NCBI GenBank assembly: GCA_013334575.1
Contig: JAAXXG010000002.1
Location: 69,377 to 133,376 of the forward strand
DNA: 64,000 nt
Direction of reading: 5' to 3'
Source: Candidatus Moraniibacteriota bacterium
GTDB lineage: Bacteria; Patescibacteriota; Minisyncoccia; Moranbacterales; UBA1568
Position 1 is the first letter of the stretch. Every line of letters starts with the position of its first letter. A program made the translations under genes and the position numbers. Below, piece after piece: positions 1 to 64,000 of this stretch. The notes beneath the pieces are model-generated. The model ran no database searches. It was given only the letters and a program-made list of their open reading frames with translations, and had not been told where the DNA came from.

Positions 1-409
1 CTCCTTCGATCGATACTTCCTGCTCATGGCCCTGTCGGGAATATCGCTCGGCATCTGCCTTACCGCCGAACGCGCCCTTCAGAAGATGACAGGGTTCTCG
101 GCTGGCACGCTCCTCTCGTGGTGGTCACAGAGCGCCTTCCTCGGGCTGACAACGCTCGCATACCGGGAAAAGGGTCCGTATTCCGCCATCGATATCTCCG
201 TGACCGGCATTCTCCGATTCCTGCAATCCCTTTCCTGGGTCATCCTCATCTTCGTCGTCGGAAATCTCAGTATCGTCTCGAGCATTACCACGTTCAAGGT
301 GGTGATCGTCTTCGTCTTCGCAGCCCTCTTTCTCGGCGAGCGGGACGACATTCGGAGAAAAATCATCGGCAGCCTCGTCGCCGTCGCCGGACTCCTGATG
401 ATGAAATAG
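1..409 (+). CDS. DMT/EamA-like transporter, C-terminal part (5' end outside window)
   Basis: ORF 26..409 is open to the window edge. Hydrophobic helices and an EamA-type C-terminus VVIVFVFAALFLGERDDIRRKIIGSLVAVAGLL. Confidence 0.45.
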   Translation, partial: SFDRYFLLMALSGISLGICLTAERALQKMTGFSAGTLLSWWSQSAFLGLTTLAYREKGPYSAIDISVTGILRFLQSLSWVILIFVVGNLSIVSSITTFKVVIVFVFAALFLGERDDIRRKIIGSLVAVAGLLMMK

Positions 410-423
410 GTCCGACAACCAGG

Positions 424-1542
424 TCACCTACCGATAATACAGTCGAGGGTCTCGCGAGCGCAGCGGTCCCAGGAAAATCCACGCACACGCTCGTACCCCT
501 TCGCCCGCAGGTCGTCACGGACCGACGCGTCGCCCCAGAGGAGCGAAAGTTTGCCGGCGATATCGTCCTCATCATGCGGATCGGCATAGAGCGCCGCCTC
601 GCCACCGACCTCCGGCAGGCTCGAGACGTTGCCGAGCAGGACCGGCGTTCCGGATGCCATGGCCTCGAGCGCAGGAAGCCCGAACCCCTCGTACAGGGAC
701 GGGAACGCGAACAGACGGGCATTCCGATACCATGTCGGCAATTCCGAAAACGGCACCTTTCCGGTCCGCACGATATCGCCGGAGAACGGACTCCGGTCCA
801 TTCTGGTTACGATGGAATCGGACAGCCAGGCGCGCTCACCGACGATCACCAGCTTCATCTCCGGATGATGCAGTTTCGCCTTCTCGAAGGCGCCGACAAG
901 CCGGATCAGGTTCTTCCGAGGCTGGATCGCACCGACATAGAGCGCATAGGAACCGGGTTCGAGCCCGTAGCGGGACAAGATCGCGTCCCGCTCGGATCGG
1001 GGCGGTTCGGCCTCGAAAAAACCGGCATTGACCCCGTGATGAACGACATGGATCCTGGTCTCGGAAAGATCCGGAAACGAGACGAGCAGGTCCCGCTTCG
1101 TCGCTTCGGAGACCGCGATGATCCGGGTCGCCTTCCGCACCGTCGCCCCGAGCAGCAGGTTGAGCTTCGCGCGGGAAGCCGCCGGGAACGTTCCCGGAAA
1201 ATGCCGAAAGGCGAGGTCGTGTACGGTCGCGACGATCTCGACTCCATCCGGGGTCGCGATCGGCACGGCCTGCAGCGGTATGAATACCCGATCGGGACGC
1301 AGACGGAACAGAGCCTTCGCGAACGCGGTCTGCATCCACATCCGATCACCCGGAAACGTCCGGATATCGTAGTTCGGAAAGAAAGGCGGCGTCAGCTCCG
1401 GATTGAATGCCTCGCGATGGCAGACGAGAAACATATCGTCCGGCGCGAGCGCGCCGAACCGCTTCAGCAGTTCCAGGAGATAGACCCGAGTCCCATCCAC
1501 CCGCGAGGCGTCCAGATCGGCAGCCTGTACCGCGATACGCAT
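424..1542 (-). CDS. glycosyltransferase family 1 (GT4-like)
   Basis: Only the C-terminal ~373 aa of the 734-aa ORF look real, starting [10 protein letters not shown] at rc ATG 1540-1542. GT1 C-domain motifs [23 protein letters not shown] are present. The upstream part of the ORF is Arg-rich compositional read-through. Confidence 0.75.
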
Positions 1543-1547
1543 ACGTG

Positions 1548-2258
1548 TCAGGAGATAAGAGTCCCGTCGAACGCTCCGCCCGAAAGGTACCGGGAAACGT
1601 TCCCGAGATCGGCACCCGAAAGGATCGCGACTTCCATCCGTTCCTCTTCCGCGAGCCGGGAGGCGATCGGATCGAACGGCGCGCTCATGCCCGGACTCCA
1701 GCGGTCGCCGACAAGCGCACGGAATTCCGCCCAGGTCATCCGTTCGTACCGCTTCGCGTCCGGATGTTCCCGTGGGTCCCGGTCGTATACGTGATCTATG
1801 TTCGAAAGGTTCACGATACGGCGCACGCCGAGATACTTCCCGAGCAGGGTCGCGTCGTAGTCGGTGGAGAATCCCGGCCGCCAGCCGGCCGCGACGAGAA
1901 CCGGATCCTTGGCGACATAGAAGTCCTCGAGATCGTGCGGATTGGTGTTGATGCGAGGATACGCGTGATCGCGAAGGATCGTCCGGAGCAGGTGCGCGTT
2001 GAGCCGCGTCGCGTGGATACCCATCCAATCGCGATCCTCGTCCGTGACCGGGAACGCTTCGGCCGCGGCATCGATATACGATCGTGCCGTCCGTCCGCCT
2101 CCGGTAACGATGATGAACCGCTTGCCGGCGGCCACCTCGTCGTCGATGAAGGACCGGAACGATTTCAGGAACTCGCGATCGATGCCGTCCGGCACGATAA
2201 GCGATCCGCCCAACGATATGATGACGCGGTCCGATTCCTGCATACTCGTACGGTTCAA
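1548..2258 (-). CDS. pyrH: UMP kinase
   Basis: Amino-acid kinase fold with IISLGGSLI and VTGGGRTARSY motifs. 236 aa. Stop abuts the GT gene. Confidence 0.8.
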   Translation of the reverse strand: MNRTSMQESDRVIISLGGSLIVPDGIDREFLKSFRSFIDDEVAAGKRFIIVTGGGRTARSYIDAAAEAFPVTDEDRDWMGIHATRLNAHLLRTILRDHAYPRINTNPHDLEDFYVAKDPVLVAAGWRPGFSTDYDATLLGKYLGVRRIVNLSNIDHVYDRDPREHPDAKRYERMTWAEFRALVGDRWSPGMSAPFDPIASRLAEEERMEVAILSGADLGNVSRYLSGGAFDGTLIS

Positions 2259-3506
2259 TTACGCCTTCTGGGCCAGGTACGACGGAAGATCCGAAAGCGG
2301 GACGTCGACAGCCGAGTCTTCCGTCCGGCGCTTCACCTCGGCCGTGCCGGATTCCGCGGCACGCTTCCCGATGACGACACGGTACGGGATACCGAGAAGA
2401 TCGCTCTCCGCGAACTTCTCGCCCGCTCGCAGGTCGCGATCGTCGTAGAGGACCTCGATTCCCGCTTCCGAGAAGGCGCGATAGGTCTCGTCGGCGAGGT
2501 CGTCCGCCCCGAGGGAAAGCAGGTGCACCCGGAAGGGTGCGACCGACCCCGGCCACACGAGCCCCTTTTCGTCGGCGAACAGTTCGGCTATGACTCCCAT
2601 CAGGCGACTGATCCCGATGCCGTAGCACCCCATGACGATCGACTGATTCTCCCCCTTCTCGTCGTTGAACGACACTCCCAGCGCGTCGGTATATTTCGAT
2701 TCCAGATGGAACGTATTTCCGACTTCGACCGCCTTTTTCGGGACGAGAGCGCTCCGGTCGAGTCCGAGTTTCTCGAGGTTCTCGTCCGTCAGTATCTCCT
2801 CGTTCACGGCAATTCCCTTCGATTCGTCGAGATAGATGACGTCCTCCCCGACCTCGGTCAGGGTCTGGAACTCGTCGCTGAACCGCGAAGTGAAGATCCC
2901 TCCGTCGGCATGCGTGCGGTACGTGATATCGCCGAGACCGAGCCGCCCGTAGACCCTGAAATAGGCCTCGACGATCCTTTCGTATTCGCGCTCGTGCTGT
3001 TCCTGGTCCCGACTGAACGAATACATGTCCTTCATCAGGAACTCGCGCCCCCGAAGCAGCCCGCTCTTCGCCCGCAGTTCGTTCCTGAACTTGTTCTGGA
3101 TCTGATAGACGGAAAAAGGAAAATCCCTGTATGAGCTGACGTACTCGCCTATCGCATCGACGATCGGTTCCTCGTGGGTCAGTCCGACACCGAGTTCGGC
3201 GCCGCTTACCAGTCTCGTTTTGAACCAGTTATCGACTTTGGAATCGTCCCACCGGTCGGTCTTCTCCCAGATATCCTTCGGCTGCAGCGTCGTCATCATC
3301 AGTTCCTGTCCGCCGACGGCGTTCATTTCCTCGCGCACGATCGCCTTGATCTTCTCGAGGACGCGCAACCCGAGCGGCAGGTACGCATATACCCCCGCCA
3401 TCTCCTTATGGATGAATCCAGCCCGGATGAGCAGCTGCGCGTTCCGGCTTTCCTCGTCCTTCGGCGTCTCCCGTCTCGCTTTCGTGAACAACTGGCTCTG
3501 TCGCAT
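2259..3506 (-). CDS. proS: prolyl-tRNA synthetase, short bacterial-type form lacking the editing insertion
   Basis: MRQSQLFTKARRETPKDEESRNAQLLIRAGFIHK, then KDMYSFS and GCYGIGISRL motifs. About 416 aa, shorter than the INS-containing ProRS. Confidence 0.85.
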   Translation of the reverse strand: MRQSQLFTKARRETPKDEESRNAQLLIRAGFIHKEMAGVYAYLPLGLRVLEKIKAIVREEMNAVGGQELMMTTLQPKDIWEKTDRWDDSKVDNWFKTRLVSGAELGVGLTHEEPIVDAIGEYVSSYRDFPFSVYQIQNKFRNELRAKSGLLRGREFLMKDMYSFSRDQEQHEREYERIVEAYFRVYGRLGLGDITYRTHADGGIFTSRFSDEFQTLTEVGEDVIYLDESKGIAVNEEILTDENLEKLGLDRSALVPKKAVEVGNTFHLESKYTDALGVSFNDEKGENQSIVMGCYGIGISRLMGVIAELFADEKGLVWPGSVAPFRVHLLSLGADDLADETYRAFSEAGIEVLYDDRDLRAGEKFAESDLLGIPYRVVIGKRAAESGTAEVKRRTEDSAVDVPLSDLPSYLAQKA

Positions 3507-3607
3507 AGTCGAAGCGGTTAGTATCGCGTCCATGATATCCCGGATACGCCGCTCCGTCAAAGCAAAACCGGCCCGACAAGCGGACCGGAATGCGGGACGC
3601 TCGCCCC

Positions 3608-4825
3608 CTAGAACCGGACCGGAATCGCAAGTTCCTTTCCATCCCGAAGAACGAGAAGCGATGCCTCGTCCCCCTTCGAATGCCCGCCGATCGCGACCGA
3701 AAGCGGATTGTCCAGATTGATTTCCTTCCCGTCCACCGCGATAACGATATCCCCGAAACGGAGCCCGGCCTTCGCAGCCGGAGATCCGGCGAGAACCGAA
3801 AGTCCGGTCTTTCCCGACGGCGAATAGATAAGCGCGCCGCGATCGCGGCCGGAAGCCCCATCCCCGACCGCCGAGGCCTTCGTGAGCGTAAGGTAATACG
3901 CGCCAAGCGAGGCGCGATCCGACAGTTTTCCGGCGACGGCAAGCGAAAGAGTGTCTCGGACGACGTTCGAAGGAAGCAGGAAATGCCGTTCCTTCCCGTC
4001 GAAGACGACGCTCCCGAACAGTCCGACCATCTCGCCGCGAAAATTCACCGCCGGACCGCCAAGATAGGGGCTGGGATCCGCTATGTCCGCTTCAAAAACG
4101 CCCTCCCATTTCTCGGACGAGGCCACGGTCTTCCCGGACAGGTTGAACAGCTTGTTCCGGTTCGAAAGCACGCCGATCGAAAACCGGTTCTGATATTCCT
4201 CGTACGCGTTCCCGATGGCGACGAGCTTCTTTCCCGGTGCCGAATCGTCGGAATTCGCGAGTGCGATCGCCGGAAATCCCGTTCCGTCGATACGAAGGAA
4301 CGAGAGGTTCGTCAGACGGTCGTACCCGAGAAACTTCGCTTCGTGATCGGAGCCGTCATAGAGAAGCACATGGAAAGACGATCCGGGATACGGAACCTGA
4401 GCGGACTCCGAGGGGACGTCGTCCCGCTGGGAAGGGTCGCCGTACGTCGCGACGACGCCGTCGTTCGTAAGGATGACACCGGTACGGCTGCGCGACTCAC
4501 GGACGGACGAAGAAGTGCCGTTCGGGAGTGATATGACGATATTGACCACCGCCGTCGCGGGCTGCGAAACGATCGTCTCCACGGAATCGTCTTCGCGGAC
4601 GACCATCTGTTCCTTGCGCTCGATGACCATGGTGCTCCCGGCGACGTCCCGAAACAGCTCCATGCGCGACAGTCCCGGAAACGACGCGACCAGGGACGGC
4701 ACGACGTGTCCGCGAAAATAGACACCGCCCGATCCGCCGATCACGAACACCGAGACGACGAACGCGAGCCATTTCGCGAGCGTCTTCAATTTCTCCTTCC
4801 CGAACATGTTCCGTATCTTTCCCAT
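3608..4825 (-). CDS. HtrA/DegP-like trypsin-fold protein with PDZ domain, predicted catalytically inactive
   Basis: N-terminal TM helix, an S1C-like core (VAIGNAYEE, YDRLTNLSFLRIDG) and a C-terminal PDZ-like part (GLRFGDIVIAVDGKEI). Triad positions read TNDGVV (His>Gly), NLSFLRI (Asp>Asn) and PYLGGP (Ser>Leu). Confidence 0.6.
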   Translation of the reverse strand: MGKIRNMFGKEKLKTLAKWLAFVVSVFVIGGSGGVYFRGHVVPSLVASFPGLSRMELFRDVAGSTMVIERKEQMVVREDDSVETIVSQPATAVVNIVISLPNGTSSSVRESRSRTGVILTNDGVVATYGDPSQRDDVPSESAQVPYPGSSFHVLLYDGSDHEAKFLGYDRLTNLSFLRIDGTGFPAIALANSDDSAPGKKLVAIGNAYEEYQNRFSIGVLSNRNKLFNLSGKTVASSEKWEGVFEADIADPSPYLGGPAVNFRGEMVGLFGSVVFDGKERHFLLPSNVVRDTLSLAVAGKLSDRASLGAYYLTLTKASAVGDGASGRDRGALIYSPSGKTGLSVLAGSPAAKAGLRFGDIVIAVDGKEINLDNPLSVAIGGHSKGDEASLLVLRDGKELAIPVRF

Positions 4826-4909
4826 AGTCGGAGATATTCTCTTATGATCCGTGAAGCACACCATCCGGAATACCATACCGGAAGCGTTCCGGCAAGGGTC
4901 CGATGCCGT

Positions 4910-5725
4910 TCAGACCTGCAGCGTCCACGGCGACGTCGCGAGCAGGAGCGCGATAAGCAGGAACGACAGGCCGAGGTACCAGAGTGTCCGCTTCCGGGAA
5001 ATGTCTCCGGAAAACAGCGAGTTCGCCATGTCCCAAAGGATATAGAACGCCAGCAGCGACGCGGCTCCGGTCACGAGGTACCCGAACGGCCAAAAAGACA
5101 CGATCCAGGCGATTTCGCCGATTCCGAAAGCGATGATCGAGGAATAAAGCGCCACCCGACTCCGGTCTCCGGGAAGCGAAAGGGAGAGCGTCTGATAGGC
5201 AGCGCCGAACGAACCCAGCGCGAACGAGACGACGAGCGATGCGAGCGGGACGGCAAAGTTCAGATAAAACCCGAAGGCTGCCGCGAAAAAGAAGAACAAG
5301 GCGGACAGCATCGAGACCGCGAGAAAGGTCGCCGCGGTACGGTCCTTGGGCGCGAACCGCATACGGTAGAGCCCCAGGAACGCGACGTAATAGACGCCGG
5401 TCGCGATAACGGAGAATGCGAGTTTCTCCGACGGATCGTCGACGAGCGACAGGAGCGACGGGGCCGAGAACGATATAAGCAGCGGAACGAAGCCGTTCCG
5501 ATACCGTTTCGTTATCCTTTTCGCCGATACGAGCGACAGGACCGAGAGGAACAGGATCGAAAAGACGTATCCGACCCAGAACGAATCGTATTCCCGCGCC
5601 GCAACGAACTGCATTCCGAGGAAGAACGCGACCGACCAGAAAAAGACGGTGAAGTGGAAAATCATATCGTTTCGGAGATATCGGTAGCGTAGCAGGGAGC
5701 CATGAAGGAAGCAAGCCGATAACAA
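4910..5725 (-). CDS. polytopic integral membrane protein, unknown function
   Basis: 271-aa ORF with about 7 hydrophobic helices. No recognisable motifs. Confidence 0.45.
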   Translation of the reverse strand: MLSACFLHGSLLRYRYLRNDMIFHFTVFFWSVAFFLGMQFVAAREYDSFWVGYVFSILFLSVLSLVSAKRITKRYRNGFVPLLISFSAPSLLSLVDDPSEKLAFSVIATGVYYVAFLGLYRMRFAPKDRTAATFLAVSMLSALFFFFAAAFGFYLNFAVPLASLVVSFALGSFGAAYQTLSLSLPGDRSRVALYSSIIAFGIGEIAWIVSFWPFGYLVTGAASLLAFYILWDMANSLFSGDISRKRTLWYLGLSFLLIALLLATSPWTLQV

Positions 5726-5834
5726 TAGATCGAATCGAACACGGCAAACAAAACGGCGTCATCAGGGCATAACAAAAGGCTCATGCGACCGAAGTCACAT
5801 GAGCCAACACCTATTCGGTATCTTCTCTTCGTCA

Positions 5835-6662
5835 TCAGGCGAATGCCTTCTTTATCCCCCGCACCTCCCTCAGAAGATCTTTCCTTTCCGGAAGAAATCG
5901 TCGGATAACATTCTCGGCATCGGAAAGATAGAGGTTTTCGATATTCATACGTACCACCTCGATGACGACATCGGGGTGATTCGCGCCCAGAGCTGCGGCC
6001 TGATCGTAATGCCGATCGTACAAGAGCTTCCGTAAGTAGACGCGAATATATGCCTCATTCGGCTCGTCATATTCTCTCGCAAGTTCGATCTTCCGCACCA
6101 AGCCGACTTCCTCGTCACGCAACACCTCCTTTGCCAGCTCACGTTTCTGATCCTCGGTAATCGTGAACTTCGTACTCTTCCGAAGAGGATCCCAGTAAGA
6201 ATCCGCCTGAAGAAGGTTTTTATATATCAGTTTCTCGATATCGATGCGGACTTTCGCATCACTGATATATTTTCCGACCCAGTCGAGTTCCGCCGGTGTT
6301 ACGATCATACGTCTCCGTCTCCGTTCTTCGCAGAAATCCCGGAAGCTTTCGAACATTTCCCCATCATTCGTTAAAGATAGGGCATCGGGGCAAAGCGCAA
6401 TGATACTATCCAGCACCTCCAGCTTTTGAAACTCAAAAGCCCCCTTTCTCGAAACGATATACAGGAACGCTTCCTTGGTCAGTTCCCGAAGTTTGCCTCC
6501 GCTCAGGTCATTCTTAAGTACCTTTAAGCGAATCCACGGGTTACGAACGTTTTCGATCAGTGACATGATTCCCCCTTGCGATTTGAGTCCGTCGACTTGT
6601 TTGTTGGCAAAGAAAAGCCCTTGACGGCTTACTACTTTCATGAGCAGCATTCCCGATGCCAT
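5835..6662 (-). CDS. hypothetical protein
   Basis: 275-aa ORF with coding-like composition. Preceded by an AT-rich intergenic region 6663-6860. Confidence 0.4.
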   Translation of the reverse strand: MASGMLLMKVVSRQGLFFANKQVDGLKSQGGIMSLIENVRNPWIRLKVLKNDLSGGKLRELTKEAFLYIVSRKGAFEFQKLEVLDSIIALCPDALSLTNDGEMFESFRDFCEERRRRRMIVTPAELDWVGKYISDAKVRIDIEKLIYKNLLQADSYWDPLRKSTKFTITEDQKRELAKEVLRDEEVGLVRKIELAREYDEPNEAYIRVYLRKLLYDRHYDQAAALGANHPDVVIEVVRMNIENLYLSDAENVIRRFLPERKDLLREVRGIKKAFA

Positions 6663-6857
6663 AAATTCTGATATCGCAAATACTGCCCAAGAAATAACAG
6701 GACAATCTTAACGAACAAGATAAATATTTTAGCATTATTTATAATTTTAGTCAATTACTTGCACATTCATAGAAAAATCAGGGCTTGTACAAGCCCTGAT
6801 TTTTCAGAAAGCGCATTTCGGAAAAATTGCCGCTGTACACCAACCGACAACAATCAT

Positions 6858-9503
6858 TTATTTATCTGCTGTTTTCTGTCTCTTCTTCGCCGCCCCGAAC
6901 GAGAACCCTTCCTTTCCGGCATCCACCTCGATGCCCGCGGCCGGAACCTTCCCTTCGATGACCTCGAGCGCCAGCGGGTCGAGGATATCGCCCTGAATCA
7001 CGCGTCGCAGCGGCCGCGCCCCATAGAACGGGTCGAACCCCTTCTCGGCAAGACGCTTGCGGGCCGCATCCGTGAACGTGACGGCGATCTCCTTCGCAGC
7101 GAGCCGTTCGGCCACCTTCGCGAGCTCGAGATCCACGATCTTCCGGATGATATCGCGTCCGAGCGGATGGAAGATGACGATCTCATCGATACGGTTGAGG
7201 AACTCCGGACGGAAGGTTTCCCGGAGGCTCGACATCACCTTGGTACGGATCGCCTCCTCGGAAAGCTCCTCCTCTCCCTTCTTCGGTTTCTCCTCGCTGA
7301 ACCCGAGCCGCTCCGCCCTCGTAAGGGTCTCGGACCCGACATTCGACGTCATGATGATGACCGTATTCTTGAACGATACCGTCCGCCCCTTCGCATCGGT
7401 CAGTCGTCCGTCGTCGAGGATCTGCAGCAGGATATTGAACACGTCGGGATGCGCCTTCTCGATCTCGTCGAAGAGGATCACGGCATACGGCCGGCGGCGG
7501 ACCTTCTCGGTGAGCTGCCCGCCCTCGTCGTAACCGACGTATCCCGGCGGCGACCCGATGAGCTTCGCGGTCGAATGGGATTCCATGTACTCGCTCATGT
7601 CCACGCGCACGAGCGCCCGCTCGTCGTCGAACAGGAATCCGGCAAGCGCCTTCGCGAGTTCGGTCTTACCGACGCCCGTCGTGCCCAGAAAGATGAAGGA
7701 GCCGATGGGGCGCCCCTCCTCGGAAAGTCCGGCCCGAGACCGACGAATGGCGTTCGAAACCGCCTGGATCGCCTCGTCCTGCCCCACGACACGTCTCTCG
7801 AGTTCCCGCTCCATATGAACGAGCTTCTTCGCCTCGGTCTCGAGCATCTTGGAGACGGGAACGCCGGTCCACTTGGATACGACCGCCGCGACGTCTTCCT
7901 CGGTGATCTCCTCCTTGAGGATGGAGCCCGCCTGCTGAAGCTTCGTCAGTTTCTTCTCCTCGGCCGCGAGCGCCTTCTGGATCTCGGGAATCTTCCCGTA
8001 CCGGATCTCGGCGACGCGGTCGAGTTCCCCGCGTCGCTCGGCCATATCGGCTTCCGATTTCAGCCGATCGATATCGGCCTTGTGCGCCCGCAGGCCCGCG
8101 ATCAGATTCCGCTCCCCCTTCCACTGGAGCGAGAGCTTACCCGACTTCTCGCGCAGGTCCGCAAGTTCGCGGTCGAGTTCCGCGACCTTCTTCCCGGACT
8201 TCTCGTCCGAGTCCTTTTCGAGAGCGCGCTTCTCGATCTCCATCCGGCGGATGTTCCGTTCAAGCGTATCGAGTTCGGTCGGCAGCGAATCGATCTCCAT
8301 GCGGCGCAGCGATGCGGCCTCGTCCACGAGGTCGATCGCCTTGTCCGGCAGGAACCGATCGGAAATATACCGCCGGGAAAGCCGCACCGCCGCGACGATC
8401 GCGTCGTCCGTAATGCGGACCCCATGATGCAACTCGTACTTCTCCTTGATGCCGCGCAGGATCGCGATCGCGTCCTCCTCGGACGGTTCGGATACGAAGA
8501 CCGGCTGAAACCGCCGCTCGAACGCCGCGTCCTTCTCGATGTATTTCTGGTATTCCTTGAGGGTCGTGGCGCCGATCGTCCGCAGCTTTCCGCGAGCCAA
8601 AGCGGGTTTGAGCATGTTCGACGCGTCGAGCGTGCCCTCGGTCGCGCCCGCTCCGACGAGCGTATGGATCTCGTCGATGAACAGGATGAACCGGTCGGCG
8701 GAGCGTTCCACCTCCTTCAGGACCGCCTTCAGGCGCTCCTCAAACTCGCCGCGGAACTTAGCACCCGCCAGAAGCGCCCCGAGGTCGAGCGAGATGATCT
8801 CGCGGCCCGTGAGATTCTCCGGCACGTCGCCCGAGACGATCCGCTGCGCGAGCCCCTCGGCGATCGCCGTCTTGCCGGTCCCGGCCTCACCGATCAGGAC
8901 CGGATTGTTCTTCGTCCGGCGCGACAGGACCTGCATCACCCGGCGGATCTCCTCGTCGCGGCCGATAACCGGATCGAGTTTCTCCTCGCGAGCGAGCTTG
9001 GTCAGGTTCACCGCATACTTGTCGAGCGCCTGATACGACGCTTCCGGATTGTCGCTCTCGACACGCGCACCGCCGCGTATTCCCGAGAGCGCCCGGAGAA
9101 CCTTGTCCCGGTCGGCACCGGAACGTTCCAATATCTTTTTCGCCTCGCTCTCGACCGACAGGAGTCCGAGCAGCAGGTGCTCGGTCGAGACGAACGAGTC
9201 TCCCATCGCTTTCATCTCCTTCTCGGCCGCATCGAAGGTCTTCGCGAGCGCCGGCGTAAGATAGAGTTGCGGACCGGTCGACCCCTTCGGGAACGCATCG
9301 ATCACCGAAAGCGTCGCGCCCTTGAGCGCGGAGAGGTCCGCTCCGGCCTGCGAGAGCGCGACCGGAACGACCGAATCCTCCTGAAGGAGAAGCGCGTAGA
9401 GCAGGTGCTCCGGACGAAACTCGGCGTTCCCCCGCGAAAGCGCGTTCTCCTGCGCGTTACGCAGCGCCTCCTGGCTCTTCTGCGTGAAATTGCTGATATT
9501 CAT
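6858..9503 (-). CDS. clpB: ATP-dependent chaperone ClpB
   Basis: 881 aa. Clp N-domain, two AAA+ modules ([25 protein letters not shown]) and a long middle coiled-coil typical of ClpB. Confidence 0.9.
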
Positions 9504-9617
9504 AGCCGTGAAGAATCAAGGATTACGAACCGGGAACGAAAGCCTCCATTCCGTATGATTCTCGCTTCCCTTTTTCCCGATCCTTCTTCGGCTCCATTCT
9601 ATACCGAAAAACAAAAA

Positions 9618-9644
9618 TTAGCAATCTCATATAGAGAGTGCTAA
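9618..9644 (-). promoter_or_regulatory. CIRCE-like inverted repeat (HrcA operator) upstream of clpB
   Basis: TTAGCAATC-N9-GAGTGCTAA about 115 bp upstream of the clpB start. One mismatch to the CIRCE consensus TTAGCACTC-N9-GAGTGCTAA. Confidence 0.7.
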
Positions 9645-9850
9645 TCCCGTCAATCCGATCTGCGCGATACATTTTACGGAAATTTACTTTCCCAAGCGAT
9701 TCTTCTGCCTGAATTTCCGCCCCATATCCTCACGTTCTATATTTCCAAAATCGAACGGATGTCTCGTATCGAACGATTCTTGACAGGCGAAGCAGGATGG
9801 CCGAGGATGCGAATGAACGTCTTCGCTCACCTTAAAAACAAGGAGTCCTT

Positions 9851-10300
9851 ATGCTGACACCGGTTAACTTCCAGAATGATCCGCTTCGTCACGCGAAACG
9901 GAGTCTCAGGCTGATTTCCGTTCTGCTTCTCATTCCGATTCTCATTCCAGCCATCTGTTGGATGCTCCCAAAAGGGGCACAGCGTTCCATATCGGCATCC
10001 GCCGATAGATTGGCCTCGTTTCTCGACGGAAATGAGTATCTGATGTATGAAATAACCGCCACTTTCCTGCTTTTCGTTTTCGTTTTCTTCGCCTTACGCA
10101 TCGTCACCGAACTCATCACGACCATCTCCCGCCATTTACTTGAAAGATTCCGCAACGAAACGACCGAGGGCAGGATATTCCGCTTTCATCCCGTACTCAC
10201 GCTCACCTTGACGTTCCTCGCGACCATTTTTTTTCTTTTCACGGAATGGGGGCGGAACTCCATCCTGTTCCTTGCTAACATACTCTTTCTCTCGAACTAG
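9851..10300 (+). CDS. hypothetical small membrane protein
   Basis: AAGGAG about 7 nt upstream of the ATG. 149 aa with 3-4 hydrophobic segments. Confidence 0.4.
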   Translation: MLTPVNFQNDPLRHAKRSLRLISVLLLIPILIPAICWMLPKGAQRSISASADRLASFLDGNEYLMYEITATFLLFVFVFFALRIVTELITTISRHLLERFRNETTEGRIFRFHPVLTLTLTFLATIFFLFTEWGRNSILFLANILFLSN

Positions 10301-10363
10301 CGAGCCGAAAGAACAAAAAAAGGCATGTAACCATGCCTTTTTTTATTTTCGAATCCGTATCCG

Positions 10364-11629
10364 TCACTCCTTCCGCAGGGCTTCCATCGGAGAAAGACGG
10401 GAAGCGCGAACCGCGGGAGAGAGCCCGAACAGGACTCCTACCGCGACCGAGAACCCCGCCCCGAGCAGGAGCGAACGCGGTGTGAGTACAAGCGGAACGG
10501 AAAAGCCCGCGCGACCGAGGGCGAGCGACGACGCCCAGGTGAACGCGACACCGAGTGCGATACCGATAAGACCGCCGAGCCCCGTCACGATGACCGCCTC
10601 GACAAGAAACTGCGACAGGACGTCCCGTGATTTCGCACCGACCGCCTTGCGCAAGCCGATTTCGCCCGTACGCTCGGCAACTGAAACGTACATGACGTTC
10701 ATGATACCGACCCCCCCGACGATGAGCGAGATGGACGTGAGCGCGACCAGGAGGATCGAGATGGTCCCGACCACGTCGCCGAGGGTCTTCTGCGCCTCCT
10801 TGGTCGACGTCACCGCGAAATCGTCCCGCGATGGATCCTCGATATCGTGCTCCTTCCGAAGAAGCCGCGTGATGAGATCCACCGTCTCCTCCTCCCGTCC
10901 CGGGTCCTCCATGCGGACCGAGATCATCTGCACATAGTCGACACCGAGCAGCTTCTTCTGCAACGTCCGAATCGGAACGTATGCCATGGCGTCGAGGTCA
11001 AAGAAGGCGGCCGAGCCGCGTTTCCCGAGCGTGCCGATCACCCGGTACCGCTCTCCGGAAATCGTGACAGACTCCCCGACCGCGTCGCGGTCCCCGAAGA
11101 ACGACCGCTTCACCCCGTATCCGAGGACGATGACCCTGGAAAGGCTCTCATCCTCCTCGGACGAATAGAACCGACCGCTCTCGAGCTTCAGGTTGGAATC
11201 GACGAGCGGCGCACCGGCGCCGGCGCCGAACAGCATGACCCGTTTTCCGACGGAACCATAGGTAGCCCGTTCCTGCGCGATACTGCCGGCGTACGAAGCC
11301 AGGACGTTCGGTAGCCGATCGACCCGTTCCTCGTCGTCGAGCGTCAGCGTGGTTATCTGAATACCCTGCGCAATACCGCCGGAGTTTTCCGTCGAGGTCT
11401 TGCCGGTATTAGGCACCTTGACCTCGATCTGGATCAGGTCCGTCCCAAATGTCTCGACCAGGCCGGTGACATACCCCTTCACCCCGTCGCCGAGCGACAT
11501 GATCACGACTACCGCGAAGACACCGACGACCACGCCAAGCAGTGCGAGCGCGGTCCGCGCCTTGTGCGTACGGATGGTCCGGACCGCGAAGAGCACCGGA
11601 CGGAAAAAGGTGGATCGGAAGAGAGACAT
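10364..11629 (-). CDS. ABC transporter permease, MacB/FtsX family
   Basis: 421 aa. N-terminal TM helix, large extracytoplasmic domain and a C-terminal FtsX-like 3-TM bundle. Paralogous to 14954..16195. Confidence 0.8.
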   Translation of the reverse strand: MSLFRSTFFRPVLFAVRTIRTHKARTALALLGVVVGVFAVVVIMSLGDGVKGYVTGLVETFGTDLIQIEVKVPNTGKTSTENSGGIAQGIQITTLTLDDEERVDRLPNVLASYAGSIAQERATYGSVGKRVMLFGAGAGAPLVDSNLKLESGRFYSSEEDESLSRVIVLGYGVKRSFFGDRDAVGESVTISGERYRVIGTLGKRGSAAFFDLDAMAYVPIRTLQKKLLGVDYVQMISVRMEDPGREEETVDLITRLLRKEHDIEDPSRDDFAVTSTKEAQKTLGDVVGTISILLVALTSISLIVGGVGIMNVMYVSVAERTGEIGLRKAVGAKSRDVLSQFLVEAVIVTGLGGLIGIALGVAFTWASSLALGRAGFSVPLVLTPRSLLLGAGFSVAVGVLFGLSPAVRASRLSPMEALRKE

Positions 11630-11633
11630 GGCT

Positions 11634-12533
11634 TCAGGCGACCGGAGGGATACCCTTCGAGGCGGCGCGACGCCTCAGGAAGAGTATCGTCCGCGAGATG
11701 ATCCGGACGACGACGAGCGTCGCGACGAGCGCGACCGAACCGGCATACATGACCCGCGCCCATCCGTGAACGGAGTCCGTACCGCTCATGAACCCGTGCA
11801 GGACGAACAGCGGATAGGCGGCGAAGCTGGCATAATGGACGATACGCCATGACCGGGCCGGAAGCTTCGAACGGAATTCCGCGGTCAGGATAAGCGCGAC
11901 GACGAGATAGAACGCGATCACCCCGAGCGCGACCGGAATCCGGACATCGAACCCGGCGGAAGAGACGAGCCCCTCCCGGGAGAACAGAAACGGTACGAGC
12001 GCTTCGACCGGGGTCAGTCGGAGGAAGCCGTCGAACATGAGGCTCACGAAGTGGAGCACGACGGCGACCAGTCCGGCAAGCGATATCGATCGATGCAGTT
12101 CGTACGCATCCACACCGGGAATGAGACGGGTAAACGCACGCGACGAAATGATGAGGCCGAACACGACCGAAAGCGTAAGCAATCCGAAGGCGGCCACTCC
12201 CGCAGCACGACCGAAGTACCACGGATATTTCTCCGGCTGCCCGGAGATGCCCGGATCCGAGAAATCGCTCGCGGAAACGGTGCGGACGTCGGCGGACAAG
12301 GGGTCCGTCCCGTCGGTCACCTCCTGACCGTCCGATATGCCGTCCCCGTCCGTGTCGGCGTTCGCCGGGTCCGTGTGATAGATCGATATCTCCCCGTCAT
12401 CCGTCAACCCGTCGATATCGGCATCCTTGACCGCCGCCCGGGCGACGGATGTCAAAGAGAGCGTGATGATGATCGTGGCGACGGCAAGCGAAACGGAAAA
12501 CCGGCTATTTTTCGTCGGTTTCGGCATACACAT
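11634..12533 (-). CDS. exported Ca-binding-repeat protein with C-terminal ferric-reductase-like bis-His membrane domain
   Basis: Signal peptide, then D-x-D-x-DG repeats (DADIDGLTDDGE, DTDGDGISDGQE), then 5 TM helices with H-x14-H (HRSISLAGLVAVVLH) and H-x13-H (HYASFAAYPLFVLH). Confidence 0.5.
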   Translation of the reverse strand: MCMPKPTKNSRFSVSLAVATIIITLSLTSVARAAVKDADIDGLTDDGEISIYHTDPANADTDGDGISDGQEVTDGTDPLSADVRTVSASDFSDPGISGQPEKYPWYFGRAAGVAAFGLLTLSVVFGLIISSRAFTRLIPGVDAYELHRSISLAGLVAVVLHFVSLMFDGFLRLTPVEALVPFLFSREGLVSSAGFDVRIPVALGVIAFYLVVALILTAEFRSKLPARSWRIVHYASFAAYPLFVLHGFMSGTDSVHGWARVMYAGSVALVATLVVVRIISRTILFLRRRAASKGIPPVA

Positions 12534-13467
12534 AGGGTTTCATGAGGTCATTATACATCGTCCGACCGTCATCCGTCACCAGGAACATCGGGAGCGCGTG
12601 TCGCCTCGCGAACGGTTCCGCCTCGGAGGAACCCAGGATACAGAGCGACTTGGCGAACGTCTCCGCGCGGATGACCGACTCCGAGACCACCGTCGCCGAA
12701 ACGATATCCGTCTCCGCGCTCTTCCCCGTCCTCGGATCGATCAGGTGGTGCCGGACCCTCCCGTCGACCGTCGTCCATCGGCGCCGATCGGTTCCGGATG
12801 TCGCCACCGCCCGGTCGGACAGGATGAGTAACGCCGCGGAACCCGACCTGCCGACCGGATCCGCAACGTCGATCGCCCAATACGGATTCCCCTTCTCCGC
12901 GTCTCCGCCGGCAGCAAACATGTCGCCGCCCGCATCGATCAGGAAATCGGTATATCCGCGCTCACGCAGGAGACACGCTGCCCGATCGACCGCATACCCC
13001 TTCGCGATTCCGCCGAAATCGATCCGGACGCCGTCCGGCACGCGGACTTCGCCGTCCTCCCGGAGCACGATATCCCCGAACCGGAACGGCGCGACGGATC
13101 CGCGTTCTCCGAGAATCCCAAAAGCTTCGGTCCCGAAGCTACCGACGTATCCTTCGGACTCGAGCGACGGCAGAATCGCGGGATCGAAGAGTCCTTCCGT
13201 CTCCCGATAATACGAAAAGGAGTCCGCCAGCAAACGTCGGAACTCGGACGACGGGCGACGATTCGATCCGGCATTGAATCTCGACAGTTCGCTTTCCGGA
13301 TCGAATCGTCCGAACCGCCGTTCGACATCCCGGAACGAGACGAACACGTCGGCGAGATCACGAGACATGCGCCTCTCGTCTCGGCTACCGGAAACGAGCC
13401 TCACGAACACGTCGGTCCTCATGATCTCGCCGCGGAGCTCCCTTTCAACGGACCGGTAATCTTCCAT
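12505..13467 (-). CDS. apbE: FAD:protein FMN transferase (ApbE family)
   Basis: DFGGIAKGYAVD motif plus ApbE-like flanks. Start taken at MEDYRSV (rc ATG 13465-13467). The N-terminal extension of the ORF is Arg/Thr-rich read-through. Confidence 0.8.
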   Translation of the reverse strand: MEDYRSVERELRGEIMRTDVFVRLVSGSRDERRMSRDLADVFVSFRDVERRFGRFDPESELSRFNAGSNRRPSSEFRRLLADSFSYYRETEGLFDPAILPSLESEGYVGSFGTEAFGILGERGSVAPFRFGDIVLREDGEVRVPDGVRIDFGGIAKGYAVDRAACLLRERGYTDFLIDAGGDMFAAGGDAEKGNPYWAIDVADPVGRSGSAALLILSDRAVATSGTDRRRWTTVDGRVRHHLIDPRTGKSAETDIVSATVVSESVIRAETFAKSLCILGSSEAEPFARRHALPMFLVTDDGRTMYNDLMKPYVYAETDEK

Positions 13468-13927
13468 ATGCGTCAACGATGCCGTCGTGATCGGCGTCGG
13501 TCCCGTTCTCGGAATAGGCCAGGTCGTCCTCGTCGGGATGCCGATCGAATACGTTCGGGACGGCATCGCCATCGTCGTCCGTGAAGTACTCCCATTGCGG
13601 AACCTTCGGGTCCGGATCGAGCGCATCGACCAGCCGGTCGCCATCGGAATCCGTCCGGTACTCTTCCGGCATCACGAGGACCGTCCTCGTCACCTGTCGC
13701 GTCTCGTATCGCGTCTCCCAGACCGTGACCGTCCCGCCGGATGAGGATCCGTCACCGTCATCTTCCCCGTCATCATCCTCCCCGTCATCTTCGTCGTCCT
13801 CGCCGAGCACATACGCCTGCTGGACGAACCCGGATGGGATACGAAATGACGGCACGAGCACCGAGACGACTGCCGACAGCATCGCGAACGTCGCGATCAA
13901 CAGCATCCGGAACCTCAGTCGTTCCAT
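13445..13927 (-). CDS. membrane-anchored acidic Asp-rich repeat protein (putative Ca-binding)
   Basis: N-terminal TM/signal, then an EDDEDDGEDDDGEDDGDG run and DSDGDRLVD, DDDGDAVPN, DADHDGIVD repeats. Confidence 0.45.
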   Translation of the reverse strand: MERLRFRMLLIATFAMLSAVVSVLVPSFRIPSGFVQQAYVLGEDDEDDGEDDDGEDDGDGSSSGGTVTVWETRYETRQVTRTVLVMPEEYRTDSDGDRLVDALDPDPKVPQWEYFTDDDGDAVPNVFDRHPDEDDLAYSENGTDADHDGIVDAYGRLPVR

Positions 13928-13932
13928 ACGCG

Positions 13933-14346
13933 TCAGGATGATGATTTCGTCGTCCGACTGCTCGACGGCTTCGTCACCGGAACCTGGACCGGTACCGTCT
14001 CGGTGACCGTCTTGGTCGTCGTCTGCCGGCTCTCCTCGACGAGCGCCGGTTGCCTGCCGAGCAGTTCGTCATATCTCGCGCGGGCATCCTCCATGAGGCG
14101 GCGGAGTCCGTCGCGCTCGGAGGCGATCCGACCGAGGTATGCCTCTCTCGCGTCGCCCTGCACGCGCAGTGACGTGAGAAAATCGTCGAGCCTCGCGTCC
14201 CGGGCCTCGAGCCGCTTTTCCTCCTCTCCATGTAACACGGCGAACGTCGCTCCCCCGAGCAGTGCGAGCGATGCCGCCGCGACAACCGACCTGATTTCCC
14301 AGATCCGTTTCATCTCCGTCACGTTAGTACTCGTATCATACCACAA
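13933..14346 (-). CDS. hypothetical membrane-anchored coiled-coil protein
   Basis: TM segment followed by a charged helical region. 137-aa ORF. Confidence 0.35.
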   Translation of the reverse strand: MWYDTSTNVTEMKRIWEIRSVVAAASLALLGGATFAVLHGEEEKRLEARDARLDDFLTSLRVQGDAREAYLGRIASERDGLRRLMEDARARYDELLGRQPALVEESRQTTTKTVTETVPVQVPVTKPSSSRTTKSSS

Positions 14347-14357
14347 AAAAGACCGGA

Positions 14358-14603
14358 CTACGGTCCGGCCTCGATCTCCCGAACACTCCGCACAGCCTCC
14401 TGCCCGGGAGCTTCTTCGGATTCGACGCGCTCCTCGATGCTCTCGTCGTTCATGCCGCTCACGACCGAGACCAAGTCCCTGACCCTGGGATGTTCCATGA
14501 ACGGGCTCGACGGAGCGATAACAAGCGATACGAGAAAGGTCGCCACCAGCATGGCGCGGTATCGTTTCCTGATTCGGTGAAAACCTCGCTTCATACGCCG
14601 CAA
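14358..14603 (-). CDS. hypothetical small protein
   Basis: 81-aa ORF with a basic N-terminus and one hydrophobic helix. Confidence 0.3.
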   Translation of the reverse strand: MRRMKRGFHRIRKRYRAMLVATFLVSLVIAPSSPFMEHPRVRDLVSVVSGMNDESIEERVESEEAPGQEAVRSVREIEAGP

Positions 14604-14615
14604 AACATCATCTTC

Positions 14616-14867
14616 TTACGAGGCACGCGTCGAGCGAGTCGGCGTCGGCACCGACTGAGTCGCCGCTTCGCCCTTCGATACCGTGGTTGCCGTACCGGAC
14701 GAAGCACCGGCACCGGTCGATACGTCCAGAGCCGACGGACGGGACGCCGGTACCGTCGATCCTGTCGACGACTTCACTTCGGTCTTCGAGAAGACCCAGA
14801 GGAAGACTCCGCCGAATATTCCCGCCACAGCGAGTGTCGATATCACGATTATACCGATCCTTTTCAT
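14616..14867 (-). CDS. hypothetical small membrane-anchored Ser/Thr-rich protein
   Basis: MKRIGIIVISTLAVAGIFGGVFLWVF TM helix followed by an S/T/A-rich tail. Confidence 0.35.
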   Translation of the reverse strand: MKRIGIIVISTLAVAGIFGGVFLWVFSKTEVKSSTGSTVPASRPSALDVSTGAGASSGTATTVSKGEAATQSVPTPTRSTRAS

Positions 14868-14953
14868 ACCATTGGTACGTTACCGTTTTTCGGAACCCGT
14901 CGCGGTCTCCCAACCGCTCCACCGGATACTACGGGCGCTCCGAAACCAGGTTT

Positions 14954-16195
14954 TCACTCGTACCGCAGCGCCTCTATAGGCGGAATCCGCGATGCTCGCC
15001 ACGCAGGAAAAAGCCCGAAGACGAATCCGACCGAGAGCGACACGGCGAGTCCAATAAGAACGGACGATACGGGAACGATAAACTCCCACTCATACCCGAG
15101 CCGCGGGATGATGACCGACGCCAGGTAGGCCACAAGGATACCGAACGCGACCCCTGCCGCCCCGCCGAGCCCCGCAATGAACGCCGACTCGATAAGGAAC
15201 TGTGTCATGATGTGACGCGGCCGGGCACCGACCGCCTTGCGCAGGCCGACCTCGCGGATGCGCTGATTCACCGCGATGAGCATCGAGTTCATGATGCCGA
15301 TCCCGCCGACGAGCAGTGAGATGGAGGCGATCGCCGTCAGGAAGTACGTGAGCACGTTCGTGACGTTTCCCAGGACCTCGAGCGCCTGTGCGGTGCTGCG
15401 GACCGAAAAGTCCGACTCTTCGCCATCCTCGAGATCGTGCCGGTCGCGCAGGAGTGTCGCGATGTCCTCCATCGCGCGGTCGATGTGCGACGTGTCGTCG
15501 ATCTTGGCACGGGCGAAGTTGAGGTAGTCGATGCCAAGCAGCGTCTTCTGCGCCGTCGCGAGCGGGACATAGACGAGGTTGTCCGGATTGGAAAACGTGG
15601 ACGACCCGCGAGCCGCCAGCACGCCGACCACGCGGAACGGGATATCCTTGATGACGAGCGTCGATCCGAGCGCGCCGCCGTTCGGAAACAGCTCATCGGC
15701 CCGCGTCGAGCCGAGCACGGCGACACGGGAGAGATCCTCTTCTTCCTCGAGGAAGAAGAATCTCCCCTCGGAGACCTCCATGTTCTCGATCGAGACCGCA
15801 TCCGGCGACACCCCCTGATAACTCGTCACGAAGGACTCCCCGGACGACTCGACCACCGCCGATCCCGAGACGTAGCCGCTCGCGGCGACCAGATCCGGCA
15901 CGTTGGCCTTCTGGCGAAGCGCCTTGAGATCCCCGTTCTTGAGCGTGGTCGTAACGATGCCCATCGCGCTCGCCGGCGGTCCGTTCTCTTCCGACGCGCC
16001 GGGAAGGATGCCGACGAGGTTCGACCCGACCTTCTCGACCTGCGAGAGGATGAGTGCCTGCGCCGAGGCGCCGATCGACATGACGAGGATGACCGCCGCG
16101 ACCCCGATGACGACGCCGAGCACGGTCAGGAAGAACCGCAGTTTGGCGGCACGGAGCGAACGAAGCGCGATCTTGATCGGATCGGAGAATTTCAT
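14954..16195 (-). CDS. ABC transporter permease, MacB/FtsX family
   Basis: 413 aa. Same architecture as 10364..11629. Sits immediately downstream of the ATPase gene. Confidence 0.8.
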   Translation of the reverse strand: MKFSDPIKIALRSLRAAKLRFFLTVLGVVIGVAAVILVMSIGASAQALILSQVEKVGSNLVGILPGASEENGPPASAMGIVTTTLKNGDLKALRQKANVPDLVAASGYVSGSAVVESSGESFVTSYQGVSPDAVSIENMEVSEGRFFFLEEEEDLSRVAVLGSTRADELFPNGGALGSTLVIKDIPFRVVGVLAARGSSTFSNPDNLVYVPLATAQKTLLGIDYLNFARAKIDDTSHIDRAMEDIATLLRDRHDLEDGEESDFSVRSTAQALEVLGNVTNVLTYFLTAIASISLLVGGIGIMNSMLIAVNQRIREVGLRKAVGARPRHIMTQFLIESAFIAGLGGAAGVAFGILVAYLASVIIPRLGYEWEFIVPVSSVLIGLAVSLSVGFVFGLFPAWRASRIPPIEALRYE

Positions 16196-16390
16196 GTATC
16201 AGACAGCGATGAGCAGATAACATTTAACGACAGACTATGAGATTCAACTCGATGAAAAAATATGAATACATCGACTATCAATCCTCGAGACCTTTTCGTC
16301 CGTAATGATACCGATGGCCGGAAAATGGAATAATTACAGGACTTCATTTCGGTGCCCCGTTATCTGTTCATCGATATCTGTTATCTGACC

Positions 16391-17113
16391 TTATTTCAAC
16401 GTCACCTCGCCGTCCCGGGCGATACGGCGGTTCGTAACCGGCTCGTCGCCGACGATGCGCCCGTCCGCGACACGGAGGATGCGCTTGGCATGCTCCGCGG
16501 TCAGCGTCTCGTGCGTCACGAGGATGACCGTCCGCCCCGCATCATTGAGCTGCTGAAGGATCTTCATGACCTGGAGCCCCGACTTCGAATCGAGGTTTCC
16601 AGTCGGCTCGTCCGCGAAGACGATGTCCGGATCGTTCACGAGCGCGCGGGCGATCGCTACACGCTGCTTCTCGCCACCGGAAAGCTGTCCGGAAAAGTAC
16701 TTCGCCCGGTGGGTCATGCCGACTGCCTCGAGTGCCGCCGCGACGCGCTTCCCGTTCCGCTCGGTCGGATCCTCGTCGTAGAGAAGCGGCAACTCGACGT
16801 TCTCCTCGACCGTCGTCTTGGGCAGCAGGTTGAACGCCTGGAACACGAACCCGATCCGTCGGTTCCGGAGTCCCGCGAGCTCGTCGTCGGAAAGCTCGGT
16901 CGCGTTGCGGCCGTCGAGCAGGTAGGTCCCGCAGTCCGACCGTTCGAGCAGTCCCAGGATGTGCATAAGGGTCGACTTGCCCGAGCCCGAGGGTCCCATG
17001 ATCGCGACGAACTCCCCTTTCTCCACGGAGAACGACACGTCATGAAGCACGGAGGTCCGGACACCTTCGTTCTCGTACGTCTTGCAGAGATCCTTCACGG
17101 AGATGAGAGGCAT
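16391..17113 (-). CDS. ABC transporter ATP-binding protein (MacB/LolD-type)
   Basis: Walker [10 protein letters not shown], signature [15 protein letters not shown], Walker [13 protein letters not shown]. 240 aa. Confidence 0.85.
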
Positions 17114-17283
17114 GTCCGAAATAAAGCGTTATCGTTACCATTGTAACACAAATCCTTTCCAATGAACCGGAATGGACCAAGATCTCCGAGTCCGACCGAG
17201 AATCGTGTTTTTTCGATTTCACGAAAAAAACATAGCTCAATAAAGCCATGATTTCAGCCATTATTTCATTTCGACCCTATCCC

Positions 17284-17340
17284 ATTCTCCGCGATATTTC
17301 CGTCGAGGAACCGGGCGGTCGTATTCCTGATGTTCCCACT
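17284..17340 (-). pseudogene. duplicated fragment of the 3' end of nucleotidyltransferase gene 17873..18373
   Basis: About 90% identical to 17884..17940, which encodes the C-terminus EHQEYDRRFLDGYIANL, and carries a 1-nt indel. Lies downstream of the intervening 126-aa ORF. Confidence 0.5.
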
Positions 17341-17392
17341 CAAGCGGTTCTGATTAGCAAAAGATCCGCAAGTGATCTTTTGCTTGCGGATC

Positions 17393-17773
17393 TTATATCA
17401 CCGGAACCGATGGTGACGGATTCGATTCCCGCCACTCCTTAACACACTGCTCCACCGCGTCTTCATGATGCCGAACAGTCACGCTCACGTCTCCGATTTT
17501 CAGTACTTGTATTTTCATTACTTCTAAATATAATTGTCCCCCTTTCTCGACATGAAAAATATTATTTCCTAGCAAGTCGTCGGGTTTTTCCGTACAGATG
17601 ATAGTCGGAACGTCGATTATGCGGAAACACGCTCTTCCTCTAATTTTTCCGACATACGGCCCGATAAGCTCGCCGGATTCCCCTGGCTTGATGACGACAT
17701 CCGGTCCGTATTCGCAATCATGTACTGTCGCGTATGCGATCACGTTAAACGACGTTGCGTTGATAATTTTCAT
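17393..17773 (-). CDS. hypothetical protein (lower-GC ORF between direct repeats)
   Basis: 126-aa ORF, noticeably AT-richer than its flanks. Bounded by the two copies of the nucleotidyltransferase 3'-end repeat. Confidence 0.45.
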   Translation of the reverse strand: MKIINATSFNVIAYATVHDCEYGPDVVIKPGESGELIGPYVGKIRGRACFRIIDVPTIICTEKPDDLLGNNIFHVEKGGQLYLEVMKIQVLKIGDVSVTVRHHEDAVEQCVKEWRESNPSPSVPVI

Positions 17774-17872
17774 CCTACACCTCGGATTTATTTTTTGATG
17801 GATTATGCTGAAAAACTACAACCGATGAGAATACTGCCGTTTGAAAATATTGTCAACATCGGCAATATGTTC

Positions 17873-18373
17873 TCATCCTTTCCTCAAATTGGCGATATAT
17901 CCGTCAAGAAACCGGCGGTCGTATTCCTGATGTTCCCCGTCGAGGTGTTCCTTGTACTCGCGCAGCACCCGAGGGTCCATGAGCATGACAGAGACATTGT
18001 CGATCTCCATCCTCACGTCCGGATATCGGCCGTAGATCTCCCGGTTCCGGATCCACACCGCCCCGCCCTTGTCGCGCATGAGAAGCGTATCGGCGTCGGT
18101 CAGGTCGATGTCCTGTCCGTGATACGAGAGCGAGAGCGTCTCACAGTCCCACTTCTCGGTCAGATAGTGCTTCGGTCCCGCGACGATATACTCCTTCACA
18201 AGCGGGACGATGACCGGAAAAACCTTGCCGGAAATCGAGATGTCGATATCGTTCACCGGACGACCGGAACCGTAGAGCGCGGTCGCGAGTCCCCCGCCGA
18301 TCTGATACGGCACTCCGACCCCGTCGAGCACCCCGACAATCCATTTCATTGCATTGATGGTTTTCGTGATCAC
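17873..18373 (-). CDS. small nucleotidyltransferase, Lnu(A)/ANT-like family
   Basis: GGGLATALYGSGRPVNDIDISI matches the GG-x-G-x(n)-DIDI nucleotidyltransferase motif. 166 aa, similar in size to Lnu(A)-type enzymes (161 aa). Confidence 0.5.
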   Translation of the reverse strand: MITKTINAMKWIVGVLDGVGVPYQIGGGLATALYGSGRPVNDIDISISGKVFPVIVPLVKEYIVAGPKHYLTEKWDCETLSLSYHGQDIDLTDADTLLMRDKGGAVWIRNREIYGRYPDVRMEIDNVSVMLMDPRVLREYKEHLDGEHQEYDRRFLDGYIANLRKG

Positions 18374-18428
18374 ACACGTTCAAATATTATTTACCGATCC
18401 CGTGCCCCGATAAGAACATACCACCTCT

Positions 18429-19181
18429 TCACAAGACAGACACCCTTCCCAACAGCGGTCTCATGTAGTGATCAAACTTTCCCGGTCCGGACACCAGGAA
18501 TTCGCTGACGGACCCCTTCGGCAGATAGATGAGCGATCCGAATTCGGGAACCTCCCCCTTCTCGATCAGTTCCTCTTCAAACCGGGCATAATGCTCGGCA
18601 AATTCCGCCGCAGTCAACCGAAGCTTCAGCAAGAAAATCACCGCGATCGAATGGATGCCCGAATCATAACGAAGATACCCGGCATCAAGCCGCAGAACAG
18701 CCTTTCGGTCCTCGGACTCGATCCCGACTTCCTCCCGAAGCTCCCTCCCGATACCGTGTTTCATGTCGATTGCGTTTTCCCGAACATCTTCGAAGTCCAG
18801 ACCTCCGCCTACGCACTGGATATTTCCGGGATCGGACGTATGCTCGGCCATCCTGCCGAAAACGAGCACGTCATCCGCTGCCTCAATCAGACACGACGTA
18901 TGGATATTCTTGCAGGCGTACTTTTCAGGAAGCCCTACCCTCCTGGTATAGACATAGTGGGCATAATCCGAAAGATCGACAGCCACTCTCACCTCGCCGC
19001 CACGCTCTTCTATGCCCGAGATGGTAAAGACCTCGCCGCGAGTATACCGTTTCCCCTCCGCCATCAGTCCGTTCCAATACTCGTCGACCGCCTTTTGCGT
19101 CTCTGCCGGCAACATGAACCGATTCCCGGTATATGTCACGATCGGCTCGGACTTCAGTTCCAGAAGCGTATCTGACAGCAT
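18429..19181 (-). CDS. NUDIX-like hydrolase
   Basis: Nudix-box-like GGGLDFEDVRENAIDMKHGIGRELREEVGIE with the REx2EE core. Confidence 0.5.
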   Translation of the reverse strand: MLSDTLLELKSEPIVTYTGNRFMLPAETQKAVDEYWNGLMAEGKRYTRGEVFTISGIEERGGEVRVAVDLSDYAHYVYTRRVGLPEKYACKNIHTSCLIEAADDVLVFGRMAEHTSDPGNIQCVGGGLDFEDVRENAIDMKHGIGRELREEVGIESEDRKAVLRLDAGYLRYDSGIHSIAVIFLLKLRLTAAEFAEHYARFEEELIEKGEVPEFGSLIYLPKGSVSEFLVSGPGKFDHYMRPLLGRVSVL

Positions 19182-19201
19182 ATCGATACGGTTAAATAGG
19201 T

Positions 19202-19906
19202 CTAGGAAAGAATATTTGCGACCACTCTTACCATATCCTCGCGAAATGACCCGGTAAAGTCGTGCGTACCGGGAGTCGATATGACACGCATATCCGAAAG
19301 CGGGCGGGGAAGTTCGGCATCACCAAGAATCTCGTCATCCTGTGCCCGGACGAGGTACAGTTCGGTCTTCGCTGAAAATGCCTCATAGAGCGCAGGATGG
19401 TCGAGCGATTCTCGCTCCTTCCAGTACTCGGCTGGAACGATCGTAACCGTTCCGTCGGTGCGGGGCAATCGCGATACGCCATCAAGGTCGATGACCGCGC
19501 CCGGCTTTCCCTTGTAGCGCGCGATCGAACGGCGGATATCCGTCATGAACGGCGGAGCGAGAAATACCGCCTTTCGGATGCCGTCCGAATTCGCAAGCGC
19601 AGCCGTGATACAGCCCTGCGAATGTGCCACGAGGTCAATAACCGCTTCGGGATCCTGATTTCTGATTTCGCCGATCGTCTCGCTCAACCTCCGGACCTGA
19701 TCGCTAAACGGATGAACATGAAGTATCTTCCCGTCCTCGGACAGATCATTGTAGTCGAACATGACCGGAACGTATCCAACCCCGAGACCCTTCGCGATAT
19801 CCGCGAACAGCCCATCTCCGCCGCCATCCTTCCGCACGCCGAATCCGTGAGAAAAGACGACGTATCGGTGCATACCATGTTCAGGTAATTCTGTTTCGTC
19901 GTTCAT
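19202..19906 (-). CDS. alpha/beta-hydrolase fold protein
   Basis: Nucleophile elbow AHSQG (GxSxG). 234 aa. Confidence 0.55.
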   Translation of the reverse strand: MNDETELPEHGMHRYVVFSHGFGVRKDGGGDGLFADIAKGLGVGYVPVMFDYNDLSEDGKILHVHPFSDQVRRLSETIGEIRNQDPEAVIDLVAHSQGCITAALANSDGIRKAVFLAPPFMTDIRRSIARYKGKPGAVIDLDGVSRLPRTDGTVTIVPAEYWKERESLDHPALYEAFSAKTELYLVRAQDDEILGDAELPRPLSDMRVISTPGTHDFTGSFREDMVRVVANILS

Positions 19907-20057
19907 AAGAGTAATAAATACTCGGACCCGGCATCTGTCTTACCGGATTTGACCCGAAATACGTCTACCTCCATCCTGAAGTCAAACCTTTTCCCGCGAG
20001 CGTCAAAATTGATTCAGGATTACAGCGGAAATAGACAGCGCCTCCTTCAAGATTCTC

Positions 20058-20092
20058 ACACCGAAAACCCGCTTGTAAAGCGGGTTTCGCGA
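20058..20092 (-). terminator. intrinsic terminator downstream of 20169..20795
   Basis: Hairpin aaacccgcttgtaaagcgggttt, followed on the minus strand by TTTTCGG. The same stem recurs at 21352. Confidence 0.5.
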
Positions 20093-20168
20093 TTTCATCG
20101 AAAAAATGAGGCTTATATAAGCGACTAAGTAATTAGTTTTCGGATTTCAAATAATAAGGAATACCGAA

Positions 20169-20795
20169 CTAAACATCGTTGATCGATATATCTGCGACCC
20201 CAGACACCGGGTTGCGCCAAAAAAAGATTCTTCTCCGTTCAATTACGAGTATCAGGGTCATATTCACGACCGAAAGGTAAACCGGAAATGCAAGACCGGA
20301 AAAATTCCATGATTCCACGACTGCAAACCCCGTCAAGGCATTCAGCAGACCGGTAAGAAATGCAACAGCGGATTCTGATTCTGGATGACTCCACGACTTC
20401 ATGATCGTAGGTACGGCAGCAAGCAAATCGCTAGCTATCGCAAAAACAATGGCAATATTTGGCTCCTTGGTAATTCCCCATAAAACAAGCGCGAGCAAAG
20501 AAAACAGACCGCATGCATAATCGGACGTTTGTAGTCTCCAGAATCCCTTTCTATTTAAGAACGATGCGAGAAAGACAAGAAATGGAATGAATCCGGACAT
20601 AAATACCGGAACGACTGCGAGACCGACCCCCTTCGCAATCCCCGCTCCCGTTGCAATCATCGGCGCAATCGACCACAAAAGCCACGAAATCCGGTTCGGG
20701 CGAGTTCTCCCCGCCAAAGTTTCTCGGATATACGCGAATCCACCGAACAGATTTATCGCCGCACCCACAAAAACAAGATATGCCATATCGATCAT
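20169..20795 (-). CDS. integral membrane protein, unknown function
   Basis: 208 aa with 5-6 hydrophobic helices. Confidence 0.45.
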   Translation of the reverse strand: MIDMAYLVFVGAAINLFGGFAYIRETLAGRTRPNRISWLLWSIAPMIATGAGIAKGVGLAVVPVFMSGFIPFLVFLASFLNRKGFWRLQTSDYACGLFSLLALVLWGITKEPNIAIVFAIASDLLAAVPTIMKSWSHPESESAVAFLTGLLNALTGFAVVESWNFSGLAFPVYLSVVNMTLILVIERRRIFFWRNPVSGVADISINDV

Positions 20796-21328
20796 AAGCC
20801 AAATAAACGCGTATACCCGAACCGTTTCAGATCGGGAGCGATGTCGTCGTAGGTCTTGCCCGCGAGGAATCCGCCGGCGATGAACTCTTCCTGCGTGACC
20901 TCGGAGAGGCAGAAGTCCGGCATCGGGAACGCATCCTTCTCCGCCTCGGTCTCGAATTCGAAATCGACGAGGACGAGTCCCTCGAGCGCGGCCGCAAACA
21001 CGTCCACCTCCGCCGTGAGCCCCTCGTATCCGTACCGGTAGCGGACCTTATCGACCCGCTTTCCGGGAACGGACGAGAGCGCGGCATACTCTTCCTCCGA
21101 CAGTCTGATCGTCTGTTCCTCCATCCGGGACGAGTCCGCTTCCGTAAGCTGTGTCTTCTTCGTCATCTCGTATCGGTCGCCGTTCTTCCGCAGACGGAGC
21201 ACCGGGTGTCGCGCGATAACCGGCAGATAGATATCGAGCATCTCCTTACTCGGGGCATCGGAAAGCCCCTCCGGCGGCCGCTTCGCGAGATAGGTCCGTT
21301 CGAGTTCGATCATAGGAGGTGCGGTCAC
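20792..21328 (-). CDS. CYTH-domain protein (CyaB/ThTPase-like triphosphate tunnel enzyme)
   Basis: N-terminal ELERTYL (E-x-E-x-K-like) and acidic beta-strand motifs VRYRY, VDVF, LVLVDFEFE. 4-nt overlap with the downstream gene. Confidence 0.6.
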   Translation of the reverse strand: MTAPPMIELERTYLAKRPPEGLSDAPSKEMLDIYLPVIARHPVLRLRKNGDRYEMTKKTQLTEADSSRMEEQTIRLSEEEYAALSSVPGKRVDKVRYRYGYEGLTAEVDVFAAALEGLVLVDFEFETEAEKDAFPMPDFCLSEVTQEEFIAGGFLAGKTYDDIAPDLKRFGYTRLFGL

Positions 21329-21351
21329 ATATGTTCATCCCCATCTTCCCA

Positions 21352-21387
21352 CCGAAAAACCCGCCTGTAAAGCGGGTTTGTTGTTTC
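21352..21387 (-). terminator. intrinsic terminator downstream of 21398..21757
   Basis: Hairpin aaacccgcctgtaaagcgggttt followed by TTTTTCGG on the minus strand. Confidence 0.5.
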
Positions 21388-21397
21388 AGATATTCCC

Positions 21398-21757
21398 CTA
21401 TTCCTCGCGCTTGCCGGTATTCTCAAACGGATCCATCGCTTTCCGGACTTGCTCGACTTCCTTCTCCGCTGCCAACCGGTCGAGTCTCGGTTTCATGATT
21501 TCCTCTTCAAGAGGCGAACCCGGAAACTCGACGGTCTCACGGATTATTTCCTGGTCCGCAGCATCATCCCTTCGTTCCTCCTCGTACTGCTGCTGATATT
21601 TCTCGTCACTTTCCCGCATAAGCGCTTGCAAACGCTCCTCATCCGGGAGCGGTGCCCGATTCGCATTCTTGAACTCGATATCGGCCGCTATCAAAGCGGC
21701 CTCGTCATCCGGATCCGGCTCCTGGACCGGATATGTGAACTTCTCTTTCATATTCAC
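21398..21757 (-). CDS. hypothetical acidic protein
   Basis: 119-aa ORF with high Glu/Asp content. No motifs. Confidence 0.35.
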   Translation of the reverse strand: MNMKEKFTYPVQEPDPDDEAALIAADIEFKNANRAPLPDEERLQALMRESDEKYQQQYEEERRDDAADQEIIRETVEFPGSPLEEEIMKPRLDRLAAEKEVEQVRKAMDPFENTGKREE

Positions 21758-21809
21758 TCTTATCCGATTATGACCATAACTGCACGGGCGAAAACCGAGA
21801 CCAAGCTCC

Positions 21810-22805
21810 CTATTTCACCTTCGCGACGACGACCGATTCCCCTTCGGACAGCCCCGATTTGATCTCGATGGTCCCCTCGTCGCCCTCGATGCCGAGCATC
21901 ACTTCGCGCCGCTCGGACGAGATACCGTCGGGAGACACGTCCACGAACGCCTTGCTTCCCTGCCGGGTAACCGCGCGGAACGGCACCGAAAGCGCGTTCT
22001 CGGCCTTGGCCGTCACGATATCGATGGTCGCGCTCATCCCCTCGCGCAGGCGCGAATCGGCGTCGGCCATCCGGAACCGCGTCACGTAGGAAACGACATC
22101 CTGTACGACGGTAGCCGACGGCTCTATCTCGTAGATCTCGGAACGGAACACGTCGTCTTTGGTAAGCGCGTCAAAGGTGACGTCACCTTCCATCCCGTCA
22201 TGCAGCTTCGTCACGTCGGCTTCCGGAACCCGGGATTCCAGGATGAGGCCTTCACCGGCCGACACCCGACCCACGATGCTTCCCGCGATCGCGGTTTCCC
22301 CCTCGCGCAGGTCGAGCCGGGTCACGACGCCGTCCATCGGCGAGACGATGTCCGCCTCGGCGATCTGCGTTCCCAGGGTGCGAACCTTCTGCCGCGCCTG
22401 CTCGGTCGTCAATTTCTTCGCCTCGCGTTCCTCGGGCTTCAGCGAATCCCACCCGCGCCGGGCGAGCTTCTCGGCTTCGACGGCGATATCGAGCGCGATC
22501 TGCGCGTCGTGCAGCTGCGAGCGCAGTACGGAGGTGTCGAGGGTCGCGACCGTCTGTCCCTTCTTCACCGTATCGCCCCGCGTCACGAGCACCTTCCCGA
22601 CCGTTCCGACCGACGCATACGAAAGGTCGGCGTACGACTTCGGTACGAGCTCGCCGGTCACCGACACGGTCTGCATGACCGTCGCCCGTGAGACGGCTTC
22701 GGTCTCGTACAGACGCTTCGGTGGGCGCGTCATGAACCACGCGACCGTTCCGATCACCGCGACCGCCAAGACCGACAGCCAGACGACTTTCGTTCTTCTC
22801 TTCAT
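21810..22805 (-). CDS. HlyD-family periplasmic adaptor (membrane fusion protein)
   Basis: N-terminal TM, lipoyl/beta-barrel hairpin architecture. Motifs VKKGQTVATLD and VSPMDGVVT. Confidence 0.7.
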   Translation of the reverse strand: MKRRTKVVWLSVLAVAVIGTVAWFMTRPPKRLYETEAVSRATVMQTVSVTGELVPKSYADLSYASVGTVGKVLVTRGDTVKKGQTVATLDTSVLRSQLHDAQIALDIAVEAEKLARRGWDSLKPEEREAKKLTTEQARQKVRTLGTQIAEADIVSPMDGVVTRLDLREGETAIAGSIVGRVSAGEGLILESRVPEADVTKLHDGMEGDVTFDALTKDDVFRSEIYEIEPSATVVQDVVSYVTRFRMADADSRLREGMSATIDIVTAKAENALSVPFRAVTRQGSKAFVDVSPDGISSERREVMLGIEGDEGTIEIKSGLSEGESVVVAKVK

Positions 22806-22826
22806 ACGACCGTTCCGACGTTAGTT

Positions 22827-23265
22827 TCAAAACATGCGCTCCTGCGCCGCCGCGGCGGCCGCACCGTCCATCGCCTTGTTCGCTTCGGCGTCCGCGACCG
22901 TGTTCCGCTCGCGGGGCACGTGCGAGAACTCCACCTGACCGAAATCGAGCATCAGGTTCCACACCTCGAAGAAGAGCGGCTGAAGCTTCCCGTTCTCGAT
23001 CTTGTAGACATGGTTGAGCTGGCGGCACGCGAGCTCCGAATCCATCCGGCAGTCGATCCGGCACTTCTTGGCCCGATCCTTGCCGATGAGCGCCTTTATC
23101 TTGCGCAGACCGGCAGCGATAGCGGCGTATTCGGCTTCGTTGTTCGTCTTCGTGCCCAGGAACTCGCCGAAGCGCTTGTCGAGCGTCTCTATGAAGACAC
23201 CCAGGGCCGCCGGCCCCGGGTTTCCCCTCGATCCCCCGTCCGTATACATGACGATGGTTTCCATA
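22827..23265 (-). CDS. rnhA: ribonuclease H (RNase HI-type)
   Basis: METIVMYTDGGSRGNPGPAALG and NNEAEYAAI motifs. Start at rc ATG 23263-23265. Confidence 0.75.
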
Positions 23266-23281
23266 GAAGAAGTATAGCACA

Positions 23282-24970
23282 TCAGGCGGAACGCCGAAGA
23301 TCGATAAGCTTCAGCTGCACCGTCACGCGGCCGTTCCATTCGTTCTCATCGAGCTGGAAAAGTATGTCGACCGCGTCGCCAGAAACGATGCCGGCAGCCG
23401 TGTCGGCGAGCGAGAACCCGATCGCGTCAACCGTCCTGCCATCGGGAAGAGAGAGGGCAAGTTTCACATGCTTGCCGTCGGAACCGACCGGACGGATCTC
23501 GGCGACCCGGACCCCCTCGAGCAGGAAGACCGGCTCGGGATTCCCTTCGCCGAACGGCGCCAACCGCCGAACCTGTCGGACGAAATCAAGAGTGATGAGC
23601 GGATGCGGCAGACGCAGGTCCGCGGCAGGTCCCGGCTCCGGAAGCGCTCCTCCCATCCGCTCGGCAGCCAGGCGCTCGAGCCGCTCCTCGAGTTCCGGGA
23701 GGTGTTCGTTCCGCACCGTAAGCCCCGCCGCCTGCGAGTGCCCGCCGAACCGCTCCAGGATGTCGGCACACTCTCCGATCGCCTCTATGATATTGAGACC
23801 CGGGACGCTCCGGAGCGATCCACGGCTCGTCTCCTCTCCCTTCGTGAGGACGATGGTCGGACGCCCGAACTCGTTGGCGATACGGCCGGCCACCAGTCCG
23901 ACCACCCCGAAATGGAAATCCTCATGCGCGGCGAACACGAACCTGCGATCCGACCGGGCGAACGCCGTCTCGCGGACCGATTTGGCGATCCCATCGGAAA
24001 CCTTGCGACGCTCGACATTGTACGACTCGAGGATATCCGCGAGTTCCCCGGCCCGGTCGGCATCCTCCTCGACCAGCAGGTCGTGCGCCGCACGTGCATG
24101 CGCCATCCGGCTCGCAGCGTTCAGTCGCGGCGCGACATGGAACGCGATATCACGGGCGACCGGCGCCCTCCCGTCCGGCGCGATACGCGCGCGGGAAATC
24201 ATCTCGCGGAACCCGTTCCGACGGGTCTTGCCGAGCACGATGAGCCCGAAGGTCACGATGACGCGATTTTCGCCGATAAGCGGCATGACGTCGGCCACCG
24301 TTCCGACCGCCGCCACGTCGAGGAACCACTTGAGCTGTCCGTATTCATCCGGAAAGAACTCGAGATACACGGCCTGCAGTACCTTGAAGGCGATCCCGGC
24401 CCCGCAGAGCTCCTTGAAGGGATACGGTTCGCCGGGCAACCGCGGATTGATTATCGCGTACGCGTCGGGAAGGGTTTCCGGGACATGATGATGATCCATG
24501 ATGATCACGTCCATGCCGCGACGGTTCGCATCGGCGACCGCCTCGTGGTCCGTCATCCCGCAGTCGACGACACACACGAGCGTAACACCCTCGGCAGCGA
24601 AGGATTCCAGGGCGCGCAGGCTCAGTCCGTGCCCTTCGGCATGCTTGTCCGGAATATAGGTCGTGACCGGGACGCCAATCTTCGTCAGCGCCTCGCGCAG
24701 GAGAACCGACGACGTGATCCCGTCCGCATCGAAGTCCCCGAAAATGCCGACCTGCTCGCCCGCATCGCGCGCGGAGCGGAGCCTGTCCATGACCCGCCGC
24801 ATCGACCGGAACAGGAAGGGATCATGCAATCCGCGGTCGTAATCCGGCAGAAGGAACGCCTTGCGGTCCTCTTCCGTGACGATGCCGCGCAACGAAAGCA
24901 GCCTCTCGATTATCAATGCCGGGTCCGGAGCGATATCCTCTTCCGTTTTCGGATTCCATACGGACGGCAT
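23282..24970 (-). CDS. recJ: single-stranded-DNA-specific exonuclease RecJ
   Basis: DHH motifs (IFGDFDADGITS, DHH), DHHA1 region and C-terminal OB domain. 562 aa. Confidence 0.85.
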   Translation of the reverse strand: MPSVWNPKTEEDIAPDPALIIERLLSLRGIVTEEDRKAFLLPDYDRGLHDPFLFRSMRRVMDRLRSARDAGEQVGIFGDFDADGITSSVLLREALTKIGVPVTTYIPDKHAEGHGLSLRALESFAAEGVTLVCVVDCGMTDHEAVADANRRGMDVIIMDHHHVPETLPDAYAIINPRLPGEPYPFKELCGAGIAFKVLQAVYLEFFPDEYGQLKWFLDVAAVGTVADVMPLIGENRVIVTFGLIVLGKTRRNGFREMISRARIAPDGRAPVARDIAFHVAPRLNAASRMAHARAAHDLLVEEDADRAGELADILESYNVERRKVSDGIAKSVRETAFARSDRRFVFAAHEDFHFGVVGLVAGRIANEFGRPTIVLTKGEETSRGSLRSVPGLNIIEAIGECADILERFGGHSQAAGLTVRNEHLPELEERLERLAAERMGGALPEPGPAADLRLPHPLITLDFVRQVRRLAPFGEGNPEPVFLLEGVRVAEIRPVGSDGKHVKLALSLPDGRTVDAIGFSLADTAAGIVSGDAVDILFQLDENEWNGRVTVQLKLIDLRRSA

Positions 24971-25045
24971 ACGATGATCGACACGGAATAAGACCGAAGG
25001 CCCCGAGCCCCTCGAGGACCCGGAGCCGGAGACATGAAAACGGGA

Positions 25046-25597
25046 TCAGATACAGACGAGCTCCGCCTCGAACCGGCGAGAGTTCGCATCCTTGAGGGTC
25101 AGCCGAAAGGCAAGCTTCTCGCCGCCTTCGGAACAGAGAAAGTCGCGGTTGAGACCGAGATCCTGCGCGAGCCGTTGCGCGTCGAGCTCGTAAGGATTCG
25201 GGACAACAAGATACTGCGAGTGGGAGAAGAGCGCATTCAGACGGCCCAGGATGTCGCGCGGCGGCGACATGGTCGTCACGAAGAAATCGTTCACCCCGAG
25301 CACCTGTGCGCGGGCGCGGTCCTCCTCGCGGCCCATGTGTGACAGGAAAATGACCGGGATATTCGCGGTCATCACGTTCCGTTTCAGACTCTCCACCAAG
25401 CCGAACCCGTCCATCCGCGGCATGATGATACCGGTAAGGATCACGTCCGGCGTCACCTGACTCACTTTCTCGAGACCATCGAGACCGTCGACCGCCTCGA
25501 TGACATCGAATCCTTCCTGGCGGAGGATTTCCACGAAGAGCGCCCTGGTCTCGGTATCGTCGTCGATCACGAGGACGTTCCGCTTCACATTTTCCAT
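25046..25597 (-). CDS. response regulator receiver-domain protein with uncharacterized C-terminal region
   Basis: CheY-like VLVIDDD ... DVILTGIIMPRMDG. Confidence 0.65.
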   Translation of the reverse strand: MENVKRNVLVIDDDTETRALFVEILRQEGFDVIEAVDGLDGLEKVSQVTPDVILTGIIMPRMDGFGLVESLKRNVMTANIPVIFLSHMGREEDRARAQVLGVNDFFVTTMSPPRDILGRLNALFSHSQYLVVPNPYELDAQRLAQDLGLNRDFLCSEGGEKLAFRLTLKDANSRRFEAELVCI

Positions 25598-25699
25598 AGA
25601 TCGCACGTTACACCACGCATACGTGCCGATTATACCAGGAAAAGAAGGAACCGAAAAACCGGCCCGAAAAGCGGGCCGGCCATATGCGAAGTCCGTATC

Positions 25700-26791
25700 C
25701 TATCCCTTCCGCTCGGTATCCCGGAGCTGTTCCACGAGCTTCCGCTCCTTTCCCGAAAGATGTTTCGGAACGGCGACCGTCACCGTCACGAGATGGTCGC
25801 CCTGTCCGAAGCCGCGGACGTTCCGAAGGCCCTTGCCCCGTATACGGAACACTTCGCCGGGCTGCGTTCCCGCAGGAATCTTCATACGGACCGGCCCCTC
25901 GACCGTCTCGACGGAAACCGTATCGCCAAGCGCTGCCTGCGCGTACGAGATCGGCATCTTCGAAAGCACCGTCTCGCCGCGACGCATCAGCGTCGGATGA
26001 GGCTTTACATGCACCGCGACAAACAGGTCTCCCGACGGAGCGCCCGGCTCACCGGCCGCCCCCTTGCCTGGAACCGAGATCACCTGACCGTCGTCGATAC
26101 CGGCCGGAATCCGTACCGTCACTTCATCCTCGCCCGTCATCCGGCCGGTCCCGTGACATTTCGGACAGTCCTCCTCGAAGCGCTTCCCCTTCCCGTGACA
26201 TTTCGGACACTGTACGACCTGCTCGAAGGTTCCCAGGACGCTGCGGACCGCCTGCCTGATACGGCCGCTGCCACCGCAATCGGAACACGAAACCTCCTTC
26301 GACCCTTTCTTTCCCCCGGTACCCCCGCATTCCGTACATGGGATCGCCTTCCGGATACGAACCGTCTTCTCCGTGCCCGAGACCATCTCCATGAACGGAA
26401 TTTCCACATCGACCTGGATATCGGAACCCGCCCGCGGCCCACGCGAACGTGCCCCGGCAAAGCCTCCGCCGAACAGGTCCGAGAAGATGTCCTCGAAACC
26501 GCCTCCGCCGCCGAACTGGAAATCGCCGAAGTCGAACCCGCCCGCCTGACCGCCGGAAAACCCGCCGAACCCCGTCGGCCCGTCGGCACTCCCGAACTGG
26601 TCGTACCGCTTGCGCTTTTCCGGATCCGAGAGCACGCCGTATGCCTCGTTCGCCTCCTTGAACTTGGCTTCGTCGCCGCCCTGCTTGTCCGGATGGTGCT
26701 TATGCGCGAGCTTTCGGAACGCCTTCTTGATGTCGTCCTGCGACGCATCCTTCGACACGCCGAGAATGGAATAGTAGTCCTTGTTCGCCAT
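25700..26791 (-). CDS. dnaJ: molecular chaperone DnaJ
   Basis: J-domain with HPD (YYSILGV...HHPDK), G/F-rich linker and four CxxCxGxG zinc motifs. Starts MANKDYY. Confidence 0.9.
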
Positions 26792-26834
26792 AGGTTCGAT
26801 CCGTTTCCTTCCACTGTACATGAAAACGAAAAAA

Positions 26835-26861
26835 TTAGCAATCTCTTTAAGAGAGTGCTAA
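26835..26861 (-). promoter_or_regulatory. CIRCE-like inverted repeat (HrcA operator) upstream of dnaJ
   Basis: TTAGCAATC-N9-GAGTGCTAA about 45 bp upstream of the dnaJ start. Same variant arms as the clpB copy. Confidence 0.7.
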
Positions 26862-26882
26862 GAACACTCATCATCACTCTAT

Positions 26883-26911
26883 TTGACAATATCTAATATA
26901 TATAGTATACT
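26883..26911 (+). promoter_or_regulatory. candidate sigma70-type promoter
   Basis: TTGACA-17 nt-TATACT in the AT-rich spacer upstream of ORF 26994..27338. Confidence 0.35.
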
Positions 26912-26993
26912 TATTAACACAATCGATAGCGTAGAAATTTTATAACATAAAAAAGCCGTAGGAATTGCTTCTCCGGCAAAGGAGCTAGGAAAA

Positions 26994-27338
26994 ATGATTG
27001 TTATCAGATCATGGTGCTTGCCGGCACTTGATGAACAAGCGTTGAACGACTTACACGATTCGATCGTTAAGGCCGTAATTTCAACGCCGACCTCTGGGGT
27101 GAAGTCGGAAAAAGACATGCTCAATCTCTTCCCTTCCGACATGATGACTTACGGATTAGGGTGTGAGGTGTACGTCGAAATCATGCATCTCCCGGAAAGG
27201 ATGCTGCCTTTCGAACGCCAGGTACTTGGTAACCTGGTCCGGACCGAGATTTGCAACGCCCTTGAGCGCTCGGGGGAAAAGCCTCCGAACATGCAGCTCT
27301 TTATCCCCGCGACGCATCCCGACGACATCGTCATGTAA
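26994..27338 (+). CDS. hypothetical protein
   Basis: AAAGGAG RBS 8 nt upstream. 114 aa. Followed by a strong terminator. Confidence 0.4.
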   Translation: MIVIRSWCLPALDEQALNDLHDSIVKAVISTPTSGVKSEKDMLNLFPSDMMTYGLGCEVYVEIMHLPERMLPFERQVLGNLVRTEICNALERSGEKPPNMQLFIPATHPDDIVM

Positions 27339-27342
27339 CGTT

Positions 27343-27390
27343 CCCGCTACACAGAGAATCCTCTGCATACGTGTAGCGGGTTTTCTGTTT
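27343..27390 (+). terminator. intrinsic terminator
   Basis: cccgctacac ... gtgtagcggg stem followed by TTTTCTGTTT. Confidence 0.55.
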
Positions 27391-27431
27391 CCCGCGGTTC
27401 CAAGTATCGAAATCAATTCGAAGGATTCGCA

Positions 27432-28493
27432 TCAAAGCCCGTTCTTTGCCTTGTTGGCGACGTGCTCCTCGAAAGTCTCGGCGAAGACCGTCTCGCCGGT
27501 CTCGGGATTATTCAGGAAATACAGGTACCGGTTCGGTGTCGGATCGAGCACGGCCCGGATCGCGGAAAGTCCCGGGTTCGAAATCGGGCCGGGCGGCAGC
27601 CCCTTGTTCGCATAGGTGTTGTACGGCGAATCGACGGCGATATCCTTGAGTGAGTGCTTGACTTTGGTCTCGCCGAGCGCGTACCGGACGGTCGCGTCGC
27701 TCTGAAGCGGCATACCGAGCGCGATCCGACGCAGGAAGAGGTCCGCGACGACCCCGCGGTCCGCATCGGTCCGAACTTCGGTCTCCACGATGCTCGCCAG
27801 CGTAAGCGCCTCGAACCGCTGTTCGGCCGGTTTCCGCTTCAGAAGCGGCTCGACGGTCTTTCCGAACGCGTCGAGCATCTTTCCGATTACGGCATCCGTT
27901 CCCTGTGTCGGATCGAAAAAGTACGTGTCCGGAAACAGGAACCCCTCGAGAGAGGCTCCTGCCGGCGCAACCGAAAGGAACGGATACCGTTCCCGAAGCG
28001 CGGCAGCGGGATGAGCGACCGCCGACAGGAACGATGCTCCGTCGAAACCGGCAGCATCGAGCCTTTCCGCCATCTCCGCGGCCGTGAGTCCTTCCGGAAA
28101 CGTCACCTTCACCCCCTTCTCGACCGTCTCGCCGCGGACGATCTTCCGCGCGATATCGGGAATCGACATCTCGCCCGAGAGCGCATACCGGCCGGCCAGC
28201 AAACGCGTCCGAAGTCCTTCACGGAACACGTGATACAGGAAAGGAAGCTCGGAAGCGATGACGCCGCGCCTTCTGAGATCCGTCGCGAGCACGACGACAC
28301 CCTCCCGTTCGCCGACGGTGACGATGACCGGACCGGACCCACCCCGGGAATCCTCGACCGAACGCGACAGCACGGCCAGTCCGATGCCGATAAATACCGC
28401 GATGCCCACCACGAAAAACACGGTCGCCCGTGCGAGACGTACAAACATATTCCGGCTTTTCGGGGCGGGCGGGTTTGTTTCGGTAGTATCCAT
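27432..28493 (-). CDS. mltG: endolytic murein transglycosylase MltG (YceG family)
   Basis: LEGFLFPDTYFF and GLPPGPISNPG motifs. Start taken at MDTTETNP (rc ATG 28491-28493) to avoid the overlap with pcm. Confidence 0.8.
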   Translation of the reverse strand: MDTTETNPPAPKSRNMFVRLARATVFFVVGIAVFIGIGLAVLSRSVEDSRGGSGPVIVTVGEREGVVVLATDLRRRGVIASELPFLYHVFREGLRTRLLAGRYALSGEMSIPDIARKIVRGETVEKGVKVTFPEGLTAAEMAERLDAAGFDGASFLSAVAHPAAALRERYPFLSVAPAGASLEGFLFPDTYFFDPTQGTDAVIGKMLDAFGKTVEPLLKRKPAEQRFEALTLASIVETEVRTDADRGVVADLFLRRIALGMPLQSDATVRYALGETKVKHSLKDIAVDSPYNTYANKGLPPGPISNPGLSAIRAVLDPTPNRYLYFLNNPETGETVFAETFEEHVANKAKNGL

Positions 28494-28500
28494 ATCCTGT

Positions 28501-29133
28501 TCAGGTCGTCGCGGGCGAGTTCTCGATAAGCGGGACGAATATGAATCCCGCGAACCGCTCGACATAGAAGTCGTCTTTGCCACGCTTCTCGACGTATGCG
28601 AGGGAATTATAGATGGGCATCACCATCTTGCCGCCGATCGTCAACTGTTCCTTGTACGTGTCCGGAATTTCCTCCAACGAGGCGGACACGAGAATCCGGT
28701 CGTACGGAGCGTCCTTCGCATACCCCTGAGACCCGTCGCCAAGCACGCACTTCACCCGCTTGAGCGAGACGAATCCGAACTTGTCGATATTCTTCTTTCC
28801 GAAGTCGTACAGTTCCGGAATCCGCTCCACCGCCACGACGGACCCTTCATCACCGACGACCTCCGCCATAAGCGCCGACGTCCACCCTGAGCCGCTACCG
28901 ATATCCAACACCTTCTGGCCCGGGCGGAGATCAAGCAGTTCGAGCATCATCGCTACCGTCAGCGGTTGCGAGATCGTCTGGCCGTATCCGATCGGAAGCG
29001 GAATGTTCGTATCCGCCTCCGAAACGAACTCCTCGGGAACGAATTCCTCGCGACCGATACGGTTGAACGCGTCGATGAGCGCATCGGACTTGAGATACCC
29101 CTGAGTGATGAGATTGTTGATGAGTCGGCTCAT
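28501..29133 (-). CDS. pcm: protein-L-isoaspartate O-methyltransferase
   Basis: ISQPLTVAMML, SAM-binding VLDIGSGSGW and ILVSAS motifs. Confidence 0.85.
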   Translation of the reverse strand: MSRLINNLITQGYLKSDALIDAFNRIGREEFVPEEFVSEADTNIPLPIGYGQTISQPLTVAMMLELLDLRPGQKVLDIGSGSGWTSALMAEVVGDEGSVVAVERIPELYDFGKKNIDKFGFVSLKRVKCVLGDGSQGYAKDAPYDRILVSASLEEIPDTYKEQLTIGGKMVMPIYNSLAYVEKRGKDDFYVERFAGFIFVPLIENSPATT

Positions 29134-29158
29134 GATCGGAAACGTTCGTGACGGACGG

Positions 29159-29599
29159 CTATTCGCCCATGACCTGGACGACCACGTCGCGCTTGCGCGA
29201 ACCGTCGAACTCGACGGCGAATACGGTCTGCAGGTCGGTTAGCATGAGATGTCCACGCTCGACCGGGATCGTCTCACTCGAACCGAGCAGGAGCGTCTTG
29301 CAGTGCGAGTGACCGTTCGAACGGCCGTCGGATTTCATGCCGCGCTGGAGTTCGAACAGGTCGTGAGAATACTGGTCATCCACCGGAACGACCCGATAGA
29401 GGATGCGCATGAAGTCCTGCAGAAGCAAAGGCTCGTTATGATTGATCACGACGCTCAGCGTCGTATGCGGAGAAAAGACCGTCACGACCCCCTCCCGGAT
29501 CCCGGACTTCGCGAGAATCTCGGATATGCGGTCGGTCAGATTCACGAACTCGATCTGCGTCTTCGTCTCGAATTCGATACGTTCCCGGAAAATCTTCAT
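29159..29599 (-). CDS. YjbQ/UPF0047 family protein
   Basis: MKIFRERIEFETKTQIEFVNLTD ... VVINHNE ... HSHCKTLLLG, typical of the YjbQ fold. Confidence 0.65.
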   Translation of the reverse strand: MKIFRERIEFETKTQIEFVNLTDRISEILAKSGIREGVVTVFSPHTTLSVVINHNEPLLLQDFMRILYRVVPVDDQYSHDLFELQRGMKSDGRSNGHSHCKTLLLGSSETIPVERGHLMLTDLQTVFAVEFDGSRKRDVVVQVMGE

Positions 29600-29648
29600 A
29601 GCTTTTCTGTTTGTCACTTTATCGTACTATCGCGCCGTCACACGGCGC

Positions 29649-29963
29649 CTAGACCGACATGAGTTCGTCCTTGAGGCGGTCCTTCGTCTGGATGCCCATG
29701 AATTCCTTCACGACCTTCCCGCTCTTGAAGATCTTGAGCGTAGGGAGGGACATGACGTCGTATTCGGCCGCCGTATCGGGATTCTCATCGACGTTGAGCG
29801 CACCGACCTTCGCCCCCGTAACCTCCTCGGAAACACCCTTTACGATGGGCTCCATCATCTGACACGGACCACACCACGGAGCGAAGAAATCCACTAGGAT
29901 CGGAACGTCACACTCGAGGACCTCTTTCTTGAAATTCTTGTCCGTCAGATGGATCGCTGCCAT
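29649..29963 (-). CDS. trxA: thioredoxin
   Basis: WCGPC active site and full Trx fold. 104 aa. The rest of the 349-aa ORF is antisense read-through of the exonuclease gene. Confidence 0.85.
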   Translation of the reverse strand: MAAIHLTDKNFKKEVLECDVPILVDFFAPWCGPCQMMEPIVKGVSEEVTGAKVGALNVDENPDTAAEYDVMSLPTLKIFKSGKVVKEFMGIQTKDRLKDELMSV

Positions 29964-30131
29964 ACGAATTGTCTTCAAAATGTTCGAATCTGCCTCGGCT
30001 ACACAAACGCCGATATCATCATCAGTATATCGCCGCCTCGGATGGAGGTCAAAACGGGATCGGCAGACCTTGCCGCCGCAGCCGCCTTCAGCGATACTGG
30101 AAAACAGAAACACCCCCCTAACCATACCGTC

Positions 30132-30662
30132 ATGCCGCTTCACCCGTTCTCCGACGACATCGTCTTCCTCGATGCCGAATTCACGTCGCTTGATCCGTAT
30201 ACGGGAGAGATCCTGTCCGTCGCGCTCGTGAAGCCTGACGGTTCGGAGCTCTACCTCGAGATAGACCGCGACCCCGGAACACTGAGTCCCTGGGTCGCCG
30301 AGCACGTCCTCCCCTTCCTCGACGGGCCGCGTGTCGCGCCGGACGACGCCGTGATAAGGATCAGGGATTTCGTCGGTGCCGACGAGCCGTTTCCCGTCTC
30401 GTTCGTCACCCCGTACGACACCGTCTTCCTCCGCAAACTCGTTCCCGAATCGGCATGGCCGTTCCGACGGTATCCGATCGATTTCGCCGCCCTGCTCTTC
30501 GCGTCCGGCCTCGATCCGGCGAATCTCCTCGAGAACGACCGGATCCTCTCCGAAAAGATCGGGGTCGCGCCGTCGGAACACCGTCGCATGCACCATGCAC
30601 TCAACGACGCGCAGCTCCTCCGCGACGCCTACGGAAAATTCTTCCGATACCTGGCGGACTGA
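30132..30662 (+). CDS. 3'-5' exonuclease, DEDDh (DnaQ-like) family
   Basis: Exo I FLDAEFT, an Exo II-like region and Exo III HHALNDA. Start taken at MPLHPF. Confidence 0.65.
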   Translation: MPLHPFSDDIVFLDAEFTSLDPYTGEILSVALVKPDGSELYLEIDRDPGTLSPWVAEHVLPFLDGPRVAPDDAVIRIRDFVGADEPFPVSFVTPYDTVFLRKLVPESAWPFRRYPIDFAALLFASGLDPANLLENDRILSEKIGVAPSEHRRMHHALNDAQLLRDAYGKFFRYLAD

Positions 30663-30713
30663 ACGAAACCGGCCGATACCGCCGCAATCCCGGAGCAAAA
30701 GAATCCGGCCTTC

Positions 30714-31406
30714 CTATCGCAACAGGTTCCGGTTCACGTTCTCCGGAACCGAATAGAAGACCGGTTTGAAACTCATGCGGTGAATCGGACACGCCCCGAG
30801 ACGACGCAGGGCGTCCATATGCTCCTTGGTCCCGTATCCCTTGTGTTTCGCGAACCCGTACGCCGGATAGAGCGCGTCGTATTCGAGCATCATCCGGTCG
30901 CGTGTCACCTTGGCGACGATCGACGCGGCCGCGATCGACCGTACGCTCGCGTCCCCTCCGACGACCGTCTCCTGCCGCACCGAGAGATTCGGAATCATCT
31001 GATTCCCGTCGACCAGAAGCAGAAGGTCGTCCGTCGCAAGACCGGTTTCCTCCGCTTTCCGCCGAAAGTCGGACAAGGCCTCCTTCATGGCGAGGAACGT
31101 CGCCTCCAGGATATTCATCCGGTCGATCGTCTCGGCGGAAACGATTCCGACCCCCACCACGAAACGGTCCCGTACGAAAGCGAGCGCCTTCTCACGCTGC
31201 TTCTCGGAGAGTTTCTTCGAATCCCGGACGAGTTTCCATTCCTTTTCCGTTTCCGTATCGATCGGAGCGAAGTCCTGTTTCCTGAACGCGGCGACCGCCG
31301 CCACGACCGGCCCGGCCAACGGCCCGCGCCCAGCCTCGTCGATCCCGACGATACAGGTCGCTCCGTCACGCCGTCGACTCCGTTCAAACTCGAATACGCT
31401 TTCCAT
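30714..31406 (-). CDS. rnhB: ribonuclease HII
   Basis: IVGIDEAGRGPLAGPVV catalytic motif. Start MESVFEF at rc ATG 31404-31406. Confidence 0.85.
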   Translation of the reverse strand: MESVFEFERSRRRDGATCIVGIDEAGRGPLAGPVVAAVAAFRKQDFAPIDTETEKEWKLVRDSKKLSEKQREKALAFVRDRFVVGVGIVSAETIDRMNILEATFLAMKEALSDFRRKAEETGLATDDLLLLVDGNQMIPNLSVRQETVVGGDASVRSIAAASIVAKVTRDRMMLEYDALYPAYGFAKHKGYGTKEHMDALRRLGACPIHRMSFKPVFYSVPENVNRNLLR

Positions 31407-31460
31407 ACAGGGAAGATACGATTTCTCACATTCTACCGTCACCAGTTTCCGAATGCGATA

Positions 31461-31489
31461 TTGACATAGTTATTACAATATTTTATAAC
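31461..31489 (+). promoter_or_regulatory. candidate sigma70-type promoter
   Basis: TTGACA-17 nt-TATAAC upstream of 31536..32207. Confidence 0.35.
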
Positions 31490-31535
31490 AGGAATTCACT
31501 CTTTCCCAATCTTTCCCAACCAAAATCATCCGACC

Positions 31536-32207
31536 ATGCCGTTCAAAGAATACCTTATTGACCGGTCACTGCTCCCGGAGCCGTATTCCACGGCACAAAA
31601 AGCGGAAACGTACGATTGCATCGTTCCGCAGGCGTACAGCAGAAACGGCTACCCGAATTCGGCGCTCCACGAGATCCACTGCGAGAGGGTCGAGCACGGA
31701 TCCGATATCGCCATGTTCCAGTGGTTGCAAGAACAAGCCTTCGAACCCGGCCAGCCAAACCGGTTCATCTCGGAGTCCTGTTATCAGGCAGCGGAGCTCC
31801 TCGGCCGGCACGTTCCGGTCATCGGGCAGTGGGAGGTCATGTTCGCCCTCTGGAAAGCGTATCCGCAATGGTACGAGTCCAATACGGACGCTCTGGTCGC
31901 CATCTGGCCGGCGGAATGCGGCAGGCAAAATACCTACGAGCTTCTCCTGGAGGCGAGGGAGGTCTGCAAGACACGAAACGTATCCGTGCCGCTCATCCCC
32001 GCCGCACCGCAGCATACGCCAAGGACGTTCTTCCTCGCGAAGAAGATCTTCGGCACCTCGCCGGCGGTCGTAAAACGGTATCCGGATGAAGATCCGAATC
32101 ATTGGTACGACCCCAAATCGGTCCAATGGCAGACCCGATCGGAGAGGCTCTGGCTCCTCTACGAGTCACTCTCCCGGATCCACCATCACCTGTTCGGATG
32201 GCTCTGA
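31536..32207 (+). CDS. hypothetical protein
   Basis: 223-aa Trp-rich ORF with no recognisable motifs. Followed by a terminator. Confidence 0.4.
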   Translation: MPFKEYLIDRSLLPEPYSTAQKAETYDCIVPQAYSRNGYPNSALHEIHCERVEHGSDIAMFQWLQEQAFEPGQPNRFISESCYQAAELLGRHVPVIGQWEVMFALWKAYPQWYESNTDALVAIWPAECGRQNTYELLLEAREVCKTRNVSVPLIPAAPQHTPRTFFLAKKIFGTSPAVVKRYPDEDPNHWYDPKSVQWQTRSERLWLLYESLSRIHHHLFGWL

Positions 32208-32215
32208 ACCGAAAG

Positions 32216-32251
32216 AAGGCTTGCGAAAACCGCGAGCCTTTCTTTCTTTTT
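32216..32251 (+). terminator. intrinsic terminator
   Basis: aaggcttgcg aaaacc gcgagcctt hairpin followed by TCTTTCTTTTT. Confidence 0.5.
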
Positions 32252-32540
32252 CAGCCGTCTGCTATACTGTCCCCGTAACCCCTTCCCCGCGGAATCCAGG
32301 GCGCAAGCCGGAGCACGGGGGAAGCAAAAACCTATGAACTCCGTCATCCGATCTTATCGAGCGTCTCTTCCCGTCGGGACAGGCGTTTTTTGTTCGCCAA
32401 AACCAAGTAGCGCACCCGCTCCGTCATCACCCCCGGTTTCAAAATTCGAAATTCGCGTCGGTCGTTCAACCTTATAGGCATTCGACCTTCCATTGCTACC
32501 GTTTTCTGTTTACTGTTCCCTGTTGATTGCTGACTGCCTT

Positions 32541-35500
32541 ATGTCCGATTTCGTCCACCTCCACGTCCGGTCGCACTATTCGCTCCTCAACGCCCTCCCG
32601 AAAATCGAGGGGCTCATCGCCGAGGCGAAAAAGTATGGCATGGACGCGCTTGCGCTCACCGACACATCCAACATGTACGGCGCGGTCGAGTTCTACGTGC
32701 GCTGCAAGGACGCCGGCCTAAAGGCGATCATCGGGACCGAGCTGCACGTCGTGAAGGATCATACGAGCCGGACGCCGTCGGCCGACGACCGGCCGCGCAA
32801 CACGATCGTCCTGCTCGCGACGAACGAAACCGGCTATCACAACCTCCTCGAACTCGTCTCGAAGGCGCAGCTCGACGGCTTCTACTACAAGGCCCGCGTC
32901 GACAAGAACCTCCTCAGGCAGCATCACGAGGGGCTCATCGCGCTTTCCGGCAACATGACCGGCGAGATTCCGGCGAACCTCATCTACGACAACTACGAGG
33001 CCGCCAAGGCCGCGGCGATCGACTACCGGGACATCTTCGGGGAGGACAACTTCTTCCTCGAGCTCGGTCCGAACATCGAATACGAGAGTCAGGCGACCGT
33101 CAACGCGGGACTCCGACAGATCCACGAGGAAACCGGCATCCCGCTCGTTGCGGCGAGCGACGTCACCTACCTCCGACCGGAAGACCGCGACACGCACGAC
33201 ATCCTCCTGTGCATCCAGAACAACTGGACCGTCGCGCAGGAGAACCGGCCGCGCATGACACATCTCGACCTCTCTTTCCGCAGTCCCGAGGAGATGGAAA
33301 TCCTCTTCCGCGACTACCCCGATGCGATCGCGAACACGAGGCGCATCGCCGACCGCTGCGACCTGAAGATCAAACTCGGCGAGACGCAGCTTCCGCACTT
33401 CGACGTGCCGGAAGGACTGACCGCCGACTCGTATCTCAGACAGCTTTGCGAGGAGGGACTCGTGAAACGGTACGGGACGACGGACGTGGACCAGACCCAC
33501 CGGCAGCGGCTCGACTACGAACTGGACGTTATCGAGAAGACCGGCTTCGCGTCGTACTTCCTCATCGTCGCCGACTTCGTGAACTGGGCCAAAAAAAACG
33601 GGGTCGTCGTCGGACCGGGCCGTGGTTCGGCCGCCGGTTCGTTCGTCGCGTACCTGACCGAGATCACCAACATCGACCCTATCAAGTACGATCTTCTCTT
33701 CGAGCGGTTCCTCAATCCGGAACGTATCTCGATGCCGGACGTCGACATGGACTTCGCCGACGACCGACGCGACGCGGTGCTCGAATACGTCCGTCAGCGA
33801 TACGGCCGCGACCACGTCGCGCAGATCATCACCTTCGGGACGATGGCCGCCAAGGCCGCCATCCGCGACACCGGCCGGGCACTCGGATTCCCCTACGCCT
33901 TCTGCGACCAGATCTCGAAACTCATCCCGATGTTCACGTCGCTGTCGAAGGCCGTGGAAGAGGTCCCCGACCTCAAGGCGCTTTACGACGGAAACCCGGA
34001 CGCGAGACGCATCATCGACACCGCCAAGAAACTCGAGGGCAACGCGCGCCACGCCTCGGTCCACGCCTGCGGCGTCGTCATCACCAAGGATCCCGTCACC
34101 GCCTACTCGCCGCTCCAGAAGGTCGCGGGCCACGGCGACGCGGCCGTGACGCAGTACGCCTCGCAGTCCAAACTCTCCGCGGTGGAGAAGATCGGCCTTC
34201 TCAAGATGGACTTCCTCGGCCTCAAGAACCTCACGATCATCCAGAACACCGTCCGCATCATCCGCGCACTCGGGAAGTTCCCGGACCTCGCGGAGCGACT
34301 CGGGATCGACCCGGAGAAAGGCTCGGCCGCGGACGTGATGGACCGGATCCCGCTCGACGACGAGGCGACCTACCGGCTGCTCCAGGAAGCCCGCACGACT
34401 GGCGTGTTCCAGCTGGAAAGTAACGGGATGAAACGCTATCTCAAGCAGCTCAAGCCGACCGTCTTCGAAGACATCGTCGCGATGGTCGCCCTCTACCGTC
34501 CGGGGCCGATGGAGTGGATCCCCGACTTCATCGACGGCAAACACGGCCGGAAGGTCGTGGAATACCTGCACCCCAAGCTCGAGCCGATCCTCCGCAACAC
34601 CTACGGGGTCGCCGTCTATCAGGAACAGGTCATGCAGATCGCGCGCGACCTGGCCGGATTCACCCTCGGCGAGGCGGACGTGCTCCGCAAGGCCATGGGA
34701 AAGAAGATCAAGGAGCTCATCGCCGAGCAACGCGAGAAGTTCATCGAGCGCGCCGTACAGGAGGGCGTACAGAAGAAGATCGCCGAACAGGTCTTCGCCT
34801 TCATCGAACCGTTCGCCGGATACGGGTTCAACCGCTCCCACGCCGCCTGCTACGCGCTCGTCGGCTACCAGACCGCCTTCCTCAAGGCACACTACCCCGC
34901 CGAATTCATGGCCGCGCTCCTTACGAGCGACCAGAACGACACCGACCGTATCGCCATCGAGGTCGAGGAAACACGCCAGATCGGCGTCGAGGTACTCCCG
35001 CCGGACGTGAACGAAAGTTTCGAGGACTTCGCCGTCATCAAGGGGGACGACGAGAAGGAACGCATCCGGTTCGGTCTCAACGCCATCAAGAACGTGGGAC
35101 GCCCCGCCGCCGAAGAGATCGTCCGCGTCCGCAAACAAGACGGGCCGTTCGCCTCGATGGAAGACCTGCTCGAACGGGTCCGCGTAAAAGACCTGAACAA
35201 GAAGTCGCTCGAAGCGCTCTCCAAGGTCGGCGCGCTCGACCGGTTCGGAGAGCGGAATCTTCTCCTCGAGAACCTCGACGCGATCATCTCCTTCGCCAAG
35301 AATATCGACAAGATCAAGGACACCCACCAGGACAGCCTCTTCGGCGGGATGACGCTCGAGAAGCCGGTCATACGCTTCACGCCACCCGGACGTCCCGCGA
35401 CGAAGAAGGAACGTCTCTCGTGGGAGAAGCAGCTCATCGGCCTCTACATCACCGACCACCCCGTCTCCGACTACGAAGACTACCTGCGCGAGATAGCCCG

Positions 35501-36098
35501 TCCGGTCCGAGACCTCGAGACGCTGCCTGACGGCGCCCAGGTCCGCATAGGCGGCGTGGTCGCGACGGTCCGCAAGATCCTCTCCAAGAACGGACAGCCG
35601 ATGTTCTTCGTCGGGGTCGAGGACCTCACCGGCCGGATCGAGGTCGTCGTCTTCCCCCGGGTCGCCGCCGAGACCGAATCGCTCTGGGTCGAGGACAGCC
35701 TCGTCATCGTGGACGGGAAGGTGAACCGCAAGGACGGTATGACCAAGGTCATGGCCGATACCGGCAGCCGCCTTGACGAGACGGAGATAGCCCGATACCG
35801 TTCGATCAAGCTCACGAGGAAGCGCCACGAACGCCCGAGGGCGGAATCTTCCGCGACCGGTCAGGAGAAGGCCGCCACGCCTCCGGAACGTCGCTACACG
35901 CTCGTCCTCGACGAGGCATCGGCATCGGAAGCGCTCAACCGTCTCTCCGAGGAGCTCGGCCGACTCCCGAAAGGCGAGGACCGCATCTTCCTCCGAGTCG
36001 CCGGAAAACTGATCCGGACCGCCTACGCCGTAACGCTCGACGACGCGGCAAAGGACCGCCTCGCCCGGATTCCCGGAGCGCGGAGTGCCGAAGGATAG
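32541..36098 (+). CDS. dnaE: DNA polymerase III alpha subunit
   Basis: PHP domain N-terminus (HLHVRSHYSLL), polymerase core and OB fold. 1185 aa from MSDFVHLH. Confidence 0.9.
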   Translation: MSDFVHLHVRSHYSLLNALPKIEGLIAEAKKYGMDALALTDTSNMYGAVEFYVRCKDAGLKAIIGTELHVVKDHTSRTPSADDRPRNTIVLLATNETGYHNLLELVSKAQLDGFYYKARVDKNLLRQHHEGLIALSGNMTGEIPANLIYDNYEAAKAAAIDYRDIFGEDNFFLELGPNIEYESQATVNAGLRQIHEETGIPLVAASDVTYLRPEDRDTHDILLCIQNNWTVAQENRPRMTHLDLSFRSPEEMEILFRDYPDAIANTRRIADRCDLKIKLGETQLPHFDVPEGLTADSYLRQLCEEGLVKRYGTTDVDQTHRQRLDYELDVIEKTGFASYFLIVADFVNWAKKNGVVVGPGRGSAAGSFVAYLTEITNIDPIKYDLLFERFLNPERISMPDVDMDFADDRRDAVLEYVRQRYGRDHVAQIITFGTMAAKAAIRDTGRALGFPYAFCDQISKLIPMFTSLSKAVEEVPDLKALYDGNPDARRIIDTAKKLEGNARHASVHACGVVITKDPVTAYSPLQKVAGHGDAAVTQYASQSKLSAVEKIGLLKMDFLGLKNLTIIQNTVRIIRALGKFPDLAERLGIDPEKGSAADVMDRIPLDDEATYRLLQEARTTGVFQLESNGMKRYLKQLKPTVFEDIVAMVALYRPGPMEWIPDFIDGKHGRKVVEYLHPKLEPILRNTYGVAVYQEQVMQIARDLAGFTLGEADVLRKAMGKKIKELIAEQREKFIERAVQEGVQKKIAEQVFAFIEPFAGYGFNRSHAACYALVGYQTAFLKAHYPAEFMAALLTSDQNDTDRIAIEVEETRQIGVEVLPPDVNESFEDFAVIKGDDEKERIRFGLNAIKNVGRPAAEEIVRVRKQDGPFASMEDLLERVRVKDLNKKSLEALSKVGALDRFGERNLLLENLDAIISFAKNIDKIKDTHQDSLFGGMTLEKPVIRFTPPGRPATKKERLSWEKQLIGLYITDHPVSDYEDYLREIARPVRDLETLPDGAQVRIGGVVATVRKILSKNGQPMFFVGVEDLTGRIEVVVFPRVAAETESLWVEDSLVIVDGKVNRKDGMTKVMADTGSRLDETEIARYRSIKLTRKRHERPRAESSATGQEKAATPPERRYTLVLDEASASEALNRLSEELGRLPKGEDRIFLRVAGKLIRTAYAVTLDDAAKDRLARIPGARSAEG

Positions 36099-36123
36099 GC
36101 CGCCGGAAACGCAAGACGAACCT

Positions 36124-37050
36124 ATGGAAACGATCGTCGTGGTCGGACCGACCGCGTCGGGAAAATCCGACTATGCCATCTCGCTCGCGCGCGAGACCGG
36201 CGGAGAGATCGTCTCCGCCGATTCGCGGCAGGTCTACCGCGGGATGAATATCGGCACCGGGAAGGTTCCCAGAGATACGTTCAATGTAGAGACGGGGCAT
36301 ACCCCGTCTCTACGGAATGACATTTCGTATATCTCCGGCGGTATCCGGCATCACCTTCTCGACGTCGCCTCGCCGAAACGGACCTATACCGTCACGCATT
36401 TCCTCCGTGATGCCAGGGCGGCGATCGACGACATACGGAAACGCGGCAAAACGCCCATCATCTGCGGCGGGACGAACTTCTGGATAGAGGCGCTCGTCTC
36501 CGATACCTCGTTTCCCGCGGTCAGACCCGATCCGCCCCTCCGAAAAACGCTCGGCCGACTCACCGCGCCCGAACTCTTCACGATGCTCGAGGAAAAGGAC
36601 CCCGACCGCGCGAAGACGATCGACCGTCACAATAAGGTCCGGCTCATCCGGGCACTCGAGATCGTCGCGACGCTCGGTAAAGTACCGACAAGCGGAACAA
36701 GGACTCAAGAATCAGGAATGAAGCGGGATGAGAAATTCCGATTCATCGGAGTCGATATCTCACGAGAACAGTTACGTGAAAATATCGTGAGACGACTCGA
36801 TAAGCGGCTCCGGGAAGGGATGGTCGACGAAGTACGACGGCTCCGCGAGGAAGAAGGAATCTCCTGGAAGCGCCTCGAGGGATTTGGACTCGAGTACCGC
36901 TGGTGCGCGCTGTTCCTTCAAGGAAAGATAACGGAAACGGAACTGCGCGACGGTATCACCCGCGACAGCCTCTCCTACGCCAAGCGGCAAATGACGTTTC
37001 TTCGGAAACTGGAACGAAACGGGATACGGATAGAATGGAGGAGAATTTGA
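36124..37050 (+). CDS. miaA: tRNA dimethylallyltransferase
   Basis: P-loop GPTASGKS, DSRQVYRGMNIGTGK and HHLLD motifs. Contains a 28-nt palindromic element in-frame at 36286-36313. Confidence 0.85.
   Translation: METIVVVGPTASGKSDYAISLARETGGEIVSADSRQVYRGMNIGTGKVPRDTFNVETGHTPSLRNDISYISGGIRHHLLDVASPKRTYTVTHFLRDARAAIDDIRKRGKTPIICGGTNFWIEALVSDTSFPAVRPDPPLRKTLGRLTAPELFTMLEEKDPDRAKTIDRHNKVRLIRALEIVATLGKVPTSGTRTQESGMKRDEKFRFIGVDISREQLRENIVRRLDKRLREGMVDEVRRLREEEGISWKRLEGFGLEYRWCALFLQGKITETELRDGITRDSLSYAKRQMTFLRKLERNGIRIEWRRI
36286..36313. repeat. perfect 28-nt palindromic element (REP-like), copy 1, inside the miaA coding sequence
   Basis: gtagagacggggcataccccgtctctac is translated in frame as VETGHTPSL. 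Confidence 0.75.
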
Positions 37051-37063
37051 AATATCGAATTGG

Positions 37064-37100
37064 ACAGTAAAGACGCCTCAGTGGGGCGTCTTTTATGTTT
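37064..37100. terminator. bidirectional terminator / REP-like hairpin between miaA and the RAYT gene
   Basis: aagacgcc tcagtgg ggcgtctt stem followed by TTTATGTTTGATTT. The stem core gacgcc/ggcgtc resembles copy 3 of the palindromic element. Confidence 0.5.
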
Positions 37101-37632
37101 GATTTATCGGATTCTCCTCATCCGTATCCCATTCCCGAGGATTGATACGGATATATTCCTGGATCAACCGTAGAGACTCCTCGTTCCGGATAATATGATC
37201 ATGGAATCGCGATTGCCATGAGAATCCGGATTCGGCATGCGACGCCCGGATTCTTTTCGTACAAACAGATTTGAACGACCCGACAATCGTCGCCAAAGTC
37301 GGTCGTTTTCGTGGTTCACTGTTTTCCGTAGAGACGGGGCATGCCCCGTCTCTACACGGAAGGATCTCGATGATTCCGTGAACATGATTCGGCATTACAA
37401 CAAATTCATCCGTTCGGATATCTCGAAAATGGTCCGGGATACTACCCCAGCAATCCCGGACGATTTCCCCGATTCCGGATAATGTCATCTCCCCGTTTTC
37501 GATATCGCCGAACCAGAGACACCGATCCGCGGCACAGATGGTCACGAAATATGCGCCAGGTTGGGAATAATCATATCCGGGTAAGCGTGATGATCGAATC
37601 CTGTATTTGCCTTTGTAGTTATCCGCTACCAT
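37093..37632 (-). CDS. REP-associated tyrosine transposase (RAYT, IS200/Y1 family)
   Basis: YRIRSSRLPGYDYSQPGAYFVTICAADR; HuH motif VVMPNHVHGIIEI; C-terminal WQSRFHDHIIRNEESLRLIQEYIRINPREW. Flanked by REP-like hairpins. Confidence 0.75.
   Translation of the reverse strand: MVADNYKGKYRIRSSRLPGYDYSQPGAYFVTICAADRCLWFGDIENGEMTLSGIGEIVRDCWGSIPDHFRDIRTDEFVVMPNHVHGIIEILPCRDGACPVSTENSEPRKRPTLATIVGSFKSVCTKRIRASHAESGFSWQSRFHDHIIRNEESLRLIQEYIRINPREWDTDEENPINQT
37327..37354. repeat. 28-nt palindromic element, copy 2, inside the RAYT coding sequence
   Basis: gtagagacggggcatgccccgtctctac, read on the minus strand as CRDGACPVST. Confidence 0.75.
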
Positions 37633-37667
37633 AAACGTACATACATCATATCCGATTCCCTATAACG

Positions 37668-37696
37668 GTAGAGACGCCCCGGCGGGGCGTCTCTAC
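37668..37696. repeat. palindromic element, variant copy 3, upstream of the RAYT gene
   Basis: gtagagacgcccc ggc ggggcgtctctac has the same outer arms with an inverted inner core. Confidence 0.7.
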
Positions 37697-37721
37697 GGGA
37701 AAAGAAACAAATCAGAAAACC

Positions 37722-37795
37722 CTATCCTTTCATCTTCCCCTTCAGGATCTCCGCCACGACCTCCGGGTTGGCCTTCCCCTTCGTTTCCTTTCGGC
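37722..37795 (-). pseudogene. tandem remnant of the gatB 3' end
   Basis: The rc encodes KETKGKANPEVVAEILKGKMKG*, against KETKGKANPQVVSEILRKRLEA* for the true GatB C-terminus a few nt upstream. Confidence 0.5.
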
Positions 37796-37818
37796 CTGAG
37801 GCTGATCCGCGGTCGGAT

Positions 37819-39300
37819 CTACGCCTCCAGTCTTTTCCGGAGTATCTCGGAAACCACCTGCGGATTCGCTTTTCCTTTGGTTTCCTTCATCACCTGGCCG
37901 ATGAGGAACTGAAACGCGTTCTGCTTTCCGGCATGGTAATCCTCGACAGACTTCGCGTTCGCGGCAAGAATCGCGTCGACGATGCCTTCGAGCTCCCCCG
38001 TGTCGCTCACCTGCGCGAGATTGAGCCGGTCGATGATATGCGACGGATCGTTATCCTCGCCCTTGAGCATCTCACCGAGGACCGTCTGAGCTGCGCTCGA
38101 ATTGATTTTTCCATCGGCAATTATCACGATGAATTCCGCATAGTTCTCGGGAGTGATTCCCGACTCACTGATGGTTTTTCCGGATTCGACCAGTCGTTTT
38201 CGCAATTCGGTCACGATATAGTTCGCGGCGAGCCGGATCGCCTTCTCCTCCCCGGCGACCAACTCCTTGGAATCTTTCTTTTCTCCGATCTCGCTCACGA
38301 CCGCTTCGAAATAATCCGCGGTCGGCTTCTCGGCGGTGATCACCGAGACCGCTTCAGACGACAGTCCGTATTGCTTCGCAAACCGTTCTTCCTTGGCTGC
38401 CGGCAGTTCGGGAATGGTCAGACGGAGCGCCTCGATGTCCGCTTCCGAAAATGAGAAAGGCGGGATGTCCGGCTCGGGGAAATAGCGGTAATCGTGCGCA
38501 GACTCCTTCTTGCGCTGCGAAACGGTTTTCTGTCCGTTCTCGTCCCATCCGCGCGTCTCCTGTTCGATCTTCTCGCCCGATTCGAGCGCCTTCGTCTGTC
38601 GGGCGATCTCGTATTCGATCGCCCCGGCAACCGCCTTGAACGAGTTGAGGTTCTTCACCTCGACCTTGGTACCGGACAGCCGGTCCTCACCTTCCGCATA
38701 CAGCGAGATATTCGCCTCGCAGCGCATCTGTCCCTTTTCCATGTCCGCGTCCGAAATGTCGAGATACCGGAGGATCTGCCGAAGCTTCTGGCAGAAGAGC
38801 CGCGCGTCGGCGGCGTTGTCGATATCCGGCTCGGTCACGAGTTCCATGAGCGGCACCCCCGAACGGTTCAGGTCGACCAGGGTATGTTTGGTACCGGCGG
38901 GATGATACAGCTTGCCGGTGTCCTCCTCCATGTGGATCCGGGTGATGCCGACCGTCTTGCCCTCGCGGATCGTGAGCGCCCCCTTCCCGCAGAACGGTTC
39001 GTCGTACTGCGAGATCTGGTAGCCTTTCGGAAGATCGGGATAGAAATAGTTCTTGCGGTCGAACTTCGAGTGCCTGGCGAGTTCGCAGCCGAGCGCGAGT
39101 CCGGCCCGCTGCACCGATTCGATTGCCAGCCGGTTCGGAGTCGGAAGCGCTCCGGGCTGTGCGGTACAGACCGGGCAGATGTGTACGTTCGGTTCGGCCT
39201 CCTGTCCGAGACCGTTCCTGCACGAGCAGAACATCTTGGACTCGGTCCGAAGCTCGACATGGACCTCCATACCGATGACGGGAGTGTATTTCATAATCAT
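37819..39300 (-). CDS. gatB: Asp-tRNA(Asn)/Glu-tRNA(Gln) amidotransferase subunit B
   Basis: MIMKYTPVIGMEVHVEL N-terminus and C-terminal GatB/YqeY tail. The upstream ORF extension is Arg-rich read-through. Confidence 0.9.
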   Translation of the reverse strand: MIMKYTPVIGMEVHVELRTESKMFCSCRNGLGQEAEPNVHICPVCTAQPGALPTPNRLAIESVQRAGLALGCELARHSKFDRKNYFYPDLPKGYQISQYDEPFCGKGALTIREGKTVGITRIHMEEDTGKLYHPAGTKHTLVDLNRSGVPLMELVTEPDIDNAADARLFCQKLRQILRYLDISDADMEKGQMRCEANISLYAEGEDRLSGTKVEVKNLNSFKAVAGAIEYEIARQTKALESGEKIEQETRGWDENGQKTVSQRKKESAHDYRYFPEPDIPPFSFSEADIEALRLTIPELPAAKEERFAKQYGLSSEAVSVITAEKPTADYFEAVVSEIGEKKDSKELVAGEEKAIRLAANYIVTELRKRLVESGKTISESGITPENYAEFIVIIADGKINSSAAQTVLGEMLKGEDNDPSHIIDRLNLAQVSDTGELEGIVDAILAANAKSVEDYHAGKQNAFQFLIGQVMKETKGKANPQVVSEILRKRLEA

Positions 39301-39337
39301 ATGACAGATAGCACTGAACGGATGGCGGGGAACGGAG

Positions 39338-39763
39338 TCACTGCCTCCCCGTACTCCCGAAATGCCCCTCTCCGCGTATCGTAGCATCGAGCTCCGAAAC
39401 CTCGCAAACCTCCGGAAGCGCGATCGGCACGACGAGCATCTGGGCGATCCGCTCTCCCGACGCGACCTCATACGGCTCATCCGAGGTGTTGAGCATGATA
39501 ACCTTCCATTCCCCGCGATAGCCGGAATCGATGACGCCGCCGAGATTCGTGATCCCGTGCTTCGCCGCGAGCCCGGACCGGTCCATGATCAGTCCGACGT
39601 ACCCCTCCGGGATCGCGATGGCGACCCCCGTCGGTACGATGCGCCGCTCTCCGGGACCGAGGGCGGATCCCTCCGTCGCGTACAGGTCGAGACCGGCATC
39701 GCCCGGGTGAGCGCGCATCGGTAACACCGCATCCGGATGGAGTCGTTTTATTTCCAGTTTCAT
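39338..39763 (-). CDS. dut: dUTP diphosphatase
   Basis: MKLEIKRLHPDAVLP ... AGLDLYA ... GVIDSGYRGE motifs. 141 aa. 4-nt overlap with tmk. Confidence 0.85.
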   Translation of the reverse strand: MKLEIKRLHPDAVLPMRAHPGDAGLDLYATEGSALGPGERRIVPTGVAIAIPEGYVGLIMDRSGLAAKHGITNLGGVIDSGYRGEWKVIMLNTSDEPYEVASGERIAQMLVVPIALPEVCEVSELDATIRGEGHFGSTGRQ

Positions 39764-40464
39764 AAGAGTCCTTCCACGACTTCGTATACCTTCTCGGCGA
39801 TGTCCTCGCGCGCGAGGAGTTCCCCCTTCCGGACACATTCGACCTGGTGCCAGTCGTTCCGCCTCCGAACGAGCCGAAGCGCGCTCTCGCGGCTTTTCGC
39901 GAGATACCGCTCGTCCGTCTCCAGGGTATCCTTCCGGCTTCCGCCCCGAAGATACGGTTTTTTTGATACTGCCTCCTTCCCGGCCAGGAGGCGTCGCGAT
40001 ACCTCGGTCGGAACATGCAGATGGATGATCGCATCCGGACGCGGCAATCCGAATACGCCGAATTCCATCCGGTCGAGCCATTCGAGAAATTCGCGCCGTT
40101 TCCGCGGCTCGGATATCTTTCCTCCCTGATGGATCTGATTCGAACTCACGTACCGGTCAAGAATGACGACGCATCCGTCTCGGAGCCATCGTTCGATCGT
40201 CGCCTTGGATTCGAACCGGTCGGCCGCATAAAGGACGGAGGTGATCTTCGGGTCAAGACCCGCGAAATCCCCATGTTCACCGGCGAGGCATTCGCCGATC
40301 AATGCTCCGAACAGGTTCGATTCGTATCGCGGAAAATCGAGCATCCGCACGCGATACCCGTCCTTCCGCAGACGGGACAACAGAAGCGCCGCCTGTGTCG
40401 CCTTTCCGGATCCATCGGAGCCGTCGATCACGATGAGTCGCCCCTTGCCGTGCCGCTTCGCCAT
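39760..40464 (-). CDS. tmk: thymidylate kinase
   Basis: P-loop IVIDGSDGSGKATQ, DRY-like DRYVSSN, and a lid region. Confidence 0.85.
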   Translation of the reverse strand: MAKRHGKGRLIVIDGSDGSGKATQAALLLSRLRKDGYRVRMLDFPRYESNLFGALIGECLAGEHGDFAGLDPKITSVLYAADRFESKATIERWLRDGCVVILDRYVSSNQIHQGGKISEPRKRREFLEWLDRMEFGVFGLPRPDAIIHLHVPTEVSRRLLAGKEAVSKKPYLRGGSRKDTLETDERYLAKSRESALRLVRRRNDWHQVECVRKGELLAREDIAEKVYEVVEGLL

Positions 40465-40478
40465 ATATCCGTTTTCAG

Positions 40479-41078
40479 TTATTCGCCCGACTCCGCATCG
40501 CGAAGCCGTTTCCGATCGGAAGCCTCCTTCCGCATCTCTGCGATCGCGGTATCGACCGCCGCATAGAGCTCCTCGAGCGACCCCTCGTTGCCAATCACGT
40601 ACCGGGCCTGTCCCTTGAGCGCGGGAATACCGACTTCGGTCTCGAGCGAATGGTCACGTTTGAAATCCTCGAAAGTCTTGGTATCGTCGTCGGCGTTCTG
40701 TCGGCGTTTCACGATACGCCCGTACCGCGTCTCCATCGATGCCTCGACATAGATGAGCGAGAACTCGGGAAATCCTTTCACGGCCTCGATGTCGGACTGT
40801 CGACGCACACCGTCGATGACCACGAGCGGATTCGGATCCCGCACCGCGTCCTCGGCGATGGCGTGTGAGAGCAGGTTCTCGCCGAAGGCGCTACGGAGCG
40901 CTCCCGAGACCTTCGTCAGGTTCTCCCGGGTCTGCGCGACATGGATCCGGTTCAGGACATCCCGCAGCGGATCGGAAAACATGAACGTCCTCGCGCCGTA
41001 CTGGTTGGCCAGATAGCGTGCGACCGTATCCTTCCCCGAGGCGATCTCGCCCGCGATCCCGACGATGATCTTTCCCAT
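40479..41078 (-). CDS. deoxynucleoside monophosphate kinase, phage T4 gp1-like
   Basis: P-loop IVGIAGEIASGKDTVARYL. The C-terminal VIGNEGSLEELYAAVDTAI closely parallels T4 dNMP kinase VITNDGSLEELFSKIKNTL. Confidence 0.55.
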   Translation of the reverse strand: MGKIIVGIAGEIASGKDTVARYLANQYGARTFMFSDPLRDVLNRIHVAQTRENLTKVSGALRSAFGENLLSHAIAEDAVRDPNPLVVIDGVRRQSDIEAVKGFPEFSLIYVEASMETRYGRIVKRRQNADDDTKTFEDFKRDHSLETEVGIPALKGQARYVIGNEGSLEELYAAVDTAIAEMRKEASDRKRLRDAESGE

Positions 41079-41099
41079 ATGCGTGATTATTAGCCCTTA

Positions 41100-42404
41100 T
41101 TATTCGTCCGTCGGCTTCTCCGTGATATCCTGTCCGCCACGACGCACGTCCCAATCGTCCCGGTCCCGGTCGATATGGAGCGCGACATCCGGAAACCGCT
41201 CCGAGATCTCGTCCGCCATCCGCCATGCTACGGGCCGAATGGTCGGATGCACCGTCTTGCCGCTGCGCAGTTCGACGAAGTAGACGAGGGCCGGCAGGTC
41301 GAAGGTGAAGCGGCACGGCACGCGATAGCCCATGGCGACGAGATACTGCCGCTCCTCCGGGTGCGCTCCGATCGCCGCGATGGCCGCCGTCTGCCCGGCG
41401 ATAAGTTCCTCGGCCTCCTTCCGCACCGCCTCCGGCAGCTGATCCAGGTACCACGGATGGAACCCGTGTCGCGTCGAAAGGAGCGGCATGTGATGGATAC
41501 CGGCGCGATGCCGCTGTATGTCACGGTACGAACCGTAGTCGAGCAGGAAGTCGAACGTGAAGGTGCCCGCGTCGCGTACGTACTGCGGCAGGTTCGTCTT
41601 TTGCGGACGCTTCGCGAGGATATCGCGATACGACGCGAGCGCCCCGGCCGAAACCGTCGTCGTAGCACGGAAGTCCGGCGGGAAATCCGCCGGGTCGAAA
41701 TAGGTTTCCGGCGCGAGAACGTCCTCCCGATACGCGTCCTGTTCCGGATAGCGCTTGTGCGAGAAGCTGTTCGGATAGCGCTCCGAAAGTCTCGAAAGGA
41801 CCGTCTCGGCCATCTCGCGGACCTCGGAAAGCGGATGATGCCGCAGAAGCGAGAGTTTGTCCCATGCCTGCCGCAGGTTCGTATGCCACGAAAGCTGCGT
41901 CGTGATACCGGCCGGGAGGAAACCGCGGAGGATATCGAACGTGCGCGCCTTGATCGCCTTGTCGTAGAGCTTCTCGTCCTCGTCCGCGCGACGCGGATAC
42001 TTCACCCGCAGGTGATCCTCGACCGCGGGGCCCGATGCGACATAGAACGAAAGCCACCGTTCCTGTATCGCCCGCGAAGCGTCGTTCCCGACCGGATCGA
42101 TCATCGGCTGACGGCTCATGTCGATATAGCGGGTACTCGTCTCCTGGCCGGAGTACAGCGGCCAGTCCTGGATCGCCTTGTCGCAGAGGATGCTCACTCC
42201 CTCGATGAAGATTGTCGTACTCCCGCAGTCCGCGATCGAATGGTGCCCGTAGCCCACGTAGAACCGCTCCATGAACTTCCCCGATCCGGTCTCCGCGACC
42301 TTCGCGGCGTGGATCTCGACACTCTCGGCGCTCCGGGAATAGAGCGCCTGCATCATTGCGGTATCCTCGGGTCCGTACTCGTCATAGAGGAAGATCTTGG
42401 GCAT
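41100..42404 (-). CDS. thyX: FAD-dependent thymidylate synthase ThyX, tandem-duplicated (two Thy1 domains in one chain)
   Basis: N-domain: GHHSIADCGSTTIFIEGVSILCDKAIQDWPLYSGQETSTRY, with RHR replaced by QDW. C-domain: FTFDFLLDYGSYRDIQRHRAGIHHMPLLSTR plus RFTFDLPALVYFVELRSGKTVHP. Each half also has the FxWTxNxRxL region. Confidence 0.6.
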   Translation of the reverse strand: MPKIFLYDEYGPEDTAMMQALYSRSAESVEIHAAKVAETGSGKFMERFYVGYGHHSIADCGSTTIFIEGVSILCDKAIQDWPLYSGQETSTRYIDMSRQPMIDPVGNDASRAIQERWLSFYVASGPAVEDHLRVKYPRRADEDEKLYDKAIKARTFDILRGFLPAGITTQLSWHTNLRQAWDKLSLLRHHPLSEVREMAETVLSRLSERYPNSFSHKRYPEQDAYREDVLAPETYFDPADFPPDFRATTTVSAGALASYRDILAKRPQKTNLPQYVRDAGTFTFDFLLDYGSYRDIQRHRAGIHHMPLLSTRHGFHPWYLDQLPEAVRKEAEELIAGQTAAIAAIGAHPEERQYLVAMGYRVPCRFTFDLPALVYFVELRSGKTVHPTIRPVAWRMADEISERFPDVALHIDRDRDDWDVRRGGQDITEKPTDE

Positions 42405-42557
42405 AGAGGTTCCCGTTAAGATGACGACCCTAGCACCCTATTTTCGCACGAATCACGACGGGTCGCAAACGTCGCCGCGCAACCGAAAAACGGACGAAAG
42501 TCCGAGAAAAGGAAAAAGCGCCCGCGGTTTCGCGAACGCCCCCTTCCGTTTCCGGGC

Positions 42558-42800
42558 TCAGGCCGTATACGGCGTGATTGCAAGGAATGAGAACTGACCG
42601 ATATTCACGCCTGCCTCAGTATTGAGGTGCGCGACTCGATCTCCTCTTTTTCCGGCGGAACTGATATAGGAAACCACAAAAGGACCTTCCGAATGAGCAT
42701 CCTTTTTATGCCCGTAATCAGGATGGTCGGGATTCCACGTCACCAGATCGCCGACTTCGAACATGACCTTCCTCTCACTCAATTTCTCCGTTTGAGACAT
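42558..42800 (-). CDS. hypothetical small protein
   Basis: 80-aa ORF. Weak support only. Confidence 0.3.
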   Translation of the reverse strand: MSQTEKLSERKVMFEVGDLVTWNPDHPDYGHKKDAHSEGPFVVSYISSAGKRGDRVAHLNTEAGVNIGQFSFLAITPYTA

Positions 42801-43185
42801 AATCCCTCCGCTTTTTTAACTTGCCGATATTCCGTTTTCCGATGCGGGAAATTATCGCACGGACATCGGAACCTGTCAATCGCGATCCCTTCCCGTCGTC
42901 CGTCATCCCTTTGTGTATGAGTGCACGTTCCGTCATTGGAGGAGGACCTGATCTGCATTCACGGATTGACTCGGAATGTGTTCCGTGCTATCGTACCGCT
43001 TTGTGGTCTTCTTTCACAATCGCACGGTGTCCGGCCTTCCTCCCGCCGATATGGTGGGCGGGCGGCCGGACATCGTACCGGCATGCGCTTCGGGCTTCCC
43101 GTCGGAAGGGTCGGCATCATAGTGATGCCTGTATCCTGCCGATTTCCGGCATACCGATGGAACGACCGAATAAACAAATGACGTC

Positions 43186-43767
43186 ATGAGAGCCGTAACT
43201 GTAACAAACGAGCGACAGGAACCGAAAATCACGGTCGAGAAAAAGTTCATCATCAAAGAGGTTGACCGCTGTGGAATCCGGTTGTCGCGAGGTAAAAAAG
43301 AGCCCGTTTTCGTCCTGGTCGGAGAGCGTGATGCTTCCATCGTGAGACGGTCGACCGACTCGAAAACATCCTTCTTCGTCGACCGCATCGGACTCTCCCG
43401 CCGAATGACAGATTTCGGAGACTGGCGATACCGGCTTGTCGATGAACGATTCGGCCAGCGATATCCGAACGACTCCGTCCTGATCCGACTTATCATCGAT
43501 TCAGGAACCGATGATAGCTGCAAGATCCATTACGATCCCGCGGTGGAGATGATCAGCGTGCAGACCTACGCCAAAAAGGAATCTGAGCAAATCTTCACCC
43601 GCTCGGAGGCGCTCGCCATTCTCAAACCGGGACAGTCCCTCTTCGCCGAACGGCATGGGAGCGGCATCGACAAACCGTACGGGTGCATCAGAAACCATAA
43701 CGGACGGATCGAGGTCACCTGGAGCGAATCCAAGGACGATCTGCCTGCCCTCTTCTGCACCTACTGA
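43186..43767 (+). CDS. hypothetical protein
   Basis: 193-aa ORF with no motifs recognised. Confidence 0.4.
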   Translation: MRAVTVTNERQEPKITVEKKFIIKEVDRCGIRLSRGKKEPVFVLVGERDASIVRRSTDSKTSFFVDRIGLSRRMTDFGDWRYRLVDERFGQRYPNDSVLIRLIIDSGTDDSCKIHYDPAVEMISVQTYAKKESEQIFTRSEALAILKPGQSLFAERHGSGIDKPYGCIRNHNGRIEVTWSESKDDLPALFCTY

Positions 43768-43914
43768 TCCGGCAACCGATTATCCGAAACCCTTCGTCAG
43801 CGCACGGAGGGTTTCAATTTTCAATACCTTCCAACCCGTTACGAACCAGAGCGTCTTTTTTTTCCGCTTTGACGTCTCGGGATAAAACCTGCAACACCGC
43901 CCGAATCGTCACGA

Positions 43915-44015
43915 GACGACAGCGGGAAGGTTTTTTCGTTTCAAGCCCCTCCTTTCCGATTTCATCAAAAAAATGAGGCTCATATAAGCCTCATTATTTG
44001 ATCGTTTCGGATTTC
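43915..44015. repeat. intergenic repeat element A (about 100 nt, terminator-containing)
   Basis: Near-identical to B at 44677..44774. Contains a hairpin aatgaggctcatataagcctcatt with an A-run before and a T-rich run after, acting as a bidirectional terminator. Confidence 0.7.
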
Positions 44016-44132
44016 TGACAAAATGAAAGCGTTTGCCTCAGGCAACACCCGGAATTTTGACAGCACCGAAAGAACCCTATAACATGCCAAAAAAAGCCCT
44101 TTCCCATCAACCGAACGATTCCCGGAGGCAAC

Positions 44133-44624
44133 ATGCGAACGCAACGAAGCTATTATCTCGCCGCATTTCTTGGCGCGCTATATGCGCCGATTCTCGGGAC
44201 GGTCTACCCGGACGCCTTGTCGATCGAAGTACCGCTTAGTGTATCCGTAACAGTTGCGGCCGTCTTTATACTGGTCTTCTCCACGCTCCTTCGAAGAAAC
44301 GGTTTCCGCTCCGCGCTTGGGGTAGCGGGTTACCAACTGGCATACCTGACAACTCTACTGTCGCTCGCGGTACAATATCTTAAACATGGAACCGGAGCAG
44401 TCGCTCCCGCCTTCTTCGGAACATTCGCCCATTCTTCCGTTACTGTTCTTTCCTCGATTCAAGACGAGAAATTCCTACTGGTATTTATCTGGACGGCTGT
44501 CGCCATGAACAATGCCATGGTGTACCTTCATCCGCCAATCCACGTATTGTGGACCGTCGCCCTCATGTTCTACGTCCTCTACGGACTGTCCGAGGAGCCC
44601 GAGACGATCGCTCCGGAATCGTAG
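44133..44624 (+). CDS. small integral membrane protein
   Basis: 163 aa with 5 hydrophobic helices. Flanked by repeats A and B. Confidence 0.45.
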   Translation: MRTQRSYYLAAFLGALYAPILGTVYPDALSIEVPLSVSVTVAAVFILVFSTLLRRNGFRSALGVAGYQLAYLTTLLSLAVQYLKHGTGAVAPAFFGTFAHSSVTVLSSIQDEKFLLVFIWTAVAMNNAMVYLHPPIHVLWTVALMFYVLYGLSEEPETIAPES

Positions 44625-44676
44625 GGCCTGTGCCGAATCAAGAATGAAGCCTCCCCGCTCGAATCATCGCAAGATG

Positions 44677-44774
44677 ACGACGGGGAGGTTTTTTCGTTTC
44701 AAACCCCTCCTTTCCGATTTCATCAAAAAAATGAGGCTCATATAAGCCTCATTATTTGATCGTTTCGGATTTCG
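44677..44774. repeat. intergenic repeat element B
   Basis: Same element as A, with an additional upstream stem cctccccg ... cggggagg followed by TTTTTT. Confidence 0.7.
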
Positions 44775-44864
44775 GGCAAAATCTGAACCTATGAACGTCC
44801 CTCGTGATCCGGTAAGAAAGAAGCCCGTGTTCTTGGAACACGGGCCTCGAAAAGAACATACCTG

Positions 44865-46029
44865 TCAGAGGTTCGTCATGATGGCCTCCCCCATCGCCTC
44901 GGTACCGAGAATCATATCGCGGTTATCAACCAGCCTCGCCAAATCCGCGGTACGATATCCCGCCAAAAGCGTCTTCTCCACCGCCTTCTCGATAGCCCCC
45001 GCACCAACCTTCGCTCCGATATGACGAAGCATCATCGCAGCCGTCAGGATCCGACCGATAGGATTCACCTTATCCTTCCCCTTAAGGTCGCAGGCCGTTC
45101 CCGCTCCGCTCTCGAACATTGCGGAACCGGTTTCCGGATTCACGGCGGAACTGCACATCATACCAAGACTTCCCAGCATGCCAGCAGCGCCGTCGGAGAG
45201 AATGTCGCCGTGTTCGTTTCCGCACATGATGACTCCCGCAAGCTTCATCGGCATGCCGAGCAGTGCGTTCGCCGCATCGACATACAGATGGGAAAGCGGG
45301 ACATCGGGGAATTCTGCCTTTCCGATCTCGGTCGCCATTTTCCGCCACAGTACGTAGCGAGCCATCACGTTCGTCTTATCGATCGAGATGACCGGAAGAC
45401 CGCGCTCCCGGGCATACCAAAACACGGCACGCATGTACTTCAGGAGCGTCTCGCGACGATAATAGGCAAGTTCAACGACCGCCTCCTCATCCCCGACGAC
45501 TTCCTTCTTCAACTTGATCATCAACTGGTCCCGCACTCCGCAACCGATATGATCATACAGATCCGAAGTGCCAAAGTAACTGTCCTCGAGCAGCATCCGG
45601 ACGAAAACCTGTACTATACCATCCGATGGGATATTTTCCGGCCGCACGAGACACAGATGATCCAGCGACTTGTGATAGACGACCGGCCGGAAGTTGAGCA
45701 ACAAGCCCATTTCCTTGCGCAGGGCAAGTAATGCCCGTGCTTCCGGCATCATCTCCGGATGTTTCACGCCGAGCGTCTTATCAATCTCAGTATCCCCCAC
45801 TCCTCCGAAGAAGAGTGTCCCGATCTCCACTGCTCGTTTCAACGACTCGGCAGGAAGCGTATCGCCGAATTCCCTGAAGGCGTTCCACCCCATCGGCGTT
45901 TTTTCGAAGACGATCTCGATACCGTCCTTTTTCGCGGCTTCGATGGCGACCGCACATGCGGCCGCCATCATTTCCGGAGCCGCCCCGTCGCCCGTCACGA
46001 GCGCGATTCGAACTTCCCTTCCTTCTTTC
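44865..46029 (-). CDS. isocitrate/3-isopropylmalate dehydrogenase family (LeuB-like)
   Basis: IALVTGDGAAPEMM, a GSLGMMCSSAV region and a dehydrogenase C-terminus. Start assigned to TTG at 46027-46029, preceded by AAAGGAGGG, to avoid a 115-nt overlap with the upstream gene. Confidence 0.7.
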
Positions 46030-46051
46030 AAGAGTCCCTCCTTTTGTTGAT

Positions 46052-48019
46052 TTACAGCTTTCCTTCCGCCTGCAATCCGGCGGCTGTCTCGAACATGAAC
46101 GGGATGACTCCGCCTTTCCTGAGCAGCTCCTTCTGCAGCCAGGTAAGCTTGAACGGAATCTCCCACATGTCCTCACCCGCCGTACCGACGCGGACCACAC
46201 CCTCGTCCGGAAGCACTTCGACCGTGTCCGGTCGCCTCTCACGCAGGTCATTCATGACCTCGTCCGGGAGTTCGACACACAGCAGGCCGTTCGCAAACAT
46301 GCTGGCACTGAAAATACGTGCGAAGCTCGACGCGATAACGCATGTGATTCCAGCCTCGAAAAGGGACCAAGGAGCATGTTCACGCGACGAACCGCAACCG
46401 AAGTTCTTACCAGCGACCAGTACGCTCGACCGGAACAGCCGTTCCTGTTCCTCCCCGGTCAGGTCGACCCCTTCAAGACAGTGCTGTCCAAGCCCGGTTT
46501 TCACGGACGTCGTCAGGTACTTCGCCGGGATGATGACATCCGTATCGACATTGTCCCCTCTCTTCCCCTGGAGATACAAGACTTTCCCCGAGAACTCCGG
46601 CTTGACCGTGATGCGCGTGGCCCGATGCAGTACGCCGTAGTCCGGCCGACTCAACTCGGTCACCCCATCCCAGTCTGTGAGATTGAGCGGATGACCTTCT
46701 TCGGACATGCTCGCGATATCGTCGAGCACACGTCCACACAGCTCCGGACTCGGCACCGCGACGCTTCCCGTCATGGCCGACAACGCCGCCACCGCCGGAG
46801 AACAGAGATGCACCATACCGCCCTTACCCATCCTTCCCTTGAAGTTCCGGTTACTGGTCGAAATGCACACCTCTCCGGGAGCGAGGACGCCTCCGCTCAT
46901 ACCCAGGCACGGTCCGCACGTCGCTGACATGACGACGCATCCCGCGGCCATGAATACATCGATGAGACCCTCATACAAAGCTCGCCGATAGATATGCTGC
47001 GTCGCCGGAATAACGATACACCGCGTACCGTCAGCGATCCTGCCGCCGAAATCACGCATGATGCCGGCCGCGATGCGCAGGTCTTCCAGGCGTCCGTTCG
47101 TGCAGGATCCGATGAACACCTGCTGAAACGGCATACCCTCCAGATCGGACGCTGGCACGACATCGGCCGGGGTATACTCCACCGTGATGAGCGGCTGCCT
47201 GTCAGTCACGTCGATCGTGATGACCTGATTATACTCGGCATTCGGGTCGCTGTTCCACGCCAGCAATTCCTCTTCCTCATATCCCGCCGACTCGATGAGC
47301 GGCCGCAGATATTCGATGGTCTTGTCGTCCACCGCCACCATACCGGATGTCGCCCCGGCCTCGACCACCATGTTCGTCATGGTCATCCTCGCCTCCATGC
47401 TGAGCGCCTCCACGACCGGCCCGCCGAATTCGATGACCGCATTCGTCGCGCCGGCAACTCCCATCACCTCGATCAGCATCAGGATGAGGTCCTTGGCGAA
47501 CACGTTCGCCGGGAGTGTCCCGACATACTCGACGCGGATCACCCGCTGAGGCTGACAGAACCAGAGCTCGGTCGAAACGGCCGCCATCATCTCCGAAGTC
47601 CCGACTCCCGCGGTAAGCGCACCGAACGCGCCACCGGTACAGGTATGACTGTCACCCATGACGGCAATCTGCCCCGGGAACAGCCACCCGCTCTCGGGAA
47701 AAAGCGCGTGACAAACGCCCCCCTGCCCCGCATCGCGGAATTCGATGCCGTGTTCCTTACACCATTTTCGCAGCGTATCGGCCTGAAACGCCGTCGCCTC
47801 GTCGTTGGACGGGCAGACGTGGTCGATCGTCGCTTTTATCCTGTTCGGATCGAATACCACGTCACAGCCGCGGGCCTTCATGTCCACGATACCAGGAGGC
47901 GTCGTGATTTCATGACAGAAGACCTGATCCACTTTCAGCACCATGGTCCCGTCCGGAAGCGTTTTCAGCAAATGCGCATCGACGATTTTCTGATACGCCG
48001 TTTTTCCTCGTTTCTGCAT
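46052..48019 (-). CDS. aconitase-family hydro-lyase, fused large+small subunit (LeuC/LeuD-like)
   Basis: 655 aa. Fe-S cluster cysteines in GSCTNGR and TCGPCLG contexts, and a LeuD-like swivel domain at the C-terminus. Confidence 0.8.
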   Translation of the reverse strand: MQKRGKTAYQKIVDAHLLKTLPDGTMVLKVDQVFCHEITTPPGIVDMKARGCDVVFDPNRIKATIDHVCPSNDEATAFQADTLRKWCKEHGIEFRDAGQGGVCHALFPESGWLFPGQIAVMGDSHTCTGGAFGALTAGVGTSEMMAAVSTELWFCQPQRVIRVEYVGTLPANVFAKDLILMLIEVMGVAGATNAVIEFGGPVVEALSMEARMTMTNMVVEAGATSGMVAVDDKTIEYLRPLIESAGYEEEELLAWNSDPNAEYNQVITIDVTDRQPLITVEYTPADVVPASDLEGMPFQQVFIGSCTNGRLEDLRIAAGIMRDFGGRIADGTRCIVIPATQHIYRRALYEGLIDVFMAAGCVVMSATCGPCLGMSGGVLAPGEVCISTSNRNFKGRMGKGGMVHLCSPAVAALSAMTGSVAVPSPELCGRVLDDIASMSEEGHPLNLTDWDGVTELSRPDYGVLHRATRITVKPEFSGKVLYLQGKRGDNVDTDVIIPAKYLTTSVKTGLGQHCLEGVDLTGEEQERLFRSSVLVAGKNFGCGSSREHAPWSLFEAGITCVIASSFARIFSASMFANGLLCVELPDEVMNDLRERRPDTVEVLPDEGVVRVGTAGEDMWEIPFKLTWLQKELLRKGGVIPFMFETAAGLQAEGKL

Positions 48020-48182
48020 GTTCGTCCCCTGTTTTCGTTGAGTGAATATACTATTTGTTAAACAAAACGGATCCTACAGTGCAGGATCTCGTGCCATTCC
48101 GATATACCAGGAAACGACTCGTATAGCAAGCGGATAATGACATTTACGACTTCAAACCGTCTTTTGGCCACAATCTTCCCAG

Positions 48183-48238
48183 TTTCACCAAAAAAATGAG
48201 GCTCATATAAGCCTCGTTATTTGATCGTTTCCGATTTC
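48183..48238. repeat. intergenic repeat element C (core of the A/B family)
   Basis: tttcaccaaaaaaatgaggctcatataagcctcgttatttgatcgtttccgatttc. Confidence 0.65.
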
Positions 48239-48284
48239 GGGCAGAACCGGGCAGATTCTGGAAACGTTACATAATCTGACGACC

Positions 48285-48401
48285 GCATTATTTTGTAACG
48301 TTTTCTGAGCGATGGATGGAAACGACTTGGTAGATGATTGTGTCGATCGCGGTCACGGTCAGCACCGGCATATCGTCTTCCGTCGCACGGATGAGGTTCA
48401 T
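48285..48401 (-). pseudogene. detached 5' fragment of the GNAT acetyltransferase gene (copy X)
   Basis: rc encodes MNLIRATEDDMPVLTVTAID ...; the first ~50 nt match the start of 50113..50574. Confidence 0.5.
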
Positions 48402-48556
48402 AGCGACCCAGCTCTTCAGGATCGTATCAGGCCCCTTTTCCGATTCCAGATAGCGTTTCGTTCCGTCAATTATTTTTTTCCACGCGAGCGGAATGTTTTT
48501 TTATCTAAAAAAAGCAGGTCCCACATTCGTGAGACCTGCTAAATACTCTCCTTTCA

Positions 48557-50008
48557 TCAGAAATTGCCGCCTCCGCCTGCGCCTGCGGTTTCACCTCCGC
48601 CAAAGGAGATGCCGCTGTCCGGGGTTGAACTCGAATAAATCGGACTCGGACTATATGGCGAAGAAGGACTCGCGACATATGGGTGGCCACCCTCATCGGA
48701 CCGGCTTGACCTGTGCGATACGCCGGACGAAGCATGACTTCCTGACGGCCGTGCGGAGAACGACCGCTGCGGCACGTATATCGACTTCGGAGCAATCTCG
48801 TCGACTGCGGATTTCCTGATCGACCGTGCTTCGTCGTTCAGCAGTTCAAGCAGCAGCGCCGCCTGTAAGAAGTCGAACTGCTTCGGACTCGGCTCTCTCA
48901 ACAGATCCCGACGGAGACTTTCATACGCCTGCCGCTGATCTTCACAGCGATCGCGAAGACGCTGTGAGACACCTGGCTTTCGGACCGCGTCTTCGGCCCG
49001 ATTGATGGCGACACCCGCAGCATCAAGCTTCGCATCGATACCGGATACCGTCTGACGAGCTCCGCGATATACCCTCATCAGCCCGGACAGTTGTGCGATA
49101 AGAGAAACGGCTGCATATCTCGCACCGCTCCAGCCGGTCTCATCAGAACGCTCACCGATACCGGACAACAATCCGTTGAATTTCGATGCTATGTCCGCAG
49201 CCTTCTGACGGGCTTCCATAATGGCAGCATCGGTGACGTACTGACCGGCATTGTCGAGTTGCCGGTTGAAAGAGTCCATCTCCCGATTGAAATCAGCCTT
49301 GAGTTGCTCCACCGCCGCACGACGGCTCCTGGCCCTGCGAGACCGAGCGAACAGATACCGGATTCCGACCCCGATTCCGACTATAGCGAGTACGACGAGA
49401 AACGCCAACAACACGTCTTCGGCTTTCGCATCTGATTGAGCTTTGCCGGTCGCTTCAACCCGCTCTATGCTCTGCTGATGTTCCGTGGAGATCTTCGGCC
49501 CGAGGACCGTCATGATGTCCCGCGACATCTGTTCAAGCGCCGGACCGATATCACCAGCTCGCAGACTACTCGCCAGCAACGGCTTCGCACGGTTGAAGAT
49601 TCTCCCGCATTCGGCATCCGTCAACTCCGTTTCAACCCCCTTTCCGGTCGTAATCCTGACTTTCCGAGGATTGGTGCAGACCGTTATCAGGACACCGTAG
49701 TCGTCACCTTTCTGTCCGATGCCGGTCTCGTGAAAGACGTCGACTGAATACTGCTCGATCGTCGCCCTTCCCGCAAAGTCCTTCGTCGTAAGCACGACGA
49801 TCTGGACCTTCGAATCCTTCTCATACCCCGAGAGAAGCTGATTCAAGTCCGACTTTGACGATTCGGAAATGATACCGGCGAGGTCCGTAATGCGCTCCGT
49901 GAGTTTCGGAAGTTCTTCACCGTTCCCTTCAGCCGCGAATGCCGTTCGGCACCCGTGAGAGAGAAGGAGCAGCAAGAACACCGCCAGAACTTTCATGATT
50001 TTCCTCAT
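48557..50008 (-). CDS. TPM-domain (TLP18.3/Psb32/YgcG-like) membrane protein with Gly-rich C-terminus
   Basis: Signal peptide, TPM-like KVQIVVLTTKDF ... DDYGVLITV ... RKVRITTGKGVE, a TM helix, a long charged linker and a GGGETAGAGGGGNF tail. Confidence 0.6.
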   Translation of the reverse strand: MRKIMKVLAVFLLLLLSHGCRTAFAAEGNGEELPKLTERITDLAGIISESSKSDLNQLLSGYEKDSKVQIVVLTTKDFAGRATIEQYSVDVFHETGIGQKGDDYGVLITVCTNPRKVRITTGKGVETELTDAECGRIFNRAKPLLASSLRAGDIGPALEQMSRDIMTVLGPKISTEHQQSIERVEATGKAQSDAKAEDVLLAFLVVLAIVGIGVGIRYLFARSRRARSRRAAVEQLKADFNREMDSFNRQLDNAGQYVTDAAIMEARQKAADIASKFNGLLSGIGERSDETGWSGARYAAVSLIAQLSGLMRVYRGARQTVSGIDAKLDAAGVAINRAEDAVRKPGVSQRLRDRCEDQRQAYESLRRDLLREPSPKQFDFLQAALLLELLNDEARSIRKSAVDEIAPKSIYVPQRSFSARPSGSHASSGVSHRSSRSDEGGHPYVASPSSPYSPSPIYSSSTPDSGISFGGGETAGAGGGGNF

Positions 50009-50112
50009 GCTAGACTCCGTGTTTTCGTTGTAGGATGCTATTCACTTATAAAAAATACTTCGGTATACGATAATACAGAATATGAATTCTGTCAAACCAA
50101 TCTCTCACTTTC

Positions 50113-50574
50113 TTATATAGAATCGTCTCTTTCTTTCGTGTCACACTCCCTCGTCATGATGATCCGAGGCTGTCCGTCGCCGTAGAGATTATCCTCCCGA
50201 CCGGAAGCGACGAAGCCGAGCGACTCATAGAGCTTCACGGCGTGATTGTCCGGGTGAACGTCGAGGCTCACGCGGTCGAATTCCCGCAATTCCTCGAGCA
50301 GCATTCCCATAGCCTTTCGGGCCAATCCCCTCCGTTGGAACTCGGGCGCGATAATAAGTCCGCTCACGTAGGCATAATCGGTATCCTTCACCCGGTAGGA
50401 GATATCCCCGACGATCACTCCGTCCTCCTCGATCAGATAGACAGTCTCGTCGCGGATCCACTGCCGCATCTCCTCGTCGGTGAAACCCCAGTTGTAGACA
50501 ATCAGATCCCTCGCGGTCTCCTCGATCGCGGTCAGTACCGGCATATCGTCTTCCGTCGCACGGATGAGTTTCAT
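50113..50574 (-). CDS. GNAT family N-acetyltransferase
   Basis: MKLIRATEDDMPVL start, acetyl-CoA motif RRGLARKAMGMLLEEL. 153 aa. Confidence 0.75.
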   Translation of the reverse strand: MKLIRATEDDMPVLTAIEETARDLIVYNWGFTDEEMRQWIRDETVYLIEEDGVIVGDISYRVKDTDYAYVSGLIIAPEFQRRGLARKAMGMLLEELREFDRVSLDVHPDNHAVKLYESLGFVASGREDNLYGDGQPRIIMTRECDTKERDDSI

Positions 50575-50745
50575 AAGATCACATATCATTCATGATCGTA
50601 TTCCTCTCCTGTTTTGATAGACTATCAACAAAAATATCGCCTTTCCAAGCCATAAAATGACACTTGATTTATCTAAGATTTTATGATATCATAAAACGTT
50701 GTGCCTTCATAATCTATAAGCATACTCTCGAGGAGGAGAGTCATC

Positions 50746-51192
50746 ATGCCAAAACTTCTCAAATACGGGCTTTCAACCCTGGGCGTCTGTGGCATTTTTG
50801 CGATTATCATCGTAGCGATGCTTAGCCGCGGGACTTTCGGTCATCTCGTGCCACTATCGGACGAGGATCTGAAAACGATTACCGAGGTGACTACGCAGGA
50901 TTCGAATTCATCCATCGCGTTCCGTTCCCATTCGGAAATACTACGGTGCGGCCCGCTTTCGCTTCGAAAAACAAGCCGCATCTCGGCATTCGTTTTTCGT
51001 GGAGAACCTATCTCGGCGCGCAAGACCGTCATGTACGGTTCACTCCGGTTCGGCAACCAAGCAGACGAAATGATGCCCCCGCTCCGAATACCAGACGGTG
51101 CGAACTCAATGTACTGGTATGAATGCGGCAACACCACCGTATCCCTTGGATCCATACCGGATCCGCATATCGGAATCGGATTCAATTTCTGA
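50746..51192 (+). CDS. hypothetical membrane-anchored protein
   Basis: GAGGAGG RBS, N-terminal TM helix, 148 aa, followed by a terminator. Confidence 0.4.
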   Translation: MPKLLKYGLSTLGVCGIFAIIIVAMLSRGTFGHLVPLSDEDLKTITEVTTQDSNSSIAFRSHSEILRCGPLSLRKTSRISAFVFRGEPISARKTVMYGSLRFGNQADEMMPPLRIPDGANSMYWYECGNTTVSLGSIPDPHIGIGFNF

Positions 51193-51196
51193 AAAA

Positions 51197-51240
51197 AAAC
51201 GGCCGACACGTCATAACGAGTGTCAGCCGTTTTTTCATTC
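51197..51240. terminator. bidirectional intrinsic terminator
   Basis: A-run, then the cggccgacac ... gtgtcagccg stem with one mismatch, then a T-run. Confidence 0.5.
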
Positions 51241-51292
51241 CCTTGTAACACCGAACAACCGCGTAACGCTTCAACATCCGAAACGACCCTAT

Positions 51293-51390
51293 GCGATCAT
51301 GACCATTGCATTGAATTTGCCGTCCTTCTCGGTCTCCTCGATCGCAGTCAGCACCGGCATATCGTCTTCCGTCGCGCGGATCAAGTTCAT
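51293..51390 (-). pseudogene. detached 5' fragment of the GNAT acetyltransferase gene (copy Z)
   Basis: rc encodes MNLIRATEDDMPVLTAIEETEKDG... then a stop after 32 codons. About 90% identical over ~60 nt to the start of 50113..50574. Confidence 0.5.
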
Positions 51391-51394
51391 AGGA

Positions 51395-51850
51395 CTATAA
51401 GGAATCGCTCGTCTTGTGGAACGGCTTCCCGGTTTCGAGGAATGAAAAGATTCCCGCCTTGAGGGAATCGGGAAGAATGTGATGCTCGCGAAGCGAATCC
51501 GCAGATACGACCGCGAACTCGAGATGATCCTCCTGCGATCCGAGAGATATTCCCGTCGGAACCCGGACCTCGAAGACGAAATTCACCTCGTGCTGACTCG
51601 ACGTCTCCGATATCGGAAATGCGTTTTCGCAGACACCGACGAGATCGCCGATCAGATAGTCTCCCTCTCCGAGTTCCTCGACGAGTTCGCGGGCGAGCGC
51701 CGATCGTGCGGATTCCCCGTCTTCCACGTGTCCCCCTGGCAGAAAATTCCAATCCTTGCCCTTCAATCGACAAAGGATCACGTCTTCGCCTTGCCGAAGC
51801 AGCGCCCGCGAAATGAAATGTATATGCGATTCAGGAGCTTCGTAGGTCAT
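51395..51850 (-). CDS. NUDIX hydrolase
   Basis: Canonical Nudix box GGHVEDGESARSALARELVEELGE. Confidence 0.75.
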   Translation of the reverse strand: MTYEAPESHIHFISRALLRQGEDVILCRLKGKDWNFLPGGHVEDGESARSALARELVEELGEGDYLIGDLVGVCENAFPISETSSQHEVNFVFEVRVPTGISLGSQEDHLEFAVVSADSLREHHILPDSLKAGIFSFLETGKPFHKTSDSL

Positions 51851-51859
51851 ATATAATCA

Positions 51860-52411
51860 TTATTCAGATAGCTTACGAAATATATCCTCATTAAGCAATT
51901 CTTCAGATGTTTTATTTATTTCGTTTAGATATGAACGCAATGTTTTTAAATCTAGTTTAATAAAATCCCCATATACCCCATCTTTATCGACGCCAATTTT
52001 CGTCAATACGACAAAGTCATTGCCCATTTCCAACCAACGAGCGTGTATAGCCTTATTCCTTATTACGGCCGCTTCTTTTAATCTCAAATGTAATGATGCA
52101 TACAAAGAAGACAACTCCGGTTTTCCAACATGTTTGCACATGGGAACAAAAAAATCTCTAAACAAATCGACTTTTTGTGAAAAAGTTAGTTTCGCAATAA
52201 CCGTGTAGCCTAAATCACTGGACCTAGAATGAATAAAACTAGTTAGCACATCATCAAGAACACTCTCAAGATAATTAAAGTCCAATATAATTTCCCCAAG
52301 TATCAGCTTTATTTGCTTCAATTTCGCAGCTGATATCGTTGTATCGAAATCATGATTAAAACTCCCATCATCGAGATATATTTTCATATAATTATTTTGG
52401 TTTCGCTCCAT
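51860..52411 (-). CDS. hypothetical protein in an AT-rich island, possible HEPN-like domain
   Basis: GC drops sharply over 51860-52440. R-x4-H motif in AAVIRNKAIHARW. 183 aa. Confidence 0.4.
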   Translation of the reverse strand: MERNQNNYMKIYLDDGSFNHDFDTTISAAKLKQIKLILGEIILDFNYLESVLDDVLTSFIHSRSSDLGYTVIAKLTFSQKVDLFRDFFVPMCKHVGKPELSSLYASLHLRLKEAAVIRNKAIHARWLEMGNDFVVLTKIGVDKDGVYGDFIKLDLKTLRSYLNEINKTSEELLNEDIFRKLSE

Positions 52412-52440
52412 GAAAAAAAGAGGGTCTACTCGCCTCTCTT

Positions 52441-53043
52441 TTATATCGCCTTCACATAACGCTCCGCGACGCTTCGGAAGTCCTCCGTTCCATCGATCAG
52501 CACCGACTTGATCCCAAAACTTCGACCGACCTCGACGTTCTCTTCCTCATCGTCGAAAAAGATGACCTCTTCAGGAGAAAGGTCCAGTTTCTCCAGGATA
52601 ACTTCGAAAAATCGGGGGTCGGACTTCGAGAGTCCCGACTCGAACGAATAAAAGAAACCGTCGAGCTCATGCCCTATCCCGAGGTTCTTCTCTATATATT
52701 CGGCACGATATTTTTCCTGGTCCGTGGCCAAATAGCATTTCAAACCTCTCTCCCGCAGGTCTCTGACCACATCCAAGACATCCGAATCAACGACGCTTTG
52801 GGAAAACCAAAATTCAAGAAAACTCTCGACATCACCCTCCCACTTCCACTGTTTCAGAAACGGCACCAGTTCTTCTTTCAGATCCGCAGTCGCCTTCTGA
52901 CAATCCCTGAACCGCGTCTTAAAGAACGGAATGACCATCTCGGCTGAAACACCGTACTGTTCGTGAAGAATATCGCTGAAATAACGCTGTTTCTTGATCA
53001 GAAGACCGTCGGCGTCCAGTAGTATGGCCTTGATGTCGTTCAT
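52441..53043 (-). CDS. HAD-superfamily hydrolase
   Basis: Motif I LLDADGLL, motif II-like CYLATD, motif IV FFDDEEENV. Confidence 0.7.
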   Translation of the reverse strand: MNDIKAILLDADGLLIKKQRYFSDILHEQYGVSAEMVIPFFKTRFRDCQKATADLKEELVPFLKQWKWEGDVESFLEFWFSQSVVDSDVLDVVRDLRERGLKCYLATDQEKYRAEYIEKNLGIGHELDGFFYSFESGLSKSDPRFFEVILEKLDLSPEEVIFFDDEEENVEVGRSFGIKSVLIDGTEDFRSVAERYVKAI

Positions 53044-53061
53044 AGAGGTTTCCGTTTAACT

Positions 53062-53703
53062 CTATCCTTCAGACCGCACAGATCTACTTGCCTCTTTTTT
53101 GGTCGTTTTCTTGGTTGTCTTGGCCGTGGACTTCTTGCCTTTGGCGAAGTTGAGATACATCTTGGACGCGACGGGCTTCTTGTCGCCGTAGTACTTGGAA
53201 TTGAGCCCCTCCGAGCCGTAGGGCTTCTCGCAGGGCGAGGAGAGCTCCTCGAAGGCGACCTGGCCGATTGCCATCTTGTAGTGAAGCTTGATCGGGAGGC
53301 GCCCCGCGTTGAAAAGCTCGAGGGTGAGCTTGAGCGAATTGCCCGGGTCGAGAAATCCCGCGGTCGTATGGATGATGAGCCCCAGGCGGCCGAGCGAGCT
53401 CTTGCCCTCGAGCCGGCAGGCGTAGCGGTCCGAGACGCCGGTCTCCTCGTAGATGAGGCCGAGCGCGAACTCGCCGGGATGCAGGATGAACGGCTCGTCC
53501 GGCCGGATTTCCATCGGCTTCATAAGGCCCTGCGTGGGGGCCTTGGGATCGATGACGAAGTTGTGTGTCGTATCGAAGACCAGGAAGTGTCGGTCGAGGT
53601 GGACGTCCACGCTCGCCGGCTGGACGTGCTTGCGGTTGAACGGCTTAATGGTGATGTCGCCCTTGCGAAGGGCCTTCACGATGTCGCGGTCGGAAAGGAT
53701 CAT
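53062..53703 (-). CDS. dcd: dCTP deaminase with Lys/Thr-rich C-terminal tail
   Basis: MILSDRDI ... PASVDVHL ... jelly-roll dUTPase-like core, plus a KKSTAKTTKKTTKKEASRS tail. Confidence 0.8.
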   Translation of the reverse strand: MILSDRDIVKALRKGDITIKPFNRKHVQPASVDVHLDRHFLVFDTTHNFVIDPKAPTQGLMKPMEIRPDEPFILHPGEFALGLIYEETGVSDRYACRLEGKSSLGRLGLIIHTTAGFLDPGNSLKLTLELFNAGRLPIKLHYKMAIGQVAFEELSSPCEKPYGSEGLNSKYYGDKKPVASKMYLNFAKGKKSTAKTTKKTTKKEASRSVRSEG

Positions 53704-53927
53704 AGGAGTCTTCGGTTATGGGGATCTGCCGACTCCCTCCGGCACCCATTGTACGGGAAAGGCCGATAAAAAGGAACCTTGGCAGAATTCCATCCCCGTG
53801 TCATCCCGAGCGCAGTCGAGGGATCCACGGATATATCAGGACCAGAGTCGATTCTCCTGGCAGATTCCTCCACTCGAAGACTCTCCGGCATTCGCCGGAC
53901 TCCGGGTCGGAATGACAAGACAAAAAA

Positions 53928-53993
53928 ACAGGCCCCGAGAAGGGCCTGCTTCTGCATTTCGTGCTGTCGGAAACTAGGAGAGCTTCACCGTGA
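53928..53993 (-). repeat. 66-nt direct repeat: duplicate of the rplA 3' end plus its terminator hairpin
   Basis: About 92% identical to 54751..54816. Includes rc ...VKLS* and the aggccc ... gggcct hairpin with a T-run. Confidence 0.65.
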
Positions 53994-54111
53994 CTCACCG
54001 AGTCCGGCAGGAACATAGGCCGGAAGACGCGTTTCTTCCGCGTGTCGGAGTCATAAAATGAAAGAGGAGAACCGATACCGGTTCTCCTCATTCTTGACGG
54101 AATGAATGATG

Positions 54112-54540
54112 TCAGGAGATGTTCCCCCGAATCCCATATACCGCTCGCGTGATGCTCAAGAGAATAAGGAACGCGAGCGCCAGCAGCACCGAGTGGGCCG
54201 TCATCGCCCCTCTCCAGTCAGTGAAGGAGTAGACGCCTGAAATCGCACAAGCGATCAATCCAAACGCCATGTTCGCCGTAAACAGGATGACGAGTCCGGT
54301 TAAAACCTGCGGTACCGAAATGGTCCTTGATGACTCGGGTAGGACCACATACCCGGCGAGCGCAAAGACGAAACATACACCCGCGTACTGAACGAGTGGC
54401 CGATGAAACAACGGCAACCCGATCCCATGCATCCACAGCAGGAAAGCCGTGATAGTCAGTGCTGCAAAAAACGCGGACAGAAAGAAAAACATCCCCGAAA
54501 GCCTTACTCTTTGTGGTAAGACGAACGCAAAATGATTCAT
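54112..54540 (-). CDS. small integral membrane protein
   Basis: AAGGGGG RBS. 4 hydrophobic helices. Lies between the two rplA-3'-end repeats. Confidence 0.45.
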   Translation of the reverse strand: MNHFAFVLPQRVRLSGMFFFLSAFFAALTITAFLLWMHGIGLPLFHRPLVQYAGVCFVFALAGYVVLPESSRTISVPQVLTGLVILFTANMAFGLIACAISGVYSFTDWRGAMTAHSVLLALAFLILLSITRAVYGIRGNIS

Positions 54541-54750
54541 GGTATCCCCCTTTAGCACTTCGTGCCTTAATTTATAGAGTTATTAAACACGAAATGACTC
54601 TAGCATTAAATCCATATAATGTCAAGTCTCTTCACATCAACACAGAAGTCATCTTCTTGTCGTCCAAGCGAGGGCAGGGCCTTTCCGTGCCGAGTAGAAG
54701 ATTCCCGCCTTCGCGGGAATGACCGATAGAGAAGGCTCGACGATACGAAA

Positions 54751-54816
54751 ACAGGCCCCGGGAAGGGCCTGTTTCGGCATTTCGTGCCGTCAGAAACTAG
54801 GAGAGCTTCACCGTGA
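54751..54816 (-). repeat. 66-nt direct repeat (true rplA 3' end and terminator)
   Basis: Overlaps the last codons and stop of rplA. Hairpin aggcccttcccggggcct followed by GTTTTCG. Confidence 0.65.
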
Positions 54817-55489
54817 TGCCCGGGCCCATGGTGGAGCAGAGCGTGATCGAGCGGATGAACTTCCCCTTGAGCGCCTCCGGCTTGGCCTTCTGGACCGCAT
54901 CGCGGAAGGCCTCGAAGTTGGCCGCGAGCTCCTCGGCCGAGAAGGAGAGCTTGCCGATCACCTGATGGACGTTCCCCGAGTCGTCGTTCTTGAAACTCGC
55001 CTTCTTTCCCTTGGAGAGCATCTCCACGGTCTCGGCGATCTTGGTCGTGACGGTCTCGTTCTTCGGGCTGGGCATGAGTCCCTTGGGACCGAGGATCTTG
55101 GCGACCTGCGCGAGCTTGGGCATCATATCGGGCGTCGCGAGCAGAAGGTCGAACGCCGACCCCGGCACCACCTTCCCCTCCTTGATCTGCGCGACGAGTT
55201 CCTCGCCGCCGACCAGGACCGCTCCGGCGTCCTGCGCCTCCTTTGCCTTGTCGACGGTCACCACGGCGACACGCTTCACCCGGCCGGTGCCGGAGGGAAG
55301 GACGACCGTGGCGCGGACCGCCTCGTCGGACTTCTTGGCGTTGATCGAGAGCTTCATGTGCGCCTCGACGGACTCGTCGAACTTCGCGACGGCATTCTCT
55401 TTGAGGAACGCGATCGCATCGGCAAGCGCGTACTCCTCCTTGTCGACCACCTTGCCCGCCGCCTGGCGGTACTTCTTCCCGTGCTTCAT
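54797..55489 (-). CDS. rplA: 50S ribosomal protein L1
   Basis: MKHGKKYRQA ... VVLPSGTG ... GKLSFSAEEL are typical L1 features. Confidence 0.9.
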   Translation of the reverse strand: MKHGKKYRQAAGKVVDKEEYALADAIAFLKENAVAKFDESVEAHMKLSINAKKSDEAVRATVVLPSGTGRVKRVAVVTVDKAKEAQDAGAVLVGGEELVAQIKEGKVVPGSAFDLLLATPDMMPKLAQVAKILGPKGLMPSPKNETVTTKIAETVEMLSKGKKASFKNDDSGNVHQVIGKLSFSAEELAANFEAFRDAVQKAKPEALKGKFIRSITLCSTMGPGITVKLS

Positions 55490-55556
55490 ATGCTTGTCTT
55501 TCGTGGTGATAGCGACCGGATTTTCGCCCGTGTCTCCCACAAATGGATTATATCGC

Positions 55557-55982
55557 CTAGCCCTCCACCTTGATCCCCATCGAGCGGGCGGTGCCGGCCA
55601 CGATCTTGGCCGCCGCGTCCACGTCGTTGGCGTTCAGGTCCTCCATCTTCTGCTCGCCGATCTCGCGGACCTGCGCCATCGTAACGGTGCCGACCTTGTC
55701 CTTGAGCGGGTTCGCCGCGCCCTTCTCCACCTTGGCCGCCTTCTTCAGAAGCTCGGCTGCCGGAGGGGTCTTGAGCACGAAATCGAAAGTGCGGTCCTCG
55801 TACACGGTGATTTCCGCCGGGATGATGTCGCCCATCCGGTCCTTGGTCTGCTCGTTGAACTGCATGCAGAACCCCTGGATATTGAGTCCGTGCTGACCGA
55901 GCGCCGGACCGACCGGCGGAGCCGGGTTCGCCTTCCCGCCCGGGATCTGGAGCTTGATGACCGTCTTGATCGTCTTTGCCAT
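55557..55982 (-). CDS. rplK: 50S ribosomal protein L11
   Basis: [32 protein letters not shown]. Confidence 0.9.
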
Positions 55983-56025
55983 ATGCGTTCGAAAATGATT
56001 GCCGTACCGATCCCTCCATCCATCC

Positions 56026-56571
56026 CTACGCCTTCTTCACCTGGAGGAAGTCGAGTTCCACCGGCGTCTCGCGTCCGAAGAGGGACACGAACACCTTGAG
56101 TTTCCCCTTCTCCTCGTCCACCTCCTCGACCTTGCCGTCGAAATTCTTGAACGGCCCGTCGGTCACCTTGACCACGTCGCCCTTGCGTACGTCCACCTTA
56201 TACTTCGGCTCCGAAACGCCCATGCGCTTCTTGAGGCCCTCGATCTCCTTGGGGTCGATCGGGGTCGGCGTGGTACCGAGACCGATGAAGCCGGTGACGT
56301 TCGGAGTGTTGCGGACCACGTACCACGACGCGTCGGTAACGACCATGTCGACGAGCACGTAGCCGGGATAGATGCGTTCCTCGACGGTGACGCGCTTCCC
56401 GCCCTTGATCTTGATCTTCTTCTCCTTCGGAACGAGGATGTCGAAGATGAAGTCCTGCATGTCCATCGACTCGATGCGCTGGCGCAGGTTGCGGGCGACA
56501 TTGTCCTCGTATCCGGAATACGTGTGGAGGACGTACCAGGCCCGGCCGTGATGCTGTGACTGCTTCGCCAT
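56026..56571 (-). CDS. nusG: transcription termination/antitermination factor NusG
   Basis: NGN domain [11 protein letters not shown] and [14 protein letters not shown]. Confidence 0.9.
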
Positions 56572-56589
56572 AGGATTGGACGTTAGTGC

Positions 56590-56775
56590 CTAGAAGAGGA
56601 AACGTTTCGCAAGGGATTCGAACACGAAGTCGAGCGAACCGAGGAAGACCGCCGTCGCGGCCGAGATACCAAGGACGATCAGCGTATCCCGAATCATGCG
56701 CTCCTTGGTGGGCCAGACCACCCGGAGCAGCTCCGCCCTCGCCTCCTTGAGGAATTCGACGATCTTCTGCATACG
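56590..56775 (-). CDS. secE: preprotein translocase subunit SecE
   Basis: 61 aa with a single C-terminal TM helix. KEARAELLRVVWPTKE motif. Conserved secE-nusG-rplK-rplA order. Confidence 0.7.
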   Translation of the reverse strand, partial: RMQKIVEFLKEARAELLRVVWPTKERMIRDTLIVLGISAATAVFLGSLDFVFESLAKRFLF

Positions 56776-56866
56776 GTTTTCCCGGTCTAAAAAAAGCCCC
56801 AGACAGGCTTCGTATGGGGCAAGCATACCAAAGCCGAATCTTCCTGTCAACCCGCCGCCGCCAAGC

Positions 56867-57613
56867 CTAGGCGACGGACGAATACTCGTCCTTTTTCGAA
56901 TCGGCATCACCTTCCCCGACCTCGTCGGCGATCCGAAGAATCGATTTTGCCGCCTCGGCGACTTGCTTGAGCGAACCGTCCCCGCCTTGCGACCGCGCTT
57001 CAAGGATCTTCCCGAGCTGTTCGCGAACCAGGCTCCATCTCATCTCGAAACCGGATTCCGGCAGATCGTCGAGTTTCGGGATATCCCGTTCGCCGAGGAC
57101 CCGGAGAACGGCTATCATCGCGCGAGCGACTTTGAAATACGACTGTGGTCCGACGGATTCTGCGCGCATGGCGATCGCTTCCGCTTCCCCGACGGCCGAT
57201 CCGAATATCGCCATCCGTTCGGCATCCTGCGCGAGATGATACATGTCCACAACCATCCCCCCGAGACGCACCCTGTCGGACTCGGCCGCCTTGTCGGCCG
57301 CGATCCGCTCCCATTCGGCGGCGATATCCCACTTCATCTTTTCCAGCCTGTCGTTGACCTCCTGCGAATAAGCGGGGTCGAGAAGCCTTCCGGGAAACCC
57401 GTCGTCATGACGGGGCGTCAGTTCGGAGAGCGGAGGGAGGCCGAGAACGCGCATCAGGCGCACGAGCGGCGCATGAAGACACCCGGCATTCCGGACATCC
57501 TGATCAGACAGCTCTCCTACGACCCCGAAGACCGCCTCCCGGTCCGGATTCCAGACAGACGGAACGGCAGTGCGTCCCTCGAAACCGATATTCTCTCGAC
57601 TCATACGGTTCAT
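56867..57613 (-). CDS. hypothetical protein
   Basis: 248-aa ORF with coding-like composition and no motifs. Confidence 0.35.
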   Translation of the reverse strand: MNRMSRENIGFEGRTAVPSVWNPDREAVFGVVGELSDQDVRNAGCLHAPLVRLMRVLGLPPLSELTPRHDDGFPGRLLDPAYSQEVNDRLEKMKWDIAAEWERIAADKAAESDRVRLGGMVVDMYHLAQDAERMAIFGSAVGEAEAIAMRAESVGPQSYFKVARAMIAVLRVLGERDIPKLDDLPESGFEMRWSLVREQLGKILEARSQGGDGSLKQVAEAAKSILRIADEVGEGDADSKKDEYSSVA

Positions 57614-57621
57614 CCGGTCGT

Positions 57622-58152
57622 TTACAGCAGTTCCAGCTCCTTGAAGAAACTCTCGTAGAAGGCAAGGAGCTCGTCGGTCTCCTCTTTCGGGAGGGTGAAG
57701 TCCGGTTCGCGGATGATGCGGTTCCGGACCTTGTGCGCCTCCTGCAACCGCTCGGCGGACAGAAGCTGTCCCGGCATGATGAGCGAGAGCCGCTCGCCGA
57801 TGTTGCCGCCTTCGTAGCCGATTTCCCCGAGCATCTCGTCGGCAAGCGCATCCGCCTCGAGAATCGCAGCCTTGTAGTATGACGGGTTGTCACTCTGGGT
57901 CCGCGCCTTGATAGCCTCCCACCGCTTAAGAAACTTCATCGGCTGGATGAGCGGGCGACGGCCGCCGAAACGCTGTTTCTGGATACTGGCACGAAAATCG
58001 TGCAGGAGAAGCAGCATCACCAAGTCGGCGAACGTGACGACGGTGTATATGCCGAGAAAAAGCTTCGCGAGAAAGAAGAACGCCGAATGCTGCAATCCGT
58101 GCCAGAAGAGGACGGCTATACCGACGAGCGTTGGAATGATATCGGTCGACAT
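57622..58152 (-). CDS. hypothetical membrane protein
   Basis: Start taken at MSTDIIPTLVGIAVLFW. Two TM helices. The upstream part of the ORF overlaps the gatA frame. Confidence 0.4.
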   Translation of the reverse strand: MSTDIIPTLVGIAVLFWHGLQHSAFFFLAKLFLGIYTVVTFADLVMLLLLHDFRASIQKQRFGGRRPLIQPMKFLKRWEAIKARTQSDNPSYYKAAILEADALADEMLGEIGYEGGNIGERLSLIMPGQLLSAERLQEAHKVRNRIIREPDFTLPKEETDELLAFYESFFKELELL

Positions 58153-58165
58153 CCCGGTGTATGCG

Positions 58166-59623
58166 TTATCGTTCCCCGGCGGAGGCCCGTTCGTAGGCGT
58201 CGGCTGCCCGAAGCATCGTTTCCTCGTCGAACCACTTGGCCATGAGCTGTCCGCCGAGCGGGAGCTCCTTTCCGTCCTCGGTGACCGTTCCCATGGGGAA
58301 CGAGACCGCCGGAATGCCGGCAAGGTTGGCCGTCACGGTATAGACGTCGGAGAGGTACATCTTGAGCGGGTCGTCCCCCTTCGCCCCGAACCGGAACGCC
58401 GGTTCCGGCGAAGTCGGCGAGAACACGAGGTCGACGTCGCGGAACGCCTCGGAGAAATCGCGACGGATAAGCGAACGGACCCGCTGCGCCTTCTTGTAGT
58501 AGGCGTCGTAGTAGCCGGCGGACAAGGCATAGGTTCCGAGCATCACGCGGCGTTTCACCTCGGGACCGAAGCCGTACGCGCGCGAATCGAGATAGGTCTC
58601 GAGAAGCGAGTCGGATTCCTTGAACCGATCCGATCCGTCATCGACGGACATACCGTAGCGGATGCCGTCGAACCGTGCGAGATTGGAACTCACCTCGGAC
58701 GGCATGATGATGTAGTAGACCGGAAGCGCATATTTCGCATGTGGAAGAGAGATCTCGCGTACCTCGGCACCGAGGGACCGGAAGCGTTCGACGGCCGTCT
58801 CGAAGACGGAACGGACGCGCGGATCGAGATCTTCCGAGAGGTATTCCTTCGGGATACCGATGCGGAGTCCGCGGATATCGCCGGAGAGAAAATCCTCGAA
58901 CCGCTTGCCGTCACTCTCGGCGGTGGTCACGTCCGCGGGATCGTATCCGTAGATTTCGGAAAGGACTATCGCCGCGTCTTCGACGGATTTCGCGAACGGT
59001 CCGATCTGGTCGAGAGAGGACGCCATGGCGATAAGCCCGTAGCGGGACACGCGGCCGTAGGTCGGCTTAAGCCCCACGACACCACAGAAGGATGCCGGCT
59101 GTCGGATGGAGCCGCCCGTATCGCTCCCGAGCGCGAATACCGCCAGATCCGCCGCGACCGCCGCGGCCGAACCGCCGGAAGATCCGCCGGGCACGCGCTC
59201 CGGATCGATGGGATTCCTGGTCTGCCGATAAGCGCTCGATTCGGTGGACGACCCCATCGCGAACTCGTCGAGGTTCGTCTTCCCGAGAACGACCGAACCG
59301 GCCTCAAGAAGGCGGGACACCGCGGTCGCATCGTACGGGGCGATATAGCCGTCGAGGATCTTCGAACCGGCCGTCGTCCGTGTTCCGGTGCGGCACATGT
59401 TGTCCTTGATGGCACACGGGATTCCTTCCAGGAGACCGATATCCTCGCCGCGAGCAATCTTCCCGTCGACGATCCGAGCCGACGCGAGCGCCTGTTCCCC
59501 AAGCACCGTCAGGTAGGCACCAAGCTCGCCGTCACGCTCGGCGATGCGTGAAAGGTACGCCTCGGCGAGTCCGGTCGCGGTAACCTCGCCATTCTTCAGC
59601 TGTTCGTGGATCGATCGGATCAT
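58166..59623 (-). CDS. gatA: Glu-tRNA(Gln)/Asp-tRNA(Asn) amidotransferase subunit A
   Basis: Amidase signature GGSSGGSAAAVA and Ser-cisSer-Lys region. 485 aa. Confidence 0.9.
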   Translation of the reverse strand: MIRSIHEQLKNGEVTATGLAEAYLSRIAERDGELGAYLTVLGEQALASARIVDGKIARGEDIGLLEGIPCAIKDNMCRTGTRTTAGSKILDGYIAPYDATAVSRLLEAGSVVLGKTNLDEFAMGSSTESSAYRQTRNPIDPERVPGGSSGGSAAAVAADLAVFALGSDTGGSIRQPASFCGVVGLKPTYGRVSRYGLIAMASSLDQIGPFAKSVEDAAIVLSEIYGYDPADVTTAESDGKRFEDFLSGDIRGLRIGIPKEYLSEDLDPRVRSVFETAVERFRSLGAEVREISLPHAKYALPVYYIIMPSEVSSNLARFDGIRYGMSVDDGSDRFKESDSLLETYLDSRAYGFGPEVKRRVMLGTYALSAGYYDAYYKKAQRVRSLIRRDFSEAFRDVDLVFSPTSPEPAFRFGAKGDDPLKMYLSDVYTVTANLAGIPAVSFPMGTVTEDGKELPLGGQLMAKWFDEETMLRAADAYERASAGER

Positions 59624-59652
59624 GGGAGCGCGTCTTGCCGGATAAATCTCGG

Positions 59653-59940
59653 TCAGAATACCGAACGGACCTTCACGTACCCGTCCTTCACGGACGGGAC
59701 GTTCTTCATGATATCGTCGCGACCGACGGAACCGAACGGCTCCGCGCGGTCCTCACGGGTATCGTTCTCCTTCACGGGAACACCCTCCTCGTCCGCCCCG
59801 TCCGACAGATCAAGCGCCTCGAGTTCCCGGAAGAAATCGAGGACCGATGAAAGATCCTTCCGATACCGCTCAATTTCCGCATCGGTAAGTCCGATCCGGG
59901 CAAGGAGCGCGATCCGTTTCACTTCGTCCGTCGAAAGCAT
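59653..59940 (-). CDS. gatC: amidotransferase subunit C
   Basis: MLSTDEVKRIALLARIGLTDAEIERY. About 95 aa. Confidence 0.8.
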   Translation of the reverse strand: MLSTDEVKRIALLARIGLTDAEIERYRKDLSSVLDFFRELEALDLSDGADEEGVPVKENDTREDRAEPFGSVGRDDIMKNVPSVKDGYVKVRSVF

Positions 59941-59975
59941 GTGGGTAGTCTCAGAAAAAGAGGGGGGGGGAACCA

Positions 59976-62060
<2,085 letters not shown>

Positions 62061-62083
62061 TCATACCGGGTTGTCACCGCCGA

Positions 62084-62704
62084 TCAGATCGAGCCGGCGG
62101 CATAATCGTAATCGCGCAACGAGACCGTGGATTGCAGACTCGTTCCGAGCGAGGAAGTCGGTGATTTCTTCACCGAAACAAAGACGGTCACCCGACCGAC
62201 CGAACCGCCCGGAGGATACTCCGTCGGATTCCTGGACGGGGTAGCTTCGAAATGTCCCGTCACCGACGAACCGCTTGAGGCGGTAAGGTTCTGCCACGAA
62301 CAGGAGGGGCTGCCGCACGCGTTCAGAATCCCGGACGTACACTGCGTCTTGACGCTGGTAATCGGCCCGCTTACGGACATCCAACGAGCCTGGATCGCCC
62401 CGGTTCCCGCATCGAACCGGTATCCGAAACAACGGCTGGTCGAATGATCGAAAAAGGTCATGGACTGCGAGGCGGCTTCGATAACCGTACTCGTCCGCAG
62501 GTATTTCGAAAGCGAGTTTACGGCGTACTGCGCCGACTCTATGTCGCGCTGGATTTCGCGAGAATTCCCGAACATGGAAAAAGCCGAGGAGGAAATAGCC
62601 GAGACTCCGGCAGATATCACCGCAAAAATTCCGATAGATACGATAAGCTCCACGAGGGAGAATCCCCGCATCTTCCGTTTCCTGGTTCCGCGCTTCGGTT
62701 TCAT
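62084..62704 (-). CDS. type IV pilin-like protein (prepilin N-terminal cleavage/methylation domain)
   Basis: Basic leader MKPKRGTRKRKMRG, then FSLVELIVSIGIFAVISAG. Confidence 0.6.
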   Translation of the reverse strand: MKPKRGTRKRKMRGFSLVELIVSIGIFAVISAGVSAISSSAFSMFGNSREIQRDIESAQYAVNSLSKYLRTSTVIEAASQSMTFFDHSTSRCFGYRFDAGTGAIQARWMSVSGPITSVKTQCTSGILNACGSPSCSWQNLTASSGSSVTGHFEATPSRNPTEYPPGGSVGRVTVFVSVKKSPTSSLGTSLQSTVSLRDYDYAAGSI

Positions 62705-62727
62705 ACTTTTCTTCGGACGGGATAATC

Positions 62728-63309
62728 CTACGGCCCCCATGGCGTAAGCGTCGACTCCGCGTAGACACAGCCGTTTCCGGCGCGACAATTCGCCCGGATA
62801 TCGGCCGCGTTCGCCGTATTGGAATACGACCCCCAATATACCGCACTGACACAGGTCACCTGTTCCTGCTGAGTGCCGCTCGAATAGGAAAGATATATCC
62901 TCCGTTTGAAACGCCCGCTGGTTCCGGTATGGATATAGTGCCCGCCGGACTCCGCCAGATCGAACGAAGACTGTCCGCAGGATATCTTGGTCGCCGGCGT
63001 ACTGAGCGCGGAGCTGGTAACGTCGATCCGGCAGTTGCTCGCGCTCCAGGGAGCGGACGACGTCGGCAGCCACGCGGTCAGGCTCCGATTTCCGGCCAGG
63101 ACGTTGTTATCCTTCACGTTCTTCAGGAGTTCAATTCCTTCCTGCGCGAGTTCGGATGCGGCGACGGTGTCCCGACTCCGTAACGAGGCATTGAATGCCT
63201 TCGTCGCCGATAACAGCACCGGAAGGATGCCGATAGTAAGAACGGCCACCGAAAGAAGTACTTCAAGGAGCGAGAAGCCTTTCAGATGTTTCGGTCTTGG
63301 ATTCCTCAT
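62728..63309 (-). CDS. type IV pilin-like protein
   Basis: MRNPRPKHLKG, then FSLLEVLLSVAVLTIGIL. Confidence 0.6.
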   Translation of the reverse strand: MRNPRPKHLKGFSLLEVLLSVAVLTIGILPVLLSATKAFNASLRSRDTVAASELAQEGIELLKNVKDNNVLAGNRSLTAWLPTSSAPWSASNCRIDVTSSALSTPATKISCGQSSFDLAESGGHYIHTGTSGRFKRRIYLSYSSGTQQEQVTCVSAVYWGSYSNTANAADIRANCRAGNGCVYAESTLTPWGP

Positions 63310-63328
63310 GTCTTTCTGCTTTTCCTCC

Positions 63329-63781
63329 TTAGCAACCCGAGCCGATCGGACGCTCCTCGACCCTCCCGAGCGGGTAGACGCAGACATGAGCCGTCACACC
63401 GCCTTTCGTGAGCGAGAAATCGACGGATCCGGAAACGAGTTCGACGCCTCCGGAATTTATCGGCTCTCCCTGCGGGACACGGAACGCCACCGCTTGAGAT
63501 GCCGATAAGACGACTCCGTCCGGCAAGTTCACCGCTCCCGACTGGAACGGAACGCAGGGAATCGACGAGCACGAGGAGATATTCTTTCCCGTGACAGCAT
63601 CGTTCTGCGCCTGCCGTAGGGCGGCGGCAACGACACGTTCACCCCCTTCGACCGCGCGACGCGCCTTGAACGGAACGAGGGAAGCCAGGGATGCCGTCGT
63701 AACGATGGCAATGAGTGCCGTCGTGATCATTATCTCGATAAGCGTGAACCCCGCTTCCGTTCGCTTCCGTTTCTTGCGCAT
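63329..63781 (-). CDS. type IV pilin-like protein
   Basis: MRKKRKRTEAG, then FTLIEIMITTALIAIV. Confidence 0.6.
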   Translation of the reverse strand: MRKKRKRTEAGFTLIEIMITTALIAIVTTASLASLVPFKARRAVEGGERVVAAALRQAQNDAVTGKNISSCSSIPCVPFQSGAVNLPDGVVLSASQAVAFRVPQGEPINSGGVELVSGSVDFSLTKGGVTAHVCVYPLGRVEERPIGSGC

Positions 63782-63788
63782 ATCAGCA

Positions 63789-64000
63789 TCACATGAGACC
63801 GACGAACAGTTCTTGAACCATTGTACCAAAGAAGAGCATGAAAATCACGCTTGCCACCAAAAACGGCGCAAACGGCAACTGACTCTTAAGTCCCTTCCGA
63901 CCCGAAACCATGAGTACGATTCCGACGATCGCCCCGGTTCCGAACGCGATCGTCAGAGTCGGCAAAAGAAGACGCCAGCCGACGACGAGCCCGAGCACGA
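63789..64000 (-). CDS. prepilin peptidase (A24 family), C-terminal fragment; gene continues beyond the window
   Basis: Hydrophobic C-terminus LPFAPFLVASVIFMLFFG typical of PilD-type peptidases. The ORF is open at the window edge. Confidence 0.45.
   Translation of the reverse strand, partial: VLGLVVGWRLLLPTLTIAFGTGAIVGIVLMVSGRKGLKSQLPFAPFLVASVIFMLFFGTMVQELFVGLM

Follow-up and report, generated by a model that had tools for sequence, protein, structure and literature searches.

In a 64-kb window (64,000 nucleotides) taken from a metagenome-assembled genome (MAG) of an uncultured member of the Moranbacteria (CPR), inserted segments bounded by direct repeats of 60–128 nt (>30 bp) were found at four loci. 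On balance, these loci are probably scars left by recombination at a small number of hot spots for gene turnover in a naturally recombining Moranbacteria population, and a dedicated cassette system probably did not produce them. Two of the hot spots lie downstream of a gene, rplA in one case and a nucleotidyltransferase-like (NT) gene in the other; one lies upstream of a GNAT acetyltransferase gene, and two are the intervals dcd–thyX and gatB–miaA. At these positions, related lineages carry other small accessory genes, and all cases are places where the gene content of relatives differs.

Direct repeats and the units between them

Repeat pairs gave BLAST E-values from 1e-7 to 1e-42, so chance matches were ruled out. 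The first-pass annotation had reported direct repeats at 17, 44, 48–51 and 54 kb, and every one was present. Across loci they varied in length (43–128 nt), identity (84–93%) and position (5' end, 3' end or intergenic), and no sequence or structure common to repeats of different loci was found; a single core, D1, was reused, the remaining repeats being unrelated to one another. Seven repeat pairs were counted in the window and 23 in 1.25 Mb of related loci, a control centred on ribosomal-protein regions and not matched to the window. The same layout of intact gene end, autonomous small gene and stub occurred four times, with a period of 600–823 bp.

At 54 kb, a 69-nt repeat pair (53925–53993 and 54748–54816, 93% identical) bounds unit u54 (53994–54747, minus strand), which has a promoter-like site at 54597–54625, a terminator at 54064–54089 and an ORF (54112–54540) for an orphan membrane protein of 142 aa. 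The proximal copy (54748–54816, minus strand) comprises the 3' end of intact rplA (54797–55489) and its terminator, while the distal stub (53925–53993, minus strand) holds the last 21 nt of rplA with the terminator hairpin and is contiguous with the dcd upstream region. In six related species (L002–L005, L007 and L009), a single terminator separates rplA from dcd; relative to this empty site the window has 823 bp extra, which bears out the proposal that the flanked units are additions. A different gene occupies the site in L008, between two terminators of differing type. The order rplA–dcd–thyX is widely conserved, with dcd and thyX adjacent in L016, L018, L021 and L029, and the dcd–thyX interval holds 2–10 kb of differing genes in the window, L003, L004, L007 and L009.

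The repeats at 17 kb (17291–17350 and 17892–17950; 60 nt, 85% identical) represent the 3' end of the 158/166-aa NT gene. Between them lies unit u17 (17351–17883, minus strand), with a promoter-like site (17828–17856), an ORF of 126 aa (17393–17773, GC 0.46) and a hairpin terminator (17356–17394). About 50 homologues of its cargo were found, all distant, each with at most 51% identity and without names in the sources. The displaced 3' end (17284–17350, minus strand) carries a +1 frameshift and a native-like tail, IAENGI-stop, and is followed by a D1-like element at 17207–17266; in relatives L086, L088 and L089 the NT gene ends in IASNGL-stop, again followed by a D1-like element. In the intact NT gene (17873–18373, minus strand; repeat copy at 17884–17950), the final 6–7 codons or so (IANLRKG-stop) are supplied by the inserted side. 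The earlier view was that small modules are inserted and gene ends regenerated; at 17 kb, the native end of the NT gene was not regenerated but replaced. Gene content between NT and ABC varies among relatives.

The 5' end of the GNAT gene is present in three copies (50507–50578, 51323–51394 and 48350–48427), the first two forming a 72-nt pair with 87.5% identity. The intact gene (50113–50589, minus strand) contains the first of these, and unit u50 (50579–51322, plus strand) follows with a promoter-like site (50664–50692), a 148-aa ORF (50746–51192) and a terminator (51194–51235). A 5' stub, frag51 (51323–51394, minus strand), lies directly after a NUDIX gene, and a further 5' fragment, frag48 (48300–48401, minus strand; MNLIRATEDDMPVLT...), has native-type upstream sequence (GAATCGGAAAAGGGG). 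Gene content upstream of GNAT varies among relatives. In contig L090, from a second species, the GNAT family likewise has several paralogues and fragments.

At 44 kb, the D3 repeat pair (43897–44024 and 44655–44782, both plus strand; 128 nt, 91% identical) has a core that recurs at 48175–48246. The first copy, downstream of an ORF at 43186–43767, combines terminator-like hairpin A with the D1 palindromic core. Unit u44 (44025–44654, plus strand) has a promoter-like site at 44057–44085, an ORF (44133–44624) for a membrane protein of 163 aa and its terminator in the second D3 copy. A homologue of this ORF in L004, 38% identical, likewise lies between element copies. Repeats had been described as copies of adjacent-gene termini; this is correct for NT, GNAT and rplA, but the 44-kb repeat belongs to a conserved intergenic element family.

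The gatB locus has a different order. Its 3' stub (37722–37790, minus strand) encodes KETKGKANPEVVAEILKGKMKG-stop, the true C-terminus being KETKGKANPQVVSEILRKRLEA-stop; it lies 28 nt downstream of the true stop codon (37819–37821) and runs directly into a REP/RAYT segment, giving the order gene, 28 nt, stub, REP, RAYT. The tandem gatB remnant noted earlier is thus real, but there is no ORF between the copies. The RAYT-like Y1 transposase homologue (37093–37632, minus strand; weak Pfam match to Y1_Tnp) separates gatB from miaA, two genes that adjoin each other in relatives. It is degenerate: by eye, an HVH motif is present and the expected Tyr motif reads SRFHDH. A REP palindrome lies within its ORF. 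The REP sequence (GTAGAGACG..CGTCTCTAC) occurs only at 36286 and 37328, with degenerate copies seen by eye only near 37.07 and 37.67 kb. In a REP/RAYT system the repeats would be REP palindromes associated with a RAYT that has HUH and catalytic Tyr motifs; here the unit borders carry no REP palindromes and, by eye, the RAYT departs from the expected Tyr motif.

Taken as a set, the flanked units span 0.53–0.75 kb, and each has a promoter-like TTGACA-N17-TAnnnT site and a small ORF. Three have their own hairpin terminator, and u44 relies on the hairpin inside the downstream repeat copy; with these parts, each unit is a complete transcription unit. Their ORFs are orphans or belong to sparse families, unit GC is below core-gene GC, and both orientations occur. 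A shared cargo family was rejected, the four unit proteins being unrelated, as was tandem duplication of a neighbouring gene, since the units have no residual similarity to their neighbours by blastn or tblastx.

The Pfam scan of all 60 window ORFs found no integrase, resolvase or DDE transposase; the weak Y1_Tnp match at 37 kb was the one exception, as the first-pass annotation had stated for the neighbourhood of the repeats. IS and MITE elements are recognised by inverted repeats at their termini and by target duplications shorter than 15 bp. Such an origin was rejected, as no consistent terminal inverted repeats or ends common to the units were found and the repeats measure 43–128 nt. Hairpin targeting at all loci was also rejected, the GNAT and NT repeats being unstructured (z −0.16 and +1.59, respectively).

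The repeat structures were found again in Logan contigs L001 and L083 (other runs) and in the NCBI MAG contig L082, which is 99.4% identical to the window; the 50-kb unit with its repeats is present in L090 (88% identical) as well. Because they recur in independent assemblies, the structures are not assembly artefacts. That a metagenome assembler concatenated strain variants might be suspected from the MAG source and from copy differences comparable to between-strain variation, yet in view of these assemblies and of stub junction sequences that are unique on either side, this explanation is extremely improbable.

Divergence of the copies and origin of the stubs

The copies have diverged under purifying selection. 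Stub and intact sequences gave pN/pS values of 0.25 for NT, 0.22 for GNAT and 0.19 for gatB, compared with about 0.5 expected, by our own estimate, from duplication and neutral stub decay; each test covered 15–23 codons, and gatB alone was individually strong (of 25 differences, about 16 were synonymous, a departure from neutrality at P = 2e-5). The gatB pS of about 1 is far above the 0.6% between-strain divergence, and the stub is closer to more distant gatB alleles (PEVVA...). A mosaic test by identity and GC3 gave no clear signal of a recombination tract in gatB.

The GNAT copies also have flanks of different alleles. The intact gene retains about 17 nt of type 1 native upstream sequence, as in L004 and L008, whereas the sequence upstream of frag51 is type 2 (TAGTCCT-ATG), as in L003. 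From the synonymous bias, the GNAT flanks and the gatB order, the stubs are best regarded as remnants of diverged functional homologues, not as fresh target duplications.

The same observations weigh against a true insertion with long target duplication, which we consider unlikely. Widely staggered nicks (or an equivalent repair intermediate) at a break would there be filled in, copying 60–130 bp of one resident sequence, and the stubs would diverge later. The architecture fits (repeats >30 bp, no mobility genes, and an empty site with one copy at rplA|dcd and, as a single hybrid D1, in L082), and the host is probably competent. Moreover, the rplA and D3 copies share lineage-specific states, for example terminators reading AGGCCC...GGGCCT, compared with GGACCC...GGGTCC in relatives, and a GTCATTCC palindrome within 8–24 nt after each rplA copy fits an original duplication of about 115 nt. 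However, target duplication cannot yield the gene–stub–cargo order at gatB, nor does it agree with pS of about 1 there, with synonymous-biased copy differences, with GNAT flanks of two allele types or with the two terminator types flanking the L008 cargo.

For recombination scars, the course of events may be pictured as follows. Incoming DNA from a related lineage would bring its own copy of the conserved gene end together with lineage-specific cargo, and would integrate through two joints, a homologous crossover within or close to that gene and an imprecise junction formed without homology. As this second junction would fall inside the terminal part or terminator of the gene, the displaced end would remain as a stub beyond the incoming DNA; at gatB, it would be the donor's stub that stayed beside the resident gene. 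Only events leaving the gene intact would survive, and the intergenic space of this compact genome consists mostly of terminators, which would explain why the repeats look as if built from gene termini. Later, the repeats could serve as substrates for ordinary homologous recombination, by which the blocks between them would be removed, added or swapped, above all at the conserved D1 element.

No sequence of a donor turned up; the imprecise junction is accordingly inferred and not observed, and inspectable junctions showed no clear microhomology. Further points count against recombination scars: the states shared by the rplA and D3 copies suit a true duplication no less than a donor that was very closely related, the synonymous-bias tests cover few codons, gatB has no clear mosaic, and four to five cases within 64 kb are many for a process that has no assistance.

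The D1 element and a strain-variable block

Comparison of strains, which the first-pass annotation had proposed for detecting insertion polymorphism, revealed one repeat family marking strain-level presence/absence polymorphism. A 4.16-kb block (44016–48174) containing u44, the second D3 copy, icd (44865–46166) and an aconitase gene (46052–48019) is present in the window and missing from the sister-strain contig L082, which has a single hybrid D1 copy where the window has the block between D1 copies. The deletion junction falls within a 27-nt identical stretch; a misjoin in the L082 assembly is still just conceivable. Differences between the two strains form a mosaic: a block of 6.2 kb (48.57–54.79 kb) is free of SNPs, and clusters stand at its borders, with 10 SNPs in the final 300 nt of rplA plus the proximal repeat at one end and about 20 differences at frag48/D1 at the other.

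The third D1 copy (48175–48246, plus strand) is followed by a conserved 45-nt inverted-repeat element (AAACGTKACATAATAATGCGGTCGTCAGATKATGTAACGTT) at 48251–48309. Together these elements are 80–90% conserved at the nucleotide level, compared with 36–38% aa identity for the u44 cargo, and in at least three Moranbacteria species they mark places of gene turnover, occurring in one orientation at two different hot spots. In L088 and L004, small-gene arrays are punctuated by elements of this type. Neither D1/D3 nor the inverted-repeat element had an Rfam family, and a search of JGI metagenomes for the D1 pattern gave just two low-GC matches, attributable to chance.

These features would suit a site-specific recombinase encoded elsewhere in the genome, with D1 and/or the 45-nt inverted repeats as att-like sites and arrays growing by accretion, in the manner of CIMEs that lack an integrase or of an integron analogue. 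The elements are better conserved than the genes they flank, and a strain-specific block has them at its borders, the crossover falling within the element. Nevertheless, we find this reading, which corresponds to the trans-acting system proposed earlier, improbable. No recombinase is encoded within the 64 kb; the rplA, NT, GNAT and gatB repeats have no D1; by inspection, D1 has no attC ends of the type RYYYAAC...GTTRRRY; and the cassettes lie in either orientation, each with a promoter of its own. As terminator-like hairpins, D1-like elements occur at orthologous intergenic positions too, and RecA-type recombination is enough for a crossover between 72-nt repeats with 90% identity. Nor do the data support one trans-acting system that both inserts cargo and restores gene ends: the repeats have no common sequence or structure, copies differ mainly at synonymous sites, the GNAT flanks belong to different alleles, and gatB has the order gene–stub–cargo. 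It is similarly doubtful that D1 and the inverted repeat are recognition sites of an undescribed recombination system encoded elsewhere in the genome and the stubs its off-target or accretion products; if so, it would be a CPR integron analogue, with self-expressed mini-cassettes captured at terminator-like sites.

There may also be no common process at all, but a set of unrelated accidents (decaying paralogues, a repeated terminator family, a local duplication) in one window. Repeats unlike in sequence, length, age and position would agree with this, as would the GNAT paralogues and fragments of L090. We give this little credence, as the layout recurs four times, similar stub/small-gene layouts are found in L004, L008 and L088, and every case lies at a position of variable gene content in relatives.

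Described systems and gene turnover in the CPR

Integron and CALIN arrays consist of promoterless, co-oriented cassettes bounded by attC sites (RYYYAAC ... GTTRRRY, bulged hairpin), and IntI is not required for a CALIN. The window resembles them in small, often orphan ORFs of 0.5–1 kb between one-orientation imperfect palindromes and in strain-variable content. It differs in that attC-type R''/R' boxes are, by inspection, missing from D1 and the inverted repeat, each cassette has a promoter-like site of its own, both orientations occur, and most repeats are gene ends; Pfam scans found no IntI tyrosine recombinase in the window. In an integrase-mediated island or CIME (attL/attR), a cognate integrase would reuse an identical core at each insertion; in the window, D1 alone is reused and no integrase gene is present. 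In the minimal mobile elements of Neisseria, reportedly described by Saunders and Snyder in 2002, varied cassettes at one site between conserved genes are similarly exchanged by homologous recombination after uptake, but those leave no flanking direct repeats or stubs.

Homology-facilitated illegitimate recombination combines homology on one side with an illegitimate joint on the other. This process, or one-sided homologous integration, was reportedly described in transformable bacteria by de Vries and Wackernagel in 2002 and by Prudhomme et al. in 2002. It would explain the stubs, the allele-type flanks and the gatB case without cargo, and a test for such scars gave the diverged-homologue signature and border SNP clusters, with neither donor nor microhomology. 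Documented events typically delete recipient DNA and have 3–10-bp microhomology at the joint, whereas the window keeps recipient ends as stubs and microhomology was not demonstrated.

Among described classes, insertion with long target duplication (Nobusato et al. 2000; Furuta, Abe & Kobayashi 2010, PMC2853133) comes closest, and as its architecture is the same, the statement that the loci match no described system was too strong. In that class, genes lie between direct repeats >30 bp that are single-copy in a related genome; repeat lengths are variable, transposase and integrase are absent, insert GC is lower, the repeats often overlap the 3' end of the flanking gene, and the hosts are mostly naturally competent, the mechanism being unknown (PMC2853133). 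The cargo there consists of restriction-modification genes, and the repeats are usually 95–100% identical (PMC2853133), whereas in the window single small orphan ORFs are carried in a CPR host and the copies are 84–93% identical with synonymous-biased differences. This identity and bias suggest that the two copies are diverged homologues and that no single target was duplicated.

The window thereby extends the architecture past restriction-modification genes, and it suggests that at least some cases of long target duplication represent two diverged homologous ends and not one duplicated target. CPR/Patescibacteria have tiny genomes with many small unknown membrane proteins that vary between close relatives, and their gene turnover is poorly documented. 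The window offers a concrete sequence-level picture of it: few fixed hot spots, autonomous one-gene units, and stubs that would record imprecise recombination with diverged relatives, together with a conserved intergenic element through which 99.4%-identical strains come to have or lack a 4-kb aconitase–isocitrate dehydrogenase block.

Repeats, flanked units and insertion sites

The window derives from a metagenome-assembled genome (MAG) of a high-GC Candidatus Moranbacteria (Patescibacteria/CPR). Its proteins match NCBI MAG entries of Candidatus Moranbacteria, and the nearest rplA loci in the species collection showed 78–86% protein identity. No tRNA or Rfam family was found in the window.

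Every direct repeat listed by the first-pass annotation was present. These were the 3' end of a nucleotidyltransferase-like gene (NT; 17291–17350 and 17892–17950), the 128-nt repeat D3 (43897–44024 and 44655–44782), the GNAT 5' end in three copies (50507–50578, 51323–51394 and 48350–48427), the last 21 nt of rplA with its terminator (53925–53993 and 54748–54816), and a gatB remnant (37722–37790) encoding KETKGKANPEVVAEILKGKMKG*. Further copies of D1, the palindromic core of D3, were located at 48175–48246 and, weakly, at 20080–20148 and 17207–17266. The repeat structures were also observed in the Logan assemblies L001 and L083 and in a second NCBI MAG (L082, 99.4% identical), and the structure of the 50-kb unit in another species (L090, 88% identical). 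This recurrence rules out an assembly artefact.

The flanked units, near 17, 44, 50 and 54 kb, were 533–754 bp long, with a repeat period of 600–823 bp. In each, a single ORF of 126–163 aa was accompanied by a ribosome-binding site and a promoter-like site of the form TTGACA/TTGATT-N17-TAnnnT; three units had their own hairpin terminator, and the terminator-like hairpin of the 44-kb unit lay within its downstream repeat copy. By these predicted signals, each unit is an autonomous transcription unit. GC content was 0.46–0.54, compared with about 0.60–0.63 in core genes. The 54-kb cargo protein is an orphan, the 50-kb one has a single homologue, the 17-kb one has about 50 homologues, all distant, and the 44-kb one has a counterpart in the related locus L004 (38% identical). 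Compared within the set, the four proteins showed no kinship to one another or to their neighbours. In the accessory block, a 183-aa ORF at 51860–52411 (GC 0.34, GC3 0.30, no Pfam match) is probably a recent foreign acquisition.

The gene order rplA-dcd-thyX-...-gatB-miaA is widely conserved. Six related species have a single terminator between rplA and dcd, where the window is 823 bp longer. Locus L008 carries a different gene there, set between two terminators unlike in type. In this order, dcd adjoins thyX in L016, L018, L021 and L029, and the window and its nearer relatives have 2–10 kb of differing accessory genes in this interval. The position downstream of NT is occupied by different genes in relatives (a 198-aa ORF or Fic), and the region upstream of GNAT differs in every relative. 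On this comparison of gene order, the flanked units are additions at hot spots.

Several observations were also made around the rplA|dcd junction. The unrelated gene in L008 (10690–11610) has its own promoter and terminator, and in L006 the rplA stop and the terminator are separated by about 120 nt of additional hairpin-rich DNA (~9530–9650). REP-like palindromes of the GTCATTCC/GTCATCCC type were found in the window at 53800–53830, 53890–53920 and 54700–54725, 8–24 nt beyond both rplA repeat copies; the window contains just four instances of GTCATTCC.

Divergence between stubs and intact genes

The leftover gene-end copies (stubs) were compared with the corresponding intact genes. For gatB, pN/pS was 0.19, with about 16 of 25 differences synonymous (P=2e-5); values of 0.22 for GNAT and 0.25 for NT were obtained, again with mostly synonymous differences. 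By our own estimate, a value of about 0.5 would be expected if a fresh duplicate decayed neutrally while the intact copy remained constrained. The pS of gatB was about 1, far above the strain divergence of 0.6%.

The flanks of the GNAT copies corresponded to different alleles. Intact GNAT retains about 17 nt of "type-1" upstream sequence, as in L004 and L008, and the fragment near 48 kb retains GAATCGGAAAAGGGG upstream, as in the same two loci. The stub at 51323–51394 is preceded by "type-2" sequence (TAGTCCT-ATG), as in L003.

At NT, the stub has a native-like tail, IAENGI* (IASNGL* in relatives), with the native D1-like element still downstream, and the tail of the intact gene, IANLRKG*, is new and continues into the insert. 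The gene end proposed by the first-pass annotation to be regenerated was here replaced, the tail of the intact copy coming from the insert side.

The gatB locus is ordered as gene, 28 nt, stub, REP and RAYT, with no ORF between gene and stub, and the stub is similar to more distant gatB alleles. Target duplication could not produce this order. The synonymous bias, the GNAT allele flanks, the NT tails and the gatB order agree in indicating that the paired repeat copies are probably not one duplicated target.

The overall architecture matches "insertion with long target duplication", a class that Kobayashi's group reported from restriction-modification genes (PMC2853133); the cargo, the host phylum and the diverged-homologue signature differ here. 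For the rplA and D3 loci, a genuine event of this class is regarded as a possible but unlikely explanation.

Recombination machinery and repeated elements

In a Pfam scan of 60 window ORFs, integrases, resolvases and DDE transposases were all absent; the one machinery candidate was a weak Y1_Tnp (RAYT) match at 37093–37632. Since WQSRFHDH replaces the expected catalytic Tyr motif, this RAYT may be inactive. The REP palindrome GTAGAGACGGGGCATRCCCCGTCTCTAC occurs inside the RAYT-like ORF (37328–37355) and in frame within the miaA ORF (36286–36313), in a loop of variable length among relatives.

The units have neither terminal inverted repeats nor common ends, and no secondary structure was found in the repeats built from coding sequence; a single structure- or sequence-specific enzyme acting at all loci is therefore unlikely. 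An IS/MITE identity was rejected, the units being devoid of terminal inverted repeats, as were identities as an integron array or a REP/RAYT product.

D1/D3 is an intergenic element of about 70–130 nt, consisting of a terminator-like hairpin A and a long imperfect palindrome. It is present at both hot spots, in L004 (three copies), L007, L009 and L088/L089, invariably in the same orientation relative to rplA, and is kept at 80–90% between species, whereas the flanked proteins are just 35–38% identical. Hairpin A showed one compensatory change (TCGTC/GACGA versus TCATC/GATGA), and the structure of the large palindrome was not kept in L004. The element appears to behave as a terminator-like module and recombination substrate. 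A trans-acting recombinase acting on D1 or on the adjoining inverted repeat is considered improbable. The first-pass annotation had proposed a trans-acting system inserting tiny cargo at gene ends and regenerating them; insertions bounded by gene ends and polymorphism of one repeat family were borne out, but a dedicated gene-end-regenerating system was not.

Three species share the adjoining 45-nt inverted repeat AAACGTKACATAATAATGCGGTCGTCAGATKATGTAACGTT at about 90% conservation; it has no Rfam match (window 48251–48309; L004 19897–19955; L088 5634–5689 and 6853–6909; L089 1951–2006). Its loop sequence is conserved and its arm changes are non-compensatory. The two L088 copies are 100% identical and lie 1220 nt apart, either side of a Fic gene.

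D3 hairpin A overlaps a minus-strand mini-ORF that encodes MKRK[NS]LPVVI[LS]R* and follows an AAGGAG (43897–43950 and 44655–44708); the mini-ORF is conserved in L004 (elements e1 and e3). As compensatory stem changes in D3 copy 1 alter the peptide, it seems to be the structure, and not the peptide, that is conserved. A terminator-plus-promoter-like module, AAACCCGCTTTACA(A/G)GCGGGTTTTT(C/T)GGTGGGAGAAT, is repeated directly upstream of many genes (window 20058–20095 and 21345–21385, minus strand; L088 ~4140, 5600, 7690, 9310 and 9850), its hairpin sequence being almost identical across loci and species. Two CIRCE-like inverted repeats, TTAGCAATCTC-N5-GAGAGTGCTAA, were located at 9593–9644 and 26810–26861, one upstream of an 881-aa minus-strand ORF and the other where the dnaJ region begins.

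Strain comparison and proposed origin

The sister strain L082 joins window position 48175 straight to 44015 and lacks 4.16 kb, comprising the 44-kb cargo ORF, the second D3 copy, icd and aconitase. Its single D1 is a hybrid, with the left part as in copy 1 and the right part as in copy 3. The aconitase and isocitrate dehydrogenase pair (window 44865–48019), unusual for a CPR genome, is missing at this locus from L004 and L007 as well.

Between the window and L082, zero differences were observed across a 6.2-kb block (48570–54790), compared with 10 SNPs over the final 300 nt of rplA plus the proximal repeat, some 20 differences at the 48-kb GNAT fragment and D1 (~450 nt), and 35 in the 1.2 kb past D1. 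The proximal rplA repeat of L082 carried two states typical of the distal copy in the window. This pattern and the hybrid D1 are read as marks of homologous exchange and conversion ending at the repeats. A further 14 substitutions in 32 nt (58461–58492) fell in the overlap of the ORF at 57622–58323 and the amidase (gatA) ORF.

The event at the 50-kb unit predates the 88%-identity split from L090. Its repeat copies are 96% identical in L090 versus 87.5% in the window, which suggests conversion in one lineage.

The reading we favour, with some reserve, is exchange between lineages by homologous recombination, with one-sided imprecise joints and selection for the intact gene. Related lineages would swap hot-spot DNA through homologous recombination; with homology usable on one side, the second joint would be imprecise and fall inside the end or terminator of a conserved gene, leaving a stub. 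Selection would retain only events with an intact gene, and the repeats could afterwards mediate deletion, re-insertion and conversion. We infer both the joint mechanism and the donors. The loci are of moderate relevance to CPR genome evolution.

Follow-up and report, generated by a model that had tools for sequence, protein, structure and literature searches.

Palindromic elements lying in-frame in protein-coding genes were reportedly described in Rickettsia by Ogata et al. in 2000 and are also mentioned in PMC3733652. Among these Rickettsia palindromic elements (RPEs), RPE-1 measures about 100–150 bp and short RPEs are CGTC-tagged; we know of no dedicated RAYT (REP-associated Y1 HuH tyrosine transposase) that accompanies them and of no sequence relationship between them and the element considered here. 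GTAG-type REPs are short GC-rich stem-loops tied to a RAYT, with which they make up a REPtron, and intragenic examples have already been described, some lying wholly inside the ORFs of known proteins, where they are translated and have been proposed to occupy loops or linkers (Di Nocera, De Gregorio and Rocco 2013, PMC3733652). REPtrons are organized around a single syntenic Y1 HuH gene with flanking GTAG hairpins (Nunvar 2010, PMC2817692; Bertels 2017, PMC5581495; Ton-Hoang/Corneloup 2021, PMC8266576), and on single-stranded REPs the transposase TnpA_REP uses the GTAG as a guide to cut at a CT or CA lying a few nucleotides off the stem, and carries out strand transfer (PMC8266576). Bacterial MITEs inserted in-frame have been reported as well (PMC10969869).

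Here, we describe a 64-kb stretch of DNA from a Moranbacteria host (CPR/Patescibacteria), referred to as the window, in which a 28-nt GTAG hairpin lies in-frame inside miaA, close to a RAYT gene. We consider it likely that this 28-mer is an in-frame GTAG REP passenger in a permissive loop of MiaA, residing beside its own REPtron, and the miaA REP is thus a CPR/MiaA case of the intragenic GTAG REPs already documented. It differs from the REPs of that survey (PMC3733652) in its host, whose phylum the survey did not include, in the pairing of its GTAG with a terminal CTAC, which yields a symmetric 28-nt palindrome with the GTAG within the stem whereas classical REPs carry an unpaired GTAG tag, in its few copies in the 64-kb window, and in apparently having taken the place of an older element at a loop that is a recurrent hotspot. 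The REPtron resembles those described in its single syntenic Y1 HuH gene, its flanking GTAG hairpins, and its conserved HuH and Tyr catalytic residues, but differs in that the RAYT gene has a REP copy in its own coding sequence, immediately behind the HuH. The parallel with RPEs drawn in the original prediction is useful as an analogy, since the miaA element is likewise selfish palindromic DNA that is in-frame and tolerated in a loop at the protein surface; it does not extend to family membership, as the element is 28 nt long, GTAG-tagged, and found in Moranbacteria. The likeness to bacterial MITEs (PMC10969869), i.e., 12-nt terminal inverted repeats (TIRs), a long hairpin, and an intergenic copy, concerns the predecessor of the hairpin at this site and not the 28-nt REP itself.

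The GTAG hairpin and its RAYT

The miaA hairpin has the structure GTAGAGACGGGG-CATA-CCCCGTCTCTAC (full 28-mer GTAGAGACGGGGCATACCCCGTCTCTAC; Table 1) and is read in-frame as V55-E-T-G-H-T-P-S-L63. It had been announced as a perfect 28-nt palindrome translated as VETGHTPSL within the MiaA ORF and recurring in the RAYT gene 1 kb away, and its length, position, and reading are as stated. Its perfection is limited to the 12-bp stem, because the 4-nt CATA loop makes the reverse complement differ at 2 positions, and the RAYT-internal copy, which is present as announced, is not identical: with its CATG loop it departs from the miaA copy at a single nucleotide, and of the two it alone is a strictly perfect palindrome. 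Chance matches were absent from 100 shuffles, compared with two copies with at most one mismatch in the window. The hairpin folds strongly, both as RNA (−22.5 kcal/mol, z −7.75 vs shuffles; −30.5 kcal/mol in a 60-nt context) and as single-stranded DNA (about −13.8 kcal/mol on either strand, z −8.0 vs shuffles). It is followed by no T-tract and so is not terminator-like, and searches of Rfam returned only sub-threshold matches, with no family reaching its gathering score. The 28-mer has the size (20–40 nt), the GC-rich stem-loop, and the 5′ GTAG of a GTAG-type REP. The type-A palindrome is open in two reading frames, the third holding a TAG from the GTAG head; miaA uses frame a, and frame b leads to the TAG stop. 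The three GTAG hairpins of the window all lie inside one 1.4-kb locus and every GTAGAGAC 8-mer falls within 36286–37696, a low copy number with which the element is not behaving there as a high-copy REP.

Table 1 Positions of the miaA and RAYT features within the 64-kb window
Feature	Position	Strand	Remarks
miaA, intact 308-aa tRNA dimethylallyltransferase	36124..37050	+	Pfam IPPT PF01715, 192.5 bits
Hypervariable loop GTGK-HHLLD, residues 48-75	36265..36348	+	pLDDT <50 at residues 48-66
Type-A GTAG REP hairpin in miaA	36286..36313	.	12-bp stem, CATA loop, V55-L63
Tract unalignable with closest relative	36267..36312	+	Probably replaced tract; 46 nt vs 106 nt
CGGAATGAC, putative right-TIR remnant of older MITE-like element	36313..36321	+	Peptide RND
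Divergent miaA tract vs L001	36243..36909	+	About 8% nucleotide differences; probable recombination tract
Second variable low-confidence loop, residues 192-201	36697..36726	+	Translated palindromic elements in orthologs
Hairpin between convergent miaA and RAYT	37064..37098	.	Terminator-like; likeness to degenerate type-B REP (GTAaAGACGCC...GGCGTCTtT)
RAYT, 179 aa	37093..37632	-	Pfam Y1_Tnp
Perfect 28-nt type-A REP in RAYT ORF	37328..37355	.	Read RDGACPVST; 9-18 residues after HuH
Type-B GTAG REP, GTAGAGACGCCCCGGCGGGGCGTCTCTAC	37668..37696	.	14-bp stem, 1-nt loop; 36 nt upstream of RAYT start codon
Intergenic 117-nt MITE-like copy	53800..53916	+	TIRs GTCATCCCGAGC / TCGGAATGAC

Beyond the window, GTDB genome contigs contained the exact stem, with any loop of 2–6 nt, at least 127 times in at least 118 stretches. 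Hosts among the matches listed included Bacteroidales, Ignavibacteriales, Acidobacteriaceae, gammaproteobacterial MAGs, Chloroflexota, Parcubacteria, and Buchananbacteria, with no Moranbacteria among them, and several genomes had at least 3–6 REP-bearing contigs among these matches. Most of the 127 occurrences listed were outside RAYT ORFs (119), while 5 were in RAYT-like ORFs and 3 adjoined one. The flanks of the copies were unrelated across genomes, except for a T bias at position −1; therefore, the repeat unit is the 28-nt hairpin, i.e., a GTAG-type REP. The REP-like nature proposed from the sequence is thereby borne out by a 12-bp GTAG stem-loop that is dispersed in many genomes and neighbors an intact RAYT. 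Several copies lie deep within long ORFs of other genomes, where they are read VETGHAPSL, and the search for further ORFs containing the element, which the original prediction had recommended, yielded Pfam-confirmed genes with an in-frame REP for PheT, a Ser/Thr kinase, a Parcubacteria ValRS, a SpoIIE phosphatase, a DNA methylase, and a sugar kinase. Literature searches returned only unrelated primer matches for the 28-mer string and nothing relevant for in-frame palindromic repeats in CPR.

The RAYT matches Pfam Y1_Tnp marginally (23.8 bits vs a cut-off of 23), and its homologs carry the JGI name RayT. Its HuH motif is H83-V-H85, and Y160, within a WQxRFxxHxIRN...YIxINP block, aligns to Y115 of E. 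coli TnpA_REP (4ER8), reportedly the catalytic tyrosine (Messing 2012). The window, its closest relative (L001, GCA_013336155.1), and three further genomes (L200, L201, and L202) share the order dnaE-miaA-RAYT-gatB; the RAYT has therefore long resided at this locus and was apparently inherited vertically at a conserved position. In these five genomes the RAYT orthologs have a GTAG hairpin in the ORF just after the HuH and mostly another upstream, and hairpin types A and B are swapped between orthologs at the same ORF position. The RAYT with its hairpins at 37328, 37668, and 37064 has the composition of a REPtron, as do those of the relatives; the last of these hairpins, with its stem-loop at 37069–37093, looks like the miaA terminator and, by eye, like a degenerate type-B REP.

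A REP inside the RAYT ORF after the HuH, for which we found no description in the RAYT/REP literature searched, is also present in more distant homologs, one of which (L204) contains an internal GTAGGGGCGACGCATGCGTCGCCCCTAC in its DNA and another (L205) has identical palindromes upstream of the ORF and within it. When protein sequences were back-translated, 97 of 120 RAYT homologs, across phyla, were able to encode a GTAG...CTAC palindrome 9–27 residues after the HuH (stem ≥10 bp), and the in-ORF palindrome was confirmed in DNA in 7 loci. The same test applied to MiaA orthologs gave one real case, the window's own protein. As the frame in which the palindrome is read varies among RAYT homologs (VETGHALSL, CRDGACPVST), it is the DNA that is conserved and not the peptide.

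A variable MiaA loop and its successive elements

The MiaA of the window is 100% identical to a Candidatus Moranbacteria MiaA. It has the P-loop GPTASGKS, the motifs DSRQVYRGMxIGTxK and HHLLD (invariant columns), and the IPPT domain, and it matches the PDB entries 2QGN, 3D3Q, and 2ZM5. Its AF2 model (mean pLDDT 83.9) agrees with the E. coli MiaA-tRNA structures 2ZM5 and 3FOZ at TM 0.74–0.79 and is confident except at residues 48–66, which are without secondary structure. The segment from GTGK to HHLLD is 28 aa long, compared with 10 aa in solved MiaA, and HMMER places an 18-aa gap at residues 52–69 with solved MiaA aligning on both sides, in good agreement with the excess of about 17 residues noticed at the outset. 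Structure prediction, which had been proposed as a check, likewise puts the peptide in a low-confidence loop that solved MiaA lacks.

The REP contributes 9 aa to this loop. In 120 orthologs the GTGK-HHLLD segment ranges from 17 to 80 aa (4–67 variable residues, sd 11.2), the minimal form being VPRDPLPANFFYSEGIR, while distant Patescibacteria mostly keep the canonical 10-aa segment. We therefore rejected an origin of the whole 18-aa extension from the REP alone, given the clade-wide 17-aa base and the variable loop of 17–80 aa. The REP occurs in 1 of the 120 orthologs, that of the window, and is missing from the other 119 and from the closest relative. Alignment with orthologs thus restricts the REP to the window, as the original prediction would have it, but assigns part of the extension to the clade; had relatives carried the same extension, the proposed insertion would have been contradicted, but their extensions differ in sequence. 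The miaA REP copy is known from a single assembly (1 member, 1 contig).

Internal length variation of MiaA in the 120 orthologs is limited to two disordered loops, this one and a second at residues 193–203, and both hold translated palindromes in various orthologs, e.g., HPELVEGS...STRRLARND and LCHPGLDPGS...RLRGNDN. Compared with equal-length windows of the same gene, 7 of 26 expanded loops tested were far more hairpin-prone (z −4 to −5.8), with z −4.1 for the loop DNA of the window and z −5.3 for that of L001; the sequences of the hairpin-prone loops are unrelated, and about half of the 26 loops are not hairpin-prone. Such variation agrees better with a tolerance of insertions than with a structural function under conservation, and the Moranbacteria-type MiaA loop is a permissive landing pad that receives different palindromic or low-complexity elements by lineage. 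None of the distant metagenome MiaA loci examined had an adjoining RAYT.

The closest relative illustrates such an exchange of elements. Its RAYT and hairpins are those of the window, but its miaA lacks the REP; the loop is instead occupied by a 95-nt element bounded by terminal inverted repeats GTCATCCCGAGC...GCTCGGAATGAC, and this MITE-like element also occurs in the next relatives. Copies could be aligned at both ends from L001 miaA, L200 miaA, and the intergenic region of the window, and the element shows two traits of a MITE, namely TIRs (GTCATCCCGAGC / (GC)TCGGAATGAC) and more than one copy. Relative to L001, the loop of the window is shorter (28 vs 48 aa), with 46 nt in place of 106 nt; the sequence directly right of the element is identical in the two genomes, and the left junction (VPRDT) is like that of the L201-type allele. 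Judging from these alignments, the REP appears to have replaced most of the older 95-nt element, leaving its right terminus and shortening the loop. As relatives hold a MITE-like element at the site, we dropped simple insertion in favor of replacement: the view of an in-frame insertion into a surface loop is upheld as regards a mobile element in the loop, and revised as regards its arrival by insertion.

Along most of a 13-kb stretch the window and L001 are nearly identical, apart from a few patches of strong divergence. One of these, of ~670 nt, is the miaA body at 36243–36909 with the REP in it, whereas the RAYT region is identical to that of L001. Hence, the REP-bearing loop belongs to a distinct miaA allele, which was probably exchanged by homologous recombination, and, with the REP inside this divergent tract, the original insertion may have occurred in another strain. 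We accordingly softened an earlier reading as a recent in situ event in an otherwise identical genome.

Possible origins of the miaA copy

For the arrival of the REP in miaA we tentatively favor a transposase-mediated route. Such a route would start from the REPtron, consisting of the RAYT with the perfect type-A copy in its ORF, the type-B hairpin upstream, and the degenerate hairpin downstream. The hairpin would be extruded in single-stranded DNA, and RAYT would either cut and transfer it or nick it and so provoke repair templated on a REP copy, the donor most likely being the RAYT-internal copy 1 kb away. The resulting miaA allele would later have spread among strains via homologous recombination, and at the protein level the 9 REP residues would be a tolerated passenger. 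RAYT catalysis, the donor copy, and neutrality are what we infer here, whereas the data show directly what the element is and to which family it belongs, where it lies, that relatives lack it, that the loop is disordered, and that a REPtron surrounds it.

The case for the internal donor comes from the flanks. When the miaA and RAYT-internal copies are set in inverted orientation, 9 of 16 anchored positions match (GAGAT and TTC..T on the left, GGAA on the right), compared with a maximum of 8 among 126 unrelated copies; this was an anchored ungapped count, and a semi-global alignment score failed to discriminate orientation. The similarity is modest and points to a RAYT-internal donor in a manner suggestive rather than conclusive, all the more as the GGAA of the right flank may come from the older element instead of the RAYT copy. 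Counting against this donor is the loop, which is CATA in miaA and CATG in the RAYT. It is possible, though rather doubtful, that the in-ORF REP acts as a heritable master and donor from which the miaA hairpin is a fresh copy-out.

The main rival to the transposase-mediated route dispenses with the transposase, the hairpin having been copied by template switching or gene conversion with the old miaA MITE hairpin and the RAYT-internal REP as partners. We regard this as unlikely on balance. In its favor, the replacement took place at a site that already held a strong hairpin (z −5.3 for the L001 insert), and an inverted copy sharing flank bases is what templated copying with microhomology would leave. 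That RAYT orthologs exchange type-A and type-B hairpins at one ORF position, and that the REP peptide adds no length to the kinase domains of L009 and L085, would also suit copying of this kind. The same flank identity is, however, weak and without a long common tract, no intermediate was seen, and the unrelated flanks of REP copies elsewhere are the expectation for an excised unit of hairpin size.

Considerably less probable is that the hairpin is kept for a function in the miaA mRNA or DNA, such as translational pausing, mRNA stability, or a protein binding site. The great stability of the stem, alone and in its 60-nt context, would fit, as would the strong hairpin tendency of 7 of 26 expanded loops despite their unrelated sequences, and a binding site for RAYT or another protein would couple miaA to the REPtron. 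Many orthologs, however, manage with the 17-aa minimal loop or the canonical 10-aa segment and no hairpin, about half of the expanded loops lack a hairpin tendency, and elements come and go in the second disordered loop as well, as expected from tolerance and not from function; the miaA hairpin, moreover, has no T-tract, is no terminator, and reaches the gathering score of no Rfam family.

An adaptive role in the protein, of the 9-residue peptide or of the whole loop as, e.g., a diversifying surface, we hold to be very improbable: the extreme variability of length and sequence at this single site (4–67 residues, sd 11.2) invites the idea, but it is the DNA element alone that brings this peptide into unrelated proteins, the reading frame of the palindrome varies among RAYT homologs, and the loop is predicted to be disordered. 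Least credible of all is an assembly or sequencing artefact derived from the near-identical palindrome 1 kb away, for although the miaA copy is in one assembly only and palindromes can seed mis-joins, the ORF is in frame and colinear to either side, the copy has its own CATA loop and its own flanks and is no duplicate of the RAYT copy, and the surrounding ~670 nt are consistently divergent, as for a real allele.

Implications for CPR genomes

The locus suggests that REP/RAYT and MITE-like palindromes are active in small CPR genomes, and that loops of core translation-related enzymes can be rewritten by such elements without the enzyme being destroyed. MiaA offers a natural map of two insertion-tolerant sites, and for annotation, VETGHAPSL, RDGACPVST, HPELVEGS, and STRRLARND in conserved proteins are to be read as translated repeat DNA and not as motifs. 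As a by-product, the analysis brought out an unusual and apparently undescribed architecture, a REP inside the RAYT ORF behind the HuH, which could explain the long-term matching of REPs and domesticated transposases. If the RAYT-internal copy was indeed the donor, the locus would be a snapshot of a REP newly arising from a self-contained REPtron, in a stretch without other dispersed copies, and such elements would repeatedly remodel permissive loops of essential CPR enzymes.

Palindromes within and beside the RAYT gene

A GTAG...CTAC palindrome lies within the gene's own reading frame in 97 of 120 homologs of RAYT (the REP-associated Y1 HuH transposase gene) by a back-translation test, 9-27 residues past the HuH motif, and was seen directly in DNA at seven loci, namely the window, its closest relative L001, three relatives with the same gene order (L200-L202), and two more distant homolog loci (L204 and L205). 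Because the frame in which this palindrome is read differs among homologs, its conservation lies at the DNA level. Two hairpin types were associated with RAYT, with GGGGCATGCCCC (type A) and GCCCCGNCGGGGC (type B) cores, and these trade places, in-ORF versus upstream, between closely related orthologs, an exchange which implies that hairpins are swapped at fixed sites. Separately, a fourth GTAGAGAC 8-mer, a half-site with no partner, occurs in the 3' part of the ORF.

Translated palindromes in MiaA and kinases

Translated palindromic elements (e.g., LCHPGLDPGS...RLRGNDN and IPLSPPFRKGE) were also found in orthologs at a second disordered, length-variable MiaA loop. Many loop inserts of MiaA orthologs (P0026-P0050 and others) carry 7-residue periodic peptides such as YKIQDTR, KSKIKNQ, and TTDNSQL, the last with an inverted LSVVSG. 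Judged from the peptides, this periodicity is the pattern expected from translated 7-nt tandem repeats. The REP peptide VETGHAPSL occupies the same kinase-domain position in two Ignavibacteria-type Ser/Thr kinases (L009 and L085), and the Pfam alignment of neither is lengthened by it; here, the REP seems to substitute for sequence instead of adding to it, as in miaA.

Other palindromes and divergence between strains

The intergenic MITE-like copy in the window and the element that L001 and L200 carry within miaA are members of one family, and a terminator-like hairpin comes after the intergenic copy. An identical hairpin pair and a perfect palindrome elsewhere in the window probably serve as terminators or else belong to a different family of small repeats.

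Coordinates of the features discussed (window positions unless a locus is named)
Feature	Position	Detail
In-ORF RAYT palindrome	37328-37355	
RAYT half-site	37170-37177	
Hairpins compared for A/B exchange	37328/37668; L200 2421/2741; L201 6752/7099; L202 5336	
Second MiaA loop	36697-36726	residues 192-201
Kinase REPs	L009 475-502; L085 1530-1557	
MITE-like element	53800-53916	117 nt; TIRs GTCATCCCGAGC / TCGGAATGAC
AT-rich hairpin pair	43968-43999; 44726-44757	32 nt; spacing 758 nt; AAAAAATGAGGCTCAT/ATAAGCCTCATTATTT
Perfect palindrome	6772-6805	34 nt; GAAAAATCAGGGCTTGT/ACAAGCCCTGATTTTTC
23S_rRNA_IVP genes	L200 4350-4586; L201 8772-9095	PF05635
Stretches named for mosaic divergence from L001	30714-31900; 36243-36909; 37906-38500; 39104-39300	

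Genes with a 23S_rRNA_IVP domain adjoin gatB in L200 and L201, and none was called in the matching stretch of L001. Divergence between the window and L001 is mosaic, with 0-1 differences in most 200-nt windows and a few patches, part of gatB among them, that differ by 10-30%, and this mosaic suggests that homologous recombination is frequent between strains.

Follow-up and report, generated by a model that had tools for sequence, protein, structure and literature searches.

Gene organisation of the locus

The DNA analysed here, referred to as the window, is a continuous stretch of 64 kb from a genome of Candidatus Moranbacteria. Between gatB (37819..39480, minus strand) and miaA (36085..37050, plus strand) lies an open reading frame at 37093..37632 on the minus strand, which encodes 179 amino acids plus a stop codon and is predicted to be the gene of a REP-associated tyrosine transposase (RAYT, TnpAREP). 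It is convergent with miaA, the gene of tRNA dimethylallyltransferase, whose deposited protein has 308 amino acids and starts from an internal methionine. The REP palindromes of the window, three intact copies and one decayed copy, are all situated inside 1.4 kb: one in the spacer between gatB and the RAYT gene, one within the RAYT gene, one within miaA, and the decayed one adjoining the RAYT stop codon. A second RAYT gene was not found in the 64-kb window, where RAYT is a single-copy gene.

The encoded transposase

The preliminary description had recognised the reading frame by sequence hallmarks of RAYT proteins, all of which (PGYDYSQPGAYFVTI, HVHGII, WQSRFHDHIIRNEE and YIRINP) are found in the ORF listing. 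Its expectation of a match to Y1 or RAYT profiles held for Pfam Y1_Tnp, which barely exceeds its cut-off (23.8 bits versus 23), but not in full for NCBIfam REP_Tyr_transpos (NF047646), which is the best NCBIfam family with 63 bits and does not reach its cut-off of 80. The latter match consists of two stretches, with the REP-encoded loop between them. The NCBIfam family transpos_IS200 yields 13.4 bits, below its cut-off of 55. Among PDB sequences, the sole relevant match is TnpAREP of Escherichia coli (4ER8) with about 22% identity, in which WQPRFWEHAIRN..DYIYINP is aligned to WQSRFHDHIIRN..EYIRINP of the window protein. In this alignment, Y160 corresponds to Y115, the catalytic tyrosine of the E. 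coli enzyme, and N164 to its N119; the roles of these residues are given by Quentin et al. (2018; PMC6006769). Hence, Tyr160 (37153-37155, minus strand) is the predicted catalytic residue and N164 (37141-37143, minus strand) the predicted third metal ligand, next to the HuH motif H83-V84-H85 (37378-37386, minus strand) and the WQ motif W139-Q140.

When 38 diverse homologues are aligned, residues H83, H85, W139, Q140, Y160 and N164 do not vary. The segment P81-N82-H83-V84-H85, which fits the HuH signature NH[IFV]H, is likewise invariant in these 38 sequences. The Y motif Y160-I-R-I-N164-P shares Y, I, N and P with the pattern YIxNNP and carries I instead of N in the fourth position; the consensus of the 38 homologues is YIxxNP. 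An AlphaFold2 model of the protein (pLDDT 88.7) displays a coil at residues ~91-112 (pLDDT ~62-66) between strand 83-90 and helix 113-131, and the homologue alignment is hypervariable exactly between beta3, i.e. the HuH strand, and alphaC. A Foldseek search of this model against the PDB returns 4er8_A, E. coli TnpAREP bound to a REP, as the top match (E 4e-7), followed by the transposases of ISDra2, IS608 and IS200.

Profiles, alignment to 4ER8, invariant residues and fold together mark the protein as a TnpAREP-type HuH/Y1 enzyme that is intact. The Pfam Y1_Tnp match, the top fold and the invariant H83, H85, Y160 and N164 bear out the earlier assignment. As judged from sequence and model, the reading frame is predicted to be a genuine REP-associated tyrosine transposase gene.

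REP palindromes in and around the gene

The REPs of this locus are perfect double-foot palindromes of 28-29 nt with the design GTAGAGACG...CGTCTCTAC and two inner variants, A (GGGGCATGCCCC) and B (CCCCGSCGGGG). The upstream copy in the gatB-RAYT spacer (37666..37698) is of type B and reads (CG)GTAGAGACGCCCCGGCGGGGCGTCTCTAC(GG). Its core at 37668-37696 forms 14-bp arms around a 1-nt loop, which become 16 bp when the palindrome is extended to 37666-37698, and ends 36 nt 5' of the RAYT start codon ATG. Folded as DNA, this hairpin has an energy of -15.5 kcal/mol (z -5.5).

At the other end of the gene, a type-B-like copy (37064..37093) adjoins the RAYT stop codon. It displays 82% identity to the upstream REP over 28 nt, and mutations have altered its two feet (GTAG to GTAA, CTAC to TTAT). 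The hairpin AAAGACGCC..GGCGTCTTT at 37069-37093 has a stem of 11 pairs and, after it on the plus strand, a T-rich stretch (-10.1 kcal/mol, z -6.3). By its sequence, this decayed REP looks like an intrinsic terminator on the plus strand, serving the convergent miaA. GC-rich hairpins with related cores on both sides of the gene, at 37668-37696 and 37068-37090, had been reported in the preliminary description and are clearly present.

The most characteristic feature of the locus is the REP within the RAYT gene itself. This type A copy, GTAGAGACGGGGCATGCCCCGTCTCTAC at 37328..37355, lies in frame between the HuH and the Tyr motifs and encodes the peptide CRDGACPVST (C93-T102) in the loop leading from the HuH strand to the next helix, i.e. 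part of the low-confidence coil 91-112 of the AlphaFold2 model. Its hairpin has an energy of -16.4 kcal/mol (z -8.3). This copy and the one in miaA (36286-36313), both full copies, had been overlooked in the earlier reading.

All four hairpins of the locus, folded as DNA, have z-scores from -5.5 to -8.3 and energies from -10 to -16 kcal/mol, and the pattern GTAGAGAC-N(4-30)-GTCTCTAC is found three times in the window versus not once in 100 shuffles, which argues that the palindromes are more than chance. A half-site in the 3' part of the RAYT gene, CCGTAGAGACTCCTCG at 37168-37183, can pair with an arm of the upstream REP. It was not counted as a REP, since chance alone yields about 20 one-mismatch 9-mers of this kind in the window.

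Conservation of the locus in related genomes

The gene order tmk-dut-gatB-RAYT-miaA-dnaE recurs in three further loci: a JGI metagenome contig (L001), whose RAYT protein is 68% identical to that of the window, locus L203 with a RAYT protein of 64% identity, and GCA_013336155.1 (L202), which belongs to the same species as the window and shares 97-99% nucleotide identity with it. The RAYT locus is thus situated between gatB and miaA in three species of Moranbacteria. Such a fixed site argues for vertical inheritance and against an autonomous insertion sequence. As far as sequence comparison goes, the data fit a RAYT that would be a domesticated, vertically inherited gene.

The upstream REP is the same in sequence and position in L001 (8133-8165) and in L202, and a similar decayed copy directly follows the RAYT stop codon in L203. 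The window and L202 share an upstream B, an internal A and a decayed B-like downstream copy. L001 carries B both upstream and internally as well as an extra A copy at the miaA/dnaE junction, and L203 carries A both upstream and internally, followed on the downstream side by a decayed copy and a B copy. On comparison of these sequences, REPs at fixed sites appear to be replaced over time, with the variants A and B being swapped between lineages.

Between the window and L202, the RAYT gene including its spacers (37051-37818) differs by 1 nt in 768 nt. This near-identical block extends over 36910-38037, again with one difference, and reaches into both miaA and gatB; the divergence over the region as a whole forms a patch mosaic typical of homologous recombination. 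The block is not bounded by the hairpins, and with this mosaic divergence we rejected the idea of a RAYT cassette moving as a unit between strains.

Homologous loci across phyla

A survey of the intragenic palindrome covered 82 loci: L001, the window and 80 homologous loci taken from genomes across many phyla. Stems that follow the HuH motif directly were counted from 9 bp upwards (usual stem 14-22 bp). A near-perfect hairpin is found directly after HuH in 66 of these loci, window included. It was not scored in the other 16, of which 14 are without a hairpin of at least 9 bp and 2 are without the search motif; some clear RAYT homologues, e.g. P0060, have a short loop at the intragenic site. 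Among 120 close homologues, nearly all display the translation of a GTAG...CTAC palindrome after MPNHVHGII. The encoded peptides include CRDGACPVST, VETPRRGVST, VGATHASPL, RRDEAMPRLY, RDAINRVST and VETPNLGVST, and tandem or nested intragenic REP copies are present in the homologues P0067, P0099 and L185. The distribution of the RAYT family across phyla is patchy.

Recurrence was defined as a further occurrence, within one locus, of the same 20-nt core at no more than 2 mismatches. By this definition the gene's own palindrome core recurs in 37 of the 66 loci, with 1.0 extra copies per locus compared to 0.026 per cross-locus control pair. Relative to the internal copy, the recurrences are mostly offset by about -330 to -366 and +250 to +350 nt, i.e. 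they lie shortly before the start codon and shortly after the stop codon. Family-wide, upstream copies lie about 20-40 nt before the ATG and downstream copies 1-60 nt after the stop; the offsets of -341 and +264 in the window are in line with this layout. The 80 homologous loci contain few copies at distances above 1 kb from the gene. The REPtron arrangement proposed for the window, with related GTAG-type palindromes flanking the gene, is well founded. The link between REP and gene is seen across the family.

Of 883 stem pairs, 859 are Watson-Crick pairs, and G:T pairs (5) are not in excess over A:C pairs (9). For the foot, 28 loci use reading frame 0 and 12 use frame 1, the TAG frame being used by none. 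This pairing, together with the use of either open frame, points to a constraint on the DNA palindrome rather than on the peptide or an RNA structure. An RNA-level reading of the hairpins was rejected because of the missing G:T excess and a lack of Rfam support: an Rfam search of the hairpins returned one sub-threshold chance match only.

A REP copy within miaA

The copy in miaA (36286..36313, plus strand) is of type A with one mismatch in the loop. It is in frame and reads VETGHTPSL. Together with its flanks, 38 nt are 92% complementary to the intragenic copy of the RAYT gene. MiaA of the window is 100% identical to P0121, a tRNA dimethylallyltransferase of Candidatus Moranbacteria, and among 120 MiaA homologues the REP peptide is found in the window protein only. 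The copy sits in a variable loop, within a variable patch of 46 nt at window positions ~36267-36312. Compared to the solved MiaA structures 2qgn and 3d3q of the PDB, which do not have this variable loop, the window protein contains about 18-20 extra residues.

The same loop harbours many unrelated palindromic elements in related genomes. In L202, a different inverted-repeat element of 106 nt takes the place of the REP. The absence of the miaA REP from a genome of the same species indicates some recent turnover. The junction lies within a short patch of elevated divergence between the window and L202. Together with the recombination mosaic, this suggests that the REP-bearing allele may have been imported by homologous recombination from another strain, rather than being a fresh RAYT-mediated event.

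Literature searches for in-frame palindromic insertions in proteins of the candidate phyla radiation gave nothing relevant. The situation is reminiscent of intragenic REPs and of Rickettsia palindromic elements, in that a palindrome lies in frame in a housekeeping gene, in a permissive loop, and is translated. Work ascribed to Ogata in 2000 reportedly described such Rickettsia elements inserted in frame in genes, RPE-1 being said to measure ~100-150 bp. Unlike RPE-1, the insert in miaA is a 28-nt REP within a 46-nt variable patch.

Copy number and dispersal of the REPs

The preliminary description had taken the arrangement as a sign that REPs proliferate, or recently did so, in this genome. 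This claim is not supported by the window: no more REP copies of this type were found in its remaining ~62 kb, and the three intact copies and the decayed one are all local. The loss of both GTAG feet in the downstream copy and the low REP numbers of Group 4 RAYTs, as given by Bertels et al. (2017; PMC5581495), point in the same direction. In the latter, 16-mers flanking Group 4 RAYTs are listed with about 14 occurrences per replicon. A local count of this kind is still compatible with tens of copies per megabase in the genome.

A pattern scan of metagenomes for this REP type returned at least 126 copies in at least 120 stretches. Among the matches listed, 114 of 126 copies are in stretches without a RAYT, and 104 of 126 lie outside long ORFs. 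Elsewhere, then, this REP type is scattered and for the most part extragenic, which is not informative on the genome of the window.

Relation to known REP systems

Quentin, Siguier, Chandler and Fichant define a subclass 2.4 of TnpAY1 proteins, equivalent to the Group 4 RAYTs of Bertels, with a HuH motif NH[IFV]H, a WQ motif and a Y motif YIxNNP (PMC6006769, Table 1). According to the same paper, its members have a mean length of 194 amino acids and about 1.5 copies per genome, and display a highly variable insertion between beta3 and alphaC. Their REPs are canonical long or double-foot, with 5' GT[AG]G and 3' C[TC]AC, and may be inserted within the tnpAREP gene, which the authors read as a peripheral-loop insertion with little impact. 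GTAG REPs, REPtrons and REPs inside genes were also treated by Di Nocera et al. (2013; PMC3733652).

The window RAYT shares NHVH and WQ with this subclass and, of its Y motif, the residues Y, I, N and P, as well as the size range (~180-195 amino acids without a C-terminal extension), the hypervariable beta3-alphaC segment with an in-frame REP between HuH and Y, and double-foot REPs (GTAG ... CTAC) within 1 kb of the gene. One RAYT in 64 kb and few REPs are in keeping with about one copy per genome and a low REP number. By sequence, the locus appears to display every architectural feature of subclass 2.4, the sole deviation being YIRINP in place of YIxNNP. The locus is very probably a REPtron of the subclass 2.4 or Group 4 type in a Moranbacteria host. 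We infer this placement from motif signature and architecture. The host belongs to the candidate phyla radiation, whereas the excerpted parts of the papers stress Cyanobacteria, Bacteroidetes and Chlorobia. Further differences to the published description of the subclass are the decay of the downstream REP into a terminator-like hairpin and the extra in-frame copy in miaA.

TnpAREP of E. coli (subclass 2.2, Group 2) is the best structural match and aligns over WQxRFxxHxIRN and YIxINP; as in the E. coli REPtron, GTAG-footed REPs flank a gene that is single-copy, here within 64 kb. However, the proteins are only ~22% identical, and E. coli REPs are imperfect, bulged and single-foot, with hundreds of copies, and occur in BIMEs (Ton-Hoang 2012; Messing 2012; PMC3479197). 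The REPs of the window are perfect, symmetric palindromes, few and local, with one of them within the gene. With TnpA of the IS200/IS605 family (IS608, ISDra2, IS200) the window RAYT shares the HuH/Y1 fold and a gene flanked by hairpins. These transposases recognise hairpins on single-stranded DNA, as is predicted for the window RAYT. Unlike IS200/IS605 elements, the locus has another Y motif and lacks both tnpB and a left end distinct from the right one; it is not present as a multi-copy whole element in the window, and its chromosomal position is kept between species.

Possible mechanism and alternative explanations

By analogy, the RAYT may act as a small HuH/Y1 endonuclease and strand transferase on single-stranded DNA. 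It would bind single-stranded DNA in which its cognate REP forms a hairpin, and would read the GTAG foot. Cleavage beside the REP would be carried out by Tyr160, with Mg2+ held by H83, H85 and N164, resulting in a 5'-phosphotyrosine intermediate. Rejoining of the DNA ends would then move or exchange REPs. This chemistry, as well as the notion that RAYT moves the REPs of the locus, is put forward on the homology with E. coli TnpAREP, a member of subclass 2.2.

The REPs hold three fixed positions, ~36 nt before the start codon, in the surface loop after the HuH strand and at the stop codon, the copy at the latter having decayed into a terminator-like hairpin. The intragenic REP may be tolerated because the peripheral loop is disordered and the palindrome, on either strand, can be read through in two of three frames. 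The whole unit would not be mobile; instead, REPs at fixed positions may have been swapped between A and B across lineages, and one copy may have entered the permissive miaA loop 1 kb from the RAYT gene. Concerted evolution, variant swapping and the tandem or nested copies in homologues fit a REP-on-REP exchange at existing REPs. It is plausible that the hairpins also regulate RAYT, with candidate roles as a structured 5' leader, as a brake on translation within the gene and as a shared terminator.

A different view would regard the locus as a fossil or domesticated one, in which RAYT is kept for a host function, the REPs are no longer mobilised and the hairpins are now mainly regulatory: upstream as a read-through barrier or 5'-UTR structure, downstream as a bidirectional terminator and within the gene as a translation brake. 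The merely local REP copies, with none in the other ~62 kb, the terminator-typical T-tract of a downstream copy without both GTAG feet, and the position between gatB and miaA fixed across species are in favour of this view, as are the low copy numbers reported for Group 4 RAYTs (PMC5581495). In addition, the window and L001 have an identical upstream REP despite no more than 68% identity of their RAYT proteins, which suggests that a cis element is under purifying selection. However, the ORF is intact with invariant catalytic residues, A and B variants have exchanged positions among three species, and the REP in miaA is strain-specific. Tandem and nested intragenic REPs (P0067, P0099, L185) point to continuing REP-on-REP events, and among the metagenome matches listed the REP type is widespread away from RAYTs (114 of 126). 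We consider such a fossil state possible, yet doubtful. An autonomous insertion sequence of the IS200/IS605 type, with the hairpins as left and right ends and the whole unit transposing, would agree with the fold matches to ISDra2, IS608 and IS200, with hairpins that flank the gene at close and regular spacing and with the patchy distribution of the family. The same chromosomal site in three species, at 64-68% identity of the RAYT proteins to that of the window, argues against it, as do the single copy in the window and the block of near-identity to L202, which runs into both neighbouring genes and does not have the hairpins as its bounds. Moreover, the flanking hairpins are the same symmetric palindrome and not distinct LE and RE; WQ, YIxxNP and the best fold match are characteristic of TnpAREP, and the NCBIfam IS200 score of 13.4 compares to a cut-off of 55. 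Such an element is highly improbable here.

The intragenic REP may also be viewed as a required cis element and not a passenger, be it an autoregulatory site for RAYT, an mRNA structure or a protected master copy. Irrespective of the REP sequence, 80% of loci across phyla carry it in this place; its evolution is concerted with that of the flanking copies, and it is kept as a perfect palindrome on both strands. Against this stand the 16 of 82 loci in which no such hairpin was scored, the short loop of P0060 and the little-impact insertion into a peripheral loop seen by Quentin et al. (PMC6006769); a bias of REP insertion beside existing REPs would yield the same pattern without any function. 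We regard this requirement as unlikely. An extended version of it carries similarly little probability: a self-maintaining module of three REPs, in which the intragenic REP would be the master or autoregulatory copy, RAYT would match the copies by strand exchange, and in-frame REPs would be seeded into nearby essential genes. The reading that we prefer remains a REPtron of the subclass 2.4 type.

Significance

The class, the double-foot REPs and the REP inside the gene have been known since 2018, and the RAYT/REP locus itself adds little in this respect. It extends the class to a bacterium of the candidate phyla radiation with a small genome, in which one chromosomal position is kept across species, in agreement with the view that RAYTs are domesticated enzymes passed on vertically. 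With the survey, the published description gains numbers, namely on the locus-by-locus co-variation of flanking and intragenic palindromes across phyla, and on palindromes that are perfect on both strands and read in either open frame.

The REP in miaA, which differs between two strains of one species, is a compact example of selfish palindromes written into an essential protein. If the self-maintaining module were true, the miaA loop would be one of the sites seeded by it; in related genomes this loop is a landing pad used repeatedly by several unrelated palindromic elements, and strains of 97-99% identity differ in it.

Divergence between strains of the same species

Comparison of the window with the same-species genome GCA_013336155.1 displays patches of 8–30% divergence in a background of 99–100% identity. 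These patches map to positions 36372–36909, 38038–38388, 39019–39250 and 31111–32110, and the one within gatB (38038–38388) holds about 106 differences in 350 nt. This mosaic pattern suggests either frequent homologous recombination between strains, or mixing of strains in the MAG assemblies.

A segment of about 4.1 kb (44016–48175) is present in the window and missing in GCA_013336155.1. It encodes an isocitrate/isopropylmalate dehydrogenase (44865–46166, minus strand) and an aconitase-family protein (46052–48019, minus strand), and is a metabolic island that varies between strains. Two identical hairpins, AAAAAATGAGGCTCATATAAGCCTCATTATTT, are located near one edge of this segment (43968–43999 and 44726–44757). 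Two further pairs of near-identical hairpins, one resembling ATTAGCAATCTC..GAGAGTGCTAAT (9617–9645 and 26835–26861), the other of the terminator-like form AAACAGGCCCCG.GAAGGGCCTG (53926–53951 and 54749–54774), display no relation to the GTAG-type REP.

A duplicated gatB 3′-end

Between the gatB stop (37819) and the REP upstream of the RAYT gene, a remnant duplicate of the gatB 3′-end lies outside the gene on the minus strand (37723–37800). It reads RKETKGKANPEVVAEILKGKMKG up to a stop, while the true C-terminus of GatB is KETKGKANPQVVSEILRKRLEA, likewise up to a stop, at a nucleotide identity of about 74%. The remnant is shared with GCA_013336155.1. In a metagenome contig of another species (L001), the gatB stop is located only 27 nt from the REP, so gatB may originally have ended with the copy nearer to the REP.

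REPs within reading frames

Some homologous RAYT genes (L185, P0067, P0099, P0019, L002 and L024) carry in-frame REPs in at least two tandem or nested copies. A single ORF of locus L185 (3834–4279) contains three copies of GTAGAGACGCCCAATTTGGGCGTCTCTAC, and the homologue P0067 displays about eight half repeats of the VGATH type. Such tandem and nested arrangements suggest repeated REP-on-REP insertion at the intragenic RAYT site. Among the metagenome matches listed, the same REP type is also found in frame in long ORFs other than RAYT, of up to about 1850 amino acids, on unrelated contigs (L095, L106, L108, L137, L141 and L182).

A variable loop in MiaA

The miaA gene encodes a loop between the motifs GTGKVxRD and GIRHHLLD (36267–36312), which solved MiaA structures lack. 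Comparison with 120 MiaA homologues (P0121–P0240) displays hypervariability of this loop among Moranbacteria and Parcubacteria, with peptides such as HPELVEGS...DSSTRRLARND, ISNFQF, TTDN...LSVVS and YHINDDRQLCDT, which are characteristic of distinct elements built as palindromes or inverted repeats. In GCA_013336155.1, a different element of 106 nt occupies the site. The MiaA loop appears to be a place within an essential gene where small mobile palindromes have landed again and again.

Follow-up and report, generated by a model that had tools for sequence, protein, structure and literature searches.

An in-frame double-foot REP within a RAYT-type transposase gene of a Candidatus Moraniibacteriota genome, probably a copy of the enzyme's own putative cognate element

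The gene for a RAYT/TnpAREP-type Y1 (HUH) transposase in a Candidatus Moraniibacteriota genome carries a perfect palindrome of 28 nt within its coding sequence. This palindrome is probably a copy of the putative cognate 'double-foot' REP (5' GTAG ... CTAC 3') of the enzyme that the gene encodes, a candidate subclass-2.4 TnpAREP or group-4 RAYT, and it lies in frame in a loop of its own gene, where it appears to be kept by birth-and-death. The sequence, GTAGAGACGGGGCATGCCCCGTCTCTAC, consists of two halves of 14 nt and occupies positions 37328-37355 of the window, which is the entire 64-kb stretch of DNA that was analysed. The original prediction had recognised the palindrome inside the gene but placed it one base off, at 37327-37354. 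With its GTAG and CTAC feet and this core it is designated type A. Inside the open reading frame at 37093-37632 of the minus strand it is translated as C93-RDGACPVS-T102 (residues 93-102), between the HVH motif (H83, H85) and F120-K121-S122; the earlier reading of a minus-strand CRDGACPVST in the variable stretch between the HuH motif and FKS agrees with this translation. No match to GTAGAGACGGGGCATGCCCCGTCTCTAC was found in 100 dinucleotide-preserving shuffles, even when up to three mismatches were allowed. Folded as RNA, the hairpin has an energy of -26.9 kcal/mol (z = -6.3). No U-run follows it, and it is therefore not an intrinsic terminator. On the plus strand, an antisense ORF of 81 codons (37237-37482) reads the palindrome as RRDGACPVST, which is a trivial outcome of the symmetry of the palindrome and no evidence of a gene.

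The host gene (37093-37632, minus strand; 179 aa) was assigned by motifs, profiles and fold. Its HUH motif is H83-V-H85 (37378-37386), and the predicted catalytic tyrosine is Y160 in the motif EYIRINP (37153-37155). The Pfam profile Y1_Tnp (PF01797) was just passed, with 23.8 bits against a cutoff of 23. The NCBIfam model NF047646 (REP_Tyr_transpos) gave 63 bits with E = 2.7e-17, below its equivalog cutoff of 80; this model appears to have been built on other TnpAREP subclasses. A sequence search of the PDB returned a weak match to the E. coli TnpAREP structure (4er8, E = 0.042). When the two proteins were aligned, Y160 fell on the catalytic Y115, and the residues that contact the GTAG foot were found to be kept, with W139, Q140, H146 and R149 aligning to W94, Q95, H101 and R104 of the E. 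coli enzyme. Two positions in the GTAG-binding stretch are changed, E100 to D145 and W99 to H144.

An AlphaFold2 model based on 52 sequences had a mean pLDDT of 87.7, and comparing it with the PDB by Foldseek placed 4er8 first, followed by the TnpA proteins of ISDra2 and IS608 (E values of 3e-6 to 1e-5). An HUH motif, a downstream tyrosine and an IS200/TnpAREP fold, the marks of the Y1 HUH superfamily, are hence found together, and GTAG-footed palindromes flank the gene at -64 and at the stop codon, as in a REPtron. Judging from motifs and model, the gene codes for a HUH/Tyr enzyme that is intact and has the TnpAREP fold, and the earlier identification of the gene as a RAYT-type Y1 transposase is borne out by Pfam, NCBIfam, the 4er8 alignment and Foldseek alike. 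In the model, residues 91-112 form a coil with a pLDDT of about 61-64, flanked by a strand (83-90) and a helix (113-131). The ten residues encoded by the palindrome are thus predicted to lie in a poorly ordered surface loop after the HUH strand, that is, between this strand (beta3) and the next helix (alphaC). The GC content of the gene is 48.7%, compared to 58.2% for the 64-kb window; the gene is compositionally atypical, which fits acquisition or exchange.

What is conserved at this loop is seen best when the relatives of the protein are compared at the DNA level. A protein homology search retrieved 7187 relatives. In the alignment of the best of these, relatives that are about 50% identical to the window protein carry differing peptides at the same loop: RDGACPVST, VETPRRGVST, VGATHASPL, RGTACRAPT and RDEAMPRLY, together with decayed versions. 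VGATHASPL and RGTACRAPT are two frames of palindromes of the form GTAGGGGC...GCCCCTAC. Four homologues that contain RDGACPVST (P0006, P0008, P0016 and P0088) were picked by protein similarity alone, and all four use the exact 28-mer to encode the peptide, even though, as DNA, the genes have identities of only 63-73% and GC contents of 32-46%. Over all genes, the exact 28-mer is retained at GC contents of 32-51%.

Scanning metagenomes for the exact 28-mer located it in samples of gut, rumen, termite, lake and groundwater origin, on at least 120 contigs and in at least 121 distinct sequence contexts. Among the matches listed, RAYT-like ORFs hold 9 of 129 exact copies, all at the same loop, and these nine ORFs read the element as VETGHAPSL (seven) or as RDGACPVST (two). 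These comparisons show that the palindrome is conserved as DNA and that RDGACPVST is its by-product.

It could be argued that CRDGACPVST is a protein-level motif, for instance a metal-binding cysteine pair, which is kept by selection on the peptide and whose palindromy is incidental. The peptide does contain two cysteines five residues apart, and it recurs in 12 of the best 120 homologues. However, the same DNA gives VETGHAPSL in other RAYTs, REP-encoded peptides with no relation to it (VETPRRGVST, VGATHASPL, RGTACRAPT) occupy the site elsewhere, and unrelated ORFs also gain RDGACPVST where the 28-mer has landed in them. The identical codons in the four genes tested, despite their range of GC content, and the low model confidence of the loop speak against a peptide motif as well. 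We therefore consider such a motif extremely improbable; as explanations, both a protein motif and chance are in effect excluded. The original prediction, that the stretch derives from the element, had named as its own refutation the finding of the same residues encoded by non-palindromic DNA; the homologues use the identical palindrome, and others read it in another frame.

Several of the metagenome copies lie in conspicuous surroundings. Among the matches listed (L081-L200), copies of the exact 28-mer come from widely differing habitats and apparently from different phyla, and some lie inside ORFs of up to 1173 codons. Some of the listed copies fall in apparent T9SS C-terminal sorting domains (PFNPTT.IK...VETGHAPSLQ...YDVLG). 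One contig, L118, has three copies of the 28-mer in 1.3 kb, inside a single ORF of 208 codons.

Each strand of the 28-mer has two open frames, VETGHAPSL and RDGACPVST, and one frame with a TAG. Because the palindrome is identical to its reverse complement, both strands offer the same frames, and four of the six frame/orientation combinations are open. The original prediction was correct in that one of three frames contains TAG, but its conclusion that tolerated insertions must land in 2 of 6 combinations is wrong. It had also proposed to compare the frames of copies inside ORFs; run on the metagenome contexts, this comparison found both open frames in use. Stop-free stretches of at least 200 codons span 37 of the 121 contexts, with 22 cases in the first and 15 in the second of the two open frames, among the matches listed. 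In the genome loci, the GT[AG]G foot of the internal REPs took no codon offset other than 0 (18 cases) and 1 (14 cases).

Around the 28-mer we detected neither a conserved target nor a conserved junction; the only bias was for A at positions +1 and +2 (50% and 43%), and the palindrome is not extended. Junctions around the 28-mer are likewise not conserved among the RAYT homologues. The REP units measure 28 and 29 nt, neither of which is a multiple of three. A mobile unit that is a multiple of three (T+28+A) was considered and rejected, as the bases on either side of the 28-mer pair only as often as chance predicts (26%).

Four related REP copies were found in the 64-kb window, all within 1.4 kb (36286-37696). 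Besides the internal one, a type A copy lies in miaA at 36286-36313, where it is read in frame as VETGHTPSL. It differs from the internal palindrome by one central mismatch (CATG to CATA), which confirms the earlier view that the two are the same element with one central base different. Upstream of the RAYT gene, at 37668-37696, a type B copy forms a palindrome of 29 nt, GTAGAGACGCCCCGGCGGGGCGTCTCTAC, which has the same 9-nt feet as type A and a different core and spans positions -64 to -36 relative to the ATG. It translates to VETPRRGVST, which the orthologues P0003, P0004 and P0005 carry as their internal peptide. The fourth copy is a degenerate type-B-like hairpin at 37069-37093, located between the convergent stop codons of miaA and RAYT and abutting the latter; it is terminator-like, with a T-run on the plus strand. 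This hairpin was the sole terminator-like match in a promoter and terminator scan that yielded nothing above shuffle expectation. Neither this degenerate copy nor the upstream type B copy figured in the original prediction. Scanning 35500-38500 against Rfam gave only a chance sub-threshold snoRNA match (16.9 bits, where the gathering score is 38), and the palindrome region thus holds no known RNA family.

The miaA copy is missing from the miaA genes of three syntenic orthologues, in which other inserts occupy the same variable loop, and it is probably a recent arrival. The loop of MiaA that contains it (about residues 60-88) is hypervariable among the four syntenic orthologues. In the L204 protein this loop contains an insert with the repeat VVGHPE...VVGHPE, perhaps a further palindromic element. 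At 37722-37787 of the minus strand, in the interval that separates the upstream REP from the true gatB stop (37819), we observed a diverged duplicate of the 3' end of gatB, reading ETKGKANPEVVAEILKGKMKG followed by a stop, where the real gene reads ETKGKANPQVVSEILRKRLEA followed by a stop (41 of 66 nt identical). The REP lies within about 10-30 nt of the gatB stop in the orthologues L201 and L204, so that the duplicated gatB end in the window seems to be left over from a rearrangement at the border of the REPtron.

The three closest homologues of the RAYT gene (L201, L202 and L204; 64-72% identity) share the gatB-RAYT-miaA-dnaE context of the window and allow the fate of the internal copy to be followed. 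In all three, one REP lies at -46 to -64 from the ATG and a second, internal one at +274 to +297. When more distant homologues are included, the upstream REP is found at -46 to -70. A REP or REP core at or beyond the RAYT stop was identified in L204 and in the homologue L206 (+551 to +585, the L204 core being at +585) and, about 1.3 kb farther, in L202 (+1849). A layout of REPs upstream, inside and at the stop of the gene thus recurs in orthologues and in distant homologues.

The internal copies themselves are not the same element. Both the window gene and L204 carry type A (28 nt), with one mismatch in the stem in L204, whereas type B (29 nt) is found in both L201 and L202. Across the four orthologues, the window included, the 9-nt feet do not vary, in genes with a mean column identity of 78% and with indels at the junctions. 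In the alignment, columns 161-340 of the window gene, where HUH motif and REP are located, match L204 at 78-83% identity, compared to only 47-65% for L201 and L202; both ends of the gene are nearer to L201 and L202 than to L204. The alignment thus shows the window RAYT gene to be mosaic, a recombinant in which the type A REP is part of a central cassette of about 180 nt. The internal copy turns over, as is seen from the swaps between types A and B, from decayed and tandem copies and from genes that have no REP. We also considered whether the REP type tracks the variant of the central protein region; this is suggestive in the orthologues and is broken by P0019 and others.

Eighty genome loci found by protein patterns were compared. 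These come from Chloroflexota, Bacteroidota, Cyanobacteria, Gammaproteobacteria, Nitrospirota, Planctomycetota, several candidate phyla and others. Sixty-nine genes with recognisable motifs were searched for stems in the segment from HUH to WQ, with 1091 segments of equal length from the same loci as controls. Perfect stems of at least 10 bp were present in 42 of the 69 genes (61%) and in 0.7% of the control segments; for stems of at least 14 bp the figures were 36% and 0.2%. Twenty-three percent of the genes have no stem of 8 bp or more. A strict definition, which requires two intact feet and an unbroken run of at least 8 pairs beginning at the foot, leaves an internal double-foot REP in 31 of 70 genes. 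Some genes, such as L037, L064 and L074, contain two or three tandem internal copies, others, such as P0060, L006 and L062, are REP-less family members, and many loop peptides are degenerate (for example VETPRWGVS and RDAINRVST). In the flanks, which extended up to 10 kb per side, external copies with the same arm all lie within 1.8 kb of the gene, and 22 of the 31 strict-REP loci have no second copy with the same 10-nt arm.

The palindrome inside the gene was initially regarded as unusual. It is present in most of the homologues sampled, and REPs in frame in the beta3-alphaC loop are a published hallmark of TnpAREP subclass 2.4, as described by Quentin, Siguier, Chandler and Fichant 2018 (BMC Genomics 19:475, PMC6006769), where TnpAREP proteins are divided into subclasses. 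In that paper, subclass 2.4 is characterised by the motifs NH[IFV]H, WQ and YIxNNP, a median length of 194 aa and no tail domain (Table 1), by a variable insertion between beta3 and alphaC and by REPs of the 'long' or 'double foot' kind; REPs are abundant in subclasses 2.2 and 2.5, where no internal copies occur. In the scheme of Bertels et al. 2017 (PMC5581495), subclass 2.4 equals RAYT group 4, whose flanking repeats are low-copy, with about 14 occurrences of a 16-mer per replicon.

The window protein has NHVH, WQ and YIRINP in 179 aa and ends 15 residues after NP with no C-terminal tail; its loop (residues 91-112) contains the 28-nt GTAG...CTAC palindrome in frame, and so do those of its homologues. 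It fits subclass 2.4, or group 4, as assigned by motifs and architecture rather than by a subclass HMM. With the subclass it shares NHVH, WQ, the YIxxNP tyrosine motif, a length of about 180-194 aa, the lack of a C-terminal tail, the variable beta3-alphaC insertion and, when its homologues are considered, a patchy distribution over many phyla. It differs in its tyrosine motif, YIRINP rather than YIxNNP (I for N), and in its host, which the names of the nearest homologues also suggest to be of the Patescibacteria/CPR type, a group absent from the taxa listed for the subclass. The in-gene REP is consequently a further example of a documented subclass hallmark and not a new phenomenon. Relative to the parts of PMC6006769 that were searched, our comparison adds the reading of one 28-mer in two frames, the retention of its exact sequence at 32-51% GC, the A/B core swap among syntenic orthologues and the mosaic gene. 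Searching the literature for RAYT in CPR genomes and for later work on subclass 2.4 or internal copies returned nothing beyond Quentin 2018.

Better known systems resemble the window locus in part. With the E. coli TnpAREP and its REP/BIME elements (subclass 2.2, PDB 4ER8) and with the group 3 REPtrons (PMC8266576) it has the HUH/Tyr fold in common, and with the E. coli system also the W, Q, H and R of the GTAG-binding stretch, hairpins with a GTAG foot and REPs that flank the gene. The window protein is, however, only about 21% identical in sequence to the E. coli enzyme, and the E. coli REPs are imperfect, bulged, single-footed and absent from the inside of tnpAREP, whereas the window REP is perfect, double-footed and in the gene. 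GTAG REPs within protein-coding genes were described by Di Nocera, De Gregorio and Rocco 2013 (PMC3733652); like the Rickettsia palindromic elements (RPE) and the copy studied here, they are in frame and add some ten or more residues. Many of the host genes in PMC3733652 function in replication, repair or RNA modification, a pattern into which the miaA copy of the window fits. In those two systems the host genes are unrelated and the sites varied, while here the element sits in the gene of the presumed mobilising enzyme itself, at a single loop that is used recurrently.

The mechanism that we propose draws on the TnpAREP proteins of E. coli, Stenotrophomonas and Marinomonas. By analogy with these, the enzyme would bind the folded single-stranded REP hairpin, the GTAG foot would select a nearby CT or CA cleavage site, and the enzyme would cut and then rejoin the DNA. 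If it likewise prefers DNA beside its own gene, new or replacement REPs would land in and around this gene. TnpAREP biochemistry covers groups 2 and 3 only (Corneloup et al. 2021, PMC8266576), so that binding, cleavage and the preference for nearby DNA are extrapolated to subclass 2.4. Copies in the loop would survive in either stop-free frame when the net length is a multiple of three, because the loop presumably tolerates about ten extra residues. An internal copy would stay REP-like through repeated replacement by, or conversion from, neighbouring REPs and would otherwise decay. Since the internal copy of the window is type A and the upstream copy type B, simple homogenisation between neighbours would not be the whole story.

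Of the two origins that the original prediction had offered, insertion of the element or its replacement within the gene is the better supported, and the gene as the source of the element less so. Mobility of the REP is supported by the miaA copy that the orthologues lack and by the number of distinct contexts in which the 28-mer occurs. Were the internal sequence of the RAYT gene the ancestral master copy of the dispersed family, one would understand why the internal REP travels with the gene, why many loci have no other copy nearby, and why the window has just one further type A copy, in miaA, which is one base different and absent from orthologues. Close orthologues, however, have another REP type with different junctions at the same loop, the tandem and multiple internal copies resemble repeated arrivals, the family includes REP-less genes, RAYT genes hold only the small share of exact metagenome copies given above for the matches listed, and subclasses 2.2 and 2.5 are rich in REPs that are not internal (PMC6006769). 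An origin of the family from the gene is therefore improbable.

A stronger competitor, which we still regard as unlikely, is that the internal REP is a selected cis-acting element, either because the gene or its mRNA is a target of its own product (autoregulation or self-limitation) or because enzyme and REP are inherited or transferred together. Tolerance alone struggles to explain a hairpin at one loop in at least 61-77% of the genes, given the low-copy repeats of group 4, and selection would also fit. The high occupancy of the loop against a modest copy number, together with units of 28 and 29 nt that are in frame and have no conserved junction, leaves some room for a selected role, if a doubtful one. 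The near-universal presence of the element at this loop across phyla, the persistence of the exact 28-mer over a wide range of GC, the invariant feet in the diverged syntenic orthologues, the conserved upstream/internal/stop layout, the many strict loci with a single copy of their 10-nt arm and the strength of the hairpin (about -27 kcal/mol) all agree with such a role. Against it stand the continuum of decay, with nearly a quarter of the genes below a stem of 8 bp and many degenerate peptides, the stem mismatch of the L204 copy, the REP-less members, the variation in loop position, copy number (1-3) and REP type, and a hairpin that is not an intrinsic terminator. A copy of the putative cognate REP that is maintained by birth-and-death remains our preferred reading. 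If selection does act, the in-gene REP would be a built-in substrate: enzyme and hairpin would be inherited together and could re-seed a REP family after transfer. Such selection would explain the loop occupancy of 61-77%, the survival of the 28-mer at 32-51% GC and the movement of HUH motif and REP as one recombination cassette.

The locus has consequences beyond its own history. It probably extends subclass 2.4 REPtrons to a CPR-type genome, and its clean set of syntenic orthologues lets the turnover of an in-gene REP be followed. It also raises the question why the gene of the enzyme so regularly carries the presumed substrate of that enzyme. REP-encoded peptides (RDGACPVST, VETGHAPSL, VETPRRGVST, VGATHASPL and RGTACRAPT) recur in RAYTs and in unrelated ORFs, and they can yield spurious 'conserved motifs' and false homology, for example tblastn cross-matches between RAYT and miaA. 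Finally, one of the Chloroflexota loci (L042, chromosome OZ244145.1) has two near-identical RAYT genes at 8725-8934 and 10211-10420, about 1.5 kb apart. Both hold the same internal REP, GTAGGGGCGGTTCGCGAACCGCCCCTAC, and a gene that is single-copy as a rule has here been duplicated locally.
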